IMG/VR virus record: IMGVR_UViG_3300014775_002125
Coordinates: 1-64,000 of that record
Direction: 5' to 3' (one strand)
Source: a virus
Length of the DNA stretch: 64,000 nucleotides
This document shows positions 1 through 64,000 of this stretch, in pieces. The notes beneath the pieces were generated by a model. That model did no database searches. It saw only the letters and a program-made list of their open reading frames with translations, and had not been told where the DNA came from. How positions within the stretch are numbered: the stretch's first letter is position 1; each line of letters begins with the position of its first letter. Position numbers and translations under genes: made by a program.

Positions 1-822
1 TTCACTGGTGGGTTCAAGGATAAAACTACAGACACCTCAACATTAACTTCAGGGGTTTCAGCGAGTGACACAACATTCCCAGTGGCCGACGAGTCAGTTT
101 TTAATGGTGCTGGTGGTTATGCTGTAGTTGGTGATGAGATTATTGAGTACTCTGGAACGGCTATCGGTCAACTCACAGGTGTTACTAGAGGTGAATACGG
201 GACAACCGCTACAAGTCATTCTAGTGGTGCTACTGTTCATGATACTGCCTATGCTTGGGATTCTACCAGCGGCGTTAACTACACGCAGGATATGGTAAGT
301 TCTGGTAGTTGGCTAAAGTTCTCATTGGATCGTAACGTCCACCTAGCAACTGATCGCCCTTATTGGTCTGATCCAACCCCTACAACGCACGTAGACTTCG
401 GGATTTTCGGGGGCCAACACTTACCAAGACAAGCCACAAAACTTTTTGACTTCACAACAACTGACTGGTCCGATGGTCACACTGGTAGTTTATATTTTCA
501 AGATCTTGGGGTAGGTGACTTTTTGAATTTGCGGTTTGACTGTGAGGTTATCCCGCAGACATCTAACACTACCGTTGAATTTGCTCTGGACTTCACGACT
601 AGGAACCCAAGTAACTTAGCACCGACTTTTAACTTTAAACTGACTGCGACCCCTGTTAACCTTGGGAACCTTTCAGTTGGTTCTCCGATTCTTTTCAGGC
701 CGATTATGACTGCCTATTTCGCGAGCAGGGAGGATTTATACGCTCTTGCCTTGCCTGTATTTAAAGCTTCAGCACCAGTCATTGTAAGACCCCTAACTAT
801 GCTTTGTGCAATTAACCGATAA
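1..822 (+). CDS. Virion structural/tail-associated protein, 5'-truncated by the window edge
   Basis: The frame is open from position 1 through the listed 82..822 ORF. It contains GDEIIEYSG..LTGVTRGEYGTTATSHSSGATV, a motif typical of phage tail/baseplate proteins. Confidence 0.6.
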   Translation, partial: FTGGFKDKTTDTSTLTSGVSASDTTFPVADESVFNGAGGYAVVGDEIIEYSGTAIGQLTGVTRGEYGTTATSHSSGATVHDTAYAWDSTSGVNYTQDMVSSGSWLKFSLDRNVHLATDRPYWSDPTPTTHVDFGIFGGQHLPRQATKLFDFTTTDWSDGHTGSLYFQDLGVGDFLNLRFDCEVIPQTSNTTVEFALDFTTRNPSNLAPTFNFKLTATPVNLGNLSVGSPILFRPIMTAYFASREDLYALALPVFKASAPVIVRPLTMLCAINR

Positions 823-860
823 CCTTCTATATTTCCTCACCCTAGTAGCTCCTTTAGGTA

Positions 861-866
861 TATTTA
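861..866 (+). promoter_or_regulatory. Putative phage late-promoter core (TAnTTA)
   Basis: TATTTA lies ~30 bp upstream of ATG 897 (RBS AAGGAG). The same hexamer recurs upstream of other operon starts. Confidence 0.45.
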
Positions 867-896
867 ATACTGAGTTTTCTTCAAAGGAGTTTACAA

Positions 897-3800
897 ATGC
901 CTATTAAAATTGTCCGAAACGAGGCAGGTAACTGTATCGAGTTCCGTGGTTCTAGCAATCCGGTCTATTGGAACTCTTGCCTGTCTGCCCAAATTAACTC
1001 AAATGACTCTAGTACGATTAATGTTGTGAACGATGTTGCGACTGCCAACAGCCCTACAACGAAATATGAGTTCTTCCAAATCCCATTTACCGACTTTGTG
1101 GACGCTGCTGGATTACCTTTCAGTAGTGCTCAGGATACTGTTGATTACATTAATACAAACGGGAACGTCATTGCACAACCTCAAATCTCCTACAAGGGGA
1201 CTTGGGATGCCGATAGTAACACACCGGATCTCACAACTGGTTCTTATTTAGCTGGAGATTTCTATTTTGTTTCTGTCAGTGGTTCTACAAACCTAAACGG
1301 TATCACAGAGTGGGGTGTTAACGATTCTGTAATTTATGCGAGCGGAAGTGTCTGGACTCGCGTAAGGAATACAAATGTACCAGTTCAAGAGATTGAAGCG
1401 TCTTCTCTGGGTCGCTTTGACATTCACGTTAAGTCAGGCTATACTGGCACACAGAGACTGGGGACTGCTCTTTACCCCTTCAACACAATTACAGATGCTG
1501 TTAGTGCTGCTTCAGATGGTGACACGATTCTCCTCGATGGTACTTTCACAATCACTTCAAGTGTTACATTGGATTCTACAAAGTCTGTTAAGTTTGTAGG
1601 CTCTGAAGGTTCTGTCGTTAAATACGCTTCCTATAACTCTTCAAACGGCGGTATCTTCGAGTTTTCCGGTAGTGATTACACGAAATCTGTTAAGTTCGAA
1701 AATTTAAGCTTACAGAATGCAGGCGCTTGGGCTATTTCAGCGAGCAAGGCGAACACTGTTGATGTTGATGGTTGCACATTCTCATACAACGGGTGGTCAG
1801 GCAACCGTCTGGCTTTAAAAGAAGTTCAAACAGATACTTGGGGCAATGGCGGGACACTTGGGTATGATTCCTCGCAGTCCGACTTGGCACTCTTTTATAG
1901 TTCTGAATGTTCTGAGGGTGGTGCTGTACTCATCAAGAACACTGTTGTTGTTGAGATTACCGACTGTACTATTAACTATAACAACAAAGGTATTGAGATT
2001 GTTGATAGTGGGTTTGTGAGCACTACGGATGGCTTTGGATTCCTTGCGAGAAACAAGGTTTACAAAAACGTATCTATCGGCCTAGATTTGGAATCATCTA
2101 CAGGTGATGCCACAGCGGGTTCCAAAAACTTCACAATTTACAATAACTCCTTTAACTGTAATGGTGATACAGGTGTAAAAATTGAGGGAGGTATTGACAA
2201 TACGATTTCTCTTTGTTCTTTCACATGTAACTGGAACAGTGGTTTAGAGCTTGCACACTCTTCTAACGTTAAAGCTCGTGACTTGGACCTAGACGATAAC
2301 AACAGGGCTGGCATTGATGCTGAAGGTGATCAAGCTGATGGTCTATCTTCTCTACAAATTGAAGGAAACACTATCAGACCAGATGCCACTTTCATTGCAG
2401 AGGTTTTTAACGTACAGATCCATAATACAAATGCTGGTTCTAATAGTGTCAAGTGTGGTCTGTTAATCAAATCAGATGTCGGAAGTATCAACTCTACTGC
2501 CGCCATTATTAAGATTGATAACGTAGGATTCATTGAGCAAGATTACGCTCTCGATGTTGAATGTAACCTTGACAACCTAAATCTAATTGTGGGTGACTGT
2601 GAGTTTATCAACAACAGGATTAAGGCAGTTAGACTACAAGGAACTGGAAATTACAAAGAGTTGCCATTCAGTAACTTTACAGTAGATATCCCTTATGTAG
2701 ACTTTACGAAAGATAACGTATCGAAAACTGTCTCCGTCTTGGATGGTCAGAATGGAAATGTTATCAACGTCTACGACATCAATGCTTTGTCAGTTGTTAA
2801 TAATGGTACGAATTTCGACTTGATTCTTAGAGGTTCCAACAAAGTTCAACTAACAGGTCTATCAGAGACTAGGACTTACATTGGTGGTATTTTACAGTCT
2901 GGTACAACTGCAACTGTAGCAAATACTTTACAAGCTTTCTTGACAGAAACAGACCCTTCTGCGCCAGAACCCCTTACTACCCCTGTTGTTGATGATACTG
3001 GAACAAACTCAATTATCTCGTCAAGTTCCGATGTTTTTGACCCCGTAGGAGATGACACTTATGCATCTTCTTTTTCAGGTAGCTCTTTTAGTGAGTCGGT
3101 CATATTCTCTGAACAATCTATCTCAAAGGCTGGTGAGTACTACACTTTTCAAATTAATCAAGAGGGCAGCATCGCAATGGGCTTTCACAAGTCTGGATCT
3201 GCGGGTAATTACTCACGCAATAGTTTGACAGATACTAGCCTAAGCCCATCGAGCTTCGATTATGGGATGTACTATGGAGTGCTCTTCAATGGTAGTTCTG
3301 ATGGACCTCACACACAACACGGCGAACAGGCATCTAACGCAACTAAAAACTCTGGGTGGTACAATTTTTCGACTTCTAGTGCTGGAGTGAATTGGATATC
3401 CGGTAGTAACGTTAAATTAAAGGCAGGTATCGACCAATCTGGCTACGCCTATCTTTCCTACTACAACCCATCTTCTAGTGAGTATGTGAACATTTCTAGG
3501 GTTAATAATGCACTAACCCAAGGTAATAAGCTGCATCTAGTCATTAAACTTGGAGATTCCAATGTCAGAGTCTACGATGTACCAAAAATTCATCTACTAA
3601 CCCAAAATTCGATCACTGGTAGTTTATCTGATAACACAATTAGAATGTTTGGAGACACTTCTGGAACGTTGGCTAGTGGAGTAACAGTTAACACAGCTAG
3701 CAACAATGACGATGGGTTTATCTCGGAGGCTCTTATTACAGGGAGTGGTCAGTTTTTTGAAGTAAATCTAAACGACATTGGTGATCAAGTTTTTGGTATC

Positions 3801-6800
3801 GTCAAGACTGATGAGTTTTCCACAAGCGCGGTTCAGTCTTTTTATAACAGTACTGCCAGTGCTAGCAGGTACTCTAAATTCTTTATTGGAGGACTTGTAG
3901 ATCCTACCTCAGATAGAATTACTGCTCTTGGTTCTGATACCGGATCTGCTGGGAATAACGGTAGTTCTTCAGTAGGTAACGGTAACTTAACTGGAAGCTC
4001 AACCAGATACTACAGAGTTGGTTTTGATAACGACGGGACTCCAGCAGTATGGATTAAGAGTGGTTCTGCTTGGTATAAATCATTTTCAAAGAGCCTAGTA
4101 TCACCAACAGGCAACTATGCATTTATGTGGAAAGGTGAAGGGAATGGGTCGCAAGCCCTAAGTCTATCCACAGGAAGTTGGCAGGCTGTCCCAACATTAA
4201 CTTATTATGCCATCGAATCCCCAGATGGTCAGTGGTACTATCCGCTCTTCCAAACTGAGGCTGAGGCTAACTATTACGATGAGTACATTGCTAGTCCTGC
4301 TGGCACTGGATCGAACCAAGCGTATACGTTTATTGATGACCTTTCTAATGGTACTTGGTATCTTCCTGATAGTGGTAGTTTTGCAGGTGTCTCTACTGTG
4401 CCTTCTGCCTCTGTTCTTTCTGGAAGTACTTGGAACTATATTGCGACAGGTGTAGATTCAAACTATGCCCCAGCAGCTTTCAACCAGACTGTCAGTATCA
4501 ATGAGGGTACCAGTCTAAACCTACAGGTACATCCAGCAGATGCTTCGTTTACTACGACAGTTTCTAGTGCGCCATCATGGATGTCTTATAGCCAACCAAA
4601 TGTCACAGGAACAGGGCCTTATGTAAGTTGGGACAATACAAACTATCCTAGCGAAAGTTACACGGCTACCATCACTAGAACAAACGCTTATGGTTCATCC
4701 AATGGTACCTTGACAGTAAACGTCCTTAATACAACGCCTTCTGCTTCACTTCCGGGAACTATTCATGATGGGACTGTTATTTCTGTGTCGGATTTCAATG
4801 CTGAACAAGGGACTGTTGTCGCTCCGTATGCAGATGGAACAATAGGTACATATCAAAATTTCGTATATGATCTTCCATTTCCTTTAGATGATGGAGACAG
4901 TTATGAATGGTATGAGCATAGTTATTGGATTCTAGGGATTTTATCTAGTAGTGTAGATAAAACATCTGACCTTTGGTCAGGAAGTAATAGCACTCCGAAT
5001 ACAAACTGGGATCTCGTTGCACTCTCTTGGAAGCAATCTGGCAATAACTATGCGGGTCGTCCTAGTTATGTAAGTTTACAATATCGTGGATGGGATGACA
5101 ACAATCCATCATTACTTCCATCTCAGTCTCTGAGTAATCAGTCTGATGTCTGGAAGTTATACAACAATGCTGGAAGGATCGAACTTAGTCTTAATGGCAC
5201 ACTTTTCAGGAGTTCAAGTGCTCTTTATGGAACTGGTAGCAACGCACCAACGATTACATTTGCAAAGCCAGATTCCTATTCTTTAATAACCCAGTTGCCA
5301 ACATTTACACATACTGCCAACGGTGCTCCGGCTCCTACAGGTTTCACTCTAGTAACTGGCAGCATGGACACAAGTGAAATTTTGAATGATGGTGGTGTTG
5401 TGAGTGCAGATAACTTCTCGCTTTCACCGGGACAAAGACTCATTATTCCTACATCTTGGGTGGATACAAATGTTCTACCATATCTGCACACTACTGGAAG
5501 TGGTCACCAGACGTTCATTGGTGTTCCAAAAGTGGGTAGAGACTGGTCTAGTGTGGATCTAGGAGATTTTGAAGGCGCTCATAGGTGGGAGGACCCAGCT
5601 AGCGGAAACGGAACTAAAAACACACTCAGAATCGATACTTTAGGGGACGATCATAACACTGTTAACAGTACTACAGCCGCTTACTTCTCTTATGCGATTG
5701 ACTACAGCAGAGAAGGTAATCTATCATCTATACGACAAGCGCCAACAGGGAACTCACTGACTACTGAACCTGTTATTGGAGGGACTTTCTCTTCTATTCT
5801 AACAAGAACGGCAGCGACTGGAAGTTGGGCTGGTGCAGGGTATGGAACTGGGTCTATCCCTATCTACATTGGGAGTGACTATGGATCAAGAGTACGACTA
5901 GGGACTTCTGGACTCTCAAGGATCGCAAGCCCTCTGGCGGCAAACCACTTTAATGTGACAGAGGATACATTTAGCTTGCCATTATTCGAAGAGCGCGGTG
6001 TTTCATCGCTACAAGCTGCCTCAGATTTGACTTTGAACGCTGGTCAGACTTATAAGTTCTGGACAATGGATTCTAGTATCGAATCTACGGATGCTCTTTA
6101 CTTTGCCTTAGCTAGTAACACAGGTAGCGTTTACAGTACTGGTGTTACGACGGCGGGAACTCCGGGGTCTTTCGGATCTTATGTAGAGTTTGCAGTGCCA
6201 ACTGATGTGCCTCCTCTAAAGATCATGTGGACTTCTGGTGGGACAAATTACGCGGCGGGAACTCCCAGTATTGCCGGATCTACTTATACTACTGGAATTA
6301 CGAGTGCTTCTCATATTTCTGCAACCCCTGCTCTAAGTGGTTCTGATCTTGCCGATGGTTCCTTTATTGAGTTGGACCCTGAGAAACTTGACACTGGTAA
6401 GCGTATTGTTTTTGATGGAAACTTTATTAAGGATGCAATTATGCCCAGTATCACAGCAACAAGTGATAAAGTTTGGATCGGTTTGCCAAACACTACTTGG
6501 TCTAACACGACAAAGCACCAACAAGCTAGTTATTACACAGGTGTATTTTTTGAATATGTTAGTTCTACACAAGGTACAATCTATGTATGGGCAACTGAGG
6601 GTAGCAATGTTAGTTCTGTTAGTTACACTTATAACAATTCAGACATTAACACCAACCCTAGTGATTATGGATTCTCCTTTGAATTAAACAACAACGGTAC
6701 TAACTCCAGAGTCATCTTAAAGAATGGGTCTTCAATTAATAGTTTGACTACCACTGCCTATGTTGATCACAACTCGTCTTACAAAAAACAAAATACAGAC

Positions 6801-7880
6801 GCTGGTGGAACTTTTACAGCAATTTCAAGTTCTTCTGTTTACATTGGTACCCAGAATACTACAATGTCTGATCCGGGACAACATATTGTTGATCATGTTT
6901 CAGAGATTAATATTCCAGCAGCAGTGACTATTGTGACTGATTGGAATAAAGCTCTTGACTTTTCTGGTGGCAGTGAACATGCCGCTCAAGTAAATCCGGG
7001 AAACATTGCTCATCCCCTTAGAATGTCAAGTCTTGGTGTTACTGTTGCTGGGCCATCAAGCAGTGGTTATACATCAAACGACTCTAACAGTAGACCTTGG
7101 GCGACAGCAATTGTATTCAAGATTGATGGCAACGCTTCAAACCAGCATATCTGGAACCAAGGAGAAGGTGCTGGGTCTACTGATGACAATATTTATCTAC
7201 GAGTTGACAGTAGCAGAAACCTTTACTTTGCTTGGGGTAGAAGTGGAGCTATAAACGAGGTCAAGTTTGCCACATCACTCTCTACAAGTGTATGGTATGG
7301 TGTCTACATTGGTTGTAATGGTACCCGTTATAGCGGTGCTAATGCTACTGCCGCTAACCTTATGGGTGTGTTTGATATAAAAATGATGGATTCATCTAAT
7401 AGCTTTAACAATGTCGTCACTCCATCAGGATATGTACAAGCTAACTGGTCATCTACGGGCGGTCGTATGGACAGGTCTGTGCTGGGTGATTTTACAGTCG
7501 GAGGACGTGGGGGCAATAGAAACTTCCACGGCAAGGTTGCTTCCATGGTAGTAACGACACTAAGGCGTAACGTATTGATGCCAACTAACTCCGAGATTTC
7601 CCTTATGATTACTGACCCTGAGAAATGGCTTACCGATTATAAGGTAGGTAATAATTATAGACAGCCAGCTTTTGGTACTGATGCCTCTAATTTTGCTATG
7701 AATGATCAAAATTCAGCAAACTCAACACAGGTATGGTTAATGGGAGATGGTACAAACGATTCTTATTCTAATATGATTCGAAACCAAGTTTTGTCAACGG
7801 ATCAGAACAACACAAAATTGAACCTGAACAACATGCAATCAAATGACATTGAAACCGTAACCATTCCAACTCTCACCTAA
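897..7880 (+). CDS. Giant tail fibre/receptor-binding protein (right-handed beta-helix, beta-sandwich repeats, C-terminal LamG-like domain)
   Basis: 2327 aa, S/T/G/N-rich. YKGTWDADSNTPDL..GDFYFVS tail-fibre motif; GTALYPFNTITDAVSAASDGDTILL beta-helix cap followed by Asn-ladder repeats; C-terminal KALDFSGG..WATAIVFK..FTVGGRG..FHGKVA LamG-like pattern. Confidence 0.7.
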   Translation: MPIKIVRNEAGNCIEFRGSSNPVYWNSCLSAQINSNDSSTINVVNDVATANSPTTKYEFFQIPFTDFVDAAGLPFSSAQDTVDYINTNGNVIAQPQISYKGTWDADSNTPDLTTGSYLAGDFYFVSVSGSTNLNGITEWGVNDSVIYASGSVWTRVRNTNVPVQEIEASSLGRFDIHVKSGYTGTQRLGTALYPFNTITDAVSAASDGDTILLDGTFTITSSVTLDSTKSVKFVGSEGSVVKYASYNSSNGGIFEFSGSDYTKSVKFENLSLQNAGAWAISASKANTVDVDGCTFSYNGWSGNRLALKEVQTDTWGNGGTLGYDSSQSDLALFYSSECSEGGAVLIKNTVVVEITDCTINYNNKGIEIVDSGFVSTTDGFGFLARNKVYKNVSIGLDLESSTGDATAGSKNFTIYNNSFNCNGDTGVKIEGGIDNTISLCSFTCNWNSGLELAHSSNVKARDLDLDDNNRAGIDAEGDQADGLSSLQIEGNTIRPDATFIAEVFNVQIHNTNAGSNSVKCGLLIKSDVGSINSTAAIIKIDNVGFIEQDYALDVECNLDNLNLIVGDCEFINNRIKAVRLQGTGNYKELPFSNFTVDIPYVDFTKDNVSKTVSVLDGQNGNVINVYDINALSVVNNGTNFDLILRGSNKVQLTGLSETRTYIGGILQSGTTATVANTLQAFLTETDPSAPEPLTTPVVDDTGTNSIISSSSDVFDPVGDDTYASSFSGSSFSESVIFSEQSISKAGEYYTFQINQEGSIAMGFHKSGSAGNYSRNSLTDTSLSPSSFDYGMYYGVLFNGSSDGPHTQHGEQASNATKNSGWYNFSTSSAGVNWISGSNVKLKAGIDQSGYAYLSYYNPSSSEYVNISRVNNALTQGNKLHLVIKLGDSNVRVYDVPKIHLLTQNSITGSLSDNTIRMFGDTSGTLASGVTVNTASNNDDGFISEALITGSGQFFEVNLNDIGDQVFGIVKTDEFSTSAVQSFYNSTASASRYSKFFIGGLVDPTSDRITALGSDTGSAGNNGSSSVGNGNLTGSSTRYYRVGFDNDGTPAVWIKSGSAWYKSFSKSLVSPTGNYAFMWKGEGNGSQALSLSTGSWQAVPTLTYYAIESPDGQWYYPLFQTEAEANYYDEYIASPAGTGSNQAYTFIDDLSNGTWYLPDSGSFAGVSTVPSASVLSGSTWNYIATGVDSNYAPAAFNQTVSINEGTSLNLQVHPADASFTTTVSSAPSWMSYSQPNVTGTGPYVSWDNTNYPSESYTATITRTNAYGSSNGTLTVNVLNTTPSASLPGTIHDGTVISVSDFNAEQGTVVAPYADGTIGTYQNFVYDLPFPLDDGDSYEWYEHSYWILGILSSSVDKTSDLWSGSNSTPNTNWDLVALSWKQSGNNYAGRPSYVSLQYRGWDDNNPSLLPSQSLSNQSDVWKLYNNAGRIELSLNGTLFRSSSALYGTGSNAPTITFAKPDSYSLITQLPTFTHTANGAPAPTGFTLVTGSMDTSEILNDGGVVSADNFSLSPGQRLIIPTSWVDTNVLPYLHTTGSGHQTFIGVPKVGRDWSSVDLGDFEGAHRWEDPASGNGTKNTLRIDTLGDDHNTVNSTTAAYFSYAIDYSREGNLSSIRQAPTGNSLTTEPVIGGTFSSILTRTAATGSWAGAGYGTGSIPIYIGSDYGSRVRLGTSGLSRIASPLAANHFNVTEDTFSLPLFEERGVSSLQAASDLTLNAGQTYKFWTMDSSIESTDALYFALASNTGSVYSTGVTTAGTPGSFGSYVEFAVPTDVPPLKIMWTSGGTNYAAGTPSIAGSTYTTGITSASHISATPALSGSDLADGSFIELDPEKLDTGKRIVFDGNFIKDAIMPSITATSDKVWIGLPNTTWSNTTKHQQASYYTGVFFEYVSSTQGTIYVWATEGSNVSSVSYTYNNSDINTNPSDYGFSFELNNNGTNSRVILKNGSSINSLTTTAYVDHNSSYKKQNTDAGGTFTAISSSSVYIGTQNTTMSDPGQHIVDHVSEINIPAAVTIVTDWNKALDFSGGSEHAAQVNPGNIAHPLRMSSLGVTVAGPSSSGYTSNDSNSRPWATAIVFKIDGNASNQHIWNQGEGAGSTDDNIYLRVDSSRNLYFAWGRSGAINEVKFATSLSTSVWYGVYIGCNGTRYSGANATAANLMGVFDIKMMDSSNSFNNVVTPSGYVQANWSSTGGRMDRSVLGDFTVGGRGGNRNFHGKVASMVVTTLRRNVLMPTNSEISLMITDPEKWLTDYKVGNNYRQPAFGTDASNFAMNDQNSANSTQVWLMGDGTNDSYSNMIRNQVLSTDQNNTKLNLNNMQSNDIETVTIPTLT

Positions 7881-7979
7881 CCACTCCAAGATCCTTCCAG
7901 TATTCTCCCAAAAACTATCCGTAAATTATTAGATTCGCTCATAATTAGATTGTATTTTTATTATGAGGAGTCTGATAAG

Positions 7980-8504
7980 ATGTCTTTCGGATGGGCTTTT
8001 TTAACAAGCGAACTAAGTGGTAACAATGGAGATATTATCAAGAAAACTGGAGATTTTAGTTTCTCTGGTGTCTCTTCTCTTAATCACGATGCAGAAGAAG
8101 GTAAGTTTACTTTTTCAGAGAACGTAATTATTACGCAGAGTAATTTCAAGGTTGTATCAGGCCAAGCAACGTCTCAAATGTACGGAGTTAGTACAGAGGC
8201 TGATGGTAATTTGTCTTTGAATTTAAATAATGGAAACAATCAAATTATTTTCCTTGGGCATAATATTACCATGTCAAACCCATCAAACGCTGAAGATGGG
8301 GGAGTATACAACTTCTACTTACTACAAGATACTACAGGTAGTCGTGGAGTAGCTTACGATAGTAACTTCTTTTTTCCCGGAGGTGTGGCTCCAACGAATA
8401 CGACGGCAGCAGAGGCTATTGATATTGTCTCTTGTGTCTATGTAGCTGACGTTGGTGGTGGTAAGTTTCTCTGCAATACTGTCCAAGACTTCCAGTCAAC
8501 TTAA
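7980..8504 (+). CDS. Tail-fibre adaptor-like structural protein
   Basis: ATG 7980 follows GAGGAG. C-terminal GGVYNFYLLQDTTGSR..FPGGVAPTNTTAAEAIDIVSCVY resembles fibre-attachment domains of aquatic phages. Confidence 0.55.
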   Translation: MSFGWAFLTSELSGNNGDIIKKTGDFSFSGVSSLNHDAEEGKFTFSENVIITQSNFKVVSGQATSQMYGVSTEADGNLSLNLNNGNNQIIFLGHNITMSNPSNAEDGGVYNFYLLQDTTGSRGVAYDSNFFFPGGVAPTNTTAAEAIDIVSCVYVADVGGGKFLCNTVQDFQST

Positions 8505-8513
8505 GGGATTCAT

Positions 8514-9311
8514 ATGTTTAACTTGCCTGTGGCCATATTTGCTGGTGGTGGTGGTAGTTATATCCAACCAGTTGTTTATTATAAATTTGAAAGTCAGGAC
8601 GGTGAGGACACTTCAAATGCTGCCAATTCTCTTAATCTTACCCTGAACGGATCTCCGTCTTTTACTGGTTCTGTTCCCACAGGGGGTGGTTCTTATTCTC
8701 TTGTTATTGATGGTGTTAATGACTACGGTTCTACCTCTGACAATGCCACAATTGGTTCTGCTGTAGGTGGGGGTTATTCAGTTTCAGCTTGGATAAACCT
8801 CCCTCCAACTCAGTTTGGTAATACATCTGTGCCATTCTGGAATATATACGACAGTGGCAATGGGAACGCTAACTACAAAAACGTTGCATACGGTAGCTTA
8901 TATGGTCACAACAACGCTACATATGGCTGGGGAGTGACAGGCGTTCATAATGGGACTGGCGGAAGTACTGGGATTGGTGTTGCTTATGCCGGGATTGATT
9001 TTTCATATGGTGCTGGATGGGATGCTACAACATCTTGGTTTCACGTTGTCTGGACATATGACCCAACAACAAACACTCACAGTCAATATGGAAATGGAAG
9101 TCTGCTTCGTTCAGGGAATACTGCGTCTGGTGACCCTTTAATACCAACCAGTGCTAAGTTTGAAGTGGCCAGAAATATCACTTCAACAGCGAACCAAGAC
9201 TTCTTTGTTGATGAATTAGCGTTGTGGGATAGAGTTTTAAATCTTTCACAGGTACAGACTCTCTATAATTCTGGTGAGGTCATCGATAACAACTCAGCGT
9301 TAGAGGAATAA
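8514..9311 (+). CDS. LamG/concanavalin A-like lectin-domain protein
   Basis: YYKFE..IDGVNDYG..YSVSAWI..WFHVVWTYD..YGNG..VDELALWDRVLNLSQVQTLYN is the canonical Laminin_G_3 pattern. Confidence 0.8.
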   Translation: MFNLPVAIFAGGGGSYIQPVVYYKFESQDGEDTSNAANSLNLTLNGSPSFTGSVPTGGGSYSLVIDGVNDYGSTSDNATIGSAVGGGYSVSAWINLPPTQFGNTSVPFWNIYDSGNGNANYKNVAYGSLYGHNNATYGWGVTGVHNGTGGSTGIGVAYAGIDFSYGAGWDATTSWFHVVWTYDPTTNTHSQYGNGSLLRSGNTASGDPLIPTSAKFEVARNITSTANQDFFVDELALWDRVLNLSQVQTLYNSGEVIDNNSALEE

Positions 9312-9313
9312 CA

Positions 9314-9532
9314 ATGTCTAAATACGCAATCATAAGTGCTTCAAGTCTTGGTCAATACGATTTTTCTTATCTAGGGAATATCAGAAAGAGTTTAGATGGA
9401 ACTCTCGCGGTCGTGGAGTGGGATGGGCCAGATCCTGTTTGGGTATCTGAATTGTCTGCCTCTGCTTTGACACAAGATCAAACTCAAAATATAATGAGGA
9501 CTTCAGTGTGGTCCTTAACATCCAGTAGTTAA
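9314..9532 (+). CDS. Small phage protein (possible tail-fibre accessory)
   Basis: 72 aa with GAGG RBS; RKSLDGTLAVVEW motif; sits between fibre genes. Confidence 0.5.
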   Translation: MSKYAIISASSLGQYDFSYLGNIRKSLDGTLAVVEWDGPDPVWVSELSASALTQDQTQNIMRTSVWSLTSSS

Positions 9533-9545
9533 AAGGAATATTCAA

Positions 9546-11519
9546 ATGGCGAGATCAAGATTTAAAAGAGGAGGGGCGTCGTCTTCTGATTTTAGTGCAC
9601 TTTCTTCTTCTGTTGATACACTAGAGACAGACCTCAAAGGTGACATTCAGTCCTTGGGGAATTTAGGAAGTAGAGGGGCTCGTATGGCCTTTATCTTCGA
9701 CGACGGGTACAAGAACAACCTGACAGCCGCTGCTAGGATTATGGCTGAATATGGGTTTGCTGGCACTGTTGCGATTGAGAGTGAGAAGGTCGGACAAAAT
9801 TACTCAAATGATCCAGTGTTACCAGTTCTTACTGCCGCTGACATGAGGTCCCTTATTTCTGACTATGGATGGGAAATTTGTAACCACCCAAACATCAATA
9901 TCGCAAACACAGAAGAACTATTCGCATCTGAAGCGACCGCTGAGAATGAGTTTATTGTTGATCTATTGACTGGTGCTAAAGTATTAAGTGGGTCATCATA
10001 TGTTTCAGGTTCAGTGACCAACCCAGAGTTTGCTGACTACAATATTCAGGGTGCTGTTTATCGTGGTGGTGTTAGGAATGATACGGTAGATTCTGCATTT
10101 TACACAATGTATGACAAGGTAAGATCTATTAACGGTACAATTGCTTTCTCTGGAGATCACGTTTACAGTACAGACTCAGAAGGTAAGTTTGAGCAGCACT
10201 GGACTGGATTTCCTGCTGATACAAATGGTGATGATGTTGCTTTGAGTAAGCTCTTGTCTTTTGTAGAGTCTTTGGGCGCGTCTGGCAATACAGCAATTAT
10301 TTATGCCCACGATGTACCTAGTAGCTCTTCTGGTAGCCCTTCTACAGCCATTCCGACGCCACCATATATCCACGAAGCCCATCTCAGGAAACTTTGTCAG
10401 ACGGCCTTTGATAATGGTGTGCAAATTGTTCCTTGGAGATCTTTAGGTAAAGCTAATCTTTTTCACGACTCACAGTTCACAAATGCTGACTCTTTTTCTT
10501 TTAGTTCAGGCTCTGGTGATACAGCGGCTTTTAATCCGTCAAACACTCTTAACAGCAACCCGAACAGCATTGAATTAACGACAACTGCATACAGGGCTAA
10601 CGCTGGGACCACTTCATTTACTTGTCGCCAATTTCAAGTCAATCCATTCACTCGCTACAAGATTAAGGTACGTTACAAGATTGACACGGACCTAACGCTC
10701 AATGGTGGTCCTGCAAACATTAACCACGGCCTTGCAATGACGTTTACAACCTATCAGTCAAACGTTCAGGATGACACTGGTGGTATCCTAGATGACTATA
10801 ATAATGCTGCTGGGAGGGGTATTACTTACAACAGACCCTATCAGGCGACCACAGGGTTTGATGAGTGGGAACAAGAGCTTTATACAGGCTATGGGACACT
10901 AGCAAATGTTACGATTGGTCTATTTCAATGTACTGGCACGGTTTATATCGGAAGTGTTAGTATTGAAAAAGCTGAGAGTTTAATTCGTCACCCTCTTAGT
11001 TCGACCACAACATTCAACACGAGCTTAGGTAAATCAGTATACTTCATGAGCCCACCAACATCTCCAAGCCCTATCTTTAACTGGGAGTTTCGAGTGTTAT
11101 CTCCAGCAAGAACCTTCGATGCTGGCTCTGATACAACTGTAGATTTCGCCTTCAGTGACTCGTCGTTAATCTCGCCAACATCGGGTCAAACTGTTTATGT
11201 TATAGGGGAAGGTAAGAACTCTTTTGCGAATCAGGGAGGGAAGCTAGCTACTTGGAATGGCTCTTCTTATTCGTTCTCTGCTTTATCCAACAATACGTTT
11301 ATCAAGGCAAACAACGGACAAGGAATCGCCCCACAGTATTATGTTCATAGGTATGCTAACTCTGAGGGTGGTGTTTATATTCCTTTAGGTATTTCTCAAG
11401 TCTATAAGGATGATGTAATCGTTACTAAAGTCTATGATTACTTCTTTCAGGTTTGGAACGCATCAGCAACTCGTACAGACACCTTCCAGTGGGTTGCTAG
11501 GCCTGTGTGGGTACGTTAA
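9546..11519 (+). CDS. Polysaccharide deacetylase (NodB/CE4-like) domain fused to a carbohydrate-binding-like domain
   Basis: AFIFDDGY (motif 1), GWEICNH (motif 2), IIYAHD (motif 5), followed by NLFHDSQF..VNPFTRYKIKVRYK..GTVYIGSVSIEK, a CBM-like jelly roll. Confidence 0.7.
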   Translation: MARSRFKRGGASSSDFSALSSSVDTLETDLKGDIQSLGNLGSRGARMAFIFDDGYKNNLTAAARIMAEYGFAGTVAIESEKVGQNYSNDPVLPVLTAADMRSLISDYGWEICNHPNINIANTEELFASEATAENEFIVDLLTGAKVLSGSSYVSGSVTNPEFADYNIQGAVYRGGVRNDTVDSAFYTMYDKVRSINGTIAFSGDHVYSTDSEGKFEQHWTGFPADTNGDDVALSKLLSFVESLGASGNTAIIYAHDVPSSSSGSPSTAIPTPPYIHEAHLRKLCQTAFDNGVQIVPWRSLGKANLFHDSQFTNADSFSFSSGSGDTAAFNPSNTLNSNPNSIELTTTAYRANAGTTSFTCRQFQVNPFTRYKIKVRYKIDTDLTLNGGPANINHGLAMTFTTYQSNVQDDTGGILDDYNNAAGRGITYNRPYQATTGFDEWEQELYTGYGTLANVTIGLFQCTGTVYIGSVSIEKAESLIRHPLSSTTTFNTSLGKSVYFMSPPTSPSPIFNWEFRVLSPARTFDAGSDTTVDFAFSDSSLISPTSGQTVYVIGEGKNSFANQGGKLATWNGSSYSFSALSNNTFIKANNGQGIAPQYYVHRYANSEGGVYIPLGISQVYKDDVIVTKVYDYFFQVWNASATRTDTFQWVARPVWVR

Positions 11520-12043
11520 GATTGTCCCGTAGAACCAAAGCCCCCATCACCCCTCTGAGTCTCTTCTAGGTTATCTACAACCTCCCACTCGCAAGACTCT
11601 TTTTTTCTGAGAACTAATTGAGCACACTTCCATAGTTTTCCTTTTTTGGGGTCTAGGAAGTTTTGCAAGTATTCATGATATTTACCTAGTACGCCATAGT
11701 AATCATGCTTAAAACTAGATACAAAGTTTAGTTTTACAATCAGTTCTCCGGTGTACTCTGGGTCTACGATTCCTACTGAGTTGGCTAACATAAGCGGCGT
11801 CTTTGAGACAGAGCTTCTAGGCATGATCTCAAAATAATAGCCTTCTGGGGGTGTCACTGAGATACCTGTGTAGAGTTTTACCTGTACATGCTCAGACCCT
11901 ACCCCATAGTCCTCCACTTTAAGCTCATAATCAACCGCATAAAGATCATAGCCTACATCTGAGTCGTGTGCCTTTTCAGGTAGGATTGCTTCTTCTCTTA
12001 GTTTTTTAATCTTGGCTTTCATAATTTCCTCCTTTGTATTCAT
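11516..12043 (-). CDS. dut: Trimeric dUTP diphosphatase
   Basis: GYDL, TGI, PRSS, GIVDPEYTGEL, AQLV and RGDGGFGSTG match dUTPase motifs I-V. Confidence 0.95.
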   Translation of the reverse strand: MNTKEEIMKAKIKKLREEAILPEKAHDSDVGYDLYAVDYELKVEDYGVGSEHVQVKLYTGISVTPPEGYYFEIMPRSSVSKTPLMLANSVGIVDPEYTGELIVKLNFVSSFKHDYYGVLGKYHEYLQNFLDPKKGKLWKCAQLVLRKKESCEWEVVDNLEETQRGDGGFGSTGQS

Positions 12044-12191
12044 GAATAATCCTCAACCAACCGTCCTCTCTACTATACTCTGAGAGATCTAGTTTGTCAA
12101 TGTTTTCCTCTGAGCCCTCTACAACAAATGAGGTAATCTCTCTGAGTAGTGGATTCCATAGTATCAATAATGTTTGTCTCTCTTGTTTCAT
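12006..12191 (-). CDS. Small hypothetical protein upstream of dut
   Basis: ATG at 12191 (MKQERQTLL...) after AGGCG; same strand as and overlapping the dut start. Confidence 0.45.
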   Translation of the reverse strand: MKQERQTLLILWNPLLREITSFVVEGSEENIDKLDLSEYSREDGWLRIIHEYKGGNYESQD

Positions 12192-12620
12192 TTTTCGCCT
12201 ACTAATAGTAACTAAAAGCACATACTAACTGTAAAACCATTTAGCAACTATTAGTTAAGCCGTAACCCTAAGTGGAGGCTTCTTAATAGCTTCTAATCAG
12301 TATCTTAAAGCTTCTAGTAGTTCCTTTAAGTCGATTATACTGAGACTTTAGCACAAAAACTCAGATAATTTCCAAGTAAATTCAAACTATTTTATATCTA
12401 CTTGTTTTATATAGGGAAATATTTTTACAAAAAAAGTTCAATAAATGTTAGTCTCTCAGTAGAAATTGAATTATGCATTATTATTTCTTTAGAAAACCTT
12501 AAAGACTAAAAGTTTTTTTTACTTAAAGTTTAGGAAAGTTTAAAGATACAAAAACAAAAACAAGATCTCAGATGAAATTGAGCAGACCTGTGCTTAAAAA
12601 ACAACAAAAGCAAGGTTAGT

Positions 12621-12713
12621 TTAGAGGAGTATAAAGATAGTTACCGTAAACTCTATCACTTCCATCTTGGGATTCCAGTGATTAAGCAAAAGTAGCAATA
12701 ATCCCAGAGTCAT
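12621..12713 (-). CDS. Putative 30-aa hydrophobic peptide (MTLGLLLLLLNHWNPKMEVIEFTVTIFILL)
   Basis: Translated by hand; below the ORF-track length cutoff. It starts ~28 bp downstream of the -10 box of a consensus promoter, behind a purine-rich leader. Confidence 0.3.
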   Translation of the reverse strand: MTLGLLLLLLNHWNPKMEVIEFTVTIFILL

Positions 12714-12740
12714 GTTTTTTTCTCTTTTCTTTCTTCAGGT

Positions 12741-12769
12741 ATTATACAAAAAGCGAGATTTGATGTCAA
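12741..12769 (-). promoter_or_regulatory. Perfect sigma70 consensus promoter
   Basis: The minus strand reads TTGACA-tcaaatctcgctttttg (17 bp)-TATAAT. Confidence 0.85.
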
Positions 12770-12880
12770 GAACTATTTTATAAATGGTTGTTCTATAAGG
12801 GAATCTCAGAAACCACACAAATTACCACACCCCAGAGCATACTTACTATAGAAGTATTTTTGCCTTTATAGGAGTTTGAC

Positions 12881-13156
12881 ATGTTGTTCCCCTTAAATGA
12901 AAACGCTAAAAAACTAGAGTGTCTGGATTCAATTGCTCTGTATTTTGACTTTTATGGACTTGAATTAAAGGACTGTAGCAAGATCTATTCACGCTCAGAC
13001 CTAAAGAAGATTGCAGAACTAATGAAAAGTTTAGATATCTTTAAACGTTACCATATCATCCAGAAGTTTAGTTTGCTTTTACATGAGAGGGTTTTCAATG
13101 ATTTTCTAGGGATGATTCCAAAAGAGATTCTAGAAGATTCTATGGTCAGGTGTTGA
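12881..13156 (+). CDS. Hypothetical protein
   Basis: 91-aa ORF with AGGAG RBS; first gene of a + strand run. Confidence 0.65.
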   Translation: MLFPLNENAKKLECLDSIALYFDFYGLELKDCSKIYSRSDLKKIAELMKSLDIFKRYHIIQKFSLLLHERVFNDFLGMIPKEILEDSMVRC

Positions 13157-13157
13157 A

Positions 13158-13439
13158 ATGAATAGGGCCTCAATTATTTGTATTTTACTGATGAATTTAG
13201 CCGATGTTTTTCTTACGGTTAGGTATATTTATCTAGGAAAGCTAGTAGAAGGCAATCCAATAATGGGTCACTTTCTAGAGTATGGCGTACTTCCCTTTGT
13301 ATTCGCTAAGAGTACTTTGGTTTTTGGAGGTTGCTTTTTTCTCTGGAGGTATCGTAAAAAGTGGCTAGTCAGATATGGGATTTACCTTTGTTTGGTCACG
13401 TACTTCACAATGCTTTCGATTTTCTACCATATGATTTAA
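13158..13439 (+). CDS. Small membrane protein (DUF5658-like)
   Basis: Three hydrophobic segments; NLADVFLT..EGNPIM..F..K pattern. Confidence 0.6.
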   Translation: MNRASIICILLMNLADVFLTVRYIYLGKLVEGNPIMGHFLEYGVLPFVFAKSTLVFGGCFFLWRYRKKWLVRYGIYLCLVTYFTMLSIFYHMI

Positions 13440-13452
13440 AGGAAGTTTAGGA

Positions 13453-13800
13453 ATGTCTAAAGTTAAAAAAGTACTAAGAACGATCATTGCCGAAGAAGTA
13501 GCAAGAGAAGTACGTCAGTTGATCGAGGAAAACCAAGAAGCACAACAAGGTCAACAAGAAGTTAGTCCGGTGGGTGAACTAATTGATAACAAATTCACGG
13601 AACAAGAGGTTAAGTCTTTCGCAAGTGCTCTAACTACGGTACCTAAAATATCTCAATTCCTAATGGAACTAATTGATCACATCTCAGATGTACACAAAAT
13701 TGATGACACTTCTGTCGTCAAGGCTCTATCAATTCTATTACGGCAAGTAAGAGAAGCCGTAAAGCAAGACAAACTAAAAGGTCCTGAAGCCGCCAAATAA
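13453..13800 (+). CDS. Hypothetical protein, possible internal head protein
   Basis: N-terminal KVLRTIIAEEVAREVRQLIEE helix; AGGA RBS. Confidence 0.6.
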   Translation: MSKVKKVLRTIIAEEVAREVRQLIEENQEAQQGQQEVSPVGELIDNKFTEQEVKSFASALTTVPKISQFLMELIDHISDVHKIDDTSVVKALSILLRQVREAVKQDKLKGPEAAK

Positions 13801-13834
13801 GCAATGGACCGACGCTAACCAGAGAGCAAGTATA

Positions 13835-14230
13835 ATGATCGAAAGTTTGACCGAAGAGATCTGTAGAGATTTTTTGCAATTTTATAAGAAAAACCTAAAG
13901 ATTCAAAAGATGCCCACGTTTTCTTTTGTTTCGGATGAAGATAACGCTCAGAATCCTTTAGGGAGGACAGGCGCCTACGATCCGGTAAACATGCACATCA
14001 CTATCTTTATCACTGGTAGACATGCAAAGGACATCTTAAGGTCAGTAGGTCATGAGCTTTACCACCACCACCAGAACGAGAATGGCCTAATGGATAGCAC
14101 CGAAAGCACTCCAGAGGGCTACGCGCAAAACAACCAGCACCTAAGAGAACTCGAACTGGATGCTTATAAGTACGGCGGTGGGATTCTTTTAAGAGACTGG
14201 GAAGATGGCTATAAGGCGAGAATGAAATGA
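13835..14230 (+). CDS. Small zincin-like metallopeptidase (HEXXH)
   Basis: LRSVGHELYHHHQ with downstream ELDAY as a possible third ligand. Confidence 0.65.
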   Translation: MIESLTEEICRDFLQFYKKNLKIQKMPTFSFVSDEDNAQNPLGRTGAYDPVNMHITIFITGRHAKDILRSVGHELYHHHQNENGLMDSTESTPEGYAQNNQHLRELELDAYKYGGGILLRDWEDGYKARMK

Positions 14231-14433
14231 GTCTAAGCGGAACAAAGACGGACCTAGCAAACGACTATGTGATCGAGAACTTGGAAGATGCTAATTACAA
14301 GGACACGTTTGACAAAGCTACCAGTACACCCAACGTTCCTTTTCTGTATTCAACTGTAGGGACTGTAAATAGGCTCAGAGATCGCGTCAAGATTGTCACT
14401 AAATCAGACCCAGAAAAACTATCGGAGAACTAG
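14227..14433 (+). CDS. Hypothetical protein
   Basis: 68 aa; ATGA overlap with the upstream gene. Confidence 0.6.
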   Translation: MSLSGTKTDLANDYVIENLEDANYKDTFDKATSTPNVPFLYSTVGTVNRLRDRVKIVTKSDPEKLSEN

Positions 14434-14438
14434 ATAAA

Positions 14439-14801
14439 ATGAAACGAAGTAAATTCTTTAGATATTTTGCAAGCAAACCACAAGCAAAACCCGCAGATCC
14501 TGTCAAAGAGCCTGAAGTTGTTGTTGAGGTGGTTGAAGTTTTAGAGCCACCAGTAGTAAGTTTAGAAATTACTAAAGATCAATGCGATGAATGTGTTGAC
14601 GAGAATTGCGAGCGACCTTGTGAAGAACTTGCAGAAGAAGAAGAGGTTGTAGAGAGACTTTTGGTTCGTGATGCTGCTAAAAGTTTAAAGATTTCTAATA
14701 AAAAACTAGTAGGTGCTCTAAAGGAAGTTGGTGTAAAAGCTACTCATGCCTCTAAGATCACTGTAGAAGAACTCGAAGAAGCAAAGAAGGTCTTGAAATG
14801 A
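14439..14801 (+). CDS. Protein with C-terminal IF2_N-like domain
   Basis: LLVRDAAKSLKISNKKLVGALKEVGVKATHASKITVEELEEAKK resembles the IF-2 N-terminal repeat (RV.ELAKEL..S.KEL...L...G......S.L..E). Confidence 0.55.
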   Translation: MKRSKFFRYFASKPQAKPADPVKEPEVVVEVVEVLEPPVVSLEITKDQCDECVDENCERPCEELAEEEEVVERLLVRDAAKSLKISNKKLVGALKEVGVKATHASKITVEELEEAKKVLK

Positions 14802-15610
14802 ATCTACTAGCGGAACATAAATTAAGAAACATTATCCGTCAAATCATCATCAATGAGAACGCTGAGGGTCTTCCGTACTTTATGCAGGTCTTACAGTCGA
14901 TCTTAGTCCCAAAAGTGTCCGAGGGTGGCTCTCTGCATTCTGTTTGGACCTCTATGATGAGTGAGCCGGAAAAACTAAAAGCGTTCGAAGCACAATTATT
15001 AGCTTTATTTAAAGACTACTTCCAGACACCAATTGCTCGTGATGAACCTATGGATGATCCTGCGCCAGACGACAAGGAACAACTAGAAGAATCATACAAC
15101 CTTGATAACCTATTGGAGTTTCTTGAAGAAAAACTAAAGGTTAAAACTAAGGAAGACGAAGGTGTTAGTGATATTGATGATGAGGTTAATCCTGATTTTC
15201 TATTCACCAACCTAGATGGACCTGAAGAAGAAGAAGTTGAGTTGTCCCCTGAAGAAGAGGCTATGGAGAGACCTGTAGAAGCCTTTGAGGGTACTCCTTT
15301 TAAAAATCTCACTGCTGACCAAAAGACTGGTGTTCGGACAGCTCACAATGAATTCGAAAGTATCACCAAGGAAATCGAAAACAATGCCTACTCAGAGCTA
15401 TATGGAGAAGACAGAGTTAATTTCAACAAGTATTTCCTAGCGAACCTAGAGGCTTACTTTGAGAAATATGCCGAAGAGTTCTCACTGCAAGATAAACCTG
15501 AAGTAGGAGATCCATCGGCTGGCCTAGAAGAACCCACAGAAGACCTTGAATTGCCCGTAGAAGAGCCAGAAGCAACACTAGACACAGAAGAGGTGCCAGA
15601 AGCTCAATAA
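14798..15610 (+). CDS. Acidic hypothetical protein, possible internal head protein
   Basis: N-terminal LLAEHKLRNIIRQIIINE; very E/D-rich; ATGA overlap. Confidence 0.65.
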   Translation: MNLLAEHKLRNIIRQIIINENAEGLPYFMQVLQSILVPKVSEGGSLHSVWTSMMSEPEKLKAFEAQLLALFKDYFQTPIARDEPMDDPAPDDKEQLEESYNLDNLLEFLEEKLKVKTKEDEGVSDIDDEVNPDFLFTNLDGPEEEEVELSPEEEAMERPVEAFEGTPFKNLTADQKTGVRTAHNEFESITKEIENNAYSELYGEDRVNFNKYFLANLEAYFEKYAEEFSLQDKPEVGDPSAGLEEPTEDLELPVEEPEATLDTEEVPEAQ

Positions 15611-15632
15611 GGTGCCTTAGAGAGCGTTTAAG

Positions 15633-15911
15633 ATGCATAATAAACCTACCAAAGAAGTCCTCAGTTTTATCTATGAGACTCCACTTGAGGACCTAATAGC
15701 TCTAAAAATCAACGAATCTTACCCCCCTGAATTTCACTACTTGCTTACAGACAAATTAGACAGTCATATCAAAGACTTACTATTTTTATCACTCTTTAAA
15801 TACCTGAGAGATGCTTCACAGAGCGATCTAGACCTTCAAAATAGGCTAGGGATCTCTCAAGGTCAATTTAAAGAGGCCTTAGAGAGACTCGAAGAACCTC
15901 TCAATGATTAA
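15633..15911 (+). CDS. Hypothetical protein with possible C-terminal HTH
   Basis: SDLDLQNRLGISQGQFKEAL is an HTH-like segment. Confidence 0.5.
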   Translation: MHNKPTKEVLSFIYETPLEDLIALKINESYPPEFHYLLTDKLDSHIKDLLFLSLFKYLRDASQSDLDLQNRLGISQGQFKEALERLEEPLND

Positions 15912-17148
15912 AGGGTGTGTCCCCATGGAATTTATCGTAACTCTAACCGACACTAGTGTCATCCTCAACGACTTCGAATTTTACAAGAAGTCTAAAGATC
16001 TCCACTTCGTAATCCCACAGCTTGTTTTAGAAGAACTTGACAACAACAAAGACAAAGGGCGCGGCTCGGCTGCTTACAACGCTCGACAGTTTTTCAAGCT
16101 AGTTAAGGAAAACCTAAAGATTGTAGATGGCCGTGCGTTCATGAATCTTGGTAAGAAGACTATTCACTTCGAAACTGAGAGGGCCTTTTACGAGAACAAC
16201 GATGGTCTACTTTCAGAAAAGGCTATGTTGTACGGAAAGTTGATCACCAGAGATATTAGCATGTATTTAGCTCATAGGCTTGCTGGTGGTGACGCTGAAT
16301 TACTCTTAGAGCCAGAGGTTAAACTAGGAAACAATGTAGCAACTAAGAAAGTCAGCAAAGAGGTAATTGATAGTCTCTACAACAATCCTAAGATCGACCC
16401 ACCCTTTAAGCTAACGAAAGATTACTACATCCTCCAAAACAAAGAAAACACTTCACATTCATGCCTAGCCTATAAACACAAAGATAAGCTCAGAAGTGTT
16501 AAAAGGCTAGACGAACACAGGCTTATTGGGTTCACTCCAAGATCTTCAGAGCAACGACTAGCCTATGAAGTACTCACAAACAAAGAGATTCCAATTGTTT
16601 CTTTATACGGTGCCGCTGGTACCTCAAAGACATTTATTAGTCTTGTGGCTGGCTTGGAGATGGCTTTAGCTAGAAAGTATGACAAGGTTCTAATCGCAAG
16701 ACCATTGGCTAGTGTTGGTGAAGAGCTTGGATATCTTCCCGGAAACCTCGATGAAAAACTTGGAGTATGGCTATCATGTTATTATGACAACCTTGAAGTT
16801 ATCAAAGATCTCATTTACTTTTCACCAGATGAGCTTTACGACAAGATTGATGCGGTTTCTATTAGTCACATTCGAGGTCGTTCTCTTAATAATGTGTTTG
16901 TTATTTTGGACGAAGCTCAGAACTGCTCGCCCGAAGTAATGAAGACTATTGTCAGTCGTGTTGGAGCCAATTCAAAACTAGTAGTAACTGGAGACCCTCA
17001 GCAAATAGATGCTAGAGGCTTATCTGAGAACAATAATGGCCTTGTTCATTTGTTAAAAGCCATGAAAAAGAACAAGTTTGGCATGTACCTAAACCTCACC
17101 AAGCAAGAACGATCAGAGATTGCTGACTTCGCTGCAAAGAACCTTTAA
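15904..17148 (+). CDS. phoH: PIN-PhoH (PhoH2-type) protein
   Basis: N-terminal PIN (DTSVI..IPQLVLEELD..NNDG..ITRD) plus PhoH ATPase (GAAGTSKT, LGYLPG, IRGRSL, ILDEAQN, TGDPQQID, RS). The start could be 15925. Confidence 0.9.
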   Translation: MIKGCVPMEFIVTLTDTSVILNDFEFYKKSKDLHFVIPQLVLEELDNNKDKGRGSAAYNARQFFKLVKENLKIVDGRAFMNLGKKTIHFETERAFYENNDGLLSEKAMLYGKLITRDISMYLAHRLAGGDAELLLEPEVKLGNNVATKKVSKEVIDSLYNNPKIDPPFKLTKDYYILQNKENTSHSCLAYKHKDKLRSVKRLDEHRLIGFTPRSSEQRLAYEVLTNKEIPIVSLYGAAGTSKTFISLVAGLEMALARKYDKVLIARPLASVGEELGYLPGNLDEKLGVWLSCYYDNLEVIKDLIYFSPDELYDKIDAVSISHIRGRSLNNVFVILDEAQNCSPEVMKTIVSRVGANSKLVVTGDPQQIDARGLSENNNGLVHLLKAMKKNKFGMYLNLTKQERSEIADFAAKNL

Positions 17149-17167
17149 TTCCCTTTACAATTTTTCT

Positions 17168-17216
17168 CCACTTTTTTAACTTTTCTTGGAAATTAACTCC
17201 TAAGTTGTGTTATACT
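17168..17216 (+). promoter_or_regulatory. Extended -10 promoter, copy 1 of a 49-bp conserved element
   Basis: CCACTTTTTTAA-N4-TCTTGGAAAT-N7-TAAGTTGTGTTATACT; 40/49 identical (ungapped) to 21642..21690. Confidence 0.7.
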
Positions 17217-17258
17217 ATTCTTGATGTTAATGTATTATCCTAAAGGAGTTAGTAGCAA

Positions 17259-17558
17259 GTGAAAGAGTTTAAAGAAGAAGAGTGGAGCGATACTAGTAGG
17301 ACTATCACTGAATATGACACTACAGGTCTCGCTGGTCTGATCTTACAGTACATCGCTTCTAGGTCTGACAGTGAAGAAGGAGAGATTACTTTTGAGCAGG
17401 CCCTAGAGGTTTTCGCTGATGAGTTCCCTGAGTTTGTTATGTTGATCGCTGAGGAAAACTTTATGAGAGGGTACCATCAAGGCCTAACAGATGCCCAAGC
17501 GTGGCTAGAGGGGGGTTCTGATGAAAATGCGACACAGACTTCTGAAGAGGCACAGTGA
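17259..17558 (+). CDS. Hypothetical phage protein
   Basis: GTG start after AAGGAG; 99 aa, acidic. Confidence 0.65.
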   Translation: MKEFKEEEWSDTSRTITEYDTTGLAGLILQYIASRSDSEEGEITFEQALEVFADEFPEFVMLIAEENFMRGYHQGLTDAQAWLEGGSDENATQTSEEAQ

Positions 17559-18183
17559 TCTTCATAGTTACCTTGGAGTTCCTGTAAACGGCCCCTATGA
17601 CTGCCTTCGTGGTTTGGCTCAAGTAAAACTCCCAGAGGCTATCAAGCTAATCTTTAAAGCTAACATCAAGGGCGTTTTGTTTAAAGATAGGGACACACAT
17701 AAGAACTACGATGTTGACGCTGTGTATGATGATGGTTACATTGTTGTTCGTGAAGGTGTTATTGAGCCGGGTTTGTTACAACAGATCATTATTCACGAAG
17801 TTTGCCATCAGTTACAAGACGCTTTCCCTGAGCATTTCCTAGAGAACGGCGAGATAATCAACGAGTTTTCTTTGAAGCGTATTGAGTTGATGAGAAGGTT
17901 GACTGCTAGAGGGTATAACATTAACCGCAAAGCCTTCCTCAAGTTAACTTATGATCCACGATTTGATGATTTCTTGTCTAATGATGTAAAGAGTGAGGAT
18001 TTATCAGATTGCATTAAGGGCTTATTTCCTAGTCCTTATTCGATTGTTAGTCTTGAAGAATATGTCAGTCTACTCTTTGAAGAGTTCTTTGAGCAGGGTT
18101 CAGAGGTTGCTAGGGGTTATTCAAAGGAAGTTACGAAATCTATTGAAGAGGTATTGAGAGATTATTATGAAAATGAACTATGA
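17521..18183 (+). CDS. HEXXH metallopeptidase-like protein
   Basis: IIIHEVCHQLQ and distal SPYSIVSLEEY, a zincin-type arrangement. Confidence 0.55.
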   Translation: MKMRHRLLKRHSDLHSYLGVPVNGPYDCLRGLAQVKLPEAIKLIFKANIKGVLFKDRDTHKNYDVDAVYDDGYIVVREGVIEPGLLQQIIIHEVCHQLQDAFPEHFLENGEIINEFSLKRIELMRRLTARGYNINRKAFLKLTYDPRFDDFLSNDVKSEDLSDCIKGLFPSPYSIVSLEEYVSLLFEEFFEQGSEVARGYSKEVTKSIEEVLRDYYENEL

Positions 18184-18481
18184 TGTAAATGTAGACCTCA
18201 AAGGGTCCAAAGCAGTTGTCAATTTATCTGTGGAACGAGTTCAGGCAGATAGCGACAAAAGAGGCTCTTGGTATTGGATGGACGCCTTGGAAGCTCTTGA
18301 AGCAGAACTGACAAAGGGTGTTGAGGTTGTTGAGTGTACTAATAAAGGCGCTTACGTCACTAATTTTGGGGCTGAGAGTAAGTTATCAGCTACTTGGGAG
18401 TTCACTTTGAGTGTTCCTCAACCTAAAAAGAAGACTAAAAAGGCCTCAAATGTCAAGAGTAGCGTGGAAGAGACTCCTTGA
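18167..18481 (+). CDS. Hypothetical protein
   Basis: 104-aa ORF in an operon with overlapping neighbours; basic C-terminal tail. Confidence 0.6.
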   Translation: MKMNYDVNVDLKGSKAVVNLSVERVQADSDKRGSWYWMDALEALEAELTKGVEVVECTNKGAYVTNFGAESKLSATWEFTLSVPQPKKKTKKASNVKSSVEETP

Positions 18482-18818
18482 TAGTTACAAGTCTAGGGCG
18501 ATTCGTAAAGAGATTGAGTGGTCTTTGACTGACGAAGAGGCCTATGAGTTGTTTCTTGGGGATTGTTTCTATTGCGGCTTGGAACCTAACAGAAACTTTA
18601 ACCCCTACAAGGGACGCAAAGATGTTCTGGCAGAGACTAGAGCGAAGAATTGGATTGTTGTTAATGGGATTGATCGACTAGATAACGAGAGAGGTTACTA
18701 TTTGATGAATTCTGTTAGTTGTTGTGCTCAATGTAATATGAAAAAAGGCTCAAGTACATTAGAAGAATTTGAGTCATGGATTGAGCGTATTGTTGATTTT
18801 AGAACTAGAAAGGATTAA
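18450..18818 (+). CDS. HNH-family endonuclease
   Basis: CFYCG..NGIDRLDNERGY..NSVSCCAQCNMKKG is the zinc-binding HNH pattern of phage free-standing endonucleases; ATG at 18450. Confidence 0.8.
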   Translation: MSRVAWKRLLDSYKSRAIRKEIEWSLTDEEAYELFLGDCFYCGLEPNRNFNPYKGRKDVLAETRAKNWIVVNGIDRLDNERGYYLMNSVSCCAQCNMKKGSSTLEEFESWIERIVDFRTRKD

Positions 18819-18825
18819 AAGTTCT

Positions 18826-20103
18826 ATGAGTTTATTTGGTGAGAAAACCAAGAAGAGGGTCATGGTAATTTCCGACAACCCTCTGGCACCAACAGGAGTA
18901 GGTGGACAGACAGCCTATTTTGTTGATGCTATGTTGAAGGAAGGGTGGCAAGTGCTGTGTCTTGCTGGGGCCAGAAAGCACCCATCGTACACTCCACAGG
19001 TCCCAGAGGGTTACACTCCAGAAGAGTACGTGATCATCCCTGTAGATAACTATGGGACGGAAGATGAGATTCGGTCAGCACTTGAAGCGTTCAAACCAGA
19101 CGCTTTATGGGTTATGACGGACCCTCGGTCACTTACACACATCTTTGACATGGAGCACGAAATTCGCCCTTATTGTCCGATTGTGTATTATAACATCTGG
19201 GATAACTTTCCAGCACCCAAGTTTAACGAGTCGTTTTATCGGTCTTGTGATGCTCTGGTTCCTATCTCTAAGGTTACTGCGGAGATCAACAAGGAGCTTT
19301 GCCCAGATATCAAACAGAAACAGATTGGACATGCTGCTGACCTAGAGATCTACAAACCTCTTGACGAGGAGACTAGGAATAATTATAGAGAGAGAACTTT
19401 AAAAGAACTCAGTGATAAATTCCTAGTTTTCTGGAACAATAAGAACCAGCGCCGTAAGCAGTCTGGGACTCTTATCTATGCCTTTAAGCAGTTCCTAGAT
19501 AAGACAGGCGCCAACGCATCTCTGATCATGAAGACAAACCCTAAGAGCGAACATGGTCAGGATCTAGAAGCCATTTGTAGCGACCTTGGAGTTACTCCCG
19601 GTACAGTTAGTTTCTGTAAGGACTTTCTTTCTGAACAACAAATGGCCGAGTTTTATGCTCTCTGTGACTTAGGAATTGTTGTTAGTGATGCCGAGGGCTG
19701 GGGCCTTGCGGTTACTGAGAGTTTAGCGTGTGGTCTACCTGTGATTGCAACAAAGACAGGTGGGATGACAGAACAAATGGAACACGATGGGAAGGTTTTT
19801 GGTAAACTACTAGAACCAACAGCTACTTCCTTGATTGGTTCTCAGGTTGTCCCCTATATCTTCGAGGACCACCTAACCTTTGAGCAGATCTCAGAGGCAC
19901 TAGAAGAAATGTACAACCTCTGGAAAGATGACAAAGATGCTTGGAAGACACTCTCAGAGGATTGTAGGAAGACTGCTGAGGAACGATTCGACTTGAAGGA
20001 CTACCAAAAGAGTTGGGTAGACTTTATGAATGAAGTAGTCGAAGAAAATGGAAGTTACGAGACCCGTAAGAACTACAAAAACTACCGAGTAGCAAAGTTT
20101 TAA
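18826..20103 (+). CDS. Glycosyltransferase (GT-B, GT4-like)
   Basis: ISDNPLAPTGVG, NQRRKQ, and EGWGLAVTESLACGLPVIATKTGGMTE (EX7E motif); ATG at 18826. Confidence 0.9.
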   Translation: MSLFGEKTKKRVMVISDNPLAPTGVGGQTAYFVDAMLKEGWQVLCLAGARKHPSYTPQVPEGYTPEEYVIIPVDNYGTEDEIRSALEAFKPDALWVMTDPRSLTHIFDMEHEIRPYCPIVYYNIWDNFPAPKFNESFYRSCDALVPISKVTAEINKELCPDIKQKQIGHAADLEIYKPLDEETRNNYRERTLKELSDKFLVFWNNKNQRRKQSGTLIYAFKQFLDKTGANASLIMKTNPKSEHGQDLEAICSDLGVTPGTVSFCKDFLSEQQMAEFYALCDLGIVVSDAEGWGLAVTESLACGLPVIATKTGGMTEQMEHDGKVFGKLLEPTATSLIGSQVVPYIFEDHLTFEQISEALEEMYNLWKDDKDAWKTLSEDCRKTAEERFDLKDYQKSWVDFMNEVVEENGSYETRKNYKNYRVAKF

Positions 20104-20112
20104 GGAAGAAAA

Positions 20113-20364
20113 ATGATTGTAAGAAAAGTAACTGAGAGACTGTCCGAGGATTTCCGCAAGAGTTGTTTTGTTTTCGACGGCAAAATCTACCTTGAGGGCT
20201 TCCAGAATGTTGTTTGTGCCCAGAATGTCGAGCAATACTACAAAGAAGTGCAGACAAAAGTTAAGGGAGACGAGGCATTCTTTTATGTTTATGATGCTGT
20301 TCGTAGCCTCTTCTATGGGAATAACAAGTATGAAGAGCACAAGAAAGCTCTGGGGGGCAAATAA
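20113..20364 (+). CDS. Hypothetical protein
   Basis: 83 aa, AAGGA RBS, fills the gap between two glycosyltransferases. Confidence 0.6.
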   Translation: MIVRKVTERLSEDFRKSCFVFDGKIYLEGFQNVVCAQNVEQYYKEVQTKVKGDEAFFYVYDAVRSLFYGNNKYEEHKKALGGK

Positions 20365-21620
20365 TGAAGGCTAAAACACTACTAGTCGGCCCCTTCTTGA
20401 GTATGTCTGGGTACGGTTTTCAGGCTCGTTTTGCCTTGAAGTCACTGTTAAAGCATCAGGACAAACTAGATCTTTATATGCTCGACATTCCTTGGGGTAG
20501 GTCTGGAAAGCTCTGGAAGGACACTGAGGAGCGTAGGTCTATCATTGAACTACTGAAAAAGACAGAGCTTACAGGTGGCTTAGGTGCTCATAAGTTCGAT
20601 TTGAGCTTACAGGTTACCATCCCAAACGAGTTCAAAAACTATGCGAACATCAACGTTGGCTACACTGCTGGCATGGAGACTGACAGGGTACATCCATCAT
20701 GGTTACAGTTCGGAAATGCAATGAATAAGCTCATTGTCGTCTCTGAACACTCCAAGGAAACCTACGAGAATACCCATGAAAAGGCACGGGATCAACTAGG
20801 GAATGAGATTGAACTAAAACTTAATGTGCCAGTAGATGTGGTAAATTATGGCCACCGTGTCATTGAACCAGAGCCTTTTGATATTGACCTGAAGTACGAT
20901 CATAACTTCCTTGTGGTCTCTCAGTATGGTCCTCGAAAGAACATGATTAACACTATTCGTTGGTTCTTGGAAGGTATGCATGATCAGGAAGTAGGCTTGG
21001 TTGTTAAGACATTTGGGCGCCGCAATAGCCGAATTGATTTTGATCAGCTTGTAAAAGAGTTTGAAGTACTTAAGTCCGGCTATGAGGACTGTAAGTGCGA
21101 GGTAGTGTTTCTACACGGTTCTCTTACAAACGGACAAATGAAGTCACTGTACCAAAACGAAAAGATTAAGGCGTTTGTTAATCTAGCTCACGGTGAAGGT
21201 TTCGGACTACCAATGTTTGAAGCAGCTTGTGAAGGCATCCCTGTTATTGCGCCATTCTGGAGTGGTCAGTGTGATTTCCTTTCAATGCCTGTCAATAAGG
21301 GTGGTCGAGTCAAACAGAAACCAATGATCCCTAGAGTTGCTTTTGATCTAGGCCCAGTGCTAAAAGAAGCTGTGTGGGACGGTGTGATCCGTGAAGATAG
21401 TTTATGGTGCTATCCAAACAAGGGAAGTTTCATTAGTAGGCTCAAAGAGGTTGTCAAAGACTATGCTAGGTTTAAAAATCAGGCTACAAAGCTTCAGGGG
21501 TTTTTATTAGAAAACTTTAAAGAAGACGACAAGCTTGAAGAATTTGCCCAAAGTTTCTTGGGGACAGAGGGTGTTCAGCAGATGACTAATCAAGAAGTCC
21601 TAGAGTTGCACTTCATGTAA
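20364..21620 (+). CDS. Glycosyltransferase (GT-B, GT4-like)
   Basis: SGYG, PRKN, and HGEGFGLPMFEAACEGIPVIAPFWSGQCDF (EX7E motif). Confidence 0.9.
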   Translation: MKAKTLLVGPFLSMSGYGFQARFALKSLLKHQDKLDLYMLDIPWGRSGKLWKDTEERRSIIELLKKTELTGGLGAHKFDLSLQVTIPNEFKNYANINVGYTAGMETDRVHPSWLQFGNAMNKLIVVSEHSKETYENTHEKARDQLGNEIELKLNVPVDVVNYGHRVIEPEPFDIDLKYDHNFLVVSQYGPRKNMINTIRWFLEGMHDQEVGLVVKTFGRRNSRIDFDQLVKEFEVLKSGYEDCKCEVVFLHGSLTNGQMKSLYQNEKIKAFVNLAHGEGFGLPMFEAACEGIPVIAPFWSGQCDFLSMPVNKGGRVKQKPMIPRVAFDLGPVLKEAVWDGVIREDSLWCYPNKGSFISRLKEVVKDYARFKNQATKLQGFLLENFKEDDKLEEFAQSFLGTEGVQQMTNQEVLELHFM

Positions 21621-21641
21621 TCCCTCCACCTCTCCCAATCC

Positions 21642-21690
21642 CCACTTTTTTAAAAAATCTTGGAAATAATCTGTTAAGTTGTGTTATAAT
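21642..21690 (+). promoter_or_regulatory. Extended -10 promoter, copy 2 of the 49-bp element
   Basis: ...TCTTGGAAAT-N7-TAAGTTGTGTTATAAT (TGTGnTATAAT), 31 bp before ATG 21722 (GGAG RBS). Confidence 0.75.
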
Positions 21691-21721
21691 CGTTAAAAGT
21701 TTAACATAGCTTGGAGATTAA

Positions 21722-22498
21722 ATGAACACTTCTGAACTTAAAGACCTAATCAAAAACAAGAGCAGGGCCGAACAAAACAGTCTCATGAAAGACTTCTACA
21801 AGGGCAAGAAGTGTGTTTTGTTTTCTTGTGGTCCATCCTTGATTAGTCGTGAAGACTATGATAAGTACGTTGACAATAAAGACTATTATGTCGCAACTGT
21901 CAAACAAGCATACTATCGGTTTTCTGACCATGTTGATTTTCATTTCTTTAACTGCAACAACTTCACAAAGTTCGAGCCAAAGAATGAAAAAACCATTTTC
22001 TTTGCCTCTTCTGTAGAAAGCGAAGAGCAACTTAGGGAAATGGTTTGGGGCGATCAAGAGATCAATGTTCATGATATGTTGCACCCTGAGTATGTTGGCA
22101 AAGAAGATAAAACCCTATCGAGCCTTATGAATTTCGAGGACTGGAAGTTTGACAATGAAATTCTCAGGCCATGGGGTCCGGGAATTGTTTATGAGACTGT
22201 GTTGTTTCATTTGCTGCACATGGGTTTCTCCGAAGTCATTGTGAATGGTTGGGATTATCAATCCCTAGAGAACAAGTCAAAGCAACTCAATCACTTCTAC
22301 AACAAAGATGACAAGAGAGGGGGGCTAAATTTCTTTAAAAATGTCTCTTTAAATATGTTTGACAATGAGAATGAACTGATCGTCAAGTCTTCGGGTGATT
22401 TTTACGACTTTTTGAAAAACAAAAGGATGGAAATTAAACTGTATAGTGACATCAGTCATCTTGACGAAAGAATACCGAGGGTTGGAGGGTTACTGTGA
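21722..22498 (+). CDS. Sialyltransferase/Maf(DUF115)-like ulosonic-acid transferase
   Basis: KKCVLFSCGPSL and LLHMGFSEVIVNGWDY..HFY mirror the GNGPS and GYKEIYLSGIDF motifs of CstII/Maf-type folds. Confidence 0.55.
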   Translation: MNTSELKDLIKNKSRAEQNSLMKDFYKGKKCVLFSCGPSLISREDYDKYVDNKDYYVATVKQAYYRFSDHVDFHFFNCNNFTKFEPKNEKTIFFASSVESEEQLREMVWGDQEINVHDMLHPEYVGKEDKTLSSLMNFEDWKFDNEILRPWGPGIVYETVLFHLLHMGFSEVIVNGWDYQSLENKSKQLNHFYNKDDKRGGLNFFKNVSLNMFDNENELIVKSSGDFYDFLKNKRMEIKLYSDISHLDERIPRVGGLL

Positions 22499-24126
22499 TC
22501 CTGACTGATTGCACTTTAAGGGATGGTGGTTTCCACACTGATTGGAACTTTTCCGAAAAGTTCATCAAGAAAGTTGTGAACTCTCTGATTAAAACAGAAA
22601 TTGACATCATCGAATTGGGCTACAAATCTCCGAAAAATGGTGGTTTGCTCATGAAAAGCAACGATGGATTTCTGAGTAGTGTCATCCATCAAAAAGCCGA
22701 GTTTCGCTTTATGCTCGACTTGTCTGATATGGTTTATGATGAAAAAATCAATATTGAAGTCATTGATGAGGTTGTCAAAGAATCGAAATTCTTCAAAAGA
22801 TGTAGAATTGCATTCAGGGAAACCCAAATCGAACACCTTCTAGAGTGTAAGTCTCTTGTAGAGTCAAAAGGATATGTCGTAGATGCCCTAATGATGGACT
22901 TCACAAGTTACTCTGAAACAAGTTTTGTTGACACTATTAAAACCTTGAGTGACTATGGGCTTGGTATTTTATATCTTTCTGACAGTTACAGTAAATTAAC
23001 CCCCAGCGTTGCTAGAAAAATGTTTCAAGAAGCTAGGACACTCTATGGCGGCGCTCTCGGATTCCACCCTCATGATGGGCTTGGGCTTGCCTACGCAAAT
23101 TCACTAGAAGCTCTTGAAGCTGGTTTTAATGTACTTGATGTTACAATTGACGGGTTTGGGCGTGGCGCTGGTAATCTCTCTTTAGAAAAAGCTTGTATTC
23201 TCCTTGAACGACCTATGGACAATGGAGTTATCGACATCTCTGAGAATGAGTTAAGGGAGATTAAGAAAAACAACCCTTGGGGTGCATCTCTTGAGTATTT
23301 TTATGGCAGTATCAAAGGATACCACCCTTTAAAAACACAAAAAGTACTTAAAGAGTCTTCTGGCTTCTTTGATTTCTCTGAAAACCTACTACATGGTAAG
23401 AAAGAATACACTTCTTGCGTCATCATCCCAGCAAGGATTGGTTCCTCTAGATTCTTTTGTAAGCCTCTTGCTGAAATCAATGGCGAACCAATGATCGTCT
23501 ACGTATGTAGGGCTTCTGCTGAAGCTGTTGGAAGAGGACATGTATATGTTGCGACCGACAGTGAGAAAATTTCACAGGTTGTGAGAGACTATGGGTATAA
23601 GGTGATTATGACCTCAAATAATTGCATCACCGGAACTGACAGGGTTGCAGAGGCTTCCCTAGAGGTAGACTACGACATCTATGTCAACGTGCAAGGTGAT
23701 GAACCGATGGTAAGGCCTTCAGATATTCAGAAAGTCATTGATGCAAAAAAAGAAAATTACAATCATGTGATTAACTGCATGGCTCTTTTGAGCGAAGAAG
23801 AGGATATCAATAATCACGCCATCCCAAAAGTTGTCACGGACGAATTTAATAATCTGCTTTATGCTTCTCGTTCCGCGATTCCAATGAAAAAAAACGGAGA
23901 AACTTCAGTAGCCCACAAACAGGTTTGTATCTACGCCTTCAATTCAGAAGAGCTTAGTTTGTATGACAACAAAAAAACAAAGAATGAAATCATTGAAGAC
24001 ATCGAGGTTGTAAGATGTCTTGACAAGAACCGCAAGGTAAAAATGATTCTCGTTGAGTCTGGAACCTACGCTGTTGATTATGAACACGACATTCAGATTG
24101 TCGAAAGGAAAATGAATGAAATATAA
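22495..24126 (+). CDS. Fusion of a DRE-TIM (4-hydroxy-2-oxovalerate aldolase-like) domain and a CMP-Kdo synthetase (KdsB-like) domain
   Basis: N-half: DCTLRDGG, GFHPHDGLGLAYAN, GFGRGAGN. C-half: IIPARIGSSRF..KPLAEINGEPMI, VATD, TGTDRVAE, VNVQGDEPM, LYASRSAIP, AVDYEHDI. Confidence 0.85.
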   Translation: MILTDCTLRDGGFHTDWNFSEKFIKKVVNSLIKTEIDIIELGYKSPKNGGLLMKSNDGFLSSVIHQKAEFRFMLDLSDMVYDEKINIEVIDEVVKESKFFKRCRIAFRETQIEHLLECKSLVESKGYVVDALMMDFTSYSETSFVDTIKTLSDYGLGILYLSDSYSKLTPSVARKMFQEARTLYGGALGFHPHDGLGLAYANSLEALEAGFNVLDVTIDGFGRGAGNLSLEKACILLERPMDNGVIDISENELREIKKNNPWGASLEYFYGSIKGYHPLKTQKVLKESSGFFDFSENLLHGKKEYTSCVIIPARIGSSRFFCKPLAEINGEPMIVYVCRASAEAVGRGHVYVATDSEKISQVVRDYGYKVIMTSNNCITGTDRVAEASLEVDYDIYVNVQGDEPMVRPSDIQKVIDAKKENYNHVINCMALLSEEEDINNHAIPKVVTDEFNNLLYASRSAIPMKKNGETSVAHKQVCIYAFNSEELSLYDNKKTKNEIIEDIEVVRCLDKNRKVKMILVESGTYAVDYEHDIQIVERKMNEI

Positions 24127-24802
24127 TATTGACAAAGAAGTAGAGGTTGCCCCATTCCCTCATTTTGTTGTTGACGGGTTTTTAGAAGAGGATCTATGTG
24201 AACGACTTAATAGTTCATTTCCAGAAATGCCTTCCACCTACTCAGAGATGTACGGCAGAAAAAAACTTGAAAAATTTAGAAATATCACAGATAAACTTGG
24301 TAACTCTTGGCAAGAATTTCAAGAAATTTTGAACAGTCAAGAGTTTATTTACTCTTTGCTTAGAAAATTCAAACCACACTTAGAAGACTCCTTAATTGAT
24401 TTTAACAAGCCAGTAAAAATTTATAATCAGAGAGTGAACCATGGAAGCCATAACGACTTTTACATGTATTACGACATCAGTGAGGCTGACGTCGGATATA
24501 CTCGTGAGGTCCACAGAGATAACTTTAATAGGCTAGTCAATTTCTTAATTTATCTGAATGATCCTCAGATTAAAGGTGGAGAGTTGGTTTTGTTTTCTTC
24601 CGATAAGAACACAATCCATGCGAGACAACATCCGAGAAATGTTAAAGAGTTTTGCAGAATTAAACCTAAAATGAACCGAGCAGTCTTCTTTTTATCAAAC
24701 AATCATAGTTATCATTCTGTTGAAAAGATAACAGAATGTCAAGTAAGTAGAAAATTCATTTATGGCAGTCTCACAAGTGCAAGTCAAAGGATTTGGAAAT
24801 GA
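24116..24802 (+). CDS. 2OG-Fe(II) oxygenase
   Basis: PFPHFVVDGFL, HRD, NFLIYLN, GGEL, PKMNRAVFF, SYHSV..RK give the HxD..H..R signature. Confidence 0.85.
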   Translation: MKYNIDKEVEVAPFPHFVVDGFLEEDLCERLNSSFPEMPSTYSEMYGRKKLEKFRNITDKLGNSWQEFQEILNSQEFIYSLLRKFKPHLEDSLIDFNKPVKIYNQRVNHGSHNDFYMYYDISEADVGYTREVHRDNFNRLVNFLIYLNDPQIKGGELVLFSSDKNTIHARQHPRNVKEFCRIKPKMNRAVFFLSNNHSYHSVEKITECQVSRKFIYGSLTSASQRIWK

Positions 24803-25503
24803 AGAAAATATGCGTATATCACGGATTTGGAATGGGTGACTACATCATGTACTCAGGGATGGTTAAGGAAATCGCTGACGACTACGATGTAGTCTATCTC
24901 ATGTACACAATGCCAAATTACCTAGAGAGCATTCAATTTCTTTACGAAGACACTCCAAATGTTGTTGTTACAAGGAGTTTCCCCAATGGTGTTAAACAAC
25001 TCAACCTATGTCCAACAGAGGACTATGCACAACTCGTCAACTCTGAATTCCAGTTTTCTTTTGATTTGGAAAGAAACTTGGAAAGAGAACAAGAGTTTTA
25101 TGATAAGGTAGTAAAAGAAATCGGAGAGGACTACATCTTGGTCCATTGGCGACCAATCGACAACCCCGGAAGAAAATTGGTAGAGCTTGACAGATCTCTG
25201 ATAGAAAGTGATTTGCCGCAGTTTAACGTTCATTTTGGAGCTTCAAAAGACGAAAACTATGGCATTGTCTCTTCAAACATTTTCGACTACTGCAAACTAA
25301 TCGAAAATGCCAAAGAGATTCACTTTTATGAAGGTGGATTTTCTTGTTTAGCAGATAGACTGTTAGACAACCCTAAACCCAAACTGGTTTGCCATTTGTA
25401 TTGCAGAATCACTGGCGCAGGCCCTATAAATGCGAAGAGAAGGGCTTTGGAAGGCAAATGGCACAAGAATGATTGGAGGTATATAAATGAGCAAAAAAAA
25501 TAA
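24799..25503 (+). CDS. Putative GDP-sugar glycosyltransferase (GT-B, fucosyl/colitosyltransferase-like)
   Basis: HGFGMGDYIM N-terminal loop, YILVHWR, IFDYCKLIENAKEIHFYEGGF; ATGA overlap at 24799. Confidence 0.5.
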   Translation: MKKICVYHGFGMGDYIMYSGMVKEIADDYDVVYLMYTMPNYLESIQFLYEDTPNVVVTRSFPNGVKQLNLCPTEDYAQLVNSEFQFSFDLERNLEREQEFYDKVVKEIGEDYILVHWRPIDNPGRKLVELDRSLIESDLPQFNVHFGASKDENYGIVSSNIFDYCKLIENAKEIHFYEGGFSCLADRLLDNPKPKLVCHLYCRITGAGPINAKRRALEGKWHKNDWRYINEQKK

Positions 25504-25846
25504 CTTTGAGAAAATCTCGAAGCTCCTTTTGGAAGAAGTTGAGGATAGGTTTGATAAGGAGCCCATGTCTGTCGAAGGTTTGGAGTTCGGTCAAAGCTTT
25601 GCAGAACTACTGGATAGGTTCTTTGTACTTCACATAAGAATGTGGAAAATGGAAGATGCTTGTGGAGAAACCGAAGACGCAGAAGAAATCAAAGCAATCA
25701 AAAAGAAGATTGACCTCTGTTTTAAGGTACACAGGCCGAAAATGACAAGAGCCATTAACTTTTTCTTGGATTCCCATATTGACAAAAACAAAACAAGACC
25801 GTTTTCAGAAGAAAGCGTTAAGTTCTACAGAGGGTACGATGGATAA
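25487..25846 (+). CDS. Helical protein (DUF4254-like)
   Basis: SFAELLDRFFVLHIRMWKMED..KKKID..R pattern, of a type found beside glycosyltransferases. Confidence 0.5.
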   Translation: MSKKNNFEKISKLLLEEVEDRFDKEPMSVEGLEFGQSFAELLDRFFVLHIRMWKMEDACGETEDAEEIKAIKKKIDLCFKVHRPKMTRAINFFLDSHIDKNKTRPFSEESVKFYRGYDG

Positions 25847-26843
25847 AACAGCTTTCATTACTGGAATTACTGGCCAAGATGGTTCATATCTTGCCGAACT
25901 CTTGCTTGAAAAAGGTTATAATGTAATCGGCGGAGTTCGAAGGACAGTTTGTTCGGAAGAAGAAAAGTACAAAAACCTAAAAGACTGTCTTGATGAATAT
26001 GGCCCAACAGAACGCCTCAAGTTTGTTAGTTGTGATGTTACCGATTATGCTTCAATCAGAGAAATCATTGGGAAGTATGACATTGACGAAGTTTACAATC
26101 TTGCGGCTCAATCACACGTTGGAGAGTCTTTTAGAACTCCAATTTCCACAGTAAATATCAATATCGGTGGAGTTCTAAATATTCTGGAAGCAATTCGAAA
26201 CTCAAATAAAGATATCAGGTTTTACCAAGCATCAACCTCTGAGATTTTCGGTGTGAACGAGAAATGCCCACAGAACGAAGAAACAGAATTCCTCCCAGCC
26301 TCTCCTTATGCCGCTGCAAAACTTTGCAGCCATCATTTGGTCAGGATTTATCGTGAGTCTTATGGTATCTTCGCTTGCAGCGGAATCCTATTTAATCACG
26401 AATCTCCTCGAAGAGGTGAGAATTTCGTTACAAGAAAAATCACAAAAGCAGCCGCTAGAATCAAGCTAGGGCTGCAAGACAAGCTAGAACTTGGCAACCT
26501 AGACGCTTACAGAGACTGGGGGTTTGCGGGTGACTATGTTGAAGCAATGTGGTTGATGCTTCAACAAGATGAGCCGAAAGATTTTGTGATTGCATCTGGG
26601 GAGACCTCTTCTGTTAGAGAGTTTCTTGAGTTGGTTTTCAAAAAAGCTGGACTTTCCGTAGAGGAACACGTTGTCATTAACGAGGCTTTTTTTCGACCAA
26701 TGGAAGTCCCAAAGTTGTGGGGTGATCCAACAAGGGCTGAAAATGAGCTTGGCTGGACCAGAAAGATGACACTAAAGACTCTTGCAATTGAAATGTACGA
26801 ACAAGACTACGAAAGGGAGGAAAAAAAATGTTCTGGCCTTTAA
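25839..26843 (+). CDS. gmd: GDP-mannose 4,6-dehydratase
   Basis: AFITGITGQDGSYLAELLL, YNLAAQSHV, YQASTSE, SPYAAAK, GILFNHESPRRGENFVTRKIT, RDWGFAGDYV. Confidence 0.96.
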   Translation: MDKTAFITGITGQDGSYLAELLLEKGYNVIGGVRRTVCSEEEKYKNLKDCLDEYGPTERLKFVSCDVTDYASIREIIGKYDIDEVYNLAAQSHVGESFRTPISTVNINIGGVLNILEAIRNSNKDIRFYQASTSEIFGVNEKCPQNEETEFLPASPYAAAKLCSHHLVRIYRESYGIFACSGILFNHESPRRGENFVTRKITKAAARIKLGLQDKLELGNLDAYRDWGFAGDYVEAMWLMLQQDEPKDFVIASGETSSVREFLELVFKKAGLSVEEHVVINEAFFRPMEVPKLWGDPTRAENELGWTRKMTLKTLAIEMYEQDYEREEKKCSGL

Positions 26844-28003
26844 TGAAAAACTGCATCACAGAAGCCGACAGGGAAGCCATGTCTCAGTTTGTTTTGACAA
26901 CAGAACGATTCACAAACGGCCCAAAAGTCCGTGAGTTTGAAAAGCTTTGGTCTGAATGGCTTGGAGTTAAATACTCTCTATTTGTTAGTTCTGGAAGCAC
27001 TGCAAACTTCTTGCTCGTTGCAGCCGTAATCGAAAAATATAACCTCAAAAGAGGGGACAAGGTTCTCCTCCCAGCGATGACATGGGTTACAAATGTAAGC
27101 CCACCAATTCAGTTGGGACTTGAGCCAGTGTTTTGCGATGTTGACCCAACAACTTTTTGTTTCGACATCGAGCACATGAAACAAATCAAGAAAGAACACC
27201 CCGACATTAAGTTGGTATTCGTCTCGCACCTCTTTGGTCTTGCTGGGGATATGGATGCCTACAAAGAGGTTTTCCCAGAAGCTGTATTTATCGAAGATGT
27301 ATGTGAATCTCATGGAGCTGTCATTGGTGACAAAAAATGTGGAACCCTCTCAGATGGAGGGACTTTCAGTTTCTATTTCGGGCACCACATGACTACCATT
27401 GAAGGTGGGTTTGTCAGTACAGACGACGATGAACTGTACGAAATCATGAGGACTAAACGTTCTCATGGTCTAGCTAGAGAGGCCTCAAAGGAAAAATTCG
27501 AAGAATATAAAGAGAAATACCCGAACATCCATCCACAATTTCTTTTTGTGACCGATGGATATAACTTTCGGAGCACAGAACTTAACGCTGTTTTGGGAAT
27601 CTCACAACTCAAGAGCCTTAGTAAAAATAATGAGATTCGTCGAAAAAACTTGGAAAGATTTCTTGAAATTCTGGAACGGTATAATTACTACGACACAGAC
27701 ATTAAGACAGAAGGAAACTCAAGTTACTGCATGATTTTCAAGTTAAAAACAAAACAACTTAAAGAGTCTTTGGAAAGGACTTTAAACCTAAACGGCGTTG
27801 AGACAAGACCTTTGTGTAGTGGAAACCTCCTTGAACAACCATTTTTGGCACAATACAAGGATTCGTTTTCAAAAGAAGGAAATCTACATATCAACGAATT
27901 GCACGATAAAGGATTCTTTATTGGTAATAATCACTTGATCACCGATGAAGACTTTGAGAGGTTTGCCGTAATCCTAGAAGAATTCGACAGGGGTCTTTCG
28001 TGA
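26828..28003 (+). CDS. colD: DegT/DnrJ-family PLP enzyme, ColD-type (GDP-4-keto-6-deoxymannose 3-dehydratase)
   Basis: SSGSTAN, EDVCESHGA, FSFYFGHHMTTIEGG (His in place of the Schiff-base Lys, as in ColD), GYNFR; adjacent to gmd. Confidence 0.75.
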   Translation: MFWPLMKNCITEADREAMSQFVLTTERFTNGPKVREFEKLWSEWLGVKYSLFVSSGSTANFLLVAAVIEKYNLKRGDKVLLPAMTWVTNVSPPIQLGLEPVFCDVDPTTFCFDIEHMKQIKKEHPDIKLVFVSHLFGLAGDMDAYKEVFPEAVFIEDVCESHGAVIGDKKCGTLSDGGTFSFYFGHHMTTIEGGFVSTDDDELYEIMRTKRSHGLAREASKEKFEEYKEKYPNIHPQFLFVTDGYNFRSTELNAVLGISQLKSLSKNNEIRRKNLERFLEILERYNYYDTDIKTEGNSSYCMIFKLKTKQLKESLERTLNLNGVETRPLCSGNLLEQPFLAQYKDSFSKEGNLHINELHDKGFFIGNNHLITDEDFERFAVILEEFDRGLS

Positions 28004-28404
28004 TGACCAAAGAGGATTATATTGATGCTCACAAACAACACAGTAAGAACACCATTGCAGTTGATTTCGACGGGGTACTACATAAAAGCTCTAAGGGTTA
28101 TCATGATGGTACAGTGTATGATGGGCCTGTGGAAGGCAGTCTAGAATCCTTGCGAACGTTGAAAGAGATGGGTTATGAGATCGTTGTGTATACATGCAAA
28201 GCCCACCCCCAGAGACCGCTAGTTGAAGGTAAAACTGGTGTTGAGTTAGTCCGGGAATGGTTAGAAAAACATGGAGTATCGACCTTAGCTAGTGATGTGG
28301 TCTGGGGGAAACCTTGGGCAAAACTGTACATCGACGACAAGGGTTATAGATTCGAGAACTGGGAAGATACAATTAAATTCATTCAGAAACTAAAGGAGAA
28401 CTAA
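28000..28404 (+). CDS. Capless HAD-superfamily phosphatase
   Basis: IAVDFDGVL, VVYTC, GKP, YIDDK (motifs I-IV). Confidence 0.8.
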   Translation: MMTKEDYIDAHKQHSKNTIAVDFDGVLHKSSKGYHDGTVYDGPVEGSLESLRTLKEMGYEIVVYTCKAHPQRPLVEGKTGVELVREWLEKHGVSTLASDVVWGKPWAKLYIDDKGYRFENWEDTIKFIQKLKEN

Positions 28405-28406
28405 GA

Positions 28407-28652
28407 ATGAAACTAGAAGCAATTAAGATGTCCCCAAAGCTAATGGCAAGTATCATGTTCACAGTGCAGCATGGTCTAGCGGAGATCTCAAAGGGTAATG
28501 ATTTCGATATGTCAGAGGTTATGATGGACTGGCAGTTGATGTTTGATGAGAACGACGACATCTGCATCATCAACCCTCCGAGCTACTTAATCCACGAAGA
28601 TGACCTAGTAGAAGTCGTGGAGCCACCCCAAGAAGACGCTGGAGAAGCCTAA
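28407..28652 (+). CDS. Hypothetical protein
   Basis: 81 aa, AAGGAG RBS. Confidence 0.65.
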   Translation: MKLEAIKMSPKLMASIMFTVQHGLAEISKGNDFDMSEVMMDWQLMFDENDDICIINPPSYLIHEDDLVEVVEPPQEDAGEA

Positions 28653-28656
28653 TAAC

Positions 28657-28911
28657 ATGCCTAAGTTTTCCTTCCGATGTGGTGATTGCCTTTTTACATG
28701 GGACGGTCGCCTACCCACCTCAGAGATCCCCTCTCACTTTGAATGTCCTCGTTGTCGCTCTAATGAAATCGAGAAGACTCTTCCAAGTTCGTTAAAGCGC
28801 AAAGAGGTACCTGTAAAGAGGCCGGGAGATTTCTTGAAGAAGCGTATTAGAGAGATGAGACAGGAGTTAGTTCATGACGACAGTGCTAGCAGTTATGATG
28901 ATTTTGATTAA
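28657..28911 (+). CDS. FmdB-like zinc-ribbon protein
   Basis: MPKFSFRCGDC..ECPRCRS..IEK. Confidence 0.7.
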   Translation: MPKFSFRCGDCLFTWDGRLPTSEIPSHFECPRCRSNEIEKTLPSSLKRKEVPVKRPGDFLKKRIREMRQELVHDDSASSYDDFD

Positions 28912-29158
28912 CCTGTTCTTGTTCGGGTGGATTGCTTACCTGTTAGGTGCTTTGAGACGATATAATGATTTCTACAGCACCTTATCAGAGGAGTTATTAG
29001 AGTACGAAGAACATTTAGACCACGTTAAAGACCTAATAACTTACTATGGTGACCAAGACATTTTACGACTATTAGAACATACAAAGGAGCTAAAAGTCTC
29101 CATCGAGAGTATTAATGGCAGAAACAACCAACCCCAAGAAGAAAGCGAAGAAAGCTAA
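28874..29158 (+). CDS. Single-pass membrane protein
   Basis: N-terminal hydrophobic helix followed by coiled coil; AGGAG RBS. Confidence 0.6.
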   Translation: MTTVLAVMMILINLFLFGWIAYLLGALRRYNDFYSTLSEELLEYEEHLDHVKDLITYYGDQDILRLLEHTKELKVSIESINGRNNQPQEESEES

Positions 29159-29840
29159 TCAGTATTTTCGACAAGAACACGAGGATATGATTAATCGCTA
29201 TGTGCTTGCAGAAACTAAAAAAGAAAAGAATGAGATCTTCAGGTCAGGTCTTTCAGACGTTTTAGAGACCTTAATTGATAGGATTGTTCAGACTTATGAT
29301 TTCTGGAAGCAGCTACCAACTATCGAGGAAGATAAGTTAGAGTGTTTGTCGTATGTTGTGTTTACTCTAGATAAATACGATCCGACAAGAGGCAAGAAGG
29401 CTTTTTCGTATTTCACAGTAGTTATTAAGAGATTCTTTCTGCAAAAAGTTAATAAACTGAACAGAAAGAGGTCCCAAGAAATTCGCAATGACCAATACTT
29501 AGAATATGAGAGCAAACTCTTAGAAGAGAAAAAGCTCGATTATGAAGCAGAGAGGACTAGGCAGGATTTCTCGGAACAGCTTATAGGCCACTTAGAGAAA
29601 TGGATTGACAAAAGAACCTCTAAAATTGACAAGTCTGTAGGTAAGGCTGTCATCATGATTTTAGAGGATCAGTTAGTCTCGGAAAATCCTGAAGATATGT
29701 ATTTAAACAAGAAGGCGATTAACGTCTACTTGAAGAGTATTACAGGTATTGAAAGCACTCAGGGAATCTCTACTTCACTTAAGAAAATTAGAAGAAGTTA
29801 TGTAATCTTCAAGCGTAAGTGGAACAGAGGAGATTTCTAG
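29115..29840 (+). CDS. Phage sigma-factor-like protein (T4 gp55-like late sigma candidate)
   Basis: N-terminal NQYF; LDKYDPTRGKKAFSYFTVVIKRFF is a sigma region-2 pattern as in gp55-type proteins. Confidence 0.65.
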   Translation: MAETTNPKKKAKKANQYFRQEHEDMINRYVLAETKKEKNEIFRSGLSDVLETLIDRIVQTYDFWKQLPTIEEDKLECLSYVVFTLDKYDPTRGKKAFSYFTVVIKRFFLQKVNKLNRKRSQEIRNDQYLEYESKLLEEKKLDYEAERTRQDFSEQLIGHLEKWIDKRTSKIDKSVGKAVIMILEDQLVSENPEDMYLNKKAINVYLKSITGIESTQGISTSLKKIRRSYVIFKRKWNRGDF

Positions 29841-29842
29841 AA

Positions 29843-30142
29843 ATGAAAGAAGATCTTGACAAAATTCTGAGCAACCTTCAGAATGATCGTAGTATTGCTT
29901 TGGGTGAGTTGCATGGTATTAAGATGTCTGAGGAGGGCTTCGAGCAACCAAAGTCCGACTACAAGGTCAAGCTCTTGCAGTTCCTCAACAAAAACAACGA
30001 GATTGCTCTGAAAGTAACCTCAGCACAACCTTCCAAAGCACCATCCGAAGACGAAGAAGATGACGAAGAGGAGTCCATGAATATTGAGGATATCCGAGAA
30101 GTTATCAAGAAGAAGCGACTAGAGGCTAAAGGAGACGTCTAG
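29843..30142 (+). CDS. Hypothetical helical protein
   Basis: ATG 29843 after GAGGAG; acidic tract. Confidence 0.6.
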   Translation: MKEDLDKILSNLQNDRSIALGELHGIKMSEEGFEQPKSDYKVKLLQFLNKNNEIALKVTSAQPSKAPSEDEEDDEEESMNIEDIREVIKKKRLEAKGDV

Positions 30143-30143
30143 G

Positions 30144-31313
30144 ATGGCCACTAAGAAACCCCCCATCAACGGCATTAACTTTGGGGATCTTAATGAATTC
30201 CCAAGAGATCTTGTCGGCCCCTTATTTGACCCAGACATTAGCGACACGTACACTCTCGGTAAAGTCATTAGGGACTATTACTCTATTGATATTTTTGACG
30301 GCAAGGGAGATATGGTAGGCTTTGTTTTGAGAGATGAAGGTGACGGTACTTATAGGGTAAGGGTTCCTGAATACCAATCGATGATCCCTCTGCCTAGAAG
30401 CATTGGTAAAGACGCTGATGACCTTGCAAACCACATCATCAACCTCCACCCTAGATGTATCAATAATGACGATGACGTAACTACAGTGTTACCCGGAGCT
30501 ATCGTACAGGTTTCTTTTCAGGATCTTAACAGTATGTCTGGTGGGCAGATTAATGGAGTCCTTCAGGATGGCAAAGAATTACTGAACGCACTGAAGAGAA
30601 AGATAGAAGAATTCTATGAAAATAGCTCACTTGATCCTACGAAATTTGGTAGTCGTATCAAGAAGCCTATTGGCAATCACAGTAGGAGACCACCAGCTAA
30701 TGTCAGGAACTACAAGGTCTATAAGTCTCGTCGTTATCGGCAAAACAGAGAGCCTAATGCTTCTGTAGTATATCAGAACAAAGACTGCTTTATGTATAAA
30801 AAAAGAAAGTCGTCGAAAGATAAGATCTCTTGGAGAAAGGGTGGCACTATTGGTTCTGCTGGTTGCGGTCTGATTTCGTTTAAGATGGTTCTTGACTCTT
30901 TTGGTTTGGACAGATATACGACACAGCAACTTGCGGACGCCTTTGTAAATGCAGGGTGGCGTAAGTGTGCTGGCGGTACTAATGGAGAGGGGTTTATCAA
31001 AATGGCCCCTAAATATGGCTTAAAGTGTCGACAACTTTCTTCATTGGCTCAGGTAAAAGGGATCAGCTCTAAGGTAAATAAGAAAACTGGAAAGCTTGGT
31101 TCACCCATCATTGCTTTAGCTAGGGGTCCGGGTAGAAAACCTGACGGCACTCCTAGTTATGGTTATTTTACACAAGGAGGTCACTATATAGTTATCTTTG
31201 GGTATGTTGAGGGTAAATATCAAGTGTATAATCCGTGGGCTGGTGGTCGTGAAGGGTGGATTCCTGAAGAGTTTATGACTGACACTATTAACTGGTGGGT
31301 GTTCGAGAAGTGA
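30144..31313 (+). CDS. Baseplate hub (gp5-like N-terminal OB fold) fused to a C39-like papain-fold peptidase
   Basis: YRVRVPE..PGAIVQVSFQD..G.I.G OB-like N-terminus; C-terminal IGSAGCGLISFKMV..GGHYIVIFG..VYNPW (Cys-His-Asn). Confidence 0.65.
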   Translation: MATKKPPINGINFGDLNEFPRDLVGPLFDPDISDTYTLGKVIRDYYSIDIFDGKGDMVGFVLRDEGDGTYRVRVPEYQSMIPLPRSIGKDADDLANHIINLHPRCINNDDDVTTVLPGAIVQVSFQDLNSMSGGQINGVLQDGKELLNALKRKIEEFYENSSLDPTKFGSRIKKPIGNHSRRPPANVRNYKVYKSRRYRQNREPNASVVYQNKDCFMYKKRKSSKDKISWRKGGTIGSAGCGLISFKMVLDSFGLDRYTTQQLADAFVNAGWRKCAGGTNGEGFIKMAPKYGLKCRQLSSLAQVKGISSKVNKKTGKLGSPIIALARGPGRKPDGTPSYGYFTQGGHYIVIFGYVEGKYQVYNPWAGGREGWIPEEFMTDTINWWVFEK

Positions 31314-32260
31314 GTAAAAAGACAAAGCTATTTGATATTGGAGGTAGCCTTGGGACCAATGGTCAAGTAGGTATTACAACCATTGATTCTAATTTATCTA
31401 AAGAATCCAAGAGGCAGACTTACGGCGTCGGTGGGTATGGTGGACCGGATGTATCGAAATCCTATGACAAGACAAAAAATGAGAAGGTCATCGATGGCGG
31501 CTTTAATAGCTATCTAATTCTAGGTAAAGACCGTCGCGCAGGCCAGTATACCGGACTAGGGGGTCTTGGAGGGACTAATACGGGTTGTCTGGATCTTGTA
31601 GCAGGACTAGCAGGAGACAAGGCAACACTAGTAGACACTGAAGGAAATCTTAAGCCGTACCCAAAAAACTTCGACAAAGATTCTGCTAGGGTTTATATCA
31701 CGCAAAAAGGTTCTGTGGATTATTACTATGATATTCCAGAGAAGCTTTCAGAGGCACGTTCGGCTGTCACAGGTAAAGCTGATATTGTTCGTCTCATTGG
31801 TAGAGAGAACATACGACTACAGACAGGGCTAGACTCCGTGAACAGTAGGGAGTGGACCATTGAATCAAAATCAGGTGTGGATATTCTAAGTGGTCGTGAC
31901 TTGGATAGTTTAGAGCCGATTGTCAAGGGCGATAAGTTAGTAGAATTTTTAAAAGAACAAGAAGCAGCTATAGTTGATTTACATGCTGCCGTATTTGATC
32001 TGTCCAAGTTTGTAGAGAAGCTAATGGGTGAATTGGCTAACCACACACATCTATCAGCTTTTCAAACAGACGTGAAGAAACCAAAATACAACCAGAAATC
32101 CATCGAGCTAACGAAGTTCAGAATTATTCATAACAAGGATCTAAGAGCGATCAAGGGGCAAATTAAAAAGAATACGGTGTCATACAAGAAAGCTGGGAAA
32201 AACTACTTGACTCCTCTTGGCAAACTTTTCATAAACTCAGAGTATCATAAGGTTAACTGA
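31310..32260 (+). CDS. Baseplate spike-like protein (gp5/gpV C-terminal-like)
   Basis: Gly-rich beta segments; EPIVKGDKLVEFL..ANHTH apex motif; GTGA overlap. Confidence 0.5.
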   Translation: MSKKTKLFDIGGSLGTNGQVGITTIDSNLSKESKRQTYGVGGYGGPDVSKSYDKTKNEKVIDGGFNSYLILGKDRRAGQYTGLGGLGGTNTGCLDLVAGLAGDKATLVDTEGNLKPYPKNFDKDSARVYITQKGSVDYYYDIPEKLSEARSAVTGKADIVRLIGRENIRLQTGLDSVNSREWTIESKSGVDILSGRDLDSLEPIVKGDKLVEFLKEQEAAIVDLHAAVFDLSKFVEKLMGELANHTHLSAFQTDVKKPKYNQKSIELTKFRIIHNKDLRAIKGQIKKNTVSYKKAGKNYLTPLGKLFINSEYHKVN

Positions 32261-35200
32261 TGTCTAGTACAAAAAAAATGGAAGAGATGTTTAAGTCTCT
32301 AAAGCTGGAAACTCCCTCGGTTAAAGCATTCAAAGAGGCTACTGAATTGGCTCGTAAAAAAGCTAAAGAAGTGGCCCAGAAAGAATTTAACGAACAAGTT
32401 GATAAGGCATTCGAAGAGATCAAAGAAGAGGTTTTCCAAGAGGTACTGGACCCTACGAGAGATAAAGAAATTGTCAAGGCCCACAGAACTGCAAGGTCAT
32501 TGTTGCGAGATTTGAAAAAGCAGAATGAGCAGAAAAAGTTAGAAGAAGACTTGGAAGGATTGAAAGGGTTTGTAGACAAACAGATAGAACTATTGAAACC
32601 TAACCCTTCTGAATTTAAACTGAATTACAAAAAACTTACTCAAAAAGATATTGATAAAGCAAACGAATTTGATGAAGAACTTACTATCGAGCTTTGGCAA
32701 AAGAAACTCCCGACTCTAGAAATCAAGGATACTTCTACAGCTAAAGCAATCAACGAAGTCAAGGAGAGTATTGAGAAGGATGCTCCGCAGAGGGCTTGGG
32801 AGAGATTCACAAGATACTTTGATCGTGAAAGGTTTGCTAGTTCTATTGCTAGATGCTTGTTGAAGTTGGTCGTAGAAAACTCAGCACTGCGAGAGGTCTT
32901 TAGGTCTGCCTTCATTGCCTATATGGAGTCCGTCAATAGTACTCTCTTAAATGGTCGAGCGAAAGAGCTAATTGTAGAAATCACTAGAAATGTCAATAGG
33001 CTTGATAGTTTGCAGTCAATTGTTACAGGATTTAGACTGTCAACCCCTGTAAGAGAGCTACAGCAAGACCTTAACGACACACCACTAGACGAACTTGCAC
33101 ATGCTTTATTTGACTCAGCTAACGAAGAAGAGTTGTTCATTAGCCTTGTCGAAGTTTTCCCAGATATTGTTGGGTTTATTCAAGGTTTTAACTTACAAGA
33201 CTTGACAGATAGGCTTGGAGAACTTGGACCGGATCTATCAAACGACATCAAATTACCAGTAGATTTCCAGATAAATGCACCTAAAAGTGACATCGAGAAG
33301 CTCTCAGAGGAAACAGACAGGATCTTTGAGGAAGTTATCTACACCTCTCTTGTTACTGCTGCCGGATCTCTCCTAGAACTAGCGGAAACATGTGATTTTG
33401 GCTCTGAAGACCTTTATAGAGTGCCAGATGTTGCTGAGTTCCGTCAAGCTTCTAAAGATGGCGACCAGATTTTCAAGTTTGTGCAGGATGCTAATAATCT
33501 ATATGACAGAGAAACCTTTTGTGATTTCCTAAAATATGCTGAGGGACCAGTTACAGACTTCATCCCATCAGAGTACCATGAGATTGTTAGGGAGATTTAC
33601 GAGAATCAGGACTATAACTACTGCGATGATTTCAACAGGGCTGATAGATTTAGGAGTCCATGCACAGAAGACCCTAAAGACGTAAAGAATCTCAGAGCAC
33701 TTTTAAAGAGCCTCAGACCCTCTTCAGTGGACTTTGATCTAGGAAGGCTTAACGAACTACTAGATGAGGACTCTTACGATTATTTGACAGACTTTACGGG
33801 CGATCAGGTGGATAAGATTGCTAGTCGTCTCGGAGTTACCCTCAATTCGCAGTACGCTTACCTAGTAGACCGTAAAGGCAAGCCAGAAACAAACCTTACG
33901 GGTACCTCTAAGGAGCTTTACGAAGATTATAACAGTGGTTTGTTCAATTCGAATGATTACAAGGATGTGGACCCGGAACTGAAGAAACAAGTAGAAGCCG
34001 CGAAAAAGTTATTAGAGGACAAAGAGGTTAAAACAGAGAGCTATGCAGAGTTATTTGGAAAAAACTTCGTAGTAAGTCAAGATTCTGGTCCAATTACTAA
34101 GTTTTCTGGGGAAAAGCTTAAATATGGTGGTAAAGTAACCATCCCAAAGCAGACTGGTGGGTTCCTGACAGACCAAAAAGTCACTGTAGAGACTAGTGGC
34201 ATGGTTGATTATTCGCTGATTAAGTACGAAAAAACCGGACAAAAGGCTGTTGGTTATGTCGCTGAAGGGCTTAAGGGTAAGTTATTAGAAGATAGAGGTG
34301 AAGATAGAGATGAAGTAGAGAGTTGCAGAGAATATTCTGTAACGATTGACCCTAAAAATGTAAGGCTAGGAAGTTCTGGTATTTTTAGTGCTTTTGGCAG
34401 GGTTGTATTGGTAGATATCATTGAAATAACCAGAAAGGACGGTAAGGTCGAGGTATATCTTACAAGGTTCAGTGGTGATGAGAAAAACTATACATTAAAA
34501 GAGCCATTTCCGTTACATGAAGAGGATTTCGGCAAGTATCTTAAAGGTGAAGATTACCTTCCGATTAGACATGGAGCCTTCCCAAATCTTTATAATTCTG
34601 ATAACTCACGCGGGGTCAGAGCAGAGGGAGAACTTCCTGCAAGAAATTATTTTAAGAAGCTTTTGTTCAATGAGTTGTCTGGGAAATCTGATTCTAAACT
34701 CTTTGGAGAAACTAAAACGACTAAAACCACCTCAGTTAACGCTGATGGTAATTATCAGTACTATACGCTTGATAATGGTGTCAAAAAACTAGAAGAATTT
34801 GATGATTCCTACCATGATTTAATCTACGGGAATATCTTCAAGACCTTTTGGGACATTGTTAGTGACTCACCGCTAGCTAAAAGGACAAAACTGAGTGATT
34901 CTAGAAGTGTTCCTAATGCCTCTTTGCTGCAATTAGGCTCTGAGAGTGTCTGTAAGGGTAAGCAGTTGGTTGATTTTGGAGATGTTACCAGCTTTTTACC
35001 ACGAGCACAAGCATTAGGTCCACAAGAAGTCGATGAAGACAGTGTAGCAATTAAAAGTTATCTAAAATTATCAGCCGTTTCTTACATCCTCTCAGCACCT
35101 TTTAGTTATTCTGTGAGTGAACCCAACAGAAAGCTCTATAGAATGGCGGCACCCCTATATGTACACGCTCTAAGAGACTCAAAAGTTAGCGATGAGATCA

Positions 35201-36936
35201 GAGAAGAGGTTGAAAAGAACTGTAAGGCTTATGAGGACTTGTTTGTAGAGTACTGTTTTACTGCTCATAGTGGATTTAGAGGTAATTTCAACACACCATC
35301 CTTTAAGTTTATCCCAAAAGTGAAGCGACAGGGTGATTCATGGTTTTACCGGACGGAAGAGTCACCAGATGCTTACCAACAGTGGGTCCTAGACAATTAC
35401 CATAGAGATTTGCCGTTCTTTATCGGTGAATCTCTGGTGATTAAAGAGATCAAGAAACCACAAAACAAAGAACTATACGGAGCACTGCCTGATCTCGTGG
35501 GGAAACGGATCAATTCAGAGATTTTATTAGAAAAACTTAAAGAAAATACTCCAAAAGCTGACAAACTATCGGACCACTATGAGTTTACCATACAATCCGA
35601 ACTGTTATTCCACGCACCACTGAGCTATACCAACGAATTATACGCAAACCCAAGGAGATCAAGTGCTTGGGATAGCTATGGGAGACAAAAAGAGACGTTC
35701 AGAGCTACCGTACAGAGAGACTTTAGGTACGAGACAGAGGTAATTTATAGGACGAAGCGCGATGCATTCCAATTTTTTATTGGGGCCGACCAAGGAGGCA
35801 CTACAGTAGGAGCTGTTGGAGCCACTCTAACTCTTAAGTACCGTTCCCAAGTTGAAGGAGAGCGTGGTGAGTTAGGAGACTGGGAGCTTAAAATCAGCGG
35901 GAAAAAACCCGAAGTCTATAAGTCTATCAAAGAAATTAACAACGCTGGGGAGAAGACTATTCTTTCTCGTTCACCTCTAGGGGAATATAATCCACCTATA
36001 GAAGAAAAAGAAACTGAAGGGGGAAAACCTAAACCACCACCTCCTCCAAGAGCTTACAGAAGTTTCGATGAGTTGCTTAAGCAGTTCAAAAAGGAAGCTA
36101 GGGGTGGCGTTACAAGGACCAAGTTTCCCCAGCATAAAAAATACATGTTAGTAAAAAGAGAAATCAAAGAGACCGTTTTTCCATTAGCGACAAAAAGCTT
36201 AAAGTTAAACATTGAAAAACTATCAGACATCGTAAAAATTACCCCAAAAAAGACTGTAAGCTACACTGAGAAAGGTTTAGAGCAAGATAGTGAAGATGTT
36301 TGGAAATGTGTAGATGTTACAAAGACTAGATCAACACCAAAAAAAGTTGAGTATGTTTTTAATGTTGATCAGTGCTTTGAGAAATTACAAGGATTAATTG
36401 AAGAAACAAGCAAATACAAGCAGGTCAAAAAGTACTTTGACGACCCTCTACTATTCTCTTTTGTGGTCACTGATGAGGTAGTCTATAATACAGAATTTGC
36501 CGACGACATCCTTGAATTCTATCAGAAAGTCAGGGAAGCTACCCAAAAATCGTTAGAAGGCCGCGTAGATGAGTTAAAGCCAGAAGATTTCTCCTTCAAC
36601 ATAGCTCAGTTGGTCTTTGAGACGCTCATTGGAATCGTTAAGAGTGTTACTGAGAGGATGGACCCAAATATCTCTGTAGCTTCAGCACTTCGAGACCTTT
36701 TTGTAGGGACTGTGCAGACTGGACTGGACATTGGCCTATCAGAATTTGGAGACGTTCCTTCGGTTGGTTTCCCTGTTACACCCTTTAGTCTCGCACTAAT
36801 GGCTACTGGGTTGTTCCCGACGCCGTTTGGAATTATCTATCTAGCTCTAGAGGACGGCGGACTACTTGTGGACTTCCTCTCAGAATTAGATGAACAAAAA
36901 AACCAGCTACCGATCAGAAGCTCAAGAGAGTGTTAA
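32260..36936 (+). CDS. Large hypothetical protein in the baseplate module
   Basis: 1558 aa, charged and helical, with a hydrophobic C-terminal PVTPFSLALMATGLFPTPFGIIYLAL; lies between the spike and gp25 genes. Confidence 0.55.
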   Translation: MSSTKKMEEMFKSLKLETPSVKAFKEATELARKKAKEVAQKEFNEQVDKAFEEIKEEVFQEVLDPTRDKEIVKAHRTARSLLRDLKKQNEQKKLEEDLEGLKGFVDKQIELLKPNPSEFKLNYKKLTQKDIDKANEFDEELTIELWQKKLPTLEIKDTSTAKAINEVKESIEKDAPQRAWERFTRYFDRERFASSIARCLLKLVVENSALREVFRSAFIAYMESVNSTLLNGRAKELIVEITRNVNRLDSLQSIVTGFRLSTPVRELQQDLNDTPLDELAHALFDSANEEELFISLVEVFPDIVGFIQGFNLQDLTDRLGELGPDLSNDIKLPVDFQINAPKSDIEKLSEETDRIFEEVIYTSLVTAAGSLLELAETCDFGSEDLYRVPDVAEFRQASKDGDQIFKFVQDANNLYDRETFCDFLKYAEGPVTDFIPSEYHEIVREIYENQDYNYCDDFNRADRFRSPCTEDPKDVKNLRALLKSLRPSSVDFDLGRLNELLDEDSYDYLTDFTGDQVDKIASRLGVTLNSQYAYLVDRKGKPETNLTGTSKELYEDYNSGLFNSNDYKDVDPELKKQVEAAKKLLEDKEVKTESYAELFGKNFVVSQDSGPITKFSGEKLKYGGKVTIPKQTGGFLTDQKVTVETSGMVDYSLIKYEKTGQKAVGYVAEGLKGKLLEDRGEDRDEVESCREYSVTIDPKNVRLGSSGIFSAFGRVVLVDIIEITRKDGKVEVYLTRFSGDEKNYTLKEPFPLHEEDFGKYLKGEDYLPIRHGAFPNLYNSDNSRGVRAEGELPARNYFKKLLFNELSGKSDSKLFGETKTTKTTSVNADGNYQYYTLDNGVKKLEEFDDSYHDLIYGNIFKTFWDIVSDSPLAKRTKLSDSRSVPNASLLQLGSESVCKGKQLVDFGDVTSFLPRAQALGPQEVDEDSVAIKSYLKLSAVSYILSAPFSYSVSEPNRKLYRMAAPLYVHALRDSKVSDEIREEVEKNCKAYEDLFVEYCFTAHSGFRGNFNTPSFKFIPKVKRQGDSWFYRTEESPDAYQQWVLDNYHRDLPFFIGESLVIKEIKKPQNKELYGALPDLVGKRINSEILLEKLKENTPKADKLSDHYEFTIQSELLFHAPLSYTNELYANPRRSSAWDSYGRQKETFRATVQRDFRYETEVIYRTKRDAFQFFIGADQGGTTVGAVGATLTLKYRSQVEGERGELGDWELKISGKKPEVYKSIKEINNAGEKTILSRSPLGEYNPPIEEKETEGGKPKPPPPPRAYRSFDELLKQFKKEARGGVTRTKFPQHKKYMLVKREIKETVFPLATKSLKLNIEKLSDIVKITPKKTVSYTEKGLEQDSEDVWKCVDVTKTRSTPKKVEYVFNVDQCFEKLQGLIEETSKYKQVKKYFDDPLLFSFVVTDEVVYNTEFADDILEFYQKVREATQKSLEGRVDELKPEDFSFNIAQLVFETLIGIVKSVTERMDPNISVASALRDLFVGTVQTGLDIGLSEFGDVPSVGFPVTPFSLALMATGLFPTPFGIIYLALEDGGLLVDFLSELDEQKNQLPIRSSREC

Positions 36937-36990
36937 ATATGTGTGGCTTATTTTCCCTTGTGAGGATATTTAAGATTAACAGGAGAAACC

Positions 36991-37380
36991 ATGGGGCTAT
37001 CGACTAAACTACCACTCACATACTCTGAGCGTTACGGATTCTACAGTCAGAACGAAGAGATTCAGGAGCAGATTCGTCAGAATCTCAAAGACTTACTCTT
37101 AACTGCTCCCGGCGAGCGTTTTATCGAACTGGATTATGGAGTCGGCCTGTACGCCTATCTGTTCGAGCCAATGACTGGTAGAACCTTACAGTCTCTTAGA
37201 GACACTATAGGTGCTCAGGTGGCGACCTATATGCCATACATTGAAATTAGGAACTTAAGCGTCAATGAAGGTACGGATAATTTTGGCGGAGGTGCTGCTT
37301 TGTCTGTCGTTTTGGATTACCGTATCACACCGCTGGGCGAAGACGGTGTGGACTATTTAGAAGTAGAGATTAAACAATGA
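36991..37380 (+). CDS. Baseplate wedge/sheath-initiator subunit (T4 gp25/gpW-like)
   Basis: IRQNLKDLLLTAPGERFIELDYGVGLYAYLFEP..YMPYIEI is the GPW_gp25 signature. Confidence 0.9.
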   Translation: MGLSTKLPLTYSERYGFYSQNEEIQEQIRQNLKDLLLTAPGERFIELDYGVGLYAYLFEPMTGRTLQSLRDTIGAQVATYMPYIEIRNLSVNEGTDNFGGGAALSVVLDYRITPLGEDGVDYLEVEIKQ

Positions 37381-39158
37381 AAAAGTTGAACATTAACTAC
37401 ACCAACGTAACCGAAGAAGGTATTCGTAGAAGGCTAGACGAGATTGCATCGAGTCTTTACCCTGACGTCAACCGCGACTTTAGCGAGAGTAGCTTTGGGT
37501 CATTAATTAAGGATACTCAGGCTTACATTGGCTCCATGCTTTACTTCTACACGTTATACAATGCCAACGAGAGCTTTATGGATTCTGCGGTGGAGCTTGA
37601 AAACATTCTACGGGCGGCAAAAGAGAAGGGCTATAAGTACAAAGGCATCCCTTCAGTTGTGGGTAAGCAAGATTTTTACATCATCGTCCCTGCTAACTCC
37701 TCCGGCACTGCACCAGACAGCGACTACCTACCCATCCTCAAAGCTCAGGACACGATTGTAAGTCAAGCTAACGGCGAGATTTATAGGTTACAAGAGGACT
37801 TGGACTTTGCTGACCCTAAGAATGAGCAAATTGTTGCCTCTAGGAATGCTAGCACTGGGGTTATCACTGAGTTTGCTGTAAAAGTCACTGGGGCTGTTCG
37901 AAGCGGTGATTTAGATGTTGAGGAGTTTGAACTGGGAGATTTCGTATCGTTCCGTAAGCTAGCCATTAGAGACTTGAACTTCACTGGTATCGTAAGTGTG
38001 ACTGATGGCAACGGGAATGTTTATTATGAAGTTGACAACATGGTTCAGACGTTTGTCTATAAGTATCTTGAAAACTTTAATAAGGCAACCCACCAAGACC
38101 CTGTGAACCTACTAGAAATTGTCCCAACAGAGCGCCGATTCACTGTAGATTTCGACACAGAGAATGCTATTTTGACCTTTGGTGGCTCTCCAGATGGTGA
38201 CAAGCGCGACGTAATCAACCCTTCAAAGTTCGCTGTAGATACTCATGGGCGCCAATATTTGTCAGACACGACCTTTAACCCATATGACCTAACACAGACA
38301 GGCAAGTTAGGAGTAGGCCCTGAGAATACTGTACTCACTGTAGTCTACCGCAGGAACACCACAGACGAACCTAACGCTGCCGCTGGTCAAATCGGCAACG
38401 TGGTCAATTCAGAGTTCGTTTTTCCTGATGAGAACGCGATCAATGTCGCAACTAGAGCCTCTGTAGTGGGCTCGCTAGAGACTGACAATCCAGAAGCACT
38501 TACTGGCAACATTATCTTGGACCTAGAAGAAGAAATTAAGATTAGAGCGCAAGGTGCTAAGATGTTCAGAGGTGTTTGCGTGACTCAGAAAGACTATGAG
38601 GTGGCAAGCTACTCTATGCCTCCACAGTTTGGCAGTATCAGAAGAGCCAGAGCGTTATTAGACAAGGATACACTACGAGACAACATCAATCTTTACACTA
38701 TCGCAGAGGACGAGGACGGCTATCTAACAACCACTTCAAGCGAAACTAAGAAGAACTTGAAGAAATGGATTGCCTCAATGAAGTCTGGAGGTGATTCAGT
38801 GGATATTCTAGACGCGATCATTGTAAACGTGGGTATTGAGTGTTCTATTGTTCCTAATGGTGTTGATAGATTGATTGCCCTGATTGATGCCGTAGAGACC
38901 CTTAAGGTAGAGTTTTCAGAACCTAAAGGAATTGGGGAATCACTGAAAATTAATGACGTTTACAGGGTACTCAGAGGTGTTCCTACGATTCTAGATGTTG
39001 ATGATGTAATGTTCGTTAAGAAGTCTGGAGACAATTACTCTGGCGTAGCTTACAATGTTGATAAAAACATGTCTGGTGGCGAACTAATGGTACCTCAGAA
39101 CTATATTTTAGAGGTTAAGTTTCCAGAAGATGACATTAAAGTGAGAGTTAAAAAATGA
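37377..39158 (+). CDS. Baseplate wedge subunit (T4 gp6/baseplate J-like)
   Basis: DFSESSFGS..NESFMDSA..AKEKGYK, LTFGG, EEIKIRA..CVTQKDYE; follows gp25. Confidence 0.85.
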   Translation: MKKLNINYTNVTEEGIRRRLDEIASSLYPDVNRDFSESSFGSLIKDTQAYIGSMLYFYTLYNANESFMDSAVELENILRAAKEKGYKYKGIPSVVGKQDFYIIVPANSSGTAPDSDYLPILKAQDTIVSQANGEIYRLQEDLDFADPKNEQIVASRNASTGVITEFAVKVTGAVRSGDLDVEEFELGDFVSFRKLAIRDLNFTGIVSVTDGNGNVYYEVDNMVQTFVYKYLENFNKATHQDPVNLLEIVPTERRFTVDFDTENAILTFGGSPDGDKRDVINPSKFAVDTHGRQYLSDTTFNPYDLTQTGKLGVGPENTVLTVVYRRNTTDEPNAAAGQIGNVVNSEFVFPDENAINVATRASVVGSLETDNPEALTGNIILDLEEEIKIRAQGAKMFRGVCVTQKDYEVASYSMPPQFGSIRRARALLDKDTLRDNINLYTIAEDEDGYLTTTSSETKKNLKKWIASMKSGGDSVDILDAIIVNVGIECSIVPNGVDRLIALIDAVETLKVEFSEPKGIGESLKINDVYRVLRGVPTILDVDDVMFVKKSGDNYSGVAYNVDKNMSGGELMVPQNYILEVKFPEDDIKVRVKK

Positions 39159-40624
39159 TTAAGTTCTACAAGGCCCTGAAAGACAATACAATTACCAATG
39201 CGTTCTCTTTAGGCATTAAAAACAGGGCGACTGGTTCTAACATGGGTGCTGCGGACATTGTAGAGGTGTTCAGCATTTATGGTCAGGCTTCTGGCTCTGG
39301 TGGCCGTTCTCAGGAGCTTTCAAGAGCCATCCTAGAGTTCGATGTCCAGAGTATTATCGATGATAGAGCTAGTGGGTTGCTTCCAGCGTCAGGTAGTGTT
39401 GAGTTCAGACTTAGAATGTTCAACGCAAAGCATGTCGAGATGACTCCAAACGACTATGAATTGGCTGTTCACCCTCTCACAGAAGAATGGCAGGAAGGCT
39501 ACGGGTTAGATTTAGACCAGTACAAAGACAAGACGTTCGATAATTTTGGGTCTAACTGGGAGAAAAGATCTGGAAGCACATCATGGACAACTGTTGGTGG
39601 TACTTACGATAACGCTGTTGTTTATTCTCAGAGTTTCCCGATTGGCACGGAAGATCTTGATGTTGATGTCAGTGCAACGGTAGAGTCTTGGGTTGGTGGT
39701 GGATTAACTAACAACGGATTCATGGTCAAACTTGGAGAGACATTCGAGGCTTACTACTCGGCTTCTACTGGTGCTAATAGTGGCAGTATTATCCACAATG
39801 TCAACGGCCTAAAGCAGACTAAGTACACTAAAAACTTCTTCGGCAGAGGCTCTGAGTTCTTTCATAAAGTTCCAGTTATTCAGGCGGTCTGGAGTGATGT
39901 TAAGTATGATGATAGAGGTGGTTTTGTGCCAAGTTCTTCATTAGCTCCAGCAGCAGACAACATTAACAAGATCAAGTTTTACAATTATCAGAGAGGTCGC
40001 CTTGTAGATATTCCGGGTACACCAACGCTAACTGTAGACATCTATTCATCATCTAATGGTACGCCTAGTGGCTCTTCTTTAGGTACATTTTCAGTGTCTA
40101 AGGAGTCTACTGGTGTCTATAGTGCCGATGTACATGTAGCGACAACCTTAAACTCTCTAAATGATGTATGGATGACGGGCAGTACGGCATTACATACAGG
40201 TTCTATCAGGGTTAAGCAGGCTACAAATTACCACAAAAACACCAAAGATGACTATGTGGTGAGTATGATTGGCAACAAAAAAGAGTATCAAAACACAGGT
40301 GACGAACGATTCAGAGTTCATTTCAGAAAGAAAGACTGGAGACCTACTCTTTATGATGTTGCCGTGAATATTGTTGACACTGAGTACTTACGCTCGGCAT
40401 CTTACAGTGTTTATAGAGATGTGGATGACCTTGAGGTAATTTCTCACAACACTGGCAGTTATCTAGGCACTGTCATGAGTTACAATGTCTCAGGTTCTTA
40501 CTTTGATTTAGATATGAGTTCTTTTGAGTCTGGATATTCCTACTACTTTAAGTTTGCTGTATATGATGACTTTGCAGGTAACTTTGTTGAGCTTGAGAAA
40601 AAGTTCCGATTCAGAATTAAATAG
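39155..40624 (+). CDS. Baseplate-associated structural protein (DNRLRE/DUF-like beta-sandwich)
   Basis: KDNTIT..SRAILEFD..LTEEWQEG.G..W...GG..DVSATVESW..NNGFMVK; 10 [ST]GS motifs. Confidence 0.6.
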   Translation: MIKFYKALKDNTITNAFSLGIKNRATGSNMGAADIVEVFSIYGQASGSGGRSQELSRAILEFDVQSIIDDRASGLLPASGSVEFRLRMFNAKHVEMTPNDYELAVHPLTEEWQEGYGLDLDQYKDKTFDNFGSNWEKRSGSTSWTTVGGTYDNAVVYSQSFPIGTEDLDVDVSATVESWVGGGLTNNGFMVKLGETFEAYYSASTGANSGSIIHNVNGLKQTKYTKNFFGRGSEFFHKVPVIQAVWSDVKYDDRGGFVPSSSLAPAADNINKIKFYNYQRGRLVDIPGTPTLTVDIYSSSNGTPSGSSLGTFSVSKESTGVYSADVHVATTLNSLNDVWMTGSTALHTGSIRVKQATNYHKNTKDDYVVSMIGNKKEYQNTGDERFRVHFRKKDWRPTLYDVAVNIVDTEYLRSASYSVYRDVDDLEVISHNTGSYLGTVMSYNVSGSYFDLDMSSFESGYSYYFKFAVYDDFAGNFVELEKKFRFRIK

Positions 40625-40710
40625 ACCACTTAAAACCCGCCTTAAAATCCTCACAGCACACTATTTATAATCGATAAGAGTTTCAAAGAATTCTGATAAG
40701 GTTATAAATA

Positions 40711-43700
40711 ATGTCAATCAAGAAGCTATTCCAATCCAAAGACTTATCCCTAAAAGATATTAAACCATCTAAAAGTCGCGTCAAGAGTTTGGCGCTAAAC
40801 AAAAAGCAGTTCGTAGTACCTGTAGATTTCTCAACCCCAGAGAATTTTGTTAAGTATGGTCTAGCTGAAGTGCAGTACCAGTCTGCTTTCGTCAAGATTT
40901 ACAACACCTATCCATACGACGGAACCCTAGAAGACGTAGAGACTTGGTACAATGAGTTGTCTTCTTTTGAACGCTACATCTTTGACGAGAAATACCCAAG
41001 AGGGACTGGTTATGTAAAACTTGGAACTACATGGAATCGTGATGTAACTGATAGCTCTGGTCAGTATGGTCTCTCAACAGCTCCTAACTACATCACATTC
41101 TCAGGGTCTGCTGGTAATGGCTTCGACTACCCCGGACAGAGACGTTCGGAGACTCGTAACAGTTTTAAGGATAATGCAAACATCTGGAAACCCTCAGAGA
41201 ACCTTGACCAGAATGTAAAGTTAGATTTTGAAAGTGGTTTTACGTTCGAGTGGTGGATGGCTAAAGACGGATTCAACAGCGGCAGTACAAAACGAGAGGT
41301 CATTCTGGACCTGTGGAATGGCGAGACAGGAGCTTCCAATGGGCGCCTTATCCTAGAAATGACCGCCAGCGCTGGTAGTGATTCCTGTTTAATGTTGAGT
41401 GTTTACAGTGGTTCTTCAAACTATGTCAAAGAACTACAAGTAGGTACTGGAAGTACTTTAAGCACGGCTAGTGTTGGAGATAATTCCTTTAGACATTATG
41501 CGGTTACAGTTGAGTCTGGAAGCAGCAATCTAAATATCAAGACTTATGTAAATGGACTTGTAAACGAATCTAGAGACACTGCAATCACTGGCACTCCCTT
41601 TACATCAATCTCAGGGACTTACAAGGGGCGTTTAGGAGGCCTTCTAACAACAGTTTCTACTGGTACTGGTAGCGTTGGTTACGGCTCTCTAATCTCCAGC
41701 AGTCTCGACGAAGTAAGGATCTGGAAGACTCGACGAACCGAAGAAGAGATTTATCAGAACTACAACAAGACTTTATTCTACGGAGCGGCTACTGGTAGGG
41801 TTGAGAACTATCTATCAGTCTACTATAAATTTAACGAGGGTATCACTGGTACAGGTAGCATCGACCAGACCATTATGGATTACTCTGGACGTGTTGTTAA
41901 TGGCCTGTTCTACAACTATGAGAGCACCAATCGTAACACAGGTAGTGCGCTGGTAGAATCTTCAAAGGCCAACAAAGAATATCAGGAGCCAACCCTATAC
42001 AGCTTCCACCCAGATGTTGTAAGTGTCTCAGACGATCTCAGAACTTCCGGTAGTAACTATGATGCTCAGAACCCTACAAGCCTCTGGAATACCTTGCCAT
42101 TCTATCTAAGAAACGAGCAAGAGATAGAGATTTTGGACCCTGACAATCTACCCACAAGCGAACTAAAAAAGCTATGTCACTTGATTGGTACTTCTTTTGA
42201 TGACTTCGCGTTGGCTATTGATTACTTACCGAAACTAAAAGACCGTGAGTATCTGTCAGGTTCTCAAGATCCTCGTAGCTTTGTTGAGACCCTATTGCAC
42301 GAAGAAGGCCTTGAGTTCTCTACCTTGTTTGGCGACGAAGATATTCTAACAAAGCTCAAAAACACTGACGGGAACAAGGTGTTTGATAAAAGTTTAGAGT
42401 ATGTTAAAGGTAAAATCTATGAGAACCTTTATGTCTCTATGAACTCTATCAACGAGAGCAAAGGCAACGACGAGGCTTTTGTCAAGGCTTTGAGGGCTGT
42501 TGGTGTTGATGAAAACCTAGTAAACATCAACAGGTACATCAAAAACTCAACAAGAACATACACGACTAACTACAAAGTCTCAGAGAACAACAAGAGATTC
42601 CTAAACTTTTATCAGTCTGGCAGTCTCTCCTCAACGCTAACTCAAGCAACTGGAAGTGAATCTGGCAATGCTCGTAGTTATATTGGGTTCCATGCCAATA
42701 AACTGTACAGAGATTACTCACCGTTCACTATGAGATTCTCTACGTTCATGCCTAGAAAGCTGCGACAAGACAGCAAGGCGTTTTTCGGTGTAGATTTTAA
42801 GACGGCTAGTATCGGTGGTTTACGTCAGTCAAGTGGGCAACTTGACTATACATGGGCTACTAATGAATCTGCCAGCCTGAACCTTATGTTTGTGAAGAAA
42901 AGCTCAGAGAGCCCTTCAGGGTACTATCTGTTGACTGGTAATGTCGGTGGTACTAATGTTGAGTTGACCTCTTCTAACCTGACCAACGTATACCAAGACA
43001 CTCAGTGGGATCTGTTTGTTTCTCTCGTCAACGATAAATACCCACTAGGTGATAAACTCACAGGGACTCTTAGCGGCTCTTACACTCTATCTTTTCATGG
43101 CATTGAGTCACTTAACGATACGATTACCAGAACCTTTGAGAAAACCTTGAGTGTTCCTTTCGCTGATGGCTCTAGTTTCCTTGGTGTAGATCGTAGAGCA
43201 TACCTTGGAGCCCACCGTCAGAACTTTACAGGTAGTGTGCAGCAAAAATCAGATGTAGGTATCTTTGATTTTCAGGTTATTGAGGAGAAATTAACAAACG
43301 AAGACAGGGAGAGCTTTGCAAAATATGGTAAATATGCTGACAATCCCTCCAAGTTTCGTAAGGCCTTTCTAAGTTCTGTAGTTTCTGGTAGTAATGTTGA
43401 GTTAGCTCCAGAGATCTCAACACTTCTTACTTGGGATTTTACAGATGTTAAGAGGACTACGGATGCTAGCGGCGAGTTTTATCTTGAGGACCTAACATCT
43501 GGTAGTGCTGCTCGTAGAACTTCTTTGGGTGCTTGGGGGGCTGCCTTTGCTTACCATTACCCCGGACAAGCCTATAGTTTTCCATTAGAGCATGTGGCGA
43601 ATAGAAAATCAAGCGTTCCACAAATTAAACAGCTAGGCGTCGATGAGGTAAGCCCAACGTCAAATGTAAGAATCTTGAACTTTGACGACGCTATCTTTAA

Positions 43701-46700
43701 ACAGAATGAGAAGCACGAAAAGGATCTGTTGTCTTTTGAGATTTCTAGAGAAAGATCATTAGATTCAGTTATTTACGAGCAGACCTCCCCAGATGAGATT
43801 GCGAGAGTTATTGGTAAACCTACAAGCCATTACGAACAAAGCTACCCTGCACTTCAAAAGAAATCACGAGAGTTCTTTGATGATGCTACAGAAATTAGAA
43901 CACATGAGCAGTTTTTTGAGTTCTATAAGTGGGTGGATAGTACTGTAAAAGAAATCCTAGATAACTTTGTACAGATCTCAACACCTAAAACTGATGCTTG
44001 GAACACTGTAGAGAGCCATGCCTTAGAGCGCGATAAGCTAGACTGGAAGCTCCCTATTTTGAAAACCATCACCTCTACCCATGGACAGTTCGGGAATAGC
44101 AATGAGAGGTCTTTTAGGTGGTCTAAAGAGCATCGTCCTGTAGGTGGGTCACAAGCAGAAAATGGAGACTGGTGGAGAAAGAGAGCTACTAGGGATGGAG
44201 ACCTGACTGTTGGCGCCTCTGTAGATGCCGATAGAGAGACTTTGAGACAGCGAATCTTCACTGACAGCTACTACTCAAGCTCTAATGATCCAGTCTATCA
44301 GGTCGCTAAGAGTCATCCAACAACTGGGACTTATGTACATCGACCAGACTACTACAGAAACTTTGGGAAACAGCAGGGCACAAAGCTCGTCAAAGGAAAT
44401 AGCTCTAAGTTCATTACCTACAAAAACCGAGATATGTTCAAGAGCAACATCAAGGTGGACGGTGAGAGGGTTGCTTTTAACATCCCCAAAGAAATCTACC
44501 TAATTTTCTCAGCTTCTTACAAGAGAGACGTTGATGTAGATACCAATGTAGTGATTAAGCGAAGAGCAGTTTACAAGGCTCGCTCTGAGATGGGTCGTGA
44601 AGACTATATTTCCGCTGACGCTAACAGAATTATGCCCTTCAAGATCTATTCTGCTAGCATTGATGGGGGTTACAGCGATAGCCTTGCAACTAACTTTACG
44701 AGTGGGTCGGACATTACTAACCTCCACCAAGACTATGCAGACGACATTGAAGCCACACAGATGCAAGGAACATTCTCAGAGAGGTTTGTCGGTGGCCGTT
44801 CAGTTCGTCACGTCCCTGTAAACTCTGGAAACGACTCAAGGTCAACACGCCCAGAAGAGTTTCACATCCTTATTGGTAACTTGTCGATCCCCACAGGTAC
44901 TATCGGTGTTACTGGTCCTGACTATCCTATTGGTGGTACTGCTGGGTACCCCGCGTGGAGCTACCCAAGAGCCCAATATTACCGAGCAGTCCGACAGAAG
45001 ACACCGATCAGCGTAAAGAACTACAAAATGACCACGAGTTCTTTTGGTAACTTTACGAATAACCACCAGATTCTATTTGTCAACAAGGACCACTCTCTAC
45101 AACATTGGTTCAGAGATAACTTAACGTTCTCTCAGAGTGCTTCTCCTTTTGTTACTGGCGCCGTAGACTACTTAGTACCAACGAGTTCTAAGCTAGAGTC
45201 GCATTATGTACAGAGATTTAGTTCTCCCGGTGGTTTTGATAGTAACTTCTTGGATTATGAGACCTCACAGTACTCTCCATACAACTCTGTGAACTATCGT
45301 AACCTTAATGTGCGAATCCCAAGAAACGAGTTGTTCAAGAGGCACTCAGGACAGTTCGGTGTAGACATTGATAACAGCACTGTAGGGGCTTTCCATAAGG
45401 TTCCTCGTAACAGTTTTGTAAGAGTAGAGAATTCAGGGTCTTCTACTGCCGAAACTACTAAGTATGACAACGAGTTTATCCAACATGCGATCCCAAGGAA
45501 GTGGAAAGCATACCATTGGATCACTCAGTCTTACACTGGCAGCGAGATTTACACAGAACCGACCGAATCACTACGAGGATACATTGAAGATCCCGGATTT
45601 ATTCGTGATTACACCCTTAGCGGCAACACTGGATCATTCTCAGTCAGTACTTTTAGTCAGAAGTCGTTCAATACCTCTTCATTTACTTTAGAAAACACTA
45701 AAGTTACTGACATTTATACGGCAGCAGACCATGAGATGCTTAACTCTTACCTAAACTCTGAACACTCTAAGTTTATGTACAGCCCCTTGATCCAAACTAG
45801 AGTTGCTGAGAGACTTTTGAGGAACAAAAAGGACGCTTACAACCTCTTCCAAGTGTCTGAAGTGTTTGACAATGACCACTCTGTGAACTCTTTTATCACT
45901 TACGAAGAGTCTCCCTTGAAGTTCGACAAGCCTTTCCGCTCTAAACTAGTAAGCGGTGAGCAGACCTACAACTTTACCTATGCTGGGCTCGCAGAACGCT
46001 ATAATTTTGCTGACAAACGCATTGGTGCAGCACTTGGTATGCCTGAAGACCCTAAAAAGCAGTTTGTCTACAGTAAACTTATGGAATTAGAGGCTGAAGG
46101 TGACTTTGAGACCGTATATGGGGACCACCAAGAGCTTGTTTATTCCAAGAAATTGTTCCCAAGACTCCAGAATTACGGCCTAAAACGCAACAGATTAAGA
46201 GAAAACTACACAGAAGTTGCTGGTACTGGGTCAAATGGTTACGACAGAGTACTCAATGACCGTAGAACCTTCTGGAAAGACACTGACAAGAGCCGTTCTA
46301 GTCACCTAAACGTACTTGGAGAGGGTTGGGGTAGGAACTACTGGCCTTTGGGCAGTAACAACTACGTTACACACGCTCTTGATGGTAACTACTATGAGAT
46401 TTTTGGTGGTGGCTCTTATGTTACTATTGAAAACGAGGAAACCGCTGAACTTTCTCTCTCTTATCTAGTTTCGGCAGGTGGCTTTAGCTATCCTGATGTC
46501 TTGATCCATTCTATGTTTGGTACTGGTCAGGCTACTGGGTCATTTCAGGGGACCTCTTATGGTGATGCGGTTGATTCAGCGTACTACACGACTCACATTG
46601 CAACCACACCCTTCGTTTATGGGGTGAGTCTAGGTAGATTCACTGGGTTTATTTACCCTTATGACACTGAGCAAATCTCTGGTAAGTCTCCTATGTACGA

Positions 46701-48921
46701 CACCTATGAAGATTATGCAGTAGACTTGAAACCTCACAACAAGAAGTACTCCCTTGTCTCTCAGTACTCTAACAAAGAGAACTTAGAGTTTTTGAATGGG
46801 AACGACAACAAACTAAAAGGCAATAAGAAGTTTTTGAGGTTGGATGGTGCCACTTACGATGCTTCAGCGGAGACAGAAGAAGGTAGCTTTAACAAGAACT
46901 TCTTTGAGACCTACTCGTTTACCGACATCCTGAGAAATATCACTGAGGTTCGTCTGGAAAATAAGAATAAGACATCAAAGAAATGGAAGTTCAAGGCGTC
47001 TGCTCTCAAGAAGATGCTACCAGAGAATGGGTTCTATCCTGTTACTTATTTGACTCAGATGGCTGGTGTGTTCAGTTCCTCTTATGCTCCTTATATCAGT
47101 GGCTCAGAGTATTCTACACATCCATCATTGGCCCTACAGTCTCTAATGCAGCCCTTCTATGCTCCCGGAATGGCGTTTAACGCTATTAAGAGTGGTCTAG
47201 CAGTTGACTGGCCAATCTTTACGTCTTCTCTACAGGAGAACCTAGCAGTTATCGGTACAGAGCCAACCCCACTACACTACGTTATGCACAACACTAGTGG
47301 TTTTGACTCAAGGATTCCGTTCAAGGCTCTATATGATGAAAACGTAGACATGCCATCGAACAAAAACGTTTACCTTCTAGCTCCAGACAAACTCTATGCC
47401 TCTACAGGTAGCTCTGGTACTAGATTCCCTTACGTTAACTGGGATGGTACACGGAAAACAGACCATAAGAAAGGCTTTAGTTCCTTCATCAGTGGTACCA
47501 AAGAGTTCTTCACAGGGGACCTTGTAGAGATTACCAGTAAACAAGAGAAAGACTTCAAGCCTATGGTCTCTGGTAGTTCCTATTACATGGACATTATTCT
47601 AAGAAAGACCTCTGATTTCGATATTATTAAGAGCAACAACCCAGACTTCCCTGTCTCAGGCTCTTTAGAGCTTAAAGAGTATAACGGCCAGTATTTTGGG
47701 CCTCCCTCTAAGTACGAAGTGGACCCCTCAAATGGCGCTTCAGTCGATACAAGGGCATACAACTTTGCGGACCCTGCTTACGCTCCATATACACCTCCTT
47801 ACTTCTATGGGACAGCGAAAGCAAGGATCAAATTCACAGCTACAGAGACCAGAAAGTACTCTCTAGACGAAATCCTATCTGAAGCTATTAAAAACGTAGA
47901 GTATCTAAACGATGTTGTGGAAACAGGGGACCTAAGCATCTCTGGAGTAGGCGCAGCAACTGAAGGTGAGGCCAATGAGGTACTCGCACGGAACTCTATC
48001 ATGAATCTTGACGCCTCTGTAGAGCTTTTCAACAAGATTAAGGGGTTCAAAGCTGAATTTGTAGTTAACGAGCCAGCAGCATTGGGCCAGCCTCTAGGTG
48101 TTGTTGGGGGAGACCTTGAGCTTAACACTCTACAGCAGCCAGAGGATACTTCTTACGACAGATGGAGAATTAATCCTATCTTTGAGTGTCCTGCGTTAAA
48201 CTTCAGTGGGTCAACCTCTACTAGACCTGTCAGTGGCCAAGAAAACTATGCGGGTTACGGAATTTGGAGCACTTACGGCGAGGTTCCCACAAGCACTCAG
48301 GGTATTTTCCTCGAAGTTGTTGAAAGTTTCGATGAGAGTGAAAAAACAGACCCAACACTCTCTGGATCTTTGATAGATATTTGTGGGTTCGAAAACTCTA
48401 CAAGACAAATCGGAACCCTTAAGGAAAAAAGCCAACTCTCAGAAGGACTAGTAGTAATTCCTTTTGTTAATGAGACTTCCGATGAGGGCGTTGTAGAATA
48501 TGACGACAAGTTTTTCTTTAAGATGGGCGAAGGTAAGCTAAAAGGAGATCTTCTAGGGTTCTTAAACAAATACAACCTGCCTCCTAAGTATGATTTCTTG
48601 AAGCAGGACGTTGAGCCATTCCTATTCATTCCTTTTGAGTTCCATAAGGACGTTCAGAAGGGAGAACTAGCAGACATGTGGCAAGGACTACTACCAAGCA
48701 CTCTAAGGTACGCTGAAGAAGACTCACATACCTTTGAGATTGACGTAGAGACCCTAGAAGAAGCTGGAATTAAAGAGCTACCAGACAATGTTCAGTTTAT
48801 GGTGTTCAGGGTCAAGAAAAAGTCCCATAATCAAGACGGGAACTACTACAACTGGCCCCATGATTACTACACATTGATTGAAAACGTTAACCTAGAAGTA
48901 GATATCGAGTTTAAGAAATGA
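40711..48921 (+). CDS. Giant baseplate wedge-like structural protein with N-terminal LamG domain
   Basis: 2736 aa; FTFEWW..RHYAVT..LDEVRIWKT..YYKFNEG LamG region; LPFYL..IGTSFD..SKG wedge-like segment. Confidence 0.6.
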   Translation: MSIKKLFQSKDLSLKDIKPSKSRVKSLALNKKQFVVPVDFSTPENFVKYGLAEVQYQSAFVKIYNTYPYDGTLEDVETWYNELSSFERYIFDEKYPRGTGYVKLGTTWNRDVTDSSGQYGLSTAPNYITFSGSAGNGFDYPGQRRSETRNSFKDNANIWKPSENLDQNVKLDFESGFTFEWWMAKDGFNSGSTKREVILDLWNGETGASNGRLILEMTASAGSDSCLMLSVYSGSSNYVKELQVGTGSTLSTASVGDNSFRHYAVTVESGSSNLNIKTYVNGLVNESRDTAITGTPFTSISGTYKGRLGGLLTTVSTGTGSVGYGSLISSSLDEVRIWKTRRTEEEIYQNYNKTLFYGAATGRVENYLSVYYKFNEGITGTGSIDQTIMDYSGRVVNGLFYNYESTNRNTGSALVESSKANKEYQEPTLYSFHPDVVSVSDDLRTSGSNYDAQNPTSLWNTLPFYLRNEQEIEILDPDNLPTSELKKLCHLIGTSFDDFALAIDYLPKLKDREYLSGSQDPRSFVETLLHEEGLEFSTLFGDEDILTKLKNTDGNKVFDKSLEYVKGKIYENLYVSMNSINESKGNDEAFVKALRAVGVDENLVNINRYIKNSTRTYTTNYKVSENNKRFLNFYQSGSLSSTLTQATGSESGNARSYIGFHANKLYRDYSPFTMRFSTFMPRKLRQDSKAFFGVDFKTASIGGLRQSSGQLDYTWATNESASLNLMFVKKSSESPSGYYLLTGNVGGTNVELTSSNLTNVYQDTQWDLFVSLVNDKYPLGDKLTGTLSGSYTLSFHGIESLNDTITRTFEKTLSVPFADGSSFLGVDRRAYLGAHRQNFTGSVQQKSDVGIFDFQVIEEKLTNEDRESFAKYGKYADNPSKFRKAFLSSVVSGSNVELAPEISTLLTWDFTDVKRTTDASGEFYLEDLTSGSAARRTSLGAWGAAFAYHYPGQAYSFPLEHVANRKSSVPQIKQLGVDEVSPTSNVRILNFDDAIFKQNEKHEKDLLSFEISRERSLDSVIYEQTSPDEIARVIGKPTSHYEQSYPALQKKSREFFDDATEIRTHEQFFEFYKWVDSTVKEILDNFVQISTPKTDAWNTVESHALERDKLDWKLPILKTITSTHGQFGNSNERSFRWSKEHRPVGGSQAENGDWWRKRATRDGDLTVGASVDADRETLRQRIFTDSYYSSSNDPVYQVAKSHPTTGTYVHRPDYYRNFGKQQGTKLVKGNSSKFITYKNRDMFKSNIKVDGERVAFNIPKEIYLIFSASYKRDVDVDTNVVIKRRAVYKARSEMGREDYISADANRIMPFKIYSASIDGGYSDSLATNFTSGSDITNLHQDYADDIEATQMQGTFSERFVGGRSVRHVPVNSGNDSRSTRPEEFHILIGNLSIPTGTIGVTGPDYPIGGTAGYPAWSYPRAQYYRAVRQKTPISVKNYKMTTSSFGNFTNNHQILFVNKDHSLQHWFRDNLTFSQSASPFVTGAVDYLVPTSSKLESHYVQRFSSPGGFDSNFLDYETSQYSPYNSVNYRNLNVRIPRNELFKRHSGQFGVDIDNSTVGAFHKVPRNSFVRVENSGSSTAETTKYDNEFIQHAIPRKWKAYHWITQSYTGSEIYTEPTESLRGYIEDPGFIRDYTLSGNTGSFSVSTFSQKSFNTSSFTLENTKVTDIYTAADHEMLNSYLNSEHSKFMYSPLIQTRVAERLLRNKKDAYNLFQVSEVFDNDHSVNSFITYEESPLKFDKPFRSKLVSGEQTYNFTYAGLAERYNFADKRIGAALGMPEDPKKQFVYSKLMELEAEGDFETVYGDHQELVYSKKLFPRLQNYGLKRNRLRENYTEVAGTGSNGYDRVLNDRRTFWKDTDKSRSSHLNVLGEGWGRNYWPLGSNNYVTHALDGNYYEIFGGGSYVTIENEETAELSLSYLVSAGGFSYPDVLIHSMFGTGQATGSFQGTSYGDAVDSAYYTTHIATTPFVYGVSLGRFTGFIYPYDTEQISGKSPMYDTYEDYAVDLKPHNKKYSLVSQYSNKENLEFLNGNDNKLKGNKKFLRLDGATYDASAETEEGSFNKNFFETYSFTDILRNITEVRLENKNKTSKKWKFKASALKKMLPENGFYPVTYLTQMAGVFSSSYAPYISGSEYSTHPSLALQSLMQPFYAPGMAFNAIKSGLAVDWPIFTSSLQENLAVIGTEPTPLHYVMHNTSGFDSRIPFKALYDENVDMPSNKNVYLLAPDKLYASTGSSGTRFPYVNWDGTRKTDHKKGFSSFISGTKEFFTGDLVEITSKQEKDFKPMVSGSSYYMDIILRKTSDFDIIKSNNPDFPVSGSLELKEYNGQYFGPPSKYEVDPSNGASVDTRAYNFADPAYAPYTPPYFYGTAKARIKFTATETRKYSLDEILSEAIKNVEYLNDVVETGDLSISGVGAATEGEANEVLARNSIMNLDASVELFNKIKGFKAEFVVNEPAALGQPLGVVGGDLELNTLQQPEDTSYDRWRINPIFECPALNFSGSTSTRPVSGQENYAGYGIWSTYGEVPTSTQGIFLEVVESFDESEKTDPTLSGSLIDICGFENSTRQIGTLKEKSQLSEGLVVIPFVNETSDEGVVEYDDKFFFKMGEGKLKGDLLGFLNKYNLPPKYDFLKQDVEPFLFIPFEFHKDVQKGELADMWQGLLPSTLRYAEEDSHTFEIDVETLEEAGIKELPDNVQFMVFRVKKKSHNQDGNYYNWPHDYYTLIENVNLEVDIEFKK

Positions 48922-49673
48922 GCTTTTTGAAAGACGATCAGGTAATACAACTAAGAATGACACCAGAAGGCCGCAAAAAGTTGGCCAATGGTGTCTTCAA
49001 ACCCTCTATGTTTTCTTTTGGTGACTCTGATTTGATTTATTCTCAGAGTACCGTAACAGAGAACAGCACAAAGGTTCATGGTAGGCTCAAAGAATCCCTA
49101 AGACTCGAAACACAGGTAGAATATGGAGAGAAAAGACACAATGAGAACCTGTCTTTGCTCGGAAATATCTCTACAAAACAACAAGAAACGCCTTATTTTG
49201 AACTAACCATGAGGAACGCTACGACTGAATTGATTACCTATAGCCAGTCCAACGTTATCCATCAACACTACAAGACTCCTCAAGTAAATCTCAAAGATAT
49301 TCGGAGCTATGTAAAGTCTGAAAAGGAAGATTACGGGCTACTTGTCGATTCTGTGGATGGCTCTGAGATTGAACAGACGGACTTCATTGAACAAACTAAA
49401 GATGGCTACAGATTCTTTATTGACTCCGAGGGCTTTGAGGTTGATTTGAAGGAATGGAATGCTGATGGCGACTTTGAGATTGAACTATACGAGGTACTAA
49501 CAGATTCTGACGGTATTGAGAAACTAGAGGCCGTTGAGTTTGAAAAAGAAGGCAATACATACTTCAGCAACTTTTTTAACATTGAAGTAGACATTGAAAG
49601 AGTCCCACAGACCACTCAAGAAGACACGTCGATTGCTGAACTATATGATTTTGAGGAGTTAGAAAATTGCTAA
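48918..49673 (+). CDS. Structural protein, paralogous at its N-terminus to 53694..54632
   Basis: MSFL..MTPEGRKKLANGVFKPSMFSFGDSDLIY versus MAFL..LTDEGRKRLARG..FRVTKFALADDEINY. Confidence 0.6.
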   Translation: MSFLKDDQVIQLRMTPEGRKKLANGVFKPSMFSFGDSDLIYSQSTVTENSTKVHGRLKESLRLETQVEYGEKRHNENLSLLGNISTKQQETPYFELTMRNATTELITYSQSNVIHQHYKTPQVNLKDIRSYVKSEKEDYGLLVDSVDGSEIEQTDFIEQTKDGYRFFIDSEGFEVDLKEWNADGDFEIELYEVLTDSDGIEKLEAVEFEKEGNTYFSNFFNIEVDIERVPQTTQEDTSIAELYDFEELENC

Positions 49674-51259
49674 AAGCCCTAGAAGAAAAACTTGCAGGTC
49701 TTTTTGAGAACATTAAGATTACTGGTTTAGATATCGACATTAATAACGATAGGAAACCAGATAAAGACAAATTCAAAATGAAGCTCTCTCTCGGTACCAG
49801 TAACCCAATTGAAAAAGGCTCAAAGTACCAGTATCTTAGAAAGTTCATCAAGGTGAGACTGTATGGTTTTTCCGACTCAAGATACGAATTAGCTAGAACA
49901 GGGTTTTGGGAGCGTAAAGGGACGTTCAAAGATATTAAGTTTGATGGTACTGTATATAAAAACAATTCTACATATTACAATGTCAAAGAAACCGCAGATA
50001 CGTTGGACATGGTTTTCCCTAACATCGTCATCCCAGAGCTTAAAGATTTCTACTTAGGTGTTTTGTTATATATTGACTACAAGAGCTTAGGGGACATTGA
50101 AAATATTAAACTTCAGAAAGACTATGAGGACTTTGGGTCTAAGTTGGTTCTTCTACAGGTTTACGACGAGAATGGCTTCAACCCTGTTAGCTTGGTGCAT
50201 TATGTTCCAGATACAAAGGTGCCAACAGTTGGGGAGATTTACCAAGGGCCTTATGTCGAGTTAATAAAAAACAAAAAGATTAACCTTAAAACTCTAGCAA
50301 AAGATAGCAACGGGTTTTATGCAGATTACTCAGAAGATTTTATTGATGGATCTGATGCAGTTGTTGGGACGCAGACTTACAAAGGACTGAACCCACAAAA
50401 ACCGTCAGATGTCTTCACGTTTTTAAAGACAACCGAACTATCTTTGACAAGTCTTGCGAATGTTGTTGACACTACTCCAGTTTTGCCTTTAGTTGAAGTA
50501 TCAGATGGTACCTACAACATAGATATTTACAATAACATGGCTTTGTTGACTGTTAACAAGGGATTCATCGGAAGCACCAGACTTTCTGCTAGTGACTATA
50601 CACCACTTATCAAGTCGTTAACTATTGGTGACTTTAGGTTTGATGCTCCGTTAGTCATAGACAGCGGAGGAAGTTTAACGGTAATTGTGGAAAACAAGGC
50701 TTTCCCAAAGGGTGAACTAACTGTTAAATTAGAGTATACTCTTAGTTCTATCTTGAATTCTAAGCCGTTAGTAGGCTCTCCTTTGATGTTCCCACCATTT
50801 CTCAATGTTACCACTGAGAATGTGTTGAAGAATTTTGCGTTTAAAGTCTCAGCAAGGAAACAGTCTATTCTTAACTTCGACTACCAGACAAGCCAAGCAG
50901 ATATAGACAAACACTACAACCCAACTCCGCCGCCTCCCAAGTCATTTTTTAAAGATGTACTCAGAGATCAGGCAACCCAAGTTATTCTAGAGGCCAGCCA
51001 AAGGTCTACACCGCTAGATTTCCCTAAGAGCGACCAGTTAGTGAATCAACTGACATTATCGACATCCCTTCTGGACTTTTCATTGGATGTAGTGACACCA
51101 CCGACAAAAAACTATGTAATACAGGAGATTTCTAGATTCGACATAAAGGGCACAACGGTTAGCGAAACTTGGGTAAACTCAGTGCTTGGAGTTATCCCCG
51201 GAAAGCTGCAAAGAGTGTTAGAAGGCAATAACGAAATGTTTAGATTTATTGGGAAATAA
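49667..51259 (+). CDS. Hypothetical protein (baseplate module)
   Basis: 530 aa; TTG start after GAGGAG. Confidence 0.6.
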   Translation: MLKALEEKLAGLFENIKITGLDIDINNDRKPDKDKFKMKLSLGTSNPIEKGSKYQYLRKFIKVRLYGFSDSRYELARTGFWERKGTFKDIKFDGTVYKNNSTYYNVKETADTLDMVFPNIVIPELKDFYLGVLLYIDYKSLGDIENIKLQKDYEDFGSKLVLLQVYDENGFNPVSLVHYVPDTKVPTVGEIYQGPYVELIKNKKINLKTLAKDSNGFYADYSEDFIDGSDAVVGTQTYKGLNPQKPSDVFTFLKTTELSLTSLANVVDTTPVLPLVEVSDGTYNIDIYNNMALLTVNKGFIGSTRLSASDYTPLIKSLTIGDFRFDAPLVIDSGGSLTVIVENKAFPKGELTVKLEYTLSSILNSKPLVGSPLMFPPFLNVTTENVLKNFAFKVSARKQSILNFDYQTSQADIDKHYNPTPPPPKSFFKDVLRDQATQVILEASQRSTPLDFPKSDQLVNQLTLSTSLLDFSLDVVTPPTKNYVIQEISRFDIKGTTVSETWVNSVLGVIPGKLQRVLEGNNEMFRFIGK

Positions 51260-51263
51260 CATA

Positions 51264-53678
51264 ATGAGCTTAAAAAAAGAACTTTTTAAACAATTAGTGA
51301 CCCAAACTGAAACAGCGCCGGACCTTAAGCAAAGGGTAGCGACCAAAGATATTTGTGGGGTAGAGGTCACTTCCCCTCCAACAACTGCTGTTTTGGATAC
51401 TTCACTGTTTAACAGGAACCCCCTAAAGACAGAAAAGTTCGTCCCTCAGACTCAACTCCAAGCCTCAAGTAAAGCGCTTGAATTTTATGACTTAGACAAT
51501 TTTAGTGGAAGTAATAAAGATCCATTAAGAGAAGAGTATGGTTCTGAGTGGACTGTAAAAGCAAATAAAATTCGTAGGAAAGAGGGGACAAACCTAATCC
51601 CTAAAAGAAAATCTGTATTTTTTACGGAAGAAACCAAGATAGGTGAGATCAACAGAGTTTACACAGTCAACGGCTCCACCAGCACATTCCCAGAGCCAAC
51701 AGGTTATTTCTATGACCTTCATTTTTCTGTGAACGTTCCAGTGGAAAGGACAACTTTAAGAAACAATGCGTCAGCTAAAAACATTTACGAGTCTGAAGTT
51801 GTCTACAATTACTACAATGAGAACTTTGAAAAAAGCTACAAGAGTGATAGAGTGAATGAAAGGATTTTGCCAAACATTACTGTGGTTACCTCTGAACTGT
51901 CACAAGATTATGACAGGTTTGCCGACCATGTTTATTTGGCAGATAAGCTTTCTAAGTCTACCTCTTTATTCAGGTTTAAGGATTACATTGCGAATTATGG
52001 CAGTGAAGTAGAGGGCATTGTAAGGGACAACCCCGAAAAAATACGAGAAGTCGAGAGGCCCTTTGAGAATGTGTATATTGCCTCTAGTGATTACAACGGT
52101 GACTACAGTGAATCTCTGAGAAAACGTGCAGTGTTTCCCATGGCCTCTAAGCTAAGTCTTCCAACGTTCATGAACTATGGGGAGTTAGGCAAAGACATTG
52201 TAAACTCAGGGCTGGACTCTAGGCTTATGGCGCATGTTGGACTTTTCCCAAGTACGGTATCGACTTTAGAAGAATTACCAAGCGACCCAAATACGTTAAC
52301 AAAGTTTTCAAGATTTTCAAGACCGTTCAAGGTTAACATAAGAACCTCGACCGATATTTTTGGTTTTTCAGAGCCATTAGAAGTTCGCGACGAAAATATA
52401 ACGGTTTATAGTTTTGATGGTTGGCTTGAAAATTATCTATCCGAAGTCGTTGAGTCTTCGCTAGATGAAAAGGAAAAACTCTCTAAAAGAGCCTTTGGTA
52501 ATGAAAGGCAATATTTAAATTCTATCTTTCTAGGGCAAACTGAACAAGACGTTAAAGATCTTGAAGACAAAGAGTATAGTGCTTTAACAGCCTTGACTGG
52601 TATGTTTTTTAGTAAGAACTACCGAGATATCCTAAAGAAAAAGTCTAGGTCCATTCAAGAGATTTTCAGCGGCAAGAAAGCGCACTCTGAGACGTTGTTC
52701 TACATCATCAAGAAGAGAGATTTTTTGGGTAACTTGATTCAAACTTTTTTCGTGAATCCATATAACAATGATCTATTAGAACTTTTAGATACGCAGGTAA
52801 AGTACGGTAAGCAATACTTCTATCAAGTTATTCAGGCTAGATTTGTATTGGGCTCTAGGTACTCCTACAAAAGGGTAAAGAATGCTATAGATCGCGATCT
52901 AGTAGTAACAGTCGAGCCTTACCCTGTGGTTGCTGAGATTGATCTTTTTGAAACGTCTTTGACAATTACAGATGCCAACCCAATGCCTCCAGATGTTGAG
53001 TTCAGATTTTATCGAAACAACCCTGAGAAAGCTCTTGTTCTGTTGAGGCCCGGACAAGGATCTGTGACAGAGTTTCCAGTGTTCATTGACCCTGATGATT
53101 TCATTGACGGTAGTACACAGGTAGAGTTTAAAAAAGACGATAGACCCAAAGAGTATGTCCTATATGTAACTGATGAAAAACCAAGAGACTATGAAGACTT
53201 TGCAGGTAAATCAAGTAGGTTCCAAGTAGGCTCGGCAGCGGTGAAAGCAATTCCTGTCAGTGTTGAACCTAATAAAGACTATTGGGTTACTTTTAGAACT
53301 AAGGATATTCACGATAAATTGTCAAATCCAACATCAGTCTATCAGCTTAGAATGATTTACGAAAATGGTGTTTTATTACCAACCAAGAAGATATATAACT
53401 TTGAGGGAGAAATGAGAGAACCAGTAGAGTTTTTCAAGAATTTCAAGGTAACTCCCTCAGAATTGCAGTTAGAAATTGATAATTCTGCACTAGTTAATAA
53501 GCTTGCTAAGGATGTAACAACGAAAGATATCCAATTAGAGGCTGAGAATAATACTAGAAGAATTTGGAATGACGACACAAACACTAGGAAGTTCAAGATT
53601 AGGGTTACTTCAAAGAACTCTGGTAAGTCCCTAGATATAAACTACAAAATGCTGTTAGAGCGGAAACAACAAAAATAA
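51264..53678 (+). CDS. Hypothetical structural protein (possible Fn3-like domains)
   Basis: ATG at 51264; LLDTQVKYGKQYFYQV and VEPNKDYWVTFRTKDIHDKLSNPT are Fn3-type strands. Confidence 0.55.
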   Translation: MSLKKELFKQLVTQTETAPDLKQRVATKDICGVEVTSPPTTAVLDTSLFNRNPLKTEKFVPQTQLQASSKALEFYDLDNFSGSNKDPLREEYGSEWTVKANKIRRKEGTNLIPKRKSVFFTEETKIGEINRVYTVNGSTSTFPEPTGYFYDLHFSVNVPVERTTLRNNASAKNIYESEVVYNYYNENFEKSYKSDRVNERILPNITVVTSELSQDYDRFADHVYLADKLSKSTSLFRFKDYIANYGSEVEGIVRDNPEKIREVERPFENVYIASSDYNGDYSESLRKRAVFPMASKLSLPTFMNYGELGKDIVNSGLDSRLMAHVGLFPSTVSTLEELPSDPNTLTKFSRFSRPFKVNIRTSTDIFGFSEPLEVRDENITVYSFDGWLENYLSEVVESSLDEKEKLSKRAFGNERQYLNSIFLGQTEQDVKDLEDKEYSALTALTGMFFSKNYRDILKKKSRSIQEIFSGKKAHSETLFYIIKKRDFLGNLIQTFFVNPYNNDLLELLDTQVKYGKQYFYQVIQARFVLGSRYSYKRVKNAIDRDLVVTVEPYPVVAEIDLFETSLTITDANPMPPDVEFRFYRNNPEKALVLLRPGQGSVTEFPVFIDPDDFIDGSTQVEFKKDDRPKEYVLYVTDEKPRDYEDFAGKSSRFQVGSAAVKAIPVSVEPNKDYWVTFRTKDIHDKLSNPTSVYQLRMIYENGVLLPTKKIYNFEGEMREPVEFFKNFKVTPSELQLEIDNSALVNKLAKDVTTKDIQLEAENNTRRIWNDDTNTRKFKIRVTSKNSGKSLDINYKMLLERKQQK

Positions 53679-53693
53679 ACTTGGAGAAAACAA

Positions 53694-54632
53694 ATGGCTT
53701 TTTTAGATAACTCCGGTGACATTATCCTTGACGTCACCCTAACTGACGAAGGAAGAAAGCGTTTGGCTCGTGGCGACAACTCTTTCAGGGTCACTAAGTT
53801 CGCTCTAGCTGACGATGAGATCAACTACGCACTTTACAACACAAGTCATGCAAGTGGTAGTGCGTATTTTGACCTTGACATCATGCAAACCCCCGTGCTT
53901 GAGGCTTTTACTTCAGATCTTGCAGTCCCTAATAACTACTTGATCACCTATGACAACCCTAACCTTCTCTATCTCCCTGTAATGAAAGAGAACACACAGT
54001 TAGGTGACACTAAAAAACACTCAACTAAAAACATCTTCGTAGTAGCGGTTGATGAAGAGACTGAAGCACTTGTATACGCTGCTGGTAACGGTATTATCAA
54101 AGGTGAGTCTGGTGGCGGAACCTACATCAGAGTAGACCAAGGGCTGGACACTGAGGACATCTCTTACAACAAGACACTATCAACTCTTGGGGAGCAGGTT
54201 GATTCTAGCTTCGCAACCCTTGCAGAACCTATTTACAACGTACAGATTGATTCACGTCTAGGGTTGATTGTCAGTGCAAACTTTGAGACTGTAGCACCTG
54301 AAAACCAGATCAACCTAGAGAAAATTGCGTCATACACTCTTGAAGACCCTGAGTTTGTCATGAACAACGAGAACACTACAGAGGCTTCTGGAACCACCCA
54401 GATCATCAAAGGGCCACGAGGGACGATCCTTCAGTTCTCAATCGCCTCTTCCCCAGAACTAAGAACAGGTACCTCTTACTTCACTGAGCTTGGTTCTACT
54501 GAGGCTGCTAGTAACTATAAGTCTGGTGCAGCAGGGAACGTTTATTACATCGACACAAGCATTCGGATCTTAGGGGAATCTACTGGATACAACCTAAACA
54601 TCCCTGTCCGTTTTATCAAGAAGGTAGCTTAA
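53694..54632 (+). CDS. Conserved virion structural protein (baseplate/tail)
   Basis: MAFLDNSGDIILDVTLTDEGRKRLARG..TKFALADDEINY..TPVLEAF; GGAG RBS. Confidence 0.65.
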   Translation: MAFLDNSGDIILDVTLTDEGRKRLARGDNSFRVTKFALADDEINYALYNTSHASGSAYFDLDIMQTPVLEAFTSDLAVPNNYLITYDNPNLLYLPVMKENTQLGDTKKHSTKNIFVVAVDEETEALVYAAGNGIIKGESGGGTYIRVDQGLDTEDISYNKTLSTLGEQVDSSFATLAEPIYNVQIDSRLGLIVSANFETVAPENQINLEKIASYTLEDPEFVMNNENTTEASGTTQIIKGPRGTILQFSIASSPELRTGTSYFTELGSTEAASNYKSGAAGNVYYIDTSIRILGESTGYNLNIPVRFIKKVA

Positions 54633-54642
54633 GGAGCCATAA

Positions 54643-55689
54643 ATGTCAACATACTATAAGTCAATCGCACCAAGCGACATCATCCAGAATAAACAAAACC
54701 TATACGAAGCTATCCCTATTACTGGCTCTATTGTTTCTGGTAGTTATGCTGATAGCAACATCAAGAACTACGCTCACGGAATGTTCCAGAGTGTCTATGA
54801 TTACAACTATCTAAGTTCATCAGCTAACCCAATCTTCGACATTACTCTTTGTTACAGCCCCAATTCATCACTAAGTGGGTCTGCTAACACTCAGAACGCG
54901 AAGAAGATTAACCTATACAACTCACTCGCTCAGACTCTTATGGGTTATGATGCAACCGGAAGTATTCTAGAGTTTGATGCTGATGGAGATCTTACGGGCG
55001 GCACAAAGATCCGTGAAGCAGTTGTTGTGAAATTTAACCGTATTATTGCCAAGGACGAACTTAAGAAAGGGAACTTTGCTCTGTATTTAGGAGTCAGTGG
55101 TTCATATTCCACCCCCTTTGCTGAAAGAATCAAAGTTGCTGACACTGGTGCTGCAAGTTCTTACAAGTCTAATGCTGCTGCTGGTGAATATGGAATTCTT
55201 GTTGCTACCAACGCAACAGGAACAAGCCTAGACGGTGTAGAGGCTTCTTGTGGACTCGTGTTTTATCAGGCTGGAGTTGCTATTCTTACGGCTTCTGTCT
55301 TCGGGTCTCTTCTAAGCTCTTCCGCCGGAATGAACTCAAGCAATGAAGGCATCAACGCGGTTCTAACAGGGTCTACAATCGCTTCTGGTTCTGACAATTT
55401 CCGGCACCGCTTCTATGACCTAGACCTCGTAAACACTACCAAGCTCTACTCAACGCAGTATCTTTGTAGAATTAACCATAACGAGTTCAATTACTCAGCA
55501 AACCCAACGTATCTCAACAACTCAAAGGTACGTACAAAGATTCGAGAAACTGACGCGCCTACTAGTTACTTCACGAGTGTTGTTCTAATGAGTGAAGACA
55601 ATACTCCGCTCGCTGTCGGCAAGCTCAGTGAACCTATCAAGAAAGACTCCAACAACGACCTAACATTACGGCTAAGAACAGACTTCTAA
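54643..55689 (+). CDS. Virion structural protein (tail-collar/fibre-attachment-like C-terminus)
   Basis: GLVFYQAGV; C-terminal CR..EFNYSANPT..YFTSVVL..LAVGKLSEPIKK..LRTDF. Confidence 0.6.
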   Translation: MSTYYKSIAPSDIIQNKQNLYEAIPITGSIVSGSYADSNIKNYAHGMFQSVYDYNYLSSSANPIFDITLCYSPNSSLSGSANTQNAKKINLYNSLAQTLMGYDATGSILEFDADGDLTGGTKIREAVVVKFNRIIAKDELKKGNFALYLGVSGSYSTPFAERIKVADTGAASSYKSNAAAGEYGILVATNATGTSLDGVEASCGLVFYQAGVAILTASVFGSLLSSSAGMNSSNEGINAVLTGSTIASGSDNFRHRFYDLDLVNTTKLYSTQYLCRINHNEFNYSANPTYLNNSKVRTKIRETDAPTSYFTSVVLMSEDNTPLAVGKLSEPIKKDSNNDLTLRLRTDF

Positions 55690-55690
55690 T

Positions 55691-56836
55691 ATGAAGAAAA
55701 CTATTGGTAGTAACAACCAGATTGTGAATAATACAATCTATCATACCCCTGTCAGCTTCTTTGTTTACGAGGAAGATGTCTACTACAACCAAGAGTACGC
55801 TATCTCTGGGTCCTTCCAAAATAACTTAGGGTCGATCCCACAAGGTTTTACCAAGATTGGCCGACTAAACACTGATAGCCCAGACAATGCGTACCCTTTT
55901 GTTATTAAAGATACGGACAGACAGGCTTTTAGAAGCACCACCAAGTTAGACTACAGAACAAAAAATGGCGGAGAAAATATTACTGGCTCCTATCCGCTAT
56001 CTGCTAGCATCTCTGTGTTTAACTACGGTGCTTCTTTGGGTGCCTCTGAGAGAAAATATTTAAACCCTCTCAGAAATGCAATGACGAGCTATATGACTTT
56101 AAGTAATCATTTTCAGTATAGCTCGTCGTTGCATGGCAGGGATTTTGATAGCACTAATACAACGTTGATCGATATACCCTCAATTTTCTTTGGGTCATCT
56201 TTAAAGAAGGGCTCAGTAAGTTTAAAGTTCTATGTAACTGGAAGTCTTATTGGAGAACTAACAGATGCCAAGAGAAACGGGGAATTAATACAAAGGTCTG
56301 GTTCGGACTCTGCCAATGACGGTAAGGTCGCCGGAGTTGTTCTTTATAATCATGGAGTGGTCTTGTTGACAGGTTCATGGGATATTGATGGGACACACTC
56401 TGAAAGCTATCTTGGAACACCTCAAAGACCTAAATGGAATCACTTTGGGACCTCTCTGATTTCTAGTAGCATTGGATCTTCTTCTTTTTCACTAGATTTT
56501 GAGAGTTCTGTTCAAAAGTCTACTATGATGATGTTTTTGAATGCCTCCAAGGGTGCTTTCAATTTCTCCCATAACAACACCTTCATAGAGGGCAATGAGT
56601 TCAATAAGTTGTGGACTAGTGGTTCTTACAAGTCTAAAGAGCCTGTGAAGAACGCTGCGAATATCGTTTCTGGTTCCTACAACTACGACTCAGCGACCTA
56701 TGAGCCCACCACTTATATTTCTGAGGTCTTTGTCTACGATGATGAGGGCGACGTAATTATGAAAGGTAAACTCGGAAAACCTCTCAGAAAGCGTTTAAAA
56801 GACGACTACACAATTAAACTTAGGTACGACTTGTGA
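55691..56836 (+). CDS. Virion structural protein, paralog of the upstream gene
   Basis: GVVLYNHGVV; FNFSHNNTF..TYISEVFVYDDEG..GKLGKPLRKR..LRYDL. Confidence 0.6.
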   Translation: MKKTIGSNNQIVNNTIYHTPVSFFVYEEDVYYNQEYAISGSFQNNLGSIPQGFTKIGRLNTDSPDNAYPFVIKDTDRQAFRSTTKLDYRTKNGGENITGSYPLSASISVFNYGASLGASERKYLNPLRNAMTSYMTLSNHFQYSSSLHGRDFDSTNTTLIDIPSIFFGSSLKKGSVSLKFYVTGSLIGELTDAKRNGELIQRSGSDSANDGKVAGVVLYNHGVVLLTGSWDIDGTHSESYLGTPQRPKWNHFGTSLISSSIGSSSFSLDFESSVQKSTMMMFLNASKGAFNFSHNNTFIEGNEFNKLWTSGSYKSKEPVKNAANIVSGSYNYDSATYEPTTYISEVFVYDDEGDVIMKGKLGKPLRKRLKDDYTIKLRYDL

Positions 56837-57363
56837 TCTACTTGGGACTTGATATTTCCACTAGCTGCATTGGGATGGCTCTACTCAATGAAAACAAAGA
56901 ACTACTAAAAGAAACCTGCCTTAGACTTGACAAAGCGCCTTACAAGACTTATAGTTTCTATGAGAAGCTAGAAGCGTTTCGCGGATTCCTGTTAGAGTTC
57001 GTTGAGGGCTGTAAGGTTGACTGTGCGGTGGTTGAGCAGGCTTTGGGTGGACATGGAAGAACCTCAGCACAGATCATTCAGAAGTTGGCGAGGTTTAACG
57101 GTGCTTGCAGATACATTGTGTACAGTGAGCTAGGTATTGTTCCAGAAGAGATCCACCCAAGCACTGTCAAAGCTCGCGTAAAACTGAAAGTTCCTAAAGG
57201 CGGCTGTAAGAAAACAGAGACACTCAAGCTAATCACAGAGCTATACCCTCAGTTTACTTATGGATTGACCCGAAGCGGAAACCCTGAGAAGGGCTCCGAT
57301 GACCGTGCAGATGCTATTATGACCGCTCTAGGTTTCATCATTCTTCAAGAAAATTCCAAATAA
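56833..57363 (+). CDS. RuvC-like Holliday junction resolvase
   Basis: YLGLDISTSCIG, AVVEQ, DDRADA acidic catalytic residues; GTGA overlap. Confidence 0.8.
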   Translation: MIYLGLDISTSCIGMALLNENKELLKETCLRLDKAPYKTYSFYEKLEAFRGFLLEFVEGCKVDCAVVEQALGGHGRTSAQIIQKLARFNGACRYIVYSELGIVPEEIHPSTVKARVKLKVPKGGCKKTETLKLITELYPQFTYGLTRSGNPEKGSDDRADAIMTALGFIILQENSK

Positions 57364-57365
57364 TT

Positions 57366-57394
57366 CTTTACTTCCCCCAAAATTATGGTATAGT
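57366..57394 (+). promoter_or_regulatory. Putative early/middle promoter for primase and the repair nuclease
   Basis: CTTTAC-17 bp-TATAGT with a TATGg extended -10; AAGGAGG RBS follows. Confidence 0.55.
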
Positions 57395-57429
57395 CTCTTC
57401 AGGTTCACTCAAGACAAGGAGGAAAGACT

Positions 57430-58386
57430 ATGAGAGAACTAAATGTATTGAATAGAGGCCTTGAGTACGGCTTTCAGGTCGGTTCTGAGCATCTTTACCG
57501 TTGTCCTTATAAAAACTGTAGCTCAAGAAAGCGCCAAGACAAATTCAAAATGTCTATCAATGTCGAGAAGAATTACTATAAGTGTTGGAGTTGTGGTAGA
57601 CGTGGTAGGGGTCTTCACAAGCTTTTAAGGTCTATAGGTCAACGAGGGTTAGCTGAGGAGATGGCTGAGATCCTTGGTGAGTTCTCTGAGGAGGCCTTTG
57701 AGCTACTGTTTGCTGATGATGTAGAGGAAGTTAGAGAGCAATTAAATCTTCCAGAAGGCTATCAGTTTATTCTCAGTGGTAACAACTATCGCTTTCAGAG
57801 GGCCAAACAGTATCTATATGACCGTGGATTGACAGATGACGATTTCTACAGGCTTAAGATTGGGTTATGTACACACGGAGAGTTTTCAGATAGGATTATT
57901 TTCCCTAGTTTTGATGGTGACGGCAATGTGAACTATTTTGTTGGCCGTTATCCGTTTGCTGCAAGGTCGCCTTATAAGGTTCCGAGAGCTAAGAAAAGCG
58001 AGGTGATCTTTAATGAGTACCTAATAGACTGGGAGAAGCCTGTGACAATTGTTGAGGGAGTCTTTGACGGCAAGGGTATTGAAAACTGTATCCCGATTCT
58101 TGGTAGTACACTGTATGATAACCATGTGCTGTTTTCGAAATTATTGGAGCACAAGCCAAAAGTCTACTTAGGGTTAGACAACGACGCTCAAAGCAAAGAA
58201 ATGGAGTTGGCTAAAAGGCTCTTGGGGTGGGGTCTAGATGTTTTTGAGATCCCCACAGAAGACATTGAGGATTTAGGAGCTATTTCAAAAGAGGAGGCTG
58301 AAAGTTTATTAGGAAATTCTATGAGATTGACAGAGGAAGCTATTTTTATGAAACAATTTGAAAGTAATTTGGAGGCTTTATTTTGA
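57430..58386 (+). CDS. DNA primase (DnaG-type, zinc ribbon + TOPRIM)
   Basis: CPYKNC..CWSC; RIIFP..YFVGR; IVEGVFD..LGS..LDND. Confidence 0.85.
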   Translation: MRELNVLNRGLEYGFQVGSEHLYRCPYKNCSSRKRQDKFKMSINVEKNYYKCWSCGRRGRGLHKLLRSIGQRGLAEEMAEILGEFSEEAFELLFADDVEEVREQLNLPEGYQFILSGNNYRFQRAKQYLYDRGLTDDDFYRLKIGLCTHGEFSDRIIFPSFDGDGNVNYFVGRYPFAARSPYKVPRAKKSEVIFNEYLIDWEKPVTIVEGVFDGKGIENCIPILGSTLYDNHVLFSKLLEHKPKVYLGLDNDAQSKEMELAKRLLGWGLDVFEIPTEDIEDLGAISKEEAESLLGNSMRLTEEAIFMKQFESNLEALF

Positions 58387-61300
58387 GACCATTAAAGATT
58401 GCACATATTTCCGACACACACATTAGGATTTTTGATAGACATCTTGAGTATAGACAGTCATTCAAAGATCTGTATGAGCAACTACGAGCTTTTGACCCTG
58501 ATTTTATTGTACATACAGGGGACATTGCACACTCAAAGACGACTATTAGCCCAGAATTCGTAGATTTGTGTACAGATTTTTTGAGAGGTCTGTCAGAAAT
58601 CCAAAAAACTATCATTCTATTAGGGAATCATGACTTAAATCTACGAAACCCTGATAAAACTGATGCGATTACCCCTATTATCCGTGCAATTGACTCAGAA
58701 AACCTAGTAGTACTCAACCAATGCAAGCCTTATGCGCTAACAGATGACGTCAAACTTTATCCGTTCTCTTTGCTGGACGATCAGAGGTGGCCTAAAGCTC
58801 CTGAAAGTGATGATGAGATCTCTATTGCGTTGTTTCATGGGTGTGTTAACGGTGTTGTGACGGACTCTGGAATGACTCTGACGTCTGGTGACCTTGCCGT
58901 AGAGGACTTTGAGCCTTTTGATTATGCATTGTTGGGAGATATTCACTTAGCAGACCAATGTATCGATGAAACTGGGCGTAGAGCTTATCCCGGCAGCACT
59001 ATTCAGCAGAACTTTGGGGAACATGCAGAGAAAGGGTACCTAGAGTGGACTATTAGAGGCAAGGAGGACTTTGATAGGGTCTTTAAGCCTGTATATAACC
59101 CCAGACAGTACCATACAATCATGCTAGAAGACCCTCAGTTGCCCAAAGAAGCTAACATCCCGCCAAACTCTAGGGTGCGCTTGAAGTCTACTAAGAGCTT
59201 TGATCGAGAGACTGTGAAAGGGCTAATCAGAGAGGCTAGAGAGGCTTATTCTACTGATTTTGTACAGGATAACGTTAAGAAAGCCATCTATTTGGACTCT
59301 AAAGAAGACTCTGAGACTGACCTGAGAGAAGATTCGTCGTCACACTTAGAGCTGGTCAAGGAATTCACACAGACGCTAGAGGTTGACGATGAGATCAAAG
59401 AGAAGGCTTATAAGCTCGTTGAAGAAGAACTTGAGAAGGTTGAAAGCTCTGAAGGAATTTCTAAGTTTACTATTAGCTCTTTGGATTTCTCTGGGTTTTT
59501 CAATTATGGTGACGACAACTCTATTAATTTCAAAGATCTCGAAGGTATTTGTGGTATTTTCGGAAAGAACTACTCAGGAAAGACATCGTTAACTGAGACT
59601 ATCACACACAACCTATTTGGAAAGCTCTCAAAGGGCGCCGTAACAAACCTAGACATTGTAAACTATCAGAAAGATGAGGCTAGCTCTGAGGTTATTCTTG
59701 ATGTCGATGGAAGAACTCTCAGTGTTAAAAAGACCTTCGAGAAAACAGGTAAGGGTGCTAAGAAGTCTGCCAAAGGTAACGTGATCGCCCAGTTTCTTGA
59801 TGGTGAGTGTGAAGTGATTGATGGAGAAACTAGTAGAGAGGTGAGCAATGCTGTTAGTGATTTATTGGGTGGCTTTGAAAACTATGGGATGTCTACATTG
59901 GCTTCTCAGTTCGATCCCTTACCATTCATTTCTAAGAAGTCTGGAGATCGTAAAAAGATTCTGTATGATATAATGGGGCTTGAAGTCTGTGAAGAGCTTT
60001 ATGGCAAATTCAAGACTGAGAGAGACCACTATAAGAGGCTTTTGAGCGAGAAAGACATTGATTTTGATAATGAAACAGCGAGCATTAAAGGCACCATCCA
60101 GAAGCTAGAAAGTAAGATGGAGCTTTTAGAGAAAGAACTGGACAAAATCAAAGGCTCTCAAAGCAAAATCACAGAGAAGATTATTGAGGCTAAATCGGAA
60201 CTAAAAGCACTTGAACAAAGCTCTGGTGGTCGTATAGACATTGATCTGGTAGAAAGAAACATCCAGAAATATGAGCGGCATCTAGAGACTGTGAAAACTG
60301 ATGGAATTGACTTGCGGAGAAGGCTTGAGGAAACTAAGAGTCTACTAGAACCTAATTACAACTTCAAGGCCGTAAAACAGAAAATCAGGGAGATGGAGGT
60401 TTACAGGGACTCACAGAGGAAGCTGCAAGATGACCATCAACGTACTCACAGTGACTTGAAACACCTCATGAGAATGTTGGATGTGAACGAGAAGAAAACT
60501 TTAAACATTTCTAAAGTTCCTTGCAACGGAGAGCTTGATTGTTTCTACTTGAAGGATGCCTTTGAAGCTCGTGGTCTTCTAGAAGAAAATAACGAGAGAA
60601 AGAATGAACTTCAGAAAGAACTGGAGGATTTAGAGGTTGGCAAGATCACCAAGGAAGAACTGAGGGAATTTGAAGATAAAATCAAGAACCTCGGAGAAGA
60701 CTTGGACGCTCAGGCTAAACTCCAGAACAAGATCGACAAAATGAACAACGCCATCGAGGACAAAAGGCTACAGTTCGACAAGTTCAGAGGCCTACTAAAC
60801 GAAGCCAAGAAAGACAAAGAGAACTGGGAAAGAAACCAGAACTCTTACGAACTGATGAAAGAACTTGACGGCAAACTAACAGTGCTGAACATGGAACTAT
60901 CAGGACTAAAGGCAGAACAAGAAGACATCGATTTTGACAAGAACCAGAGCCTTAAAAGAATCGGTGCGCTACAAAGAGACCTTGAAGGACTATTCGAATC
61001 TGAGGAAGAACACAAAGAAATCTCAGAGAAGTTCGAAATCCACTCAATGCTCTCAGATGTCTACAGCCCTAAAGGTTTCCCAGCATGGGTCCTTAAATCT
61101 CGTCTCCCACTAGTCAACGAGTTTATCAATGACTTTGTGGACGATGTAGCAGGGTTCAAAGTAGAGCTAGACTTCAAGAAAAGCAAGCTCAACATCTACA
61201 TCACCGATAAGACGTCTAAGAGACCCATTGAGCTAGCTTCAGGGGCAGAGAAGGCTATCACATCACTTGCTCTTAAAGTAGGCCTCAGAAAGCTCTCTAA

Positions 61301-61508
61301 GCTGCCTAAAAGTGATTTCCTGATCCTAGATGAACCCGGAGTTTGGTTGGATGCAGAAAACACTCAAAGATACTCTGATTTCCTTAAAAGAGTCTCAGAA
61401 GAGTTTCGATTCATCCTACTCATCACCCACATGGAAGGTCTTAAAGGCTGCTGTGACAAGATTATAGAAATTGGCCTTAAAGATGATTTTGCCCAAGTAA
61501 ACTTCTAA
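58383..61508 (+). CDS. Fused SbcD/Mre11 nuclease - SbcC/Rad50 ATPase (T4 gp47-gp46-like)
   Basis: HISDTH, TGD, GNHD, FHG, LGDIH, YPGS; Walker A GKNYSGKTS; Q-loop ASQ; coiled coil; ASGAE; LILDEP; ITH. Confidence 0.92.
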   Translation: MRPLKIAHISDTHIRIFDRHLEYRQSFKDLYEQLRAFDPDFIVHTGDIAHSKTTISPEFVDLCTDFLRGLSEIQKTIILLGNHDLNLRNPDKTDAITPIIRAIDSENLVVLNQCKPYALTDDVKLYPFSLLDDQRWPKAPESDDEISIALFHGCVNGVVTDSGMTLTSGDLAVEDFEPFDYALLGDIHLADQCIDETGRRAYPGSTIQQNFGEHAEKGYLEWTIRGKEDFDRVFKPVYNPRQYHTIMLEDPQLPKEANIPPNSRVRLKSTKSFDRETVKGLIREAREAYSTDFVQDNVKKAIYLDSKEDSETDLREDSSSHLELVKEFTQTLEVDDEIKEKAYKLVEEELEKVESSEGISKFTISSLDFSGFFNYGDDNSINFKDLEGICGIFGKNYSGKTSLTETITHNLFGKLSKGAVTNLDIVNYQKDEASSEVILDVDGRTLSVKKTFEKTGKGAKKSAKGNVIAQFLDGECEVIDGETSREVSNAVSDLLGGFENYGMSTLASQFDPLPFISKKSGDRKKILYDIMGLEVCEELYGKFKTERDHYKRLLSEKDIDFDNETASIKGTIQKLESKMELLEKELDKIKGSQSKITEKIIEAKSELKALEQSSGGRIDIDLVERNIQKYERHLETVKTDGIDLRRRLEETKSLLEPNYNFKAVKQKIREMEVYRDSQRKLQDDHQRTHSDLKHLMRMLDVNEKKTLNISKVPCNGELDCFYLKDAFEARGLLEENNERKNELQKELEDLEVGKITKEELREFEDKIKNLGEDLDAQAKLQNKIDKMNNAIEDKRLQFDKFRGLLNEAKKDKENWERNQNSYELMKELDGKLTVLNMELSGLKAEQEDIDFDKNQSLKRIGALQRDLEGLFESEEEHKEISEKFEIHSMLSDVYSPKGFPAWVLKSRLPLVNEFINDFVDDVAGFKVELDFKKSKLNIYITDKTSKRPIELASGAEKAITSLALKVGLRKLSKLPKSDFLILDEPGVWLDAENTQRYSDFLKRVSEEFRFILLITHMEGLKGCCDKIIEIGLKDDFAQVNF

Positions 61509-61585
61509 TCCCCAAAAAACCTCCCAATAAGCCCTCCAAACCCACTATTTAATTCAGAAGTTTGTCAAGAATTTATGGTGGCGTC

Positions 61586-61969
61586 ATGTTATTAATTATC
61601 AAATCCTTCTTTAAAAAATACTGGCTCTATGTCTTGATCGGACTGCTAGTAGTAATCTCCCTTGCTGTTCTCTTCCTTAAGCCTAACGCATCTGATAAAA
61701 TCAAAAAGGTCATCAAGTCTTTCGAGGACGAGATTGACGTGATTGATAAAAACAACAAGGTGCGCCAAGAGCAAAACAAAAAGAACGCAGAAAACTATCA
61801 GAAAACCTTAGAGAAGATCCAAAAAGACTATGCGGAAGACTCTAAGAAGATTGATAGAGCTAAGAAAAAAAGAATCAAAGAGTTAACCAAGGACATGCAA
61901 AAAGAAGTCGATGAGAAAACCATTGACGACATTGCTAGAAATTTAGGGTTAGAAAAGTATGAAAAGTAA
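61586..61969 (+). CDS. Membrane-anchored coiled-coil protein (i-spanin-like topology)
   Basis: Basic N-terminus, one TM helix (WLYVLIGLLVVISLAVLFL), K/E-rich coiled coil; ATG at 61586. Confidence 0.5.
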   Translation: MLLIIKSFFKKYWLYVLIGLLVVISLAVLFLKPNASDKIKKVIKSFEDEIDVIDKNNKVRQEQNKKNAENYQKTLEKIQKDYAEDSKKIDRAKKKRIKELTKDMQKEVDEKTIDDIARNLGLEKYEK

Positions 61970-62396
61970 GTTGTTTGTATTTATTGTGTTATTCATGTTT
62001 ATTGTTCCCAGAGTTTCCTTCTCTAAGCCTGTTTATAAAAAGCTAAAGAAAGGACAAGAAGCTCCATTCACAGGTGTTCTTTTGAGCTTTGAGTCATTTG
62101 CAAAACTAGCAGCAGACAAAGAAGCAACAAAGAAAAAACATGAACTAGACAAAAAGACACTTGAGAAGAAACTTAAAGCAGAACACCAGTACCAGCTAAA
62201 CTCCTGCAAGATCAATCTCAACGTGGCTAAAAACATCTGTGAACAGCGTCTAGTTATCCATAAAGACCGCTATCAGATGTGCCTTAAGTCCCAGACAAAT
62301 CCAGTTCTCTACGGGTTTCTTGGGTATCTATTAGGTGTTGGAACTGTTATTGGTGCTGGTTATGCTCTGGGAGGGGTGTCTAATGCTTTCAAATGA
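61959..62396 (+). CDS. Secreted/membrane protein with coiled coil and C-terminal Gly-rich helix
   Basis: Signal-peptide-like N-terminus; LKKGQEAPFTGVLL; C-terminal GFLGYLLGVGTVIGAGYALGG. Confidence 0.55.
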   Translation: MKSKLFVFIVLFMFIVPRVSFSKPVYKKLKKGQEAPFTGVLLSFESFAKLAADKEATKKKHELDKKTLEKKLKAEHQYQLNSCKINLNVAKNICEQRLVIHKDRYQMCLKSQTNPVLYGFLGYLLGVGTVIGAGYALGGVSNAFK

Positions 62397-62697
62397 ACAA
62401 TACTTTCTTAAAGAACTCGAAAAAACTCTTGAAAAATCCTATGGAAAAGAAATTCTAGTAGACCCTAAAGATAACTGGGATGCCGAAAAAGAAGAGAAGT
62501 TTAAAGAGTCACGAAGAGCCATCGATAAGAAGATCCGCAAGAATTTTAAAAGTTTACCACTAGTTAAATGCTCTGAGTGCCATAAAGAATTACTGCACTC
62601 AAAAGATCGAGCGTATATTTATGAGTATGGTATTTGCTTAACATGTTATAACCACAAAGAAGATTTTAAAGGACTCAAAAATGAACCTCAAAATTGA
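62383..62697 (+). CDS. Small zinc-finger protein
   Basis: CSEC..CLTC; ATG 62383 after GGAGGGG. Confidence 0.6.
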   Translation: MLSNEQYFLKELEKTLEKSYGKEILVDPKDNWDAEKEEKFKESRRAIDKKIRKNFKSLPLVKCSECHKELLHSKDRAYIYEYGICLTCYNHKEDFKGLKNEPQN

Positions 62698-64000
62698 AAC
62701 TAAAAGAATTAAAAGACTCAATGAGACCGCTACTAAGCACCTCTCCGAGCATTATCTTAAACTAGGGAACAACGAACAAGTCAAAGAAGCGTTCCTAAGC
62801 CTAAGAGAAAGCCGAGAATCGTCCACAAAGATTGCAAAAATCCTCGCAGAAGGTTATAAACACGTACCAGAAGGCCAAAAGAAAGAAGTCTCCGAGTTTC
62901 TTCTACAGTTCTCTAAGTCCCTCATCATCGAAGAAGCCTGCCTAGAGCACATCTCCGAGGACTATGAAGGGAACGAAAAAGGGCTCAAGGTCATCAATGA
63001 GAGTCTAAAAGAAAACCAAGAGACCCAAGAGCTACTTTTTGAGAGCTTTAAGGGAATTATGGACAAAGTTAGGGATGCTTTTAGTTCTTACAGTACTAAG
63101 GGTTTCAAACAAAGAGAAGAGGAAGAACCAGAAGAAGTAGCGGCAGGTGTTGAAGGTCAGGGAGGGCAGAATCAGGTCGTCTTGCCTGCTTTCAGATACA
63201 AAACGGACCTTGTGAAACTCGTTAAGATTGCTCAGAAGTTTGCTAGTCAATTAAAAAAGGTTGTAGGGTCAGAAGATTTTCTAAACAAACAAATCACTAT
63301 CCAAGAAGACGAAGGCGAATTGATTAGCATTTCTCCTAATAAAGCTAAGGATAGCTTGATCTCACTCTTAACGGCCCTTGACGGATTTTTAGAGAAAGCT
63401 GGAGTCCAACCAGAAGCTTTTGATGAACCAATTACTGGTTCGATTTCTTATTTTATGGGTGGAGTCGAGAACACTTCAAAGTTTTTCTTAGCAAACTATA
63501 AACCTGAAAAAGGCCTTACTGGTAAAGACGTGAAAGCCCTTAAAGTTCTTTCTAAGTTTCTAACAGGTATTAAGAATTTTCTAGTTGGACAAGAAGTGAA
63601 CAAATTTCGCGGGGTTACAGATGATGAAGTCCTATCTCTCAGTAATAAGCTACTTGAGGCGTTTCAGTATGGTGGCCTTCTACAATTAAAACTCATTCGT
63701 GATATCAATGCTCGCTACCTTGATAGTGATTTTGAAACAAGAAGGAAAGCTTATGAGATCCAGTTTTTTGATAGCAGGAAACCCGGAAGACGAGGACCAG
63801 ACCTTAATAAGACAATGGATTCATTTTCAAGAATGTTCCGTGAATCAAAAGTATCTAAAGTTGCATTTGATCTTTTCAAAAGACTCGCAGAAGTAGAAGG
63901 AAAGGATTCAGAAGTTCAACCTACGCAATCAGGTAAAAGTTTCTATAAAGTAACAGGTGAGCTTTTGAATAAGTTTGAACATCTTTTTGAAGCTTCTAGT
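62681..64000 (+). CDS. Long ORF truncated by the window end (MNLKIETKRIKRLNETATKHLSEH...), possible internal head protein
   Basis: Absent from the ORF track because it has no stop. Hand translation from ATG 62681 (AAGGA RBS) is open for 440 codons to the window end. Confidence 0.75.
   Translation, partial: MNLKIETKRIKRLNETATKHLSEHYLKLGNNEQVKEAFLSLRESRESSTKIAKILAEGYKHVPEGQKKEVSEFLLQFSKSLIIEEACLEHISEDYEGNEKGLKVINESLKENQETQELLFESFKGIMDKVRDAFSSYSTKGFKQREEEEPEEVAAGVEGQGGQNQVVLPAFRYKTDLVKLVKIAQKFASQLKKVVGSEDFLNKQITIQEDEGELISISPNKAKDSLISLLTALDGFLEKAGVQPEAFDEPITGSISYFMGGVENTSKFFLANYKPEKGLTGKDVKALKVLSKFLTGIKNFLVGQEVNKFRGVTDDEVLSLSNKLLEAFQYGGLLQLKLIRDINARYLDSDFETRRKAYEIQFFDSRKPGRRGPDLNKTMDSFSRMFRESKVSKVAFDLFKRLAEVEGKDSEVQPTQSGKSFYKVTGELLNKFEHLFEASS

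What the first reader, a model, noticed from the sequence alone, without database searches (positions are those of the whole stretch)
18826..56836. Candidate virion-glycosylation system: sugar-donor/transferase locus plus an [S/T]-G-S sequon-like motif in structural proteins
Seen: the tripeptide SGS/TGS occurs 10 times in the 489-aa protein (39155), 7 times in the 348-aa (54643), 7 times in the 381-aa (55691), roughly 25-30 times in the 2736-aa (40711), and often in the fibre proteins. I found none in the 1041-aa Mre11-Rad50 or the 1558-aa protein. The motifs are dispersed singly in unrelated folds and use varied codons, so they are not a DNA repeat. The same genome carries about four transferases and two nucleotide-sugar pathways (18826-28404). 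Established: some mycobacteriophages and chloro/mimiviruses glycosylate their virions with their own enzymes, and Ser-Gly is an O-glycosylation acceptor in proteoglycans. Inference: [ST]GS is a recognition sequon for phage glycosyltransferases that coat the baseplate and fibres with a glycan shield.
Basis: partly seen in the sequence, partly recalled or inferred. Interest (0 to 1): 0.85.

Follow-up and report, generated by a model that had tools for sequence, protein, structure and literature searches.

The report
Ser/Thr-Gly-Ser tag on phage tail proteins
The outward-facing tail, baseplate and fibre proteins of this uncultured aquatic T4-like phage carry the ordered tripeptide Ser/Thr-Gly-Ser about six times too often, and the excess is found in relatives that share a phage-specific pair of sugar-transferase genes, so it may mark where the phage attaches its own sugar coat, though no chemistry shows this yet.

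Summary
[ST]-G-S occurs 76 times against about 13 expected in five virion proteins of the window. It is order-specific (TGS 34, SGT 5), is seen only in the coding frame and survives 20-aa block shuffles.

It is a clade trait:
- 120 homologues of the 489-aa protein carry 815 motifs against 114 expected, and 120 homologues of the 381-aa protein carry 618 against 85.
- In sheath and capsid orthologues the motifs sit only in the variable domains and at changing positions.
- All 10 phage genomes with both adjacent GT4 transferases show the excess.
- Five T4-like genomes without GT4-1 do not, including a 595-kb relative. One relative with GT4-1 alone shows little.

The accessory sugar genes of the window are not conserved.

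Published nucleoside data for the relative immuto report no glycosylated base.

The sequon reading is therefore plausible (about 0.45) but unproven. The co-occurrence fits a single origin, the structure tool was off, and there is no glycan chemistry.

This scan has already reported the same motif and GT4 pair on many other genomes. I found no paper describing it.

The parts
18826..20103 (+). GT4-1, a soluble GT-B glycosyltransferase. The ORF opens at TTG 18769; the alignable start is the ATG at 18826.
   Evidence: Pfam Glycos_transf_1 52.5 bits (cut-off 26.4) and GT4-conflict 32.4 bits (cut-off 26). EX7E motif EGWGLAVTE at residues 309-317 of the 444-aa ORF, invariant in 9 of 9 clade orthologues. 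The orthologous group is present in 9 of 9 clade genomes.
20364..21620 (+). GT4-2, a second adjacent GT-B glycosyltransferase.
   Evidence: Pfam Glycos_transf_1 25.8 bits, just under the cut-off of 26.4. EX7E motif EGFGLPMFE at 278-286, invariant in 8 of 8 orthologues. Syntenic with GT4-1 in immuto, Mel-JY01 and RM378.
21722..22498 (+). Weak MptE/Maf-like protein (accessory).
   Evidence: Pfam MptE-like E 5.7e-4, 20.1 bits against a cut-off of 34.6; no NCBIfam hit.
22495..24126 (+). HMGL-type aldolase fused to a KdsB-like CMP-sugar cytidylyltransferase (accessory).
   Evidence: Pfam HMGL-like at 2-239 and CTP_transf_3 at 309-507. NCBIfam PRK13368 264 bits against a cut-off of 255. CTP_transf_3 is found in only 1 of 5 near-complete relatives.
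24116..24802 (+). 2OG-Fe(II) oxygenase inside the sugar locus.
   Evidence: Pfam 2OG-FeII_Oxy_3, 49.1 bits.
25779..26843 (+). GDP-mannose 4,6-dehydratase.
   Evidence: Pfam GDP_Man_Dehyd 419 bits. The orthologous group is in 6 of 9 clade genomes.
26828..28003 (+). DegT/PseC-type sugar aminotransferase.
   Evidence: Pfam DegT_DnrJ_EryC1 213.6 bits. The orthologous group is in 5 of 9 clade genomes.
28000..28404 (+). Small HAD-like phosphatase (weak).
   Evidence: NCBIfam EcbF-BcbF capsule phosphatase E 1.8e-6, below cut-off.
897..7880 (+). 2327-aa fibre- or spike-like protein with a beta-helix segment; 24 [ST]GS.
   Evidence: 24 observed v 6.7 expected, z 7.2. Pfam Beta_helix at 383-524.
9546..11519 (+). 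657-aa protein, marginally enriched.
   Evidence: 4 observed v 1.25 expected, p 0.027.
36991..39158 (+). gp25-like and gp6-like inner baseplate wedge proteins with no motif (an internal contrast).
   Evidence: PHROG baseplate wedge hits. 0 motifs each. The gp6 orthologous group has 1 observed v 3.6 expected in 8 genomes.
39155..40624 (+). 489-aa baseplate-adjacent protein; 10 [ST]GS.
   Evidence: 10 observed v 0.86 expected. Its 120 homologues carry 815 v 114, in 34 alignment columns; four of these are held in 87-118 of 120 sequences.
40711..48921 (+). 2736-aa giant baseplate/fibre protein; 28 [ST]GS, 16 of them in the first 930 residues.
   Evidence: 28 observed v 3.7 expected, z 12.6. Pfam Laminin_G_3 at 169-347.
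54643..55689 (+). 348-aa virion protein, paralogue of the next gene; 7 [ST]GS.
   Evidence: 7 observed v 0.67 expected. The orthologous group has 16 members in 9 of 9 clade genomes, with 72 v 10.8. The immuto orthologue is annotated 'virion structural protein'.
55691..56836 (+). 381-aa virion protein, paralogue; 7 [ST]GS.
   Evidence: 7 observed v 0.88 expected. Its 120 homologues carry 618 v 85, in 40 columns.

Best explanation
The tripeptide is a short linear tag: phi-[S/T]-[G, less often A or S]-S-(not Pro, often phi). It has been selected many times over on the exposed, variable domains of virion proteins in one large clade of aquatic T4-superfamily ('Far-T4') phages. These proteins are fibres, the giant baseplate proteins, the 348/381-aa and 489-aa proteins and, in relatives, the sheath, the capsid insertion domain and head-proximal proteins.

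The most likely reason is that it is the acceptor site for O-glycosylation in the infected cell's cytoplasm by the two adjacent, soluble GT4 transferases that are core genes of the same clade. Both look catalytically competent. One would prime the Ser or Thr and the other would extend. The variable downstream genes would then diversify the glycan from phage to phage; in this window these are a CMP-ulosonate-type and a GDP-4-amino-6-deoxyhexose-type pathway, plus weak extra transferases.

Shown here: the statistics, the protein-level selection, the restriction to variable domains, the positional turnover, and the clade distribution of motif and GT4 pair. Inferred: that the tag is modified at all, that the modifier is the GT4 pair, and the order of action.
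For: 1. The excess is large and specific: SGS 42 v 7.5 and TGS 34 v 5.3 in five proteins, with the next tripeptide at p 1e-4. It is present only in the coding frame, with mixed codons. Block shuffles do not reproduce it. Among the orderings of the same residues, only [ST]GS is raised: in 57 virion proteins SGS 135 v SSG 19 and GSS 45, and TGS 106 v 16-36 for the five other orders.

2. The recognition profile looks like a sequon. Position 1 is S or T only (5.1x and 5.3x). The middle is G 5.1x, A 2.7x, S 2.2x, with charged residues at 0.3-0.5x. Position 3 is S 5.1x, T 1.8x. Position -1 is aliphatic or aromatic 348 v 221 and +1 is hydrophobic 316 v 221. Pro at +1 is seen once against 26 expected, over 686 motifs.

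3. Density is kept while positions turn over. In the sheath there are 29 motifs in 25 different alignment columns across 8 orthologues. All lie in the variable middle (29 v 7.3 by that region's own composition) and none outside it (0 v 2.2). In the capsid protein 14 of 15 lie in the variable insertion (14 v 3.4; outside 1 v 2.7). The 489-aa and 381-aa families each have a few fixed sites and about 30-37 variable ones.

4. Inner or non-virion core proteins are at the ordinary baseline: portal 1 v 2.8, gp6 1 v 3.6, terminase 1 v 2.1.

5. Distribution. All 10 genomes with the GT4 pair on the record are enriched 1.8-3.2x genome-wide, with 2-7 proteins each at p<1e-3. These are G000-G005, G006c1, immuto, Mel-JY01 and RM378; the hosts of the three cultured ones belong to three phyla. 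Five of 5 T4-like genomes without GT4-1 are at 0.7-1.5x, with no such protein apart from one 120-aa ORF in ACP17. These are T4, S-RIM12, ACP17, HTVC008M and the 595-kb LR756511, whose capsid protein is 44% identical over 247 aa.

6. Both GT4s keep an invariant EX7E motif.

7. The GT4-1 subfamily was found only on phage-like contigs: 17 of 17 genome-contig hits lie in MAG contigs of discordant taxa.

8. DNA is an unlikely substrate. No ThyA-type hydroxymethylase was found in 0 of 5 genomes. Passages of 10.1101/2023.04.13.536721 report that immuto DNA digests to dA, dC, dT plus a 7-deazaguanine derivative.
Against: - No glycan chemistry exists for any member.
- The co-occurrence of pair and motif fits a single origin on the tree, so it counts as roughly one event.
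- LR756508 has a clear GT4-1 (E 1.9e-60) but no GT4-2. In the 200 of its 484 kb that I scanned, it shows only 51 v 34.7, no protein at p<1e-3 and no motif in its two sheath homologues. GT4-1 alone therefore does not predict the motif.
- Non-virion proteins show no avoidance of the motif beyond the ~0.7x baseline, which outgroups show too. A promiscuous cytoplasmic transferase might have been expected to cause avoidance.
- In this window the GT4 genes are not next to the structural genes, and four tail-module proteins (48918-54632) carry 0-1 motifs.
- The flanking hydrophobic residues and the exclusion of Pro are also what a tight loop between two beta-strands would give.
- At some conserved columns the Gly is kept while S/T varies (TGA, TGT, AGS, SGN), which looks structural.
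- Exposure was not tested on a model because the structure tool was off.
- Two actinophages with a distant single GT4 show no excess.
Confidence: 0.45

Rival explanations
1. The tripeptide is a purely structural or physicochemical device and is not modified. It would be a favoured three-residue loop at the tips of beta-hairpins (phi-S/T-G-S-phi) that this clade uses to build or stabilise its exposed beta-rich decoration domains, or to hydrate or passivate the virion surface. On this reading the GT4 pair does something else, such as acting on host envelope glycans or a small molecule.
For: Hydrophobic residues at -1 and +1 and near-absence of Pro at +1 fit strand-loop-strand. At several conserved columns Gly is retained while the flanking S/T is replaced. 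Outgroup marine T4-likes show a mild SGS excess without the GT4 pair (HTVC008M SGS 35 v 17.5). LR756508 has GT4-1 without a clear motif excess. There is no avoidance in cytoplasmic proteins.
Against: A generic turn preference should also raise NGS, DGS, SGN and SGT, but these are at or below expectation. The excess is clade-specific and absent from other beta-rich T4-like tail proteins. Rapid positional turnover with conserved density points to selection for the tripeptide itself rather than for particular loops. The GT4 pair is conserved across phages whose hosts belong to three phyla, which argues for a substrate belonging to the phage.
Confidence: 0.3
2. The tripeptide is a recognition site for some other trans-acting factor of the clade. 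This could be a different post-translational modification (phosphorylation, acylation, or a phosphoglycerol- or teichoic-like adduct), or a fibre/baseplate assembly chaperone that binds exposed hairpins.
For: The same statistics that support a trans-acting reader do not say which reader it is. About 22 orthologous groups are shared by 8-9 of 9 clade genomes, several of them unannotated.
Against: No kinase or other protein-modifying enzyme was identified among the annotated core genes. The only conserved enzymes with a plausible Ser/Thr-hydroxyl chemistry are the two GT4s.
Confidence: 0.12
3. The GT4 pair glycosylates phage DNA or host targets, and the motif is unrelated. Their shared distribution would simply reflect common descent.
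For: In RM378 the pair lies among replication genes (polymerase-like, ribonucleotide reductase, Erf, helicase). In immuto and Mel-JY01 it follows a PD-(D/E)XK nuclease. The co-occurrence is phylogenetically confounded.
Against: No ThyA-type pyrimidine hydroxymethylase was found in 0 of 5 genomes, and ThyX is present in 3 of 5. The reported immuto DNA nucleosides include no glycosylated base (passages). Hosts in three phyla make a common host target unlikely.
Confidence: 0.1

Closest known systems
Mycobacteriophage virion glycosylation (Che8, Corndog, Myrna) by phage-encoded glycosyltransferases. Freeman et al. 2023 is not held; it is known here from passages of PMC12363180 and PMC12582341.
   Same: Phage-encoded cytoplasmic glycosyltransferases that decorate the phage's own virion proteins. 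The GT genes are accompanied by methyltransferase or GT2 genes, as also in immuto and Mel-JY01 and in the actinophage phiPsal1, where a distant GT4 lies between the capsid and neck genes.
   Different: Those are siphoviruses of Actinobacteria, and the capsid and tail tube are the reported targets. No dispersed tripeptide sequon is described in what I could read. Two actinophages carrying a distant GT4 show no [ST]GS excess. Here the targets would be the tail, baseplate and fibre surfaces of T4-like myoviruses, and nothing has been shown chemically.
Staphylococcal SdgA/SdgB, and streptococcal GtfA/GtfB: pairs of GT-B enzymes that O-GlcNAcylate serines of repeat adhesins. The biology is recalled; the NCBIfam SdgA model is.
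   Same: Two GT4-type soluble enzymes acting on Ser hydroxyls of surface proteins in the cytoplasm, one priming and one extending. Both phage GT4s give weak hits to the SdgA model (E 2.8e-4 and 9.4e-5).
   Different: The hits score 19.6 and 21.2 bits against a cut-off of 800, so the phage enzymes are not members. The acceptors there are long Ser-Asp or Ser-rich repeats, not isolated tripeptides on folded domains. Unlike GtfB, both phage proteins keep EX7E.
The eukaryotic/bacterial N-glycosylation sequon N-X(not Pro)-S/T, and viral glycan shields (established knowledge, recalled).
   Same: A three-residue tag with Pro excluded next to it. It is scattered over exposed surfaces, its positions turn over between relatives and its density is kept.
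   Different: The chemistry would be O-linked, not N-linked; the setting is cytoplasmic and phage-encoded; and the Pro exclusion is at +1 after the tripeptide.
Chlorovirus PBCV-1 capsid glycosylation by virus-encoded transferases at non-canonical sites (recalled; PMC7019647 was seen only in a search listing).
   Same: A virus-encoded, host-independent glycosylation machinery with its own site rules.
   Different: A eukaryotic algal virus, with N-linked glycans on the major capsid protein.

Membership tests
CAZy GT4-type retaining GT-B glycosyltransferases | Match to Glycos_transf_1 (PF00534) above the gathering score | tested here: met
   GT4-1 scores 52.5 bits against 26.4. GT4-2 scores 25.8 bits against 26.4, marginally below. 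PF00534 matches were found in 5 of 5 near-complete relatives, with two adjacent matches in each.
CAZy GT4-type retaining GT-B glycosyltransferases | Conserved EX7E motif in the C-terminal Rossmann domain (the motif name is recalled) | tested here: met
   E-G-x-G-x4-E is invariant in 9 of 9 GT4-1 and 8 of 8 GT4-2 orthologues.
Phage virion O-glycosylation systems (mycobacteriophage type) | Glycan detected on virion proteins | not testable with these tools
   No mass-spectrometry or staining data exist for any clade member. Literature searches found none.
Phage virion O-glycosylation systems (mycobacteriophage type) | Glycosyltransferase genes embedded in or next to the virion structural module | tested here: not met
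   In the window the GT4 pair (18.8-21.6 kb) lies among non-structural genes, about 15 kb upstream of the baseplate genes. In RM378 it lies among replication genes.
SdgA/SdgB-type serine-repeat adhesin O-glycosyltransferases | Score above the NCBIfam NF047880 cut-off | tested here: not met
   19.6 and 21.2 bits against a cut-off of 800.
Maf/MptE-like flagellin nonulosonic-acid transferases | MptE-like (PF01973) domain above the gathering score | tested here: not met
   The 258-aa ORF at 21722-22498 scores 20.1 bits against 34.6. The linked CMP-sugar gene is absent from 4 of 5 relatives.
Phage DNA glycosylation systems (T4 alpha/beta-glucosyltransferase type) | A pyrimidine hydroxymethylase (ThyA family) that provides the acceptor base | tested here: not met
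   PF00303 found in 0 of 5 genomes (the control rang in 10 of 14 genomes); ThyX found in 3 of 5.
Phage DNA glycosylation systems (T4 alpha/beta-glucosyltransferase type) | Glycosylated nucleosides in virion DNA | tested here: not met
   Passages of 10.1101/2023.04.13.536721 report that immuto DNA gives dA, dC, dT and fdPreQ1 in place of dG. This rests on a relative, not on this phage.
Bacterial autotransporter heptosyltransferases (BAHT: TibC, Aah) | Homology of the transferase to the BAHT family | not tested
No BAHT model was searched here. The phage enzymes are GT4 by Pfam.

The most novel reading that the evidence does not exclude
A whole clade of abundant aquatic T4-like phages would coat its tail, baseplate, fibres and parts of its sheath and head with O-linked glycans. 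It would use a defined minimal sequon, phi-[S/T]-G-S-(not Pro), read by a dedicated two-enzyme GT4 system. Interchangeable sugar-pathway islands would then vary the glycan between phages, much as O-antigen loci vary it between bacteria. The clade has more than 2,000 homologues of each marker protein in metagenomes, and its cultured members infect Flavobacterium, Microcystis and Rhodothermus. This would be the first defined O-glycosylation sequon of a bacterial virus.
Probability: 0.4. Interest if true: 0.85.

Novelty: new variant of a known kind. Interest (0 to 1): 0.7.

Why it matters
If the tag is a glycosylation site, virion glycosylation is not a peculiarity of actinophages and giant algal viruses. 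It would be a core trait of a very common group of marine and freshwater phages. That bears on adsorption, host range, particle stickiness, grazing and decay in water, and recognition by defence systems. A three-residue O-glycosylation sequon read by soluble cytoplasmic enzymes would also be a useful glyco-engineering tool. The question can be tested directly, because three members of the clade are in culture (immuto, Mel-JY01, RM378). If the tag is instead only structural, it is still an unusually sharp lineage-specific sequence rule for exposed hairpins.

Tried and rejected
- The PDB profile search for the 489-aa family gave nothing below E 0.5. GT4-2 had no PDB relative. GT4-1 gave only generic GT4 hits such as BshA.
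- Two ESM Atlas look-ups returned only unnamed viral clusters and a weak CBM96 lead, with no structure.
- PHROGs and Pfam gave no family for the 348-, 381- and 489-aa proteins.
- I tested for a motif-avoidance signal in non-virion proteins. Seven clade core families that have outgroup homologues gave 4 v 11.8. The outgroups show the same ~0.7x baseline, so I rejected this as evidence.
- I looked for a shared late promoter. TATAAATA occurs twice, at chance level, and a k-mer count over 40 upstream regions found no common motif. This was dropped.
- I looked for independent lineages.
  - Two actinophages with a distant GT4 (TJE1 15 v 11.2; phiPsal1 7 v 7.7) show no excess. This is uninformative, because their GT4 is only 23-25% identical.
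  - The flanks of 17 GT4-1 loci from genome contigs hold no structural genes.
- GT4-2 was not searched in ACP17 or HTVC008M; only the GT4-1 profile was run there.
- G007c6 (98 v 28.8) is not counted among the genomes with the pair, because its GT4-1 lies on another contig of the same bin.
- Mel-JY01 ORF 635-3052, an S/G/T low-complexity protein, was left out of the context count.
- Supplements of papers were not opened. Those of 10.1101/2023.04.13.536721 may hold fuller nucleoside tables.

Full report
WHAT THE WINDOW IS. The window is the first 64 kb of a 131-kb IMG/VR virus record (G000; CheckV completeness 72%). All long ORFs lie on one strand. The genome encodes a gp23-type capsid protein. 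It also encodes a large terminase, a portal and a tail sheath, gp25- and gp6-like baseplate wedge proteins, and PhoH, a primase and an SbcC-like protein. By capsid protein its nearest cultured relatives are Microcystis phage Mel-JY01, Flavobacterium phage vB_FspM_immuto and Rhodothermus phage RM378. This places it in the divergent 'Far-T4' branch of T4-like myoviruses (the branch name is recalled).

THE OBSERVATION.
- I translated 44 ORFs of the window and compared [ST]GS counts with 1000 composition-preserving shuffles of each.
- Five proteins stand out: 897-7880 (24 v 6.7), 39155-40624 (10 v 0.86), 40711-48921 (28 v 3.7), 54643-55689 (7 v 0.67) and 55691-56836 (7 v 0.88). No shuffle reached the observed value.
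- An unbiased scan of all tripeptides in the five proteins puts SGS (42 v 7.5) and TGS (34 v 5.3) far ahead of everything else, at p about 1e-17 against 1e-4 for the third.
- The signal is strictly ordered. SGT is 5 v 5.3, and xGS is raised only for x = S or T.
- Over 57 virion proteins of the clade, SGS is 135 against SSG 19 and GSS 45. TGS is 106 against 16-36 for the other five orders of the same residues.
- The signal exists only in the coding frame (76 v 12.8; the other five frames give 2-9, at expectation). It uses all four Gly codons and both Ser codon families. It is therefore selected at protein level and is not a DNA repeat.
- Shuffling within 20- or 40-aa blocks does not reproduce it.

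IT IS A CLADE TRAIT.
- The 489-aa protein has more than 2,250 metagenomic homologues. The best 120, mostly at about 45% identity, carry 815 motifs against 114 expected, and every one has at least two.
- The motifs fall in 34 alignment columns. Four columns are held in 87-118 of 120 sequences; the rest are variable.
- The 381-aa protein behaves the same way: 2,341 homologues, the best 120 with 618 v 85, in 40 columns.
- I fetched five near-complete relatives (G001-G005, 157-190 kb), a more distant 185-kb contig (G006c1, GC 31%) and the three cultured relatives.
- SGS and/or TGS are the first- or second-ranked tripeptides in G000-G005, immuto and G006c1, and SGS is fourth-ranked in Mel-JY01 and RM378. 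Genome-wide ratios are 1.8-3.2, and 2-7 proteins per genome reach p<1e-3.
- T4 (20 v 28.8), cyanophage S-RIM12 (82 v 56.3), Acidovorax phage ACP17 (29 v 30.7) and Pelagibacter phage HTVC008M (55 v 37.7) show no such protein. The one exception is a 120-aa ACP17 ORF.

WHICH PROTEINS CARRY IT. I clustered the nine clade genomes into orthologous groups; 70 groups are present in at least four genomes.
- Enriched groups: the 348/381 paralogues (72 v 10.8, all nine genomes), the 489-aa protein (38 v 5.4), a 130-aa head-proximal protein (17 v 2.1), the tail sheath (29 v 8.8), the 466-aa protein after the capsid gene (18 v 3.8) and, weakly, the capsid protein (15 v 5.5).
- Groups at or below expectation: portal (1 v 2.8), gp6 (1 v 3.6), terminase (1 v 2.1), SbcC (1 v 2.3), the tube candidates (0 v 1.0 each) and the enzymes.
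- In immuto the enriched proteins include the annotated tail spike, the tail sheath and a neighbour of an annotated 'virion structural protein'.
- Not every tail-module protein is enriched. In the window, 48918-54632 (four ORFs) carries 0-1 motifs.

WHERE IN THE PROTEINS.
- In the sheath alignment, the 29 motifs of 8 orthologues occupy 25 different columns. All lie in the poorly conserved middle (columns 160-800), giving 29 v 7.3 by that region's own composition. There are none in the remaining 3,636 residues (0 v 2.2).
- In the capsid protein, 14 of 15 motifs lie in the variable stretch (columns 150-365; 14 v 3.4) and 1 v 2.7 lies outside.
- That stretch coincides with a gap between the two segments matched by the Pfam Gp23 model. 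It is therefore a lineage-specific insertion.
- So the motif is confined to variable domains, its positions turn over quickly, and its density is maintained. That these domains face outward is inferred from T4 structures as I recall them. It was not tested here, because structure prediction was off.

THE TAG IN DETAIL.
- Position 1 accepts only S or T. The middle accepts G (5.1x), then A (2.7x) and S (2.2x), while charged residues are depleted (0.3-0.5x). Position 3 is S (5.1x), then T (1.8x).
- Over 686 motifs in 97 proteins, the residue before is aliphatic or aromatic (348 v 221) and rarely D, E or K. The residue after is hydrophobic (316 v 221).
- Pro after the motif is almost never seen (1 v 26), whereas Pro two residues on is normal (21 v 26).
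- This profile fits a loop between two strands. It equally fits an enzyme that reads an extended backbone.

THE CANDIDATE ENZYMES.
- The locus at 18.8-28.4 kb holds two adjacent GT4 genes; a weak MptE-like ORF; an HMGL-aldolase/KdsB-like fusion; a 2OG-Fe(II) oxygenase; a GDP-mannose 4,6-dehydratase; a DegT aminotransferase; and a small HAD-like ORF.
- Only the GT4 pair is conserved. PF00534 pairs occur in 5 of 5 relatives, whereas CTP_transf_3 occurs in 1 of 5. By BLAST clustering GT4-1 is in 9 of 9 clade genomes and GT4-2 in 8 of 9. A profile finds the ninth (RM378) weakly, at E 1e-9.
- The pair is syntenic in immuto, Mel-JY01 and RM378.
- Both proteins keep an invariant EX7E motif, so both look active.
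- The GT4-1 subfamily was found in genome contigs only on 17 MAG contigs of discordant taxonomy, that is, on phage contigs.

IS DNA THE SUBSTRATE? No ThyA-type hydroxymethylase is present (0 of 5), and ThyX is present in 3 of 5. Passages of a preprint on 7-deazaguanines report that immuto DNA digests to dA, dC, dT and a formylated preQ1 derivative in place of dG. This makes DNA glycosylation unlikely for the conserved pair.

CO-OCCURRENCE AND ITS LIMITS.
- All 10 genomes with the pair on the same record are enriched.
- All 5 T4-like genomes without a GT4-1 match (profile A2) are not. These include LR756511, a 595-kb phage with a Far-T4-type capsid protein (44% identity over 247 aa). It has neither GT4-1 nor GT4-2, gives 97 v 72.5 and has no protein at p<1e-3.
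- Against a simple link, LR756508 has GT4-1 (E 1.9e-60) but no GT4-2. In the 200 of its 484 kb that I could fetch, a stretch that includes its capsid, sheath, portal and 348-like genes, it gives only 51 v 34.7. TGS there is 26 v 13.3, and one 348-like protein has 3 v 0.34.
- The motif therefore tracks the pair rather than GT4-1 alone.
- All of this still fits one gain on the tree, so it is weak as a correlation.
- Two actinophages with a distant single GT4 show nothing.
- Non-virion proteins show no motif avoidance beyond the ~0.7x baseline that outgroups also show.

COMPARISON WITH WHAT IS KNOWN.
- Phage-encoded virion glycosylation is established for mycobacteriophages Che8, Corndog and Myrna (passages of PMC12363180; PMC12582341). 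The primary paper is not held.
- The present case would resemble it in logic. It differs in phage type, in target proteins, and in having a sharp tripeptide tag.
- Pairs of GT4-type protein O-glycosyltransferases such as SdgA/SdgB are the closest enzymatic analogy. The phage enzymes fall far below that family's cut-off.
- My searches found no paper describing an [ST]GS tag on phage proteins.

EARLIER NOTES OF THIS SCAN. The same motif with the same GT4 pair has already been reported and followed up on many other genomes (one search listed eight follow-ups). These notes are leads, not evidence. I re-tested two of their points here: the G/A tolerance of the middle residue and the link to the pair. 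I could not re-test the claim that the motifs sit on exposed hairpin tips.

VERDICT. The glycosylation-sequon reading is the best single explanation, at about 0.45. A purely structural hairpin motif (about 0.3) and other readers or substrates remain open. Chemistry on a cultured relative would settle it.

Noticed in passing
window 22495-24126: One ORF fuses an HMGL-type (DRE-TIM) aldolase domain (residues 2-239) to a KdsB-like CMP-sugar cytidylyltransferase (309-507). A make-and-activate fusion for an ulosonic-acid-type sugar is unusual. It is present in only 1 of 5 near-complete relatives.
   Followed up: partly
Genome-contig loci L197-L213: All 17 GT4-1 matches in the species-genome collection lie in MAG contigs labelled with unrelated taxa (Pelagibacter, Woesearchaeota, Saccharibacteria, Methanobacteriota, Maricaulis and others). 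One is a 185-kb contig with a gp23-type capsid gene. These appear to be phage contigs binned into cellular MAGs.
   Followed up: partly
G000 76189-78045 (beyond the window; L001/L002): The capsid protein matches the Pfam Gp23 model in two pieces (profile 2-51 and 109-354) separated by about 200 residues. This is a lineage-specific insertion domain, and it is where relatives carry their [ST]GS motifs. G000's own capsid protein has none.
   Followed up: partly
L195 (Pontimonas phage phiPsal1) 6979-9351: A GT4, a SAM methyltransferase and a GT2 gene sit between the major capsid and neck genes of this actinophage. The same gene trio (GT4, GT2, methyltransferase) follows the GT4 pair in immuto and Mel-JY01.
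   Followed up: no
window 40662-40669 (-) and 40703-40710 (+): The only two TATAAATA octamers of the window form an inverted pair in the 87-nt gap just upstream of the 2736-aa gene. The second one abuts its ATG. The number of matches is at chance level.
   Followed up: no
G000 whole record: IMG/VR classes the record as 'provirus', although its gene content is that of a T4-like virulent myovirus with all long ORFs on one strand. The label may be an artefact.
   Followed up: no
Mel-JY01 635-3052 (L149): An 805-aa S/G/T low-complexity protein makes SGT, TSG and GTS the top tripeptides of that genome (SGT 96 v 22.8). This repeat protein is distinct from the dispersed [ST]GS signal.
   Followed up: no
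HTVC008M (L238-L245): Pelagibacter phage HTVC008M, which gave no GT4-1 profile match, shows a mild SGS-only excess (35 v 17.5) while TGS is at expectation (20 v 20.2). This may be a background tendency of marine T4-like structural proteins.
   Followed up: no
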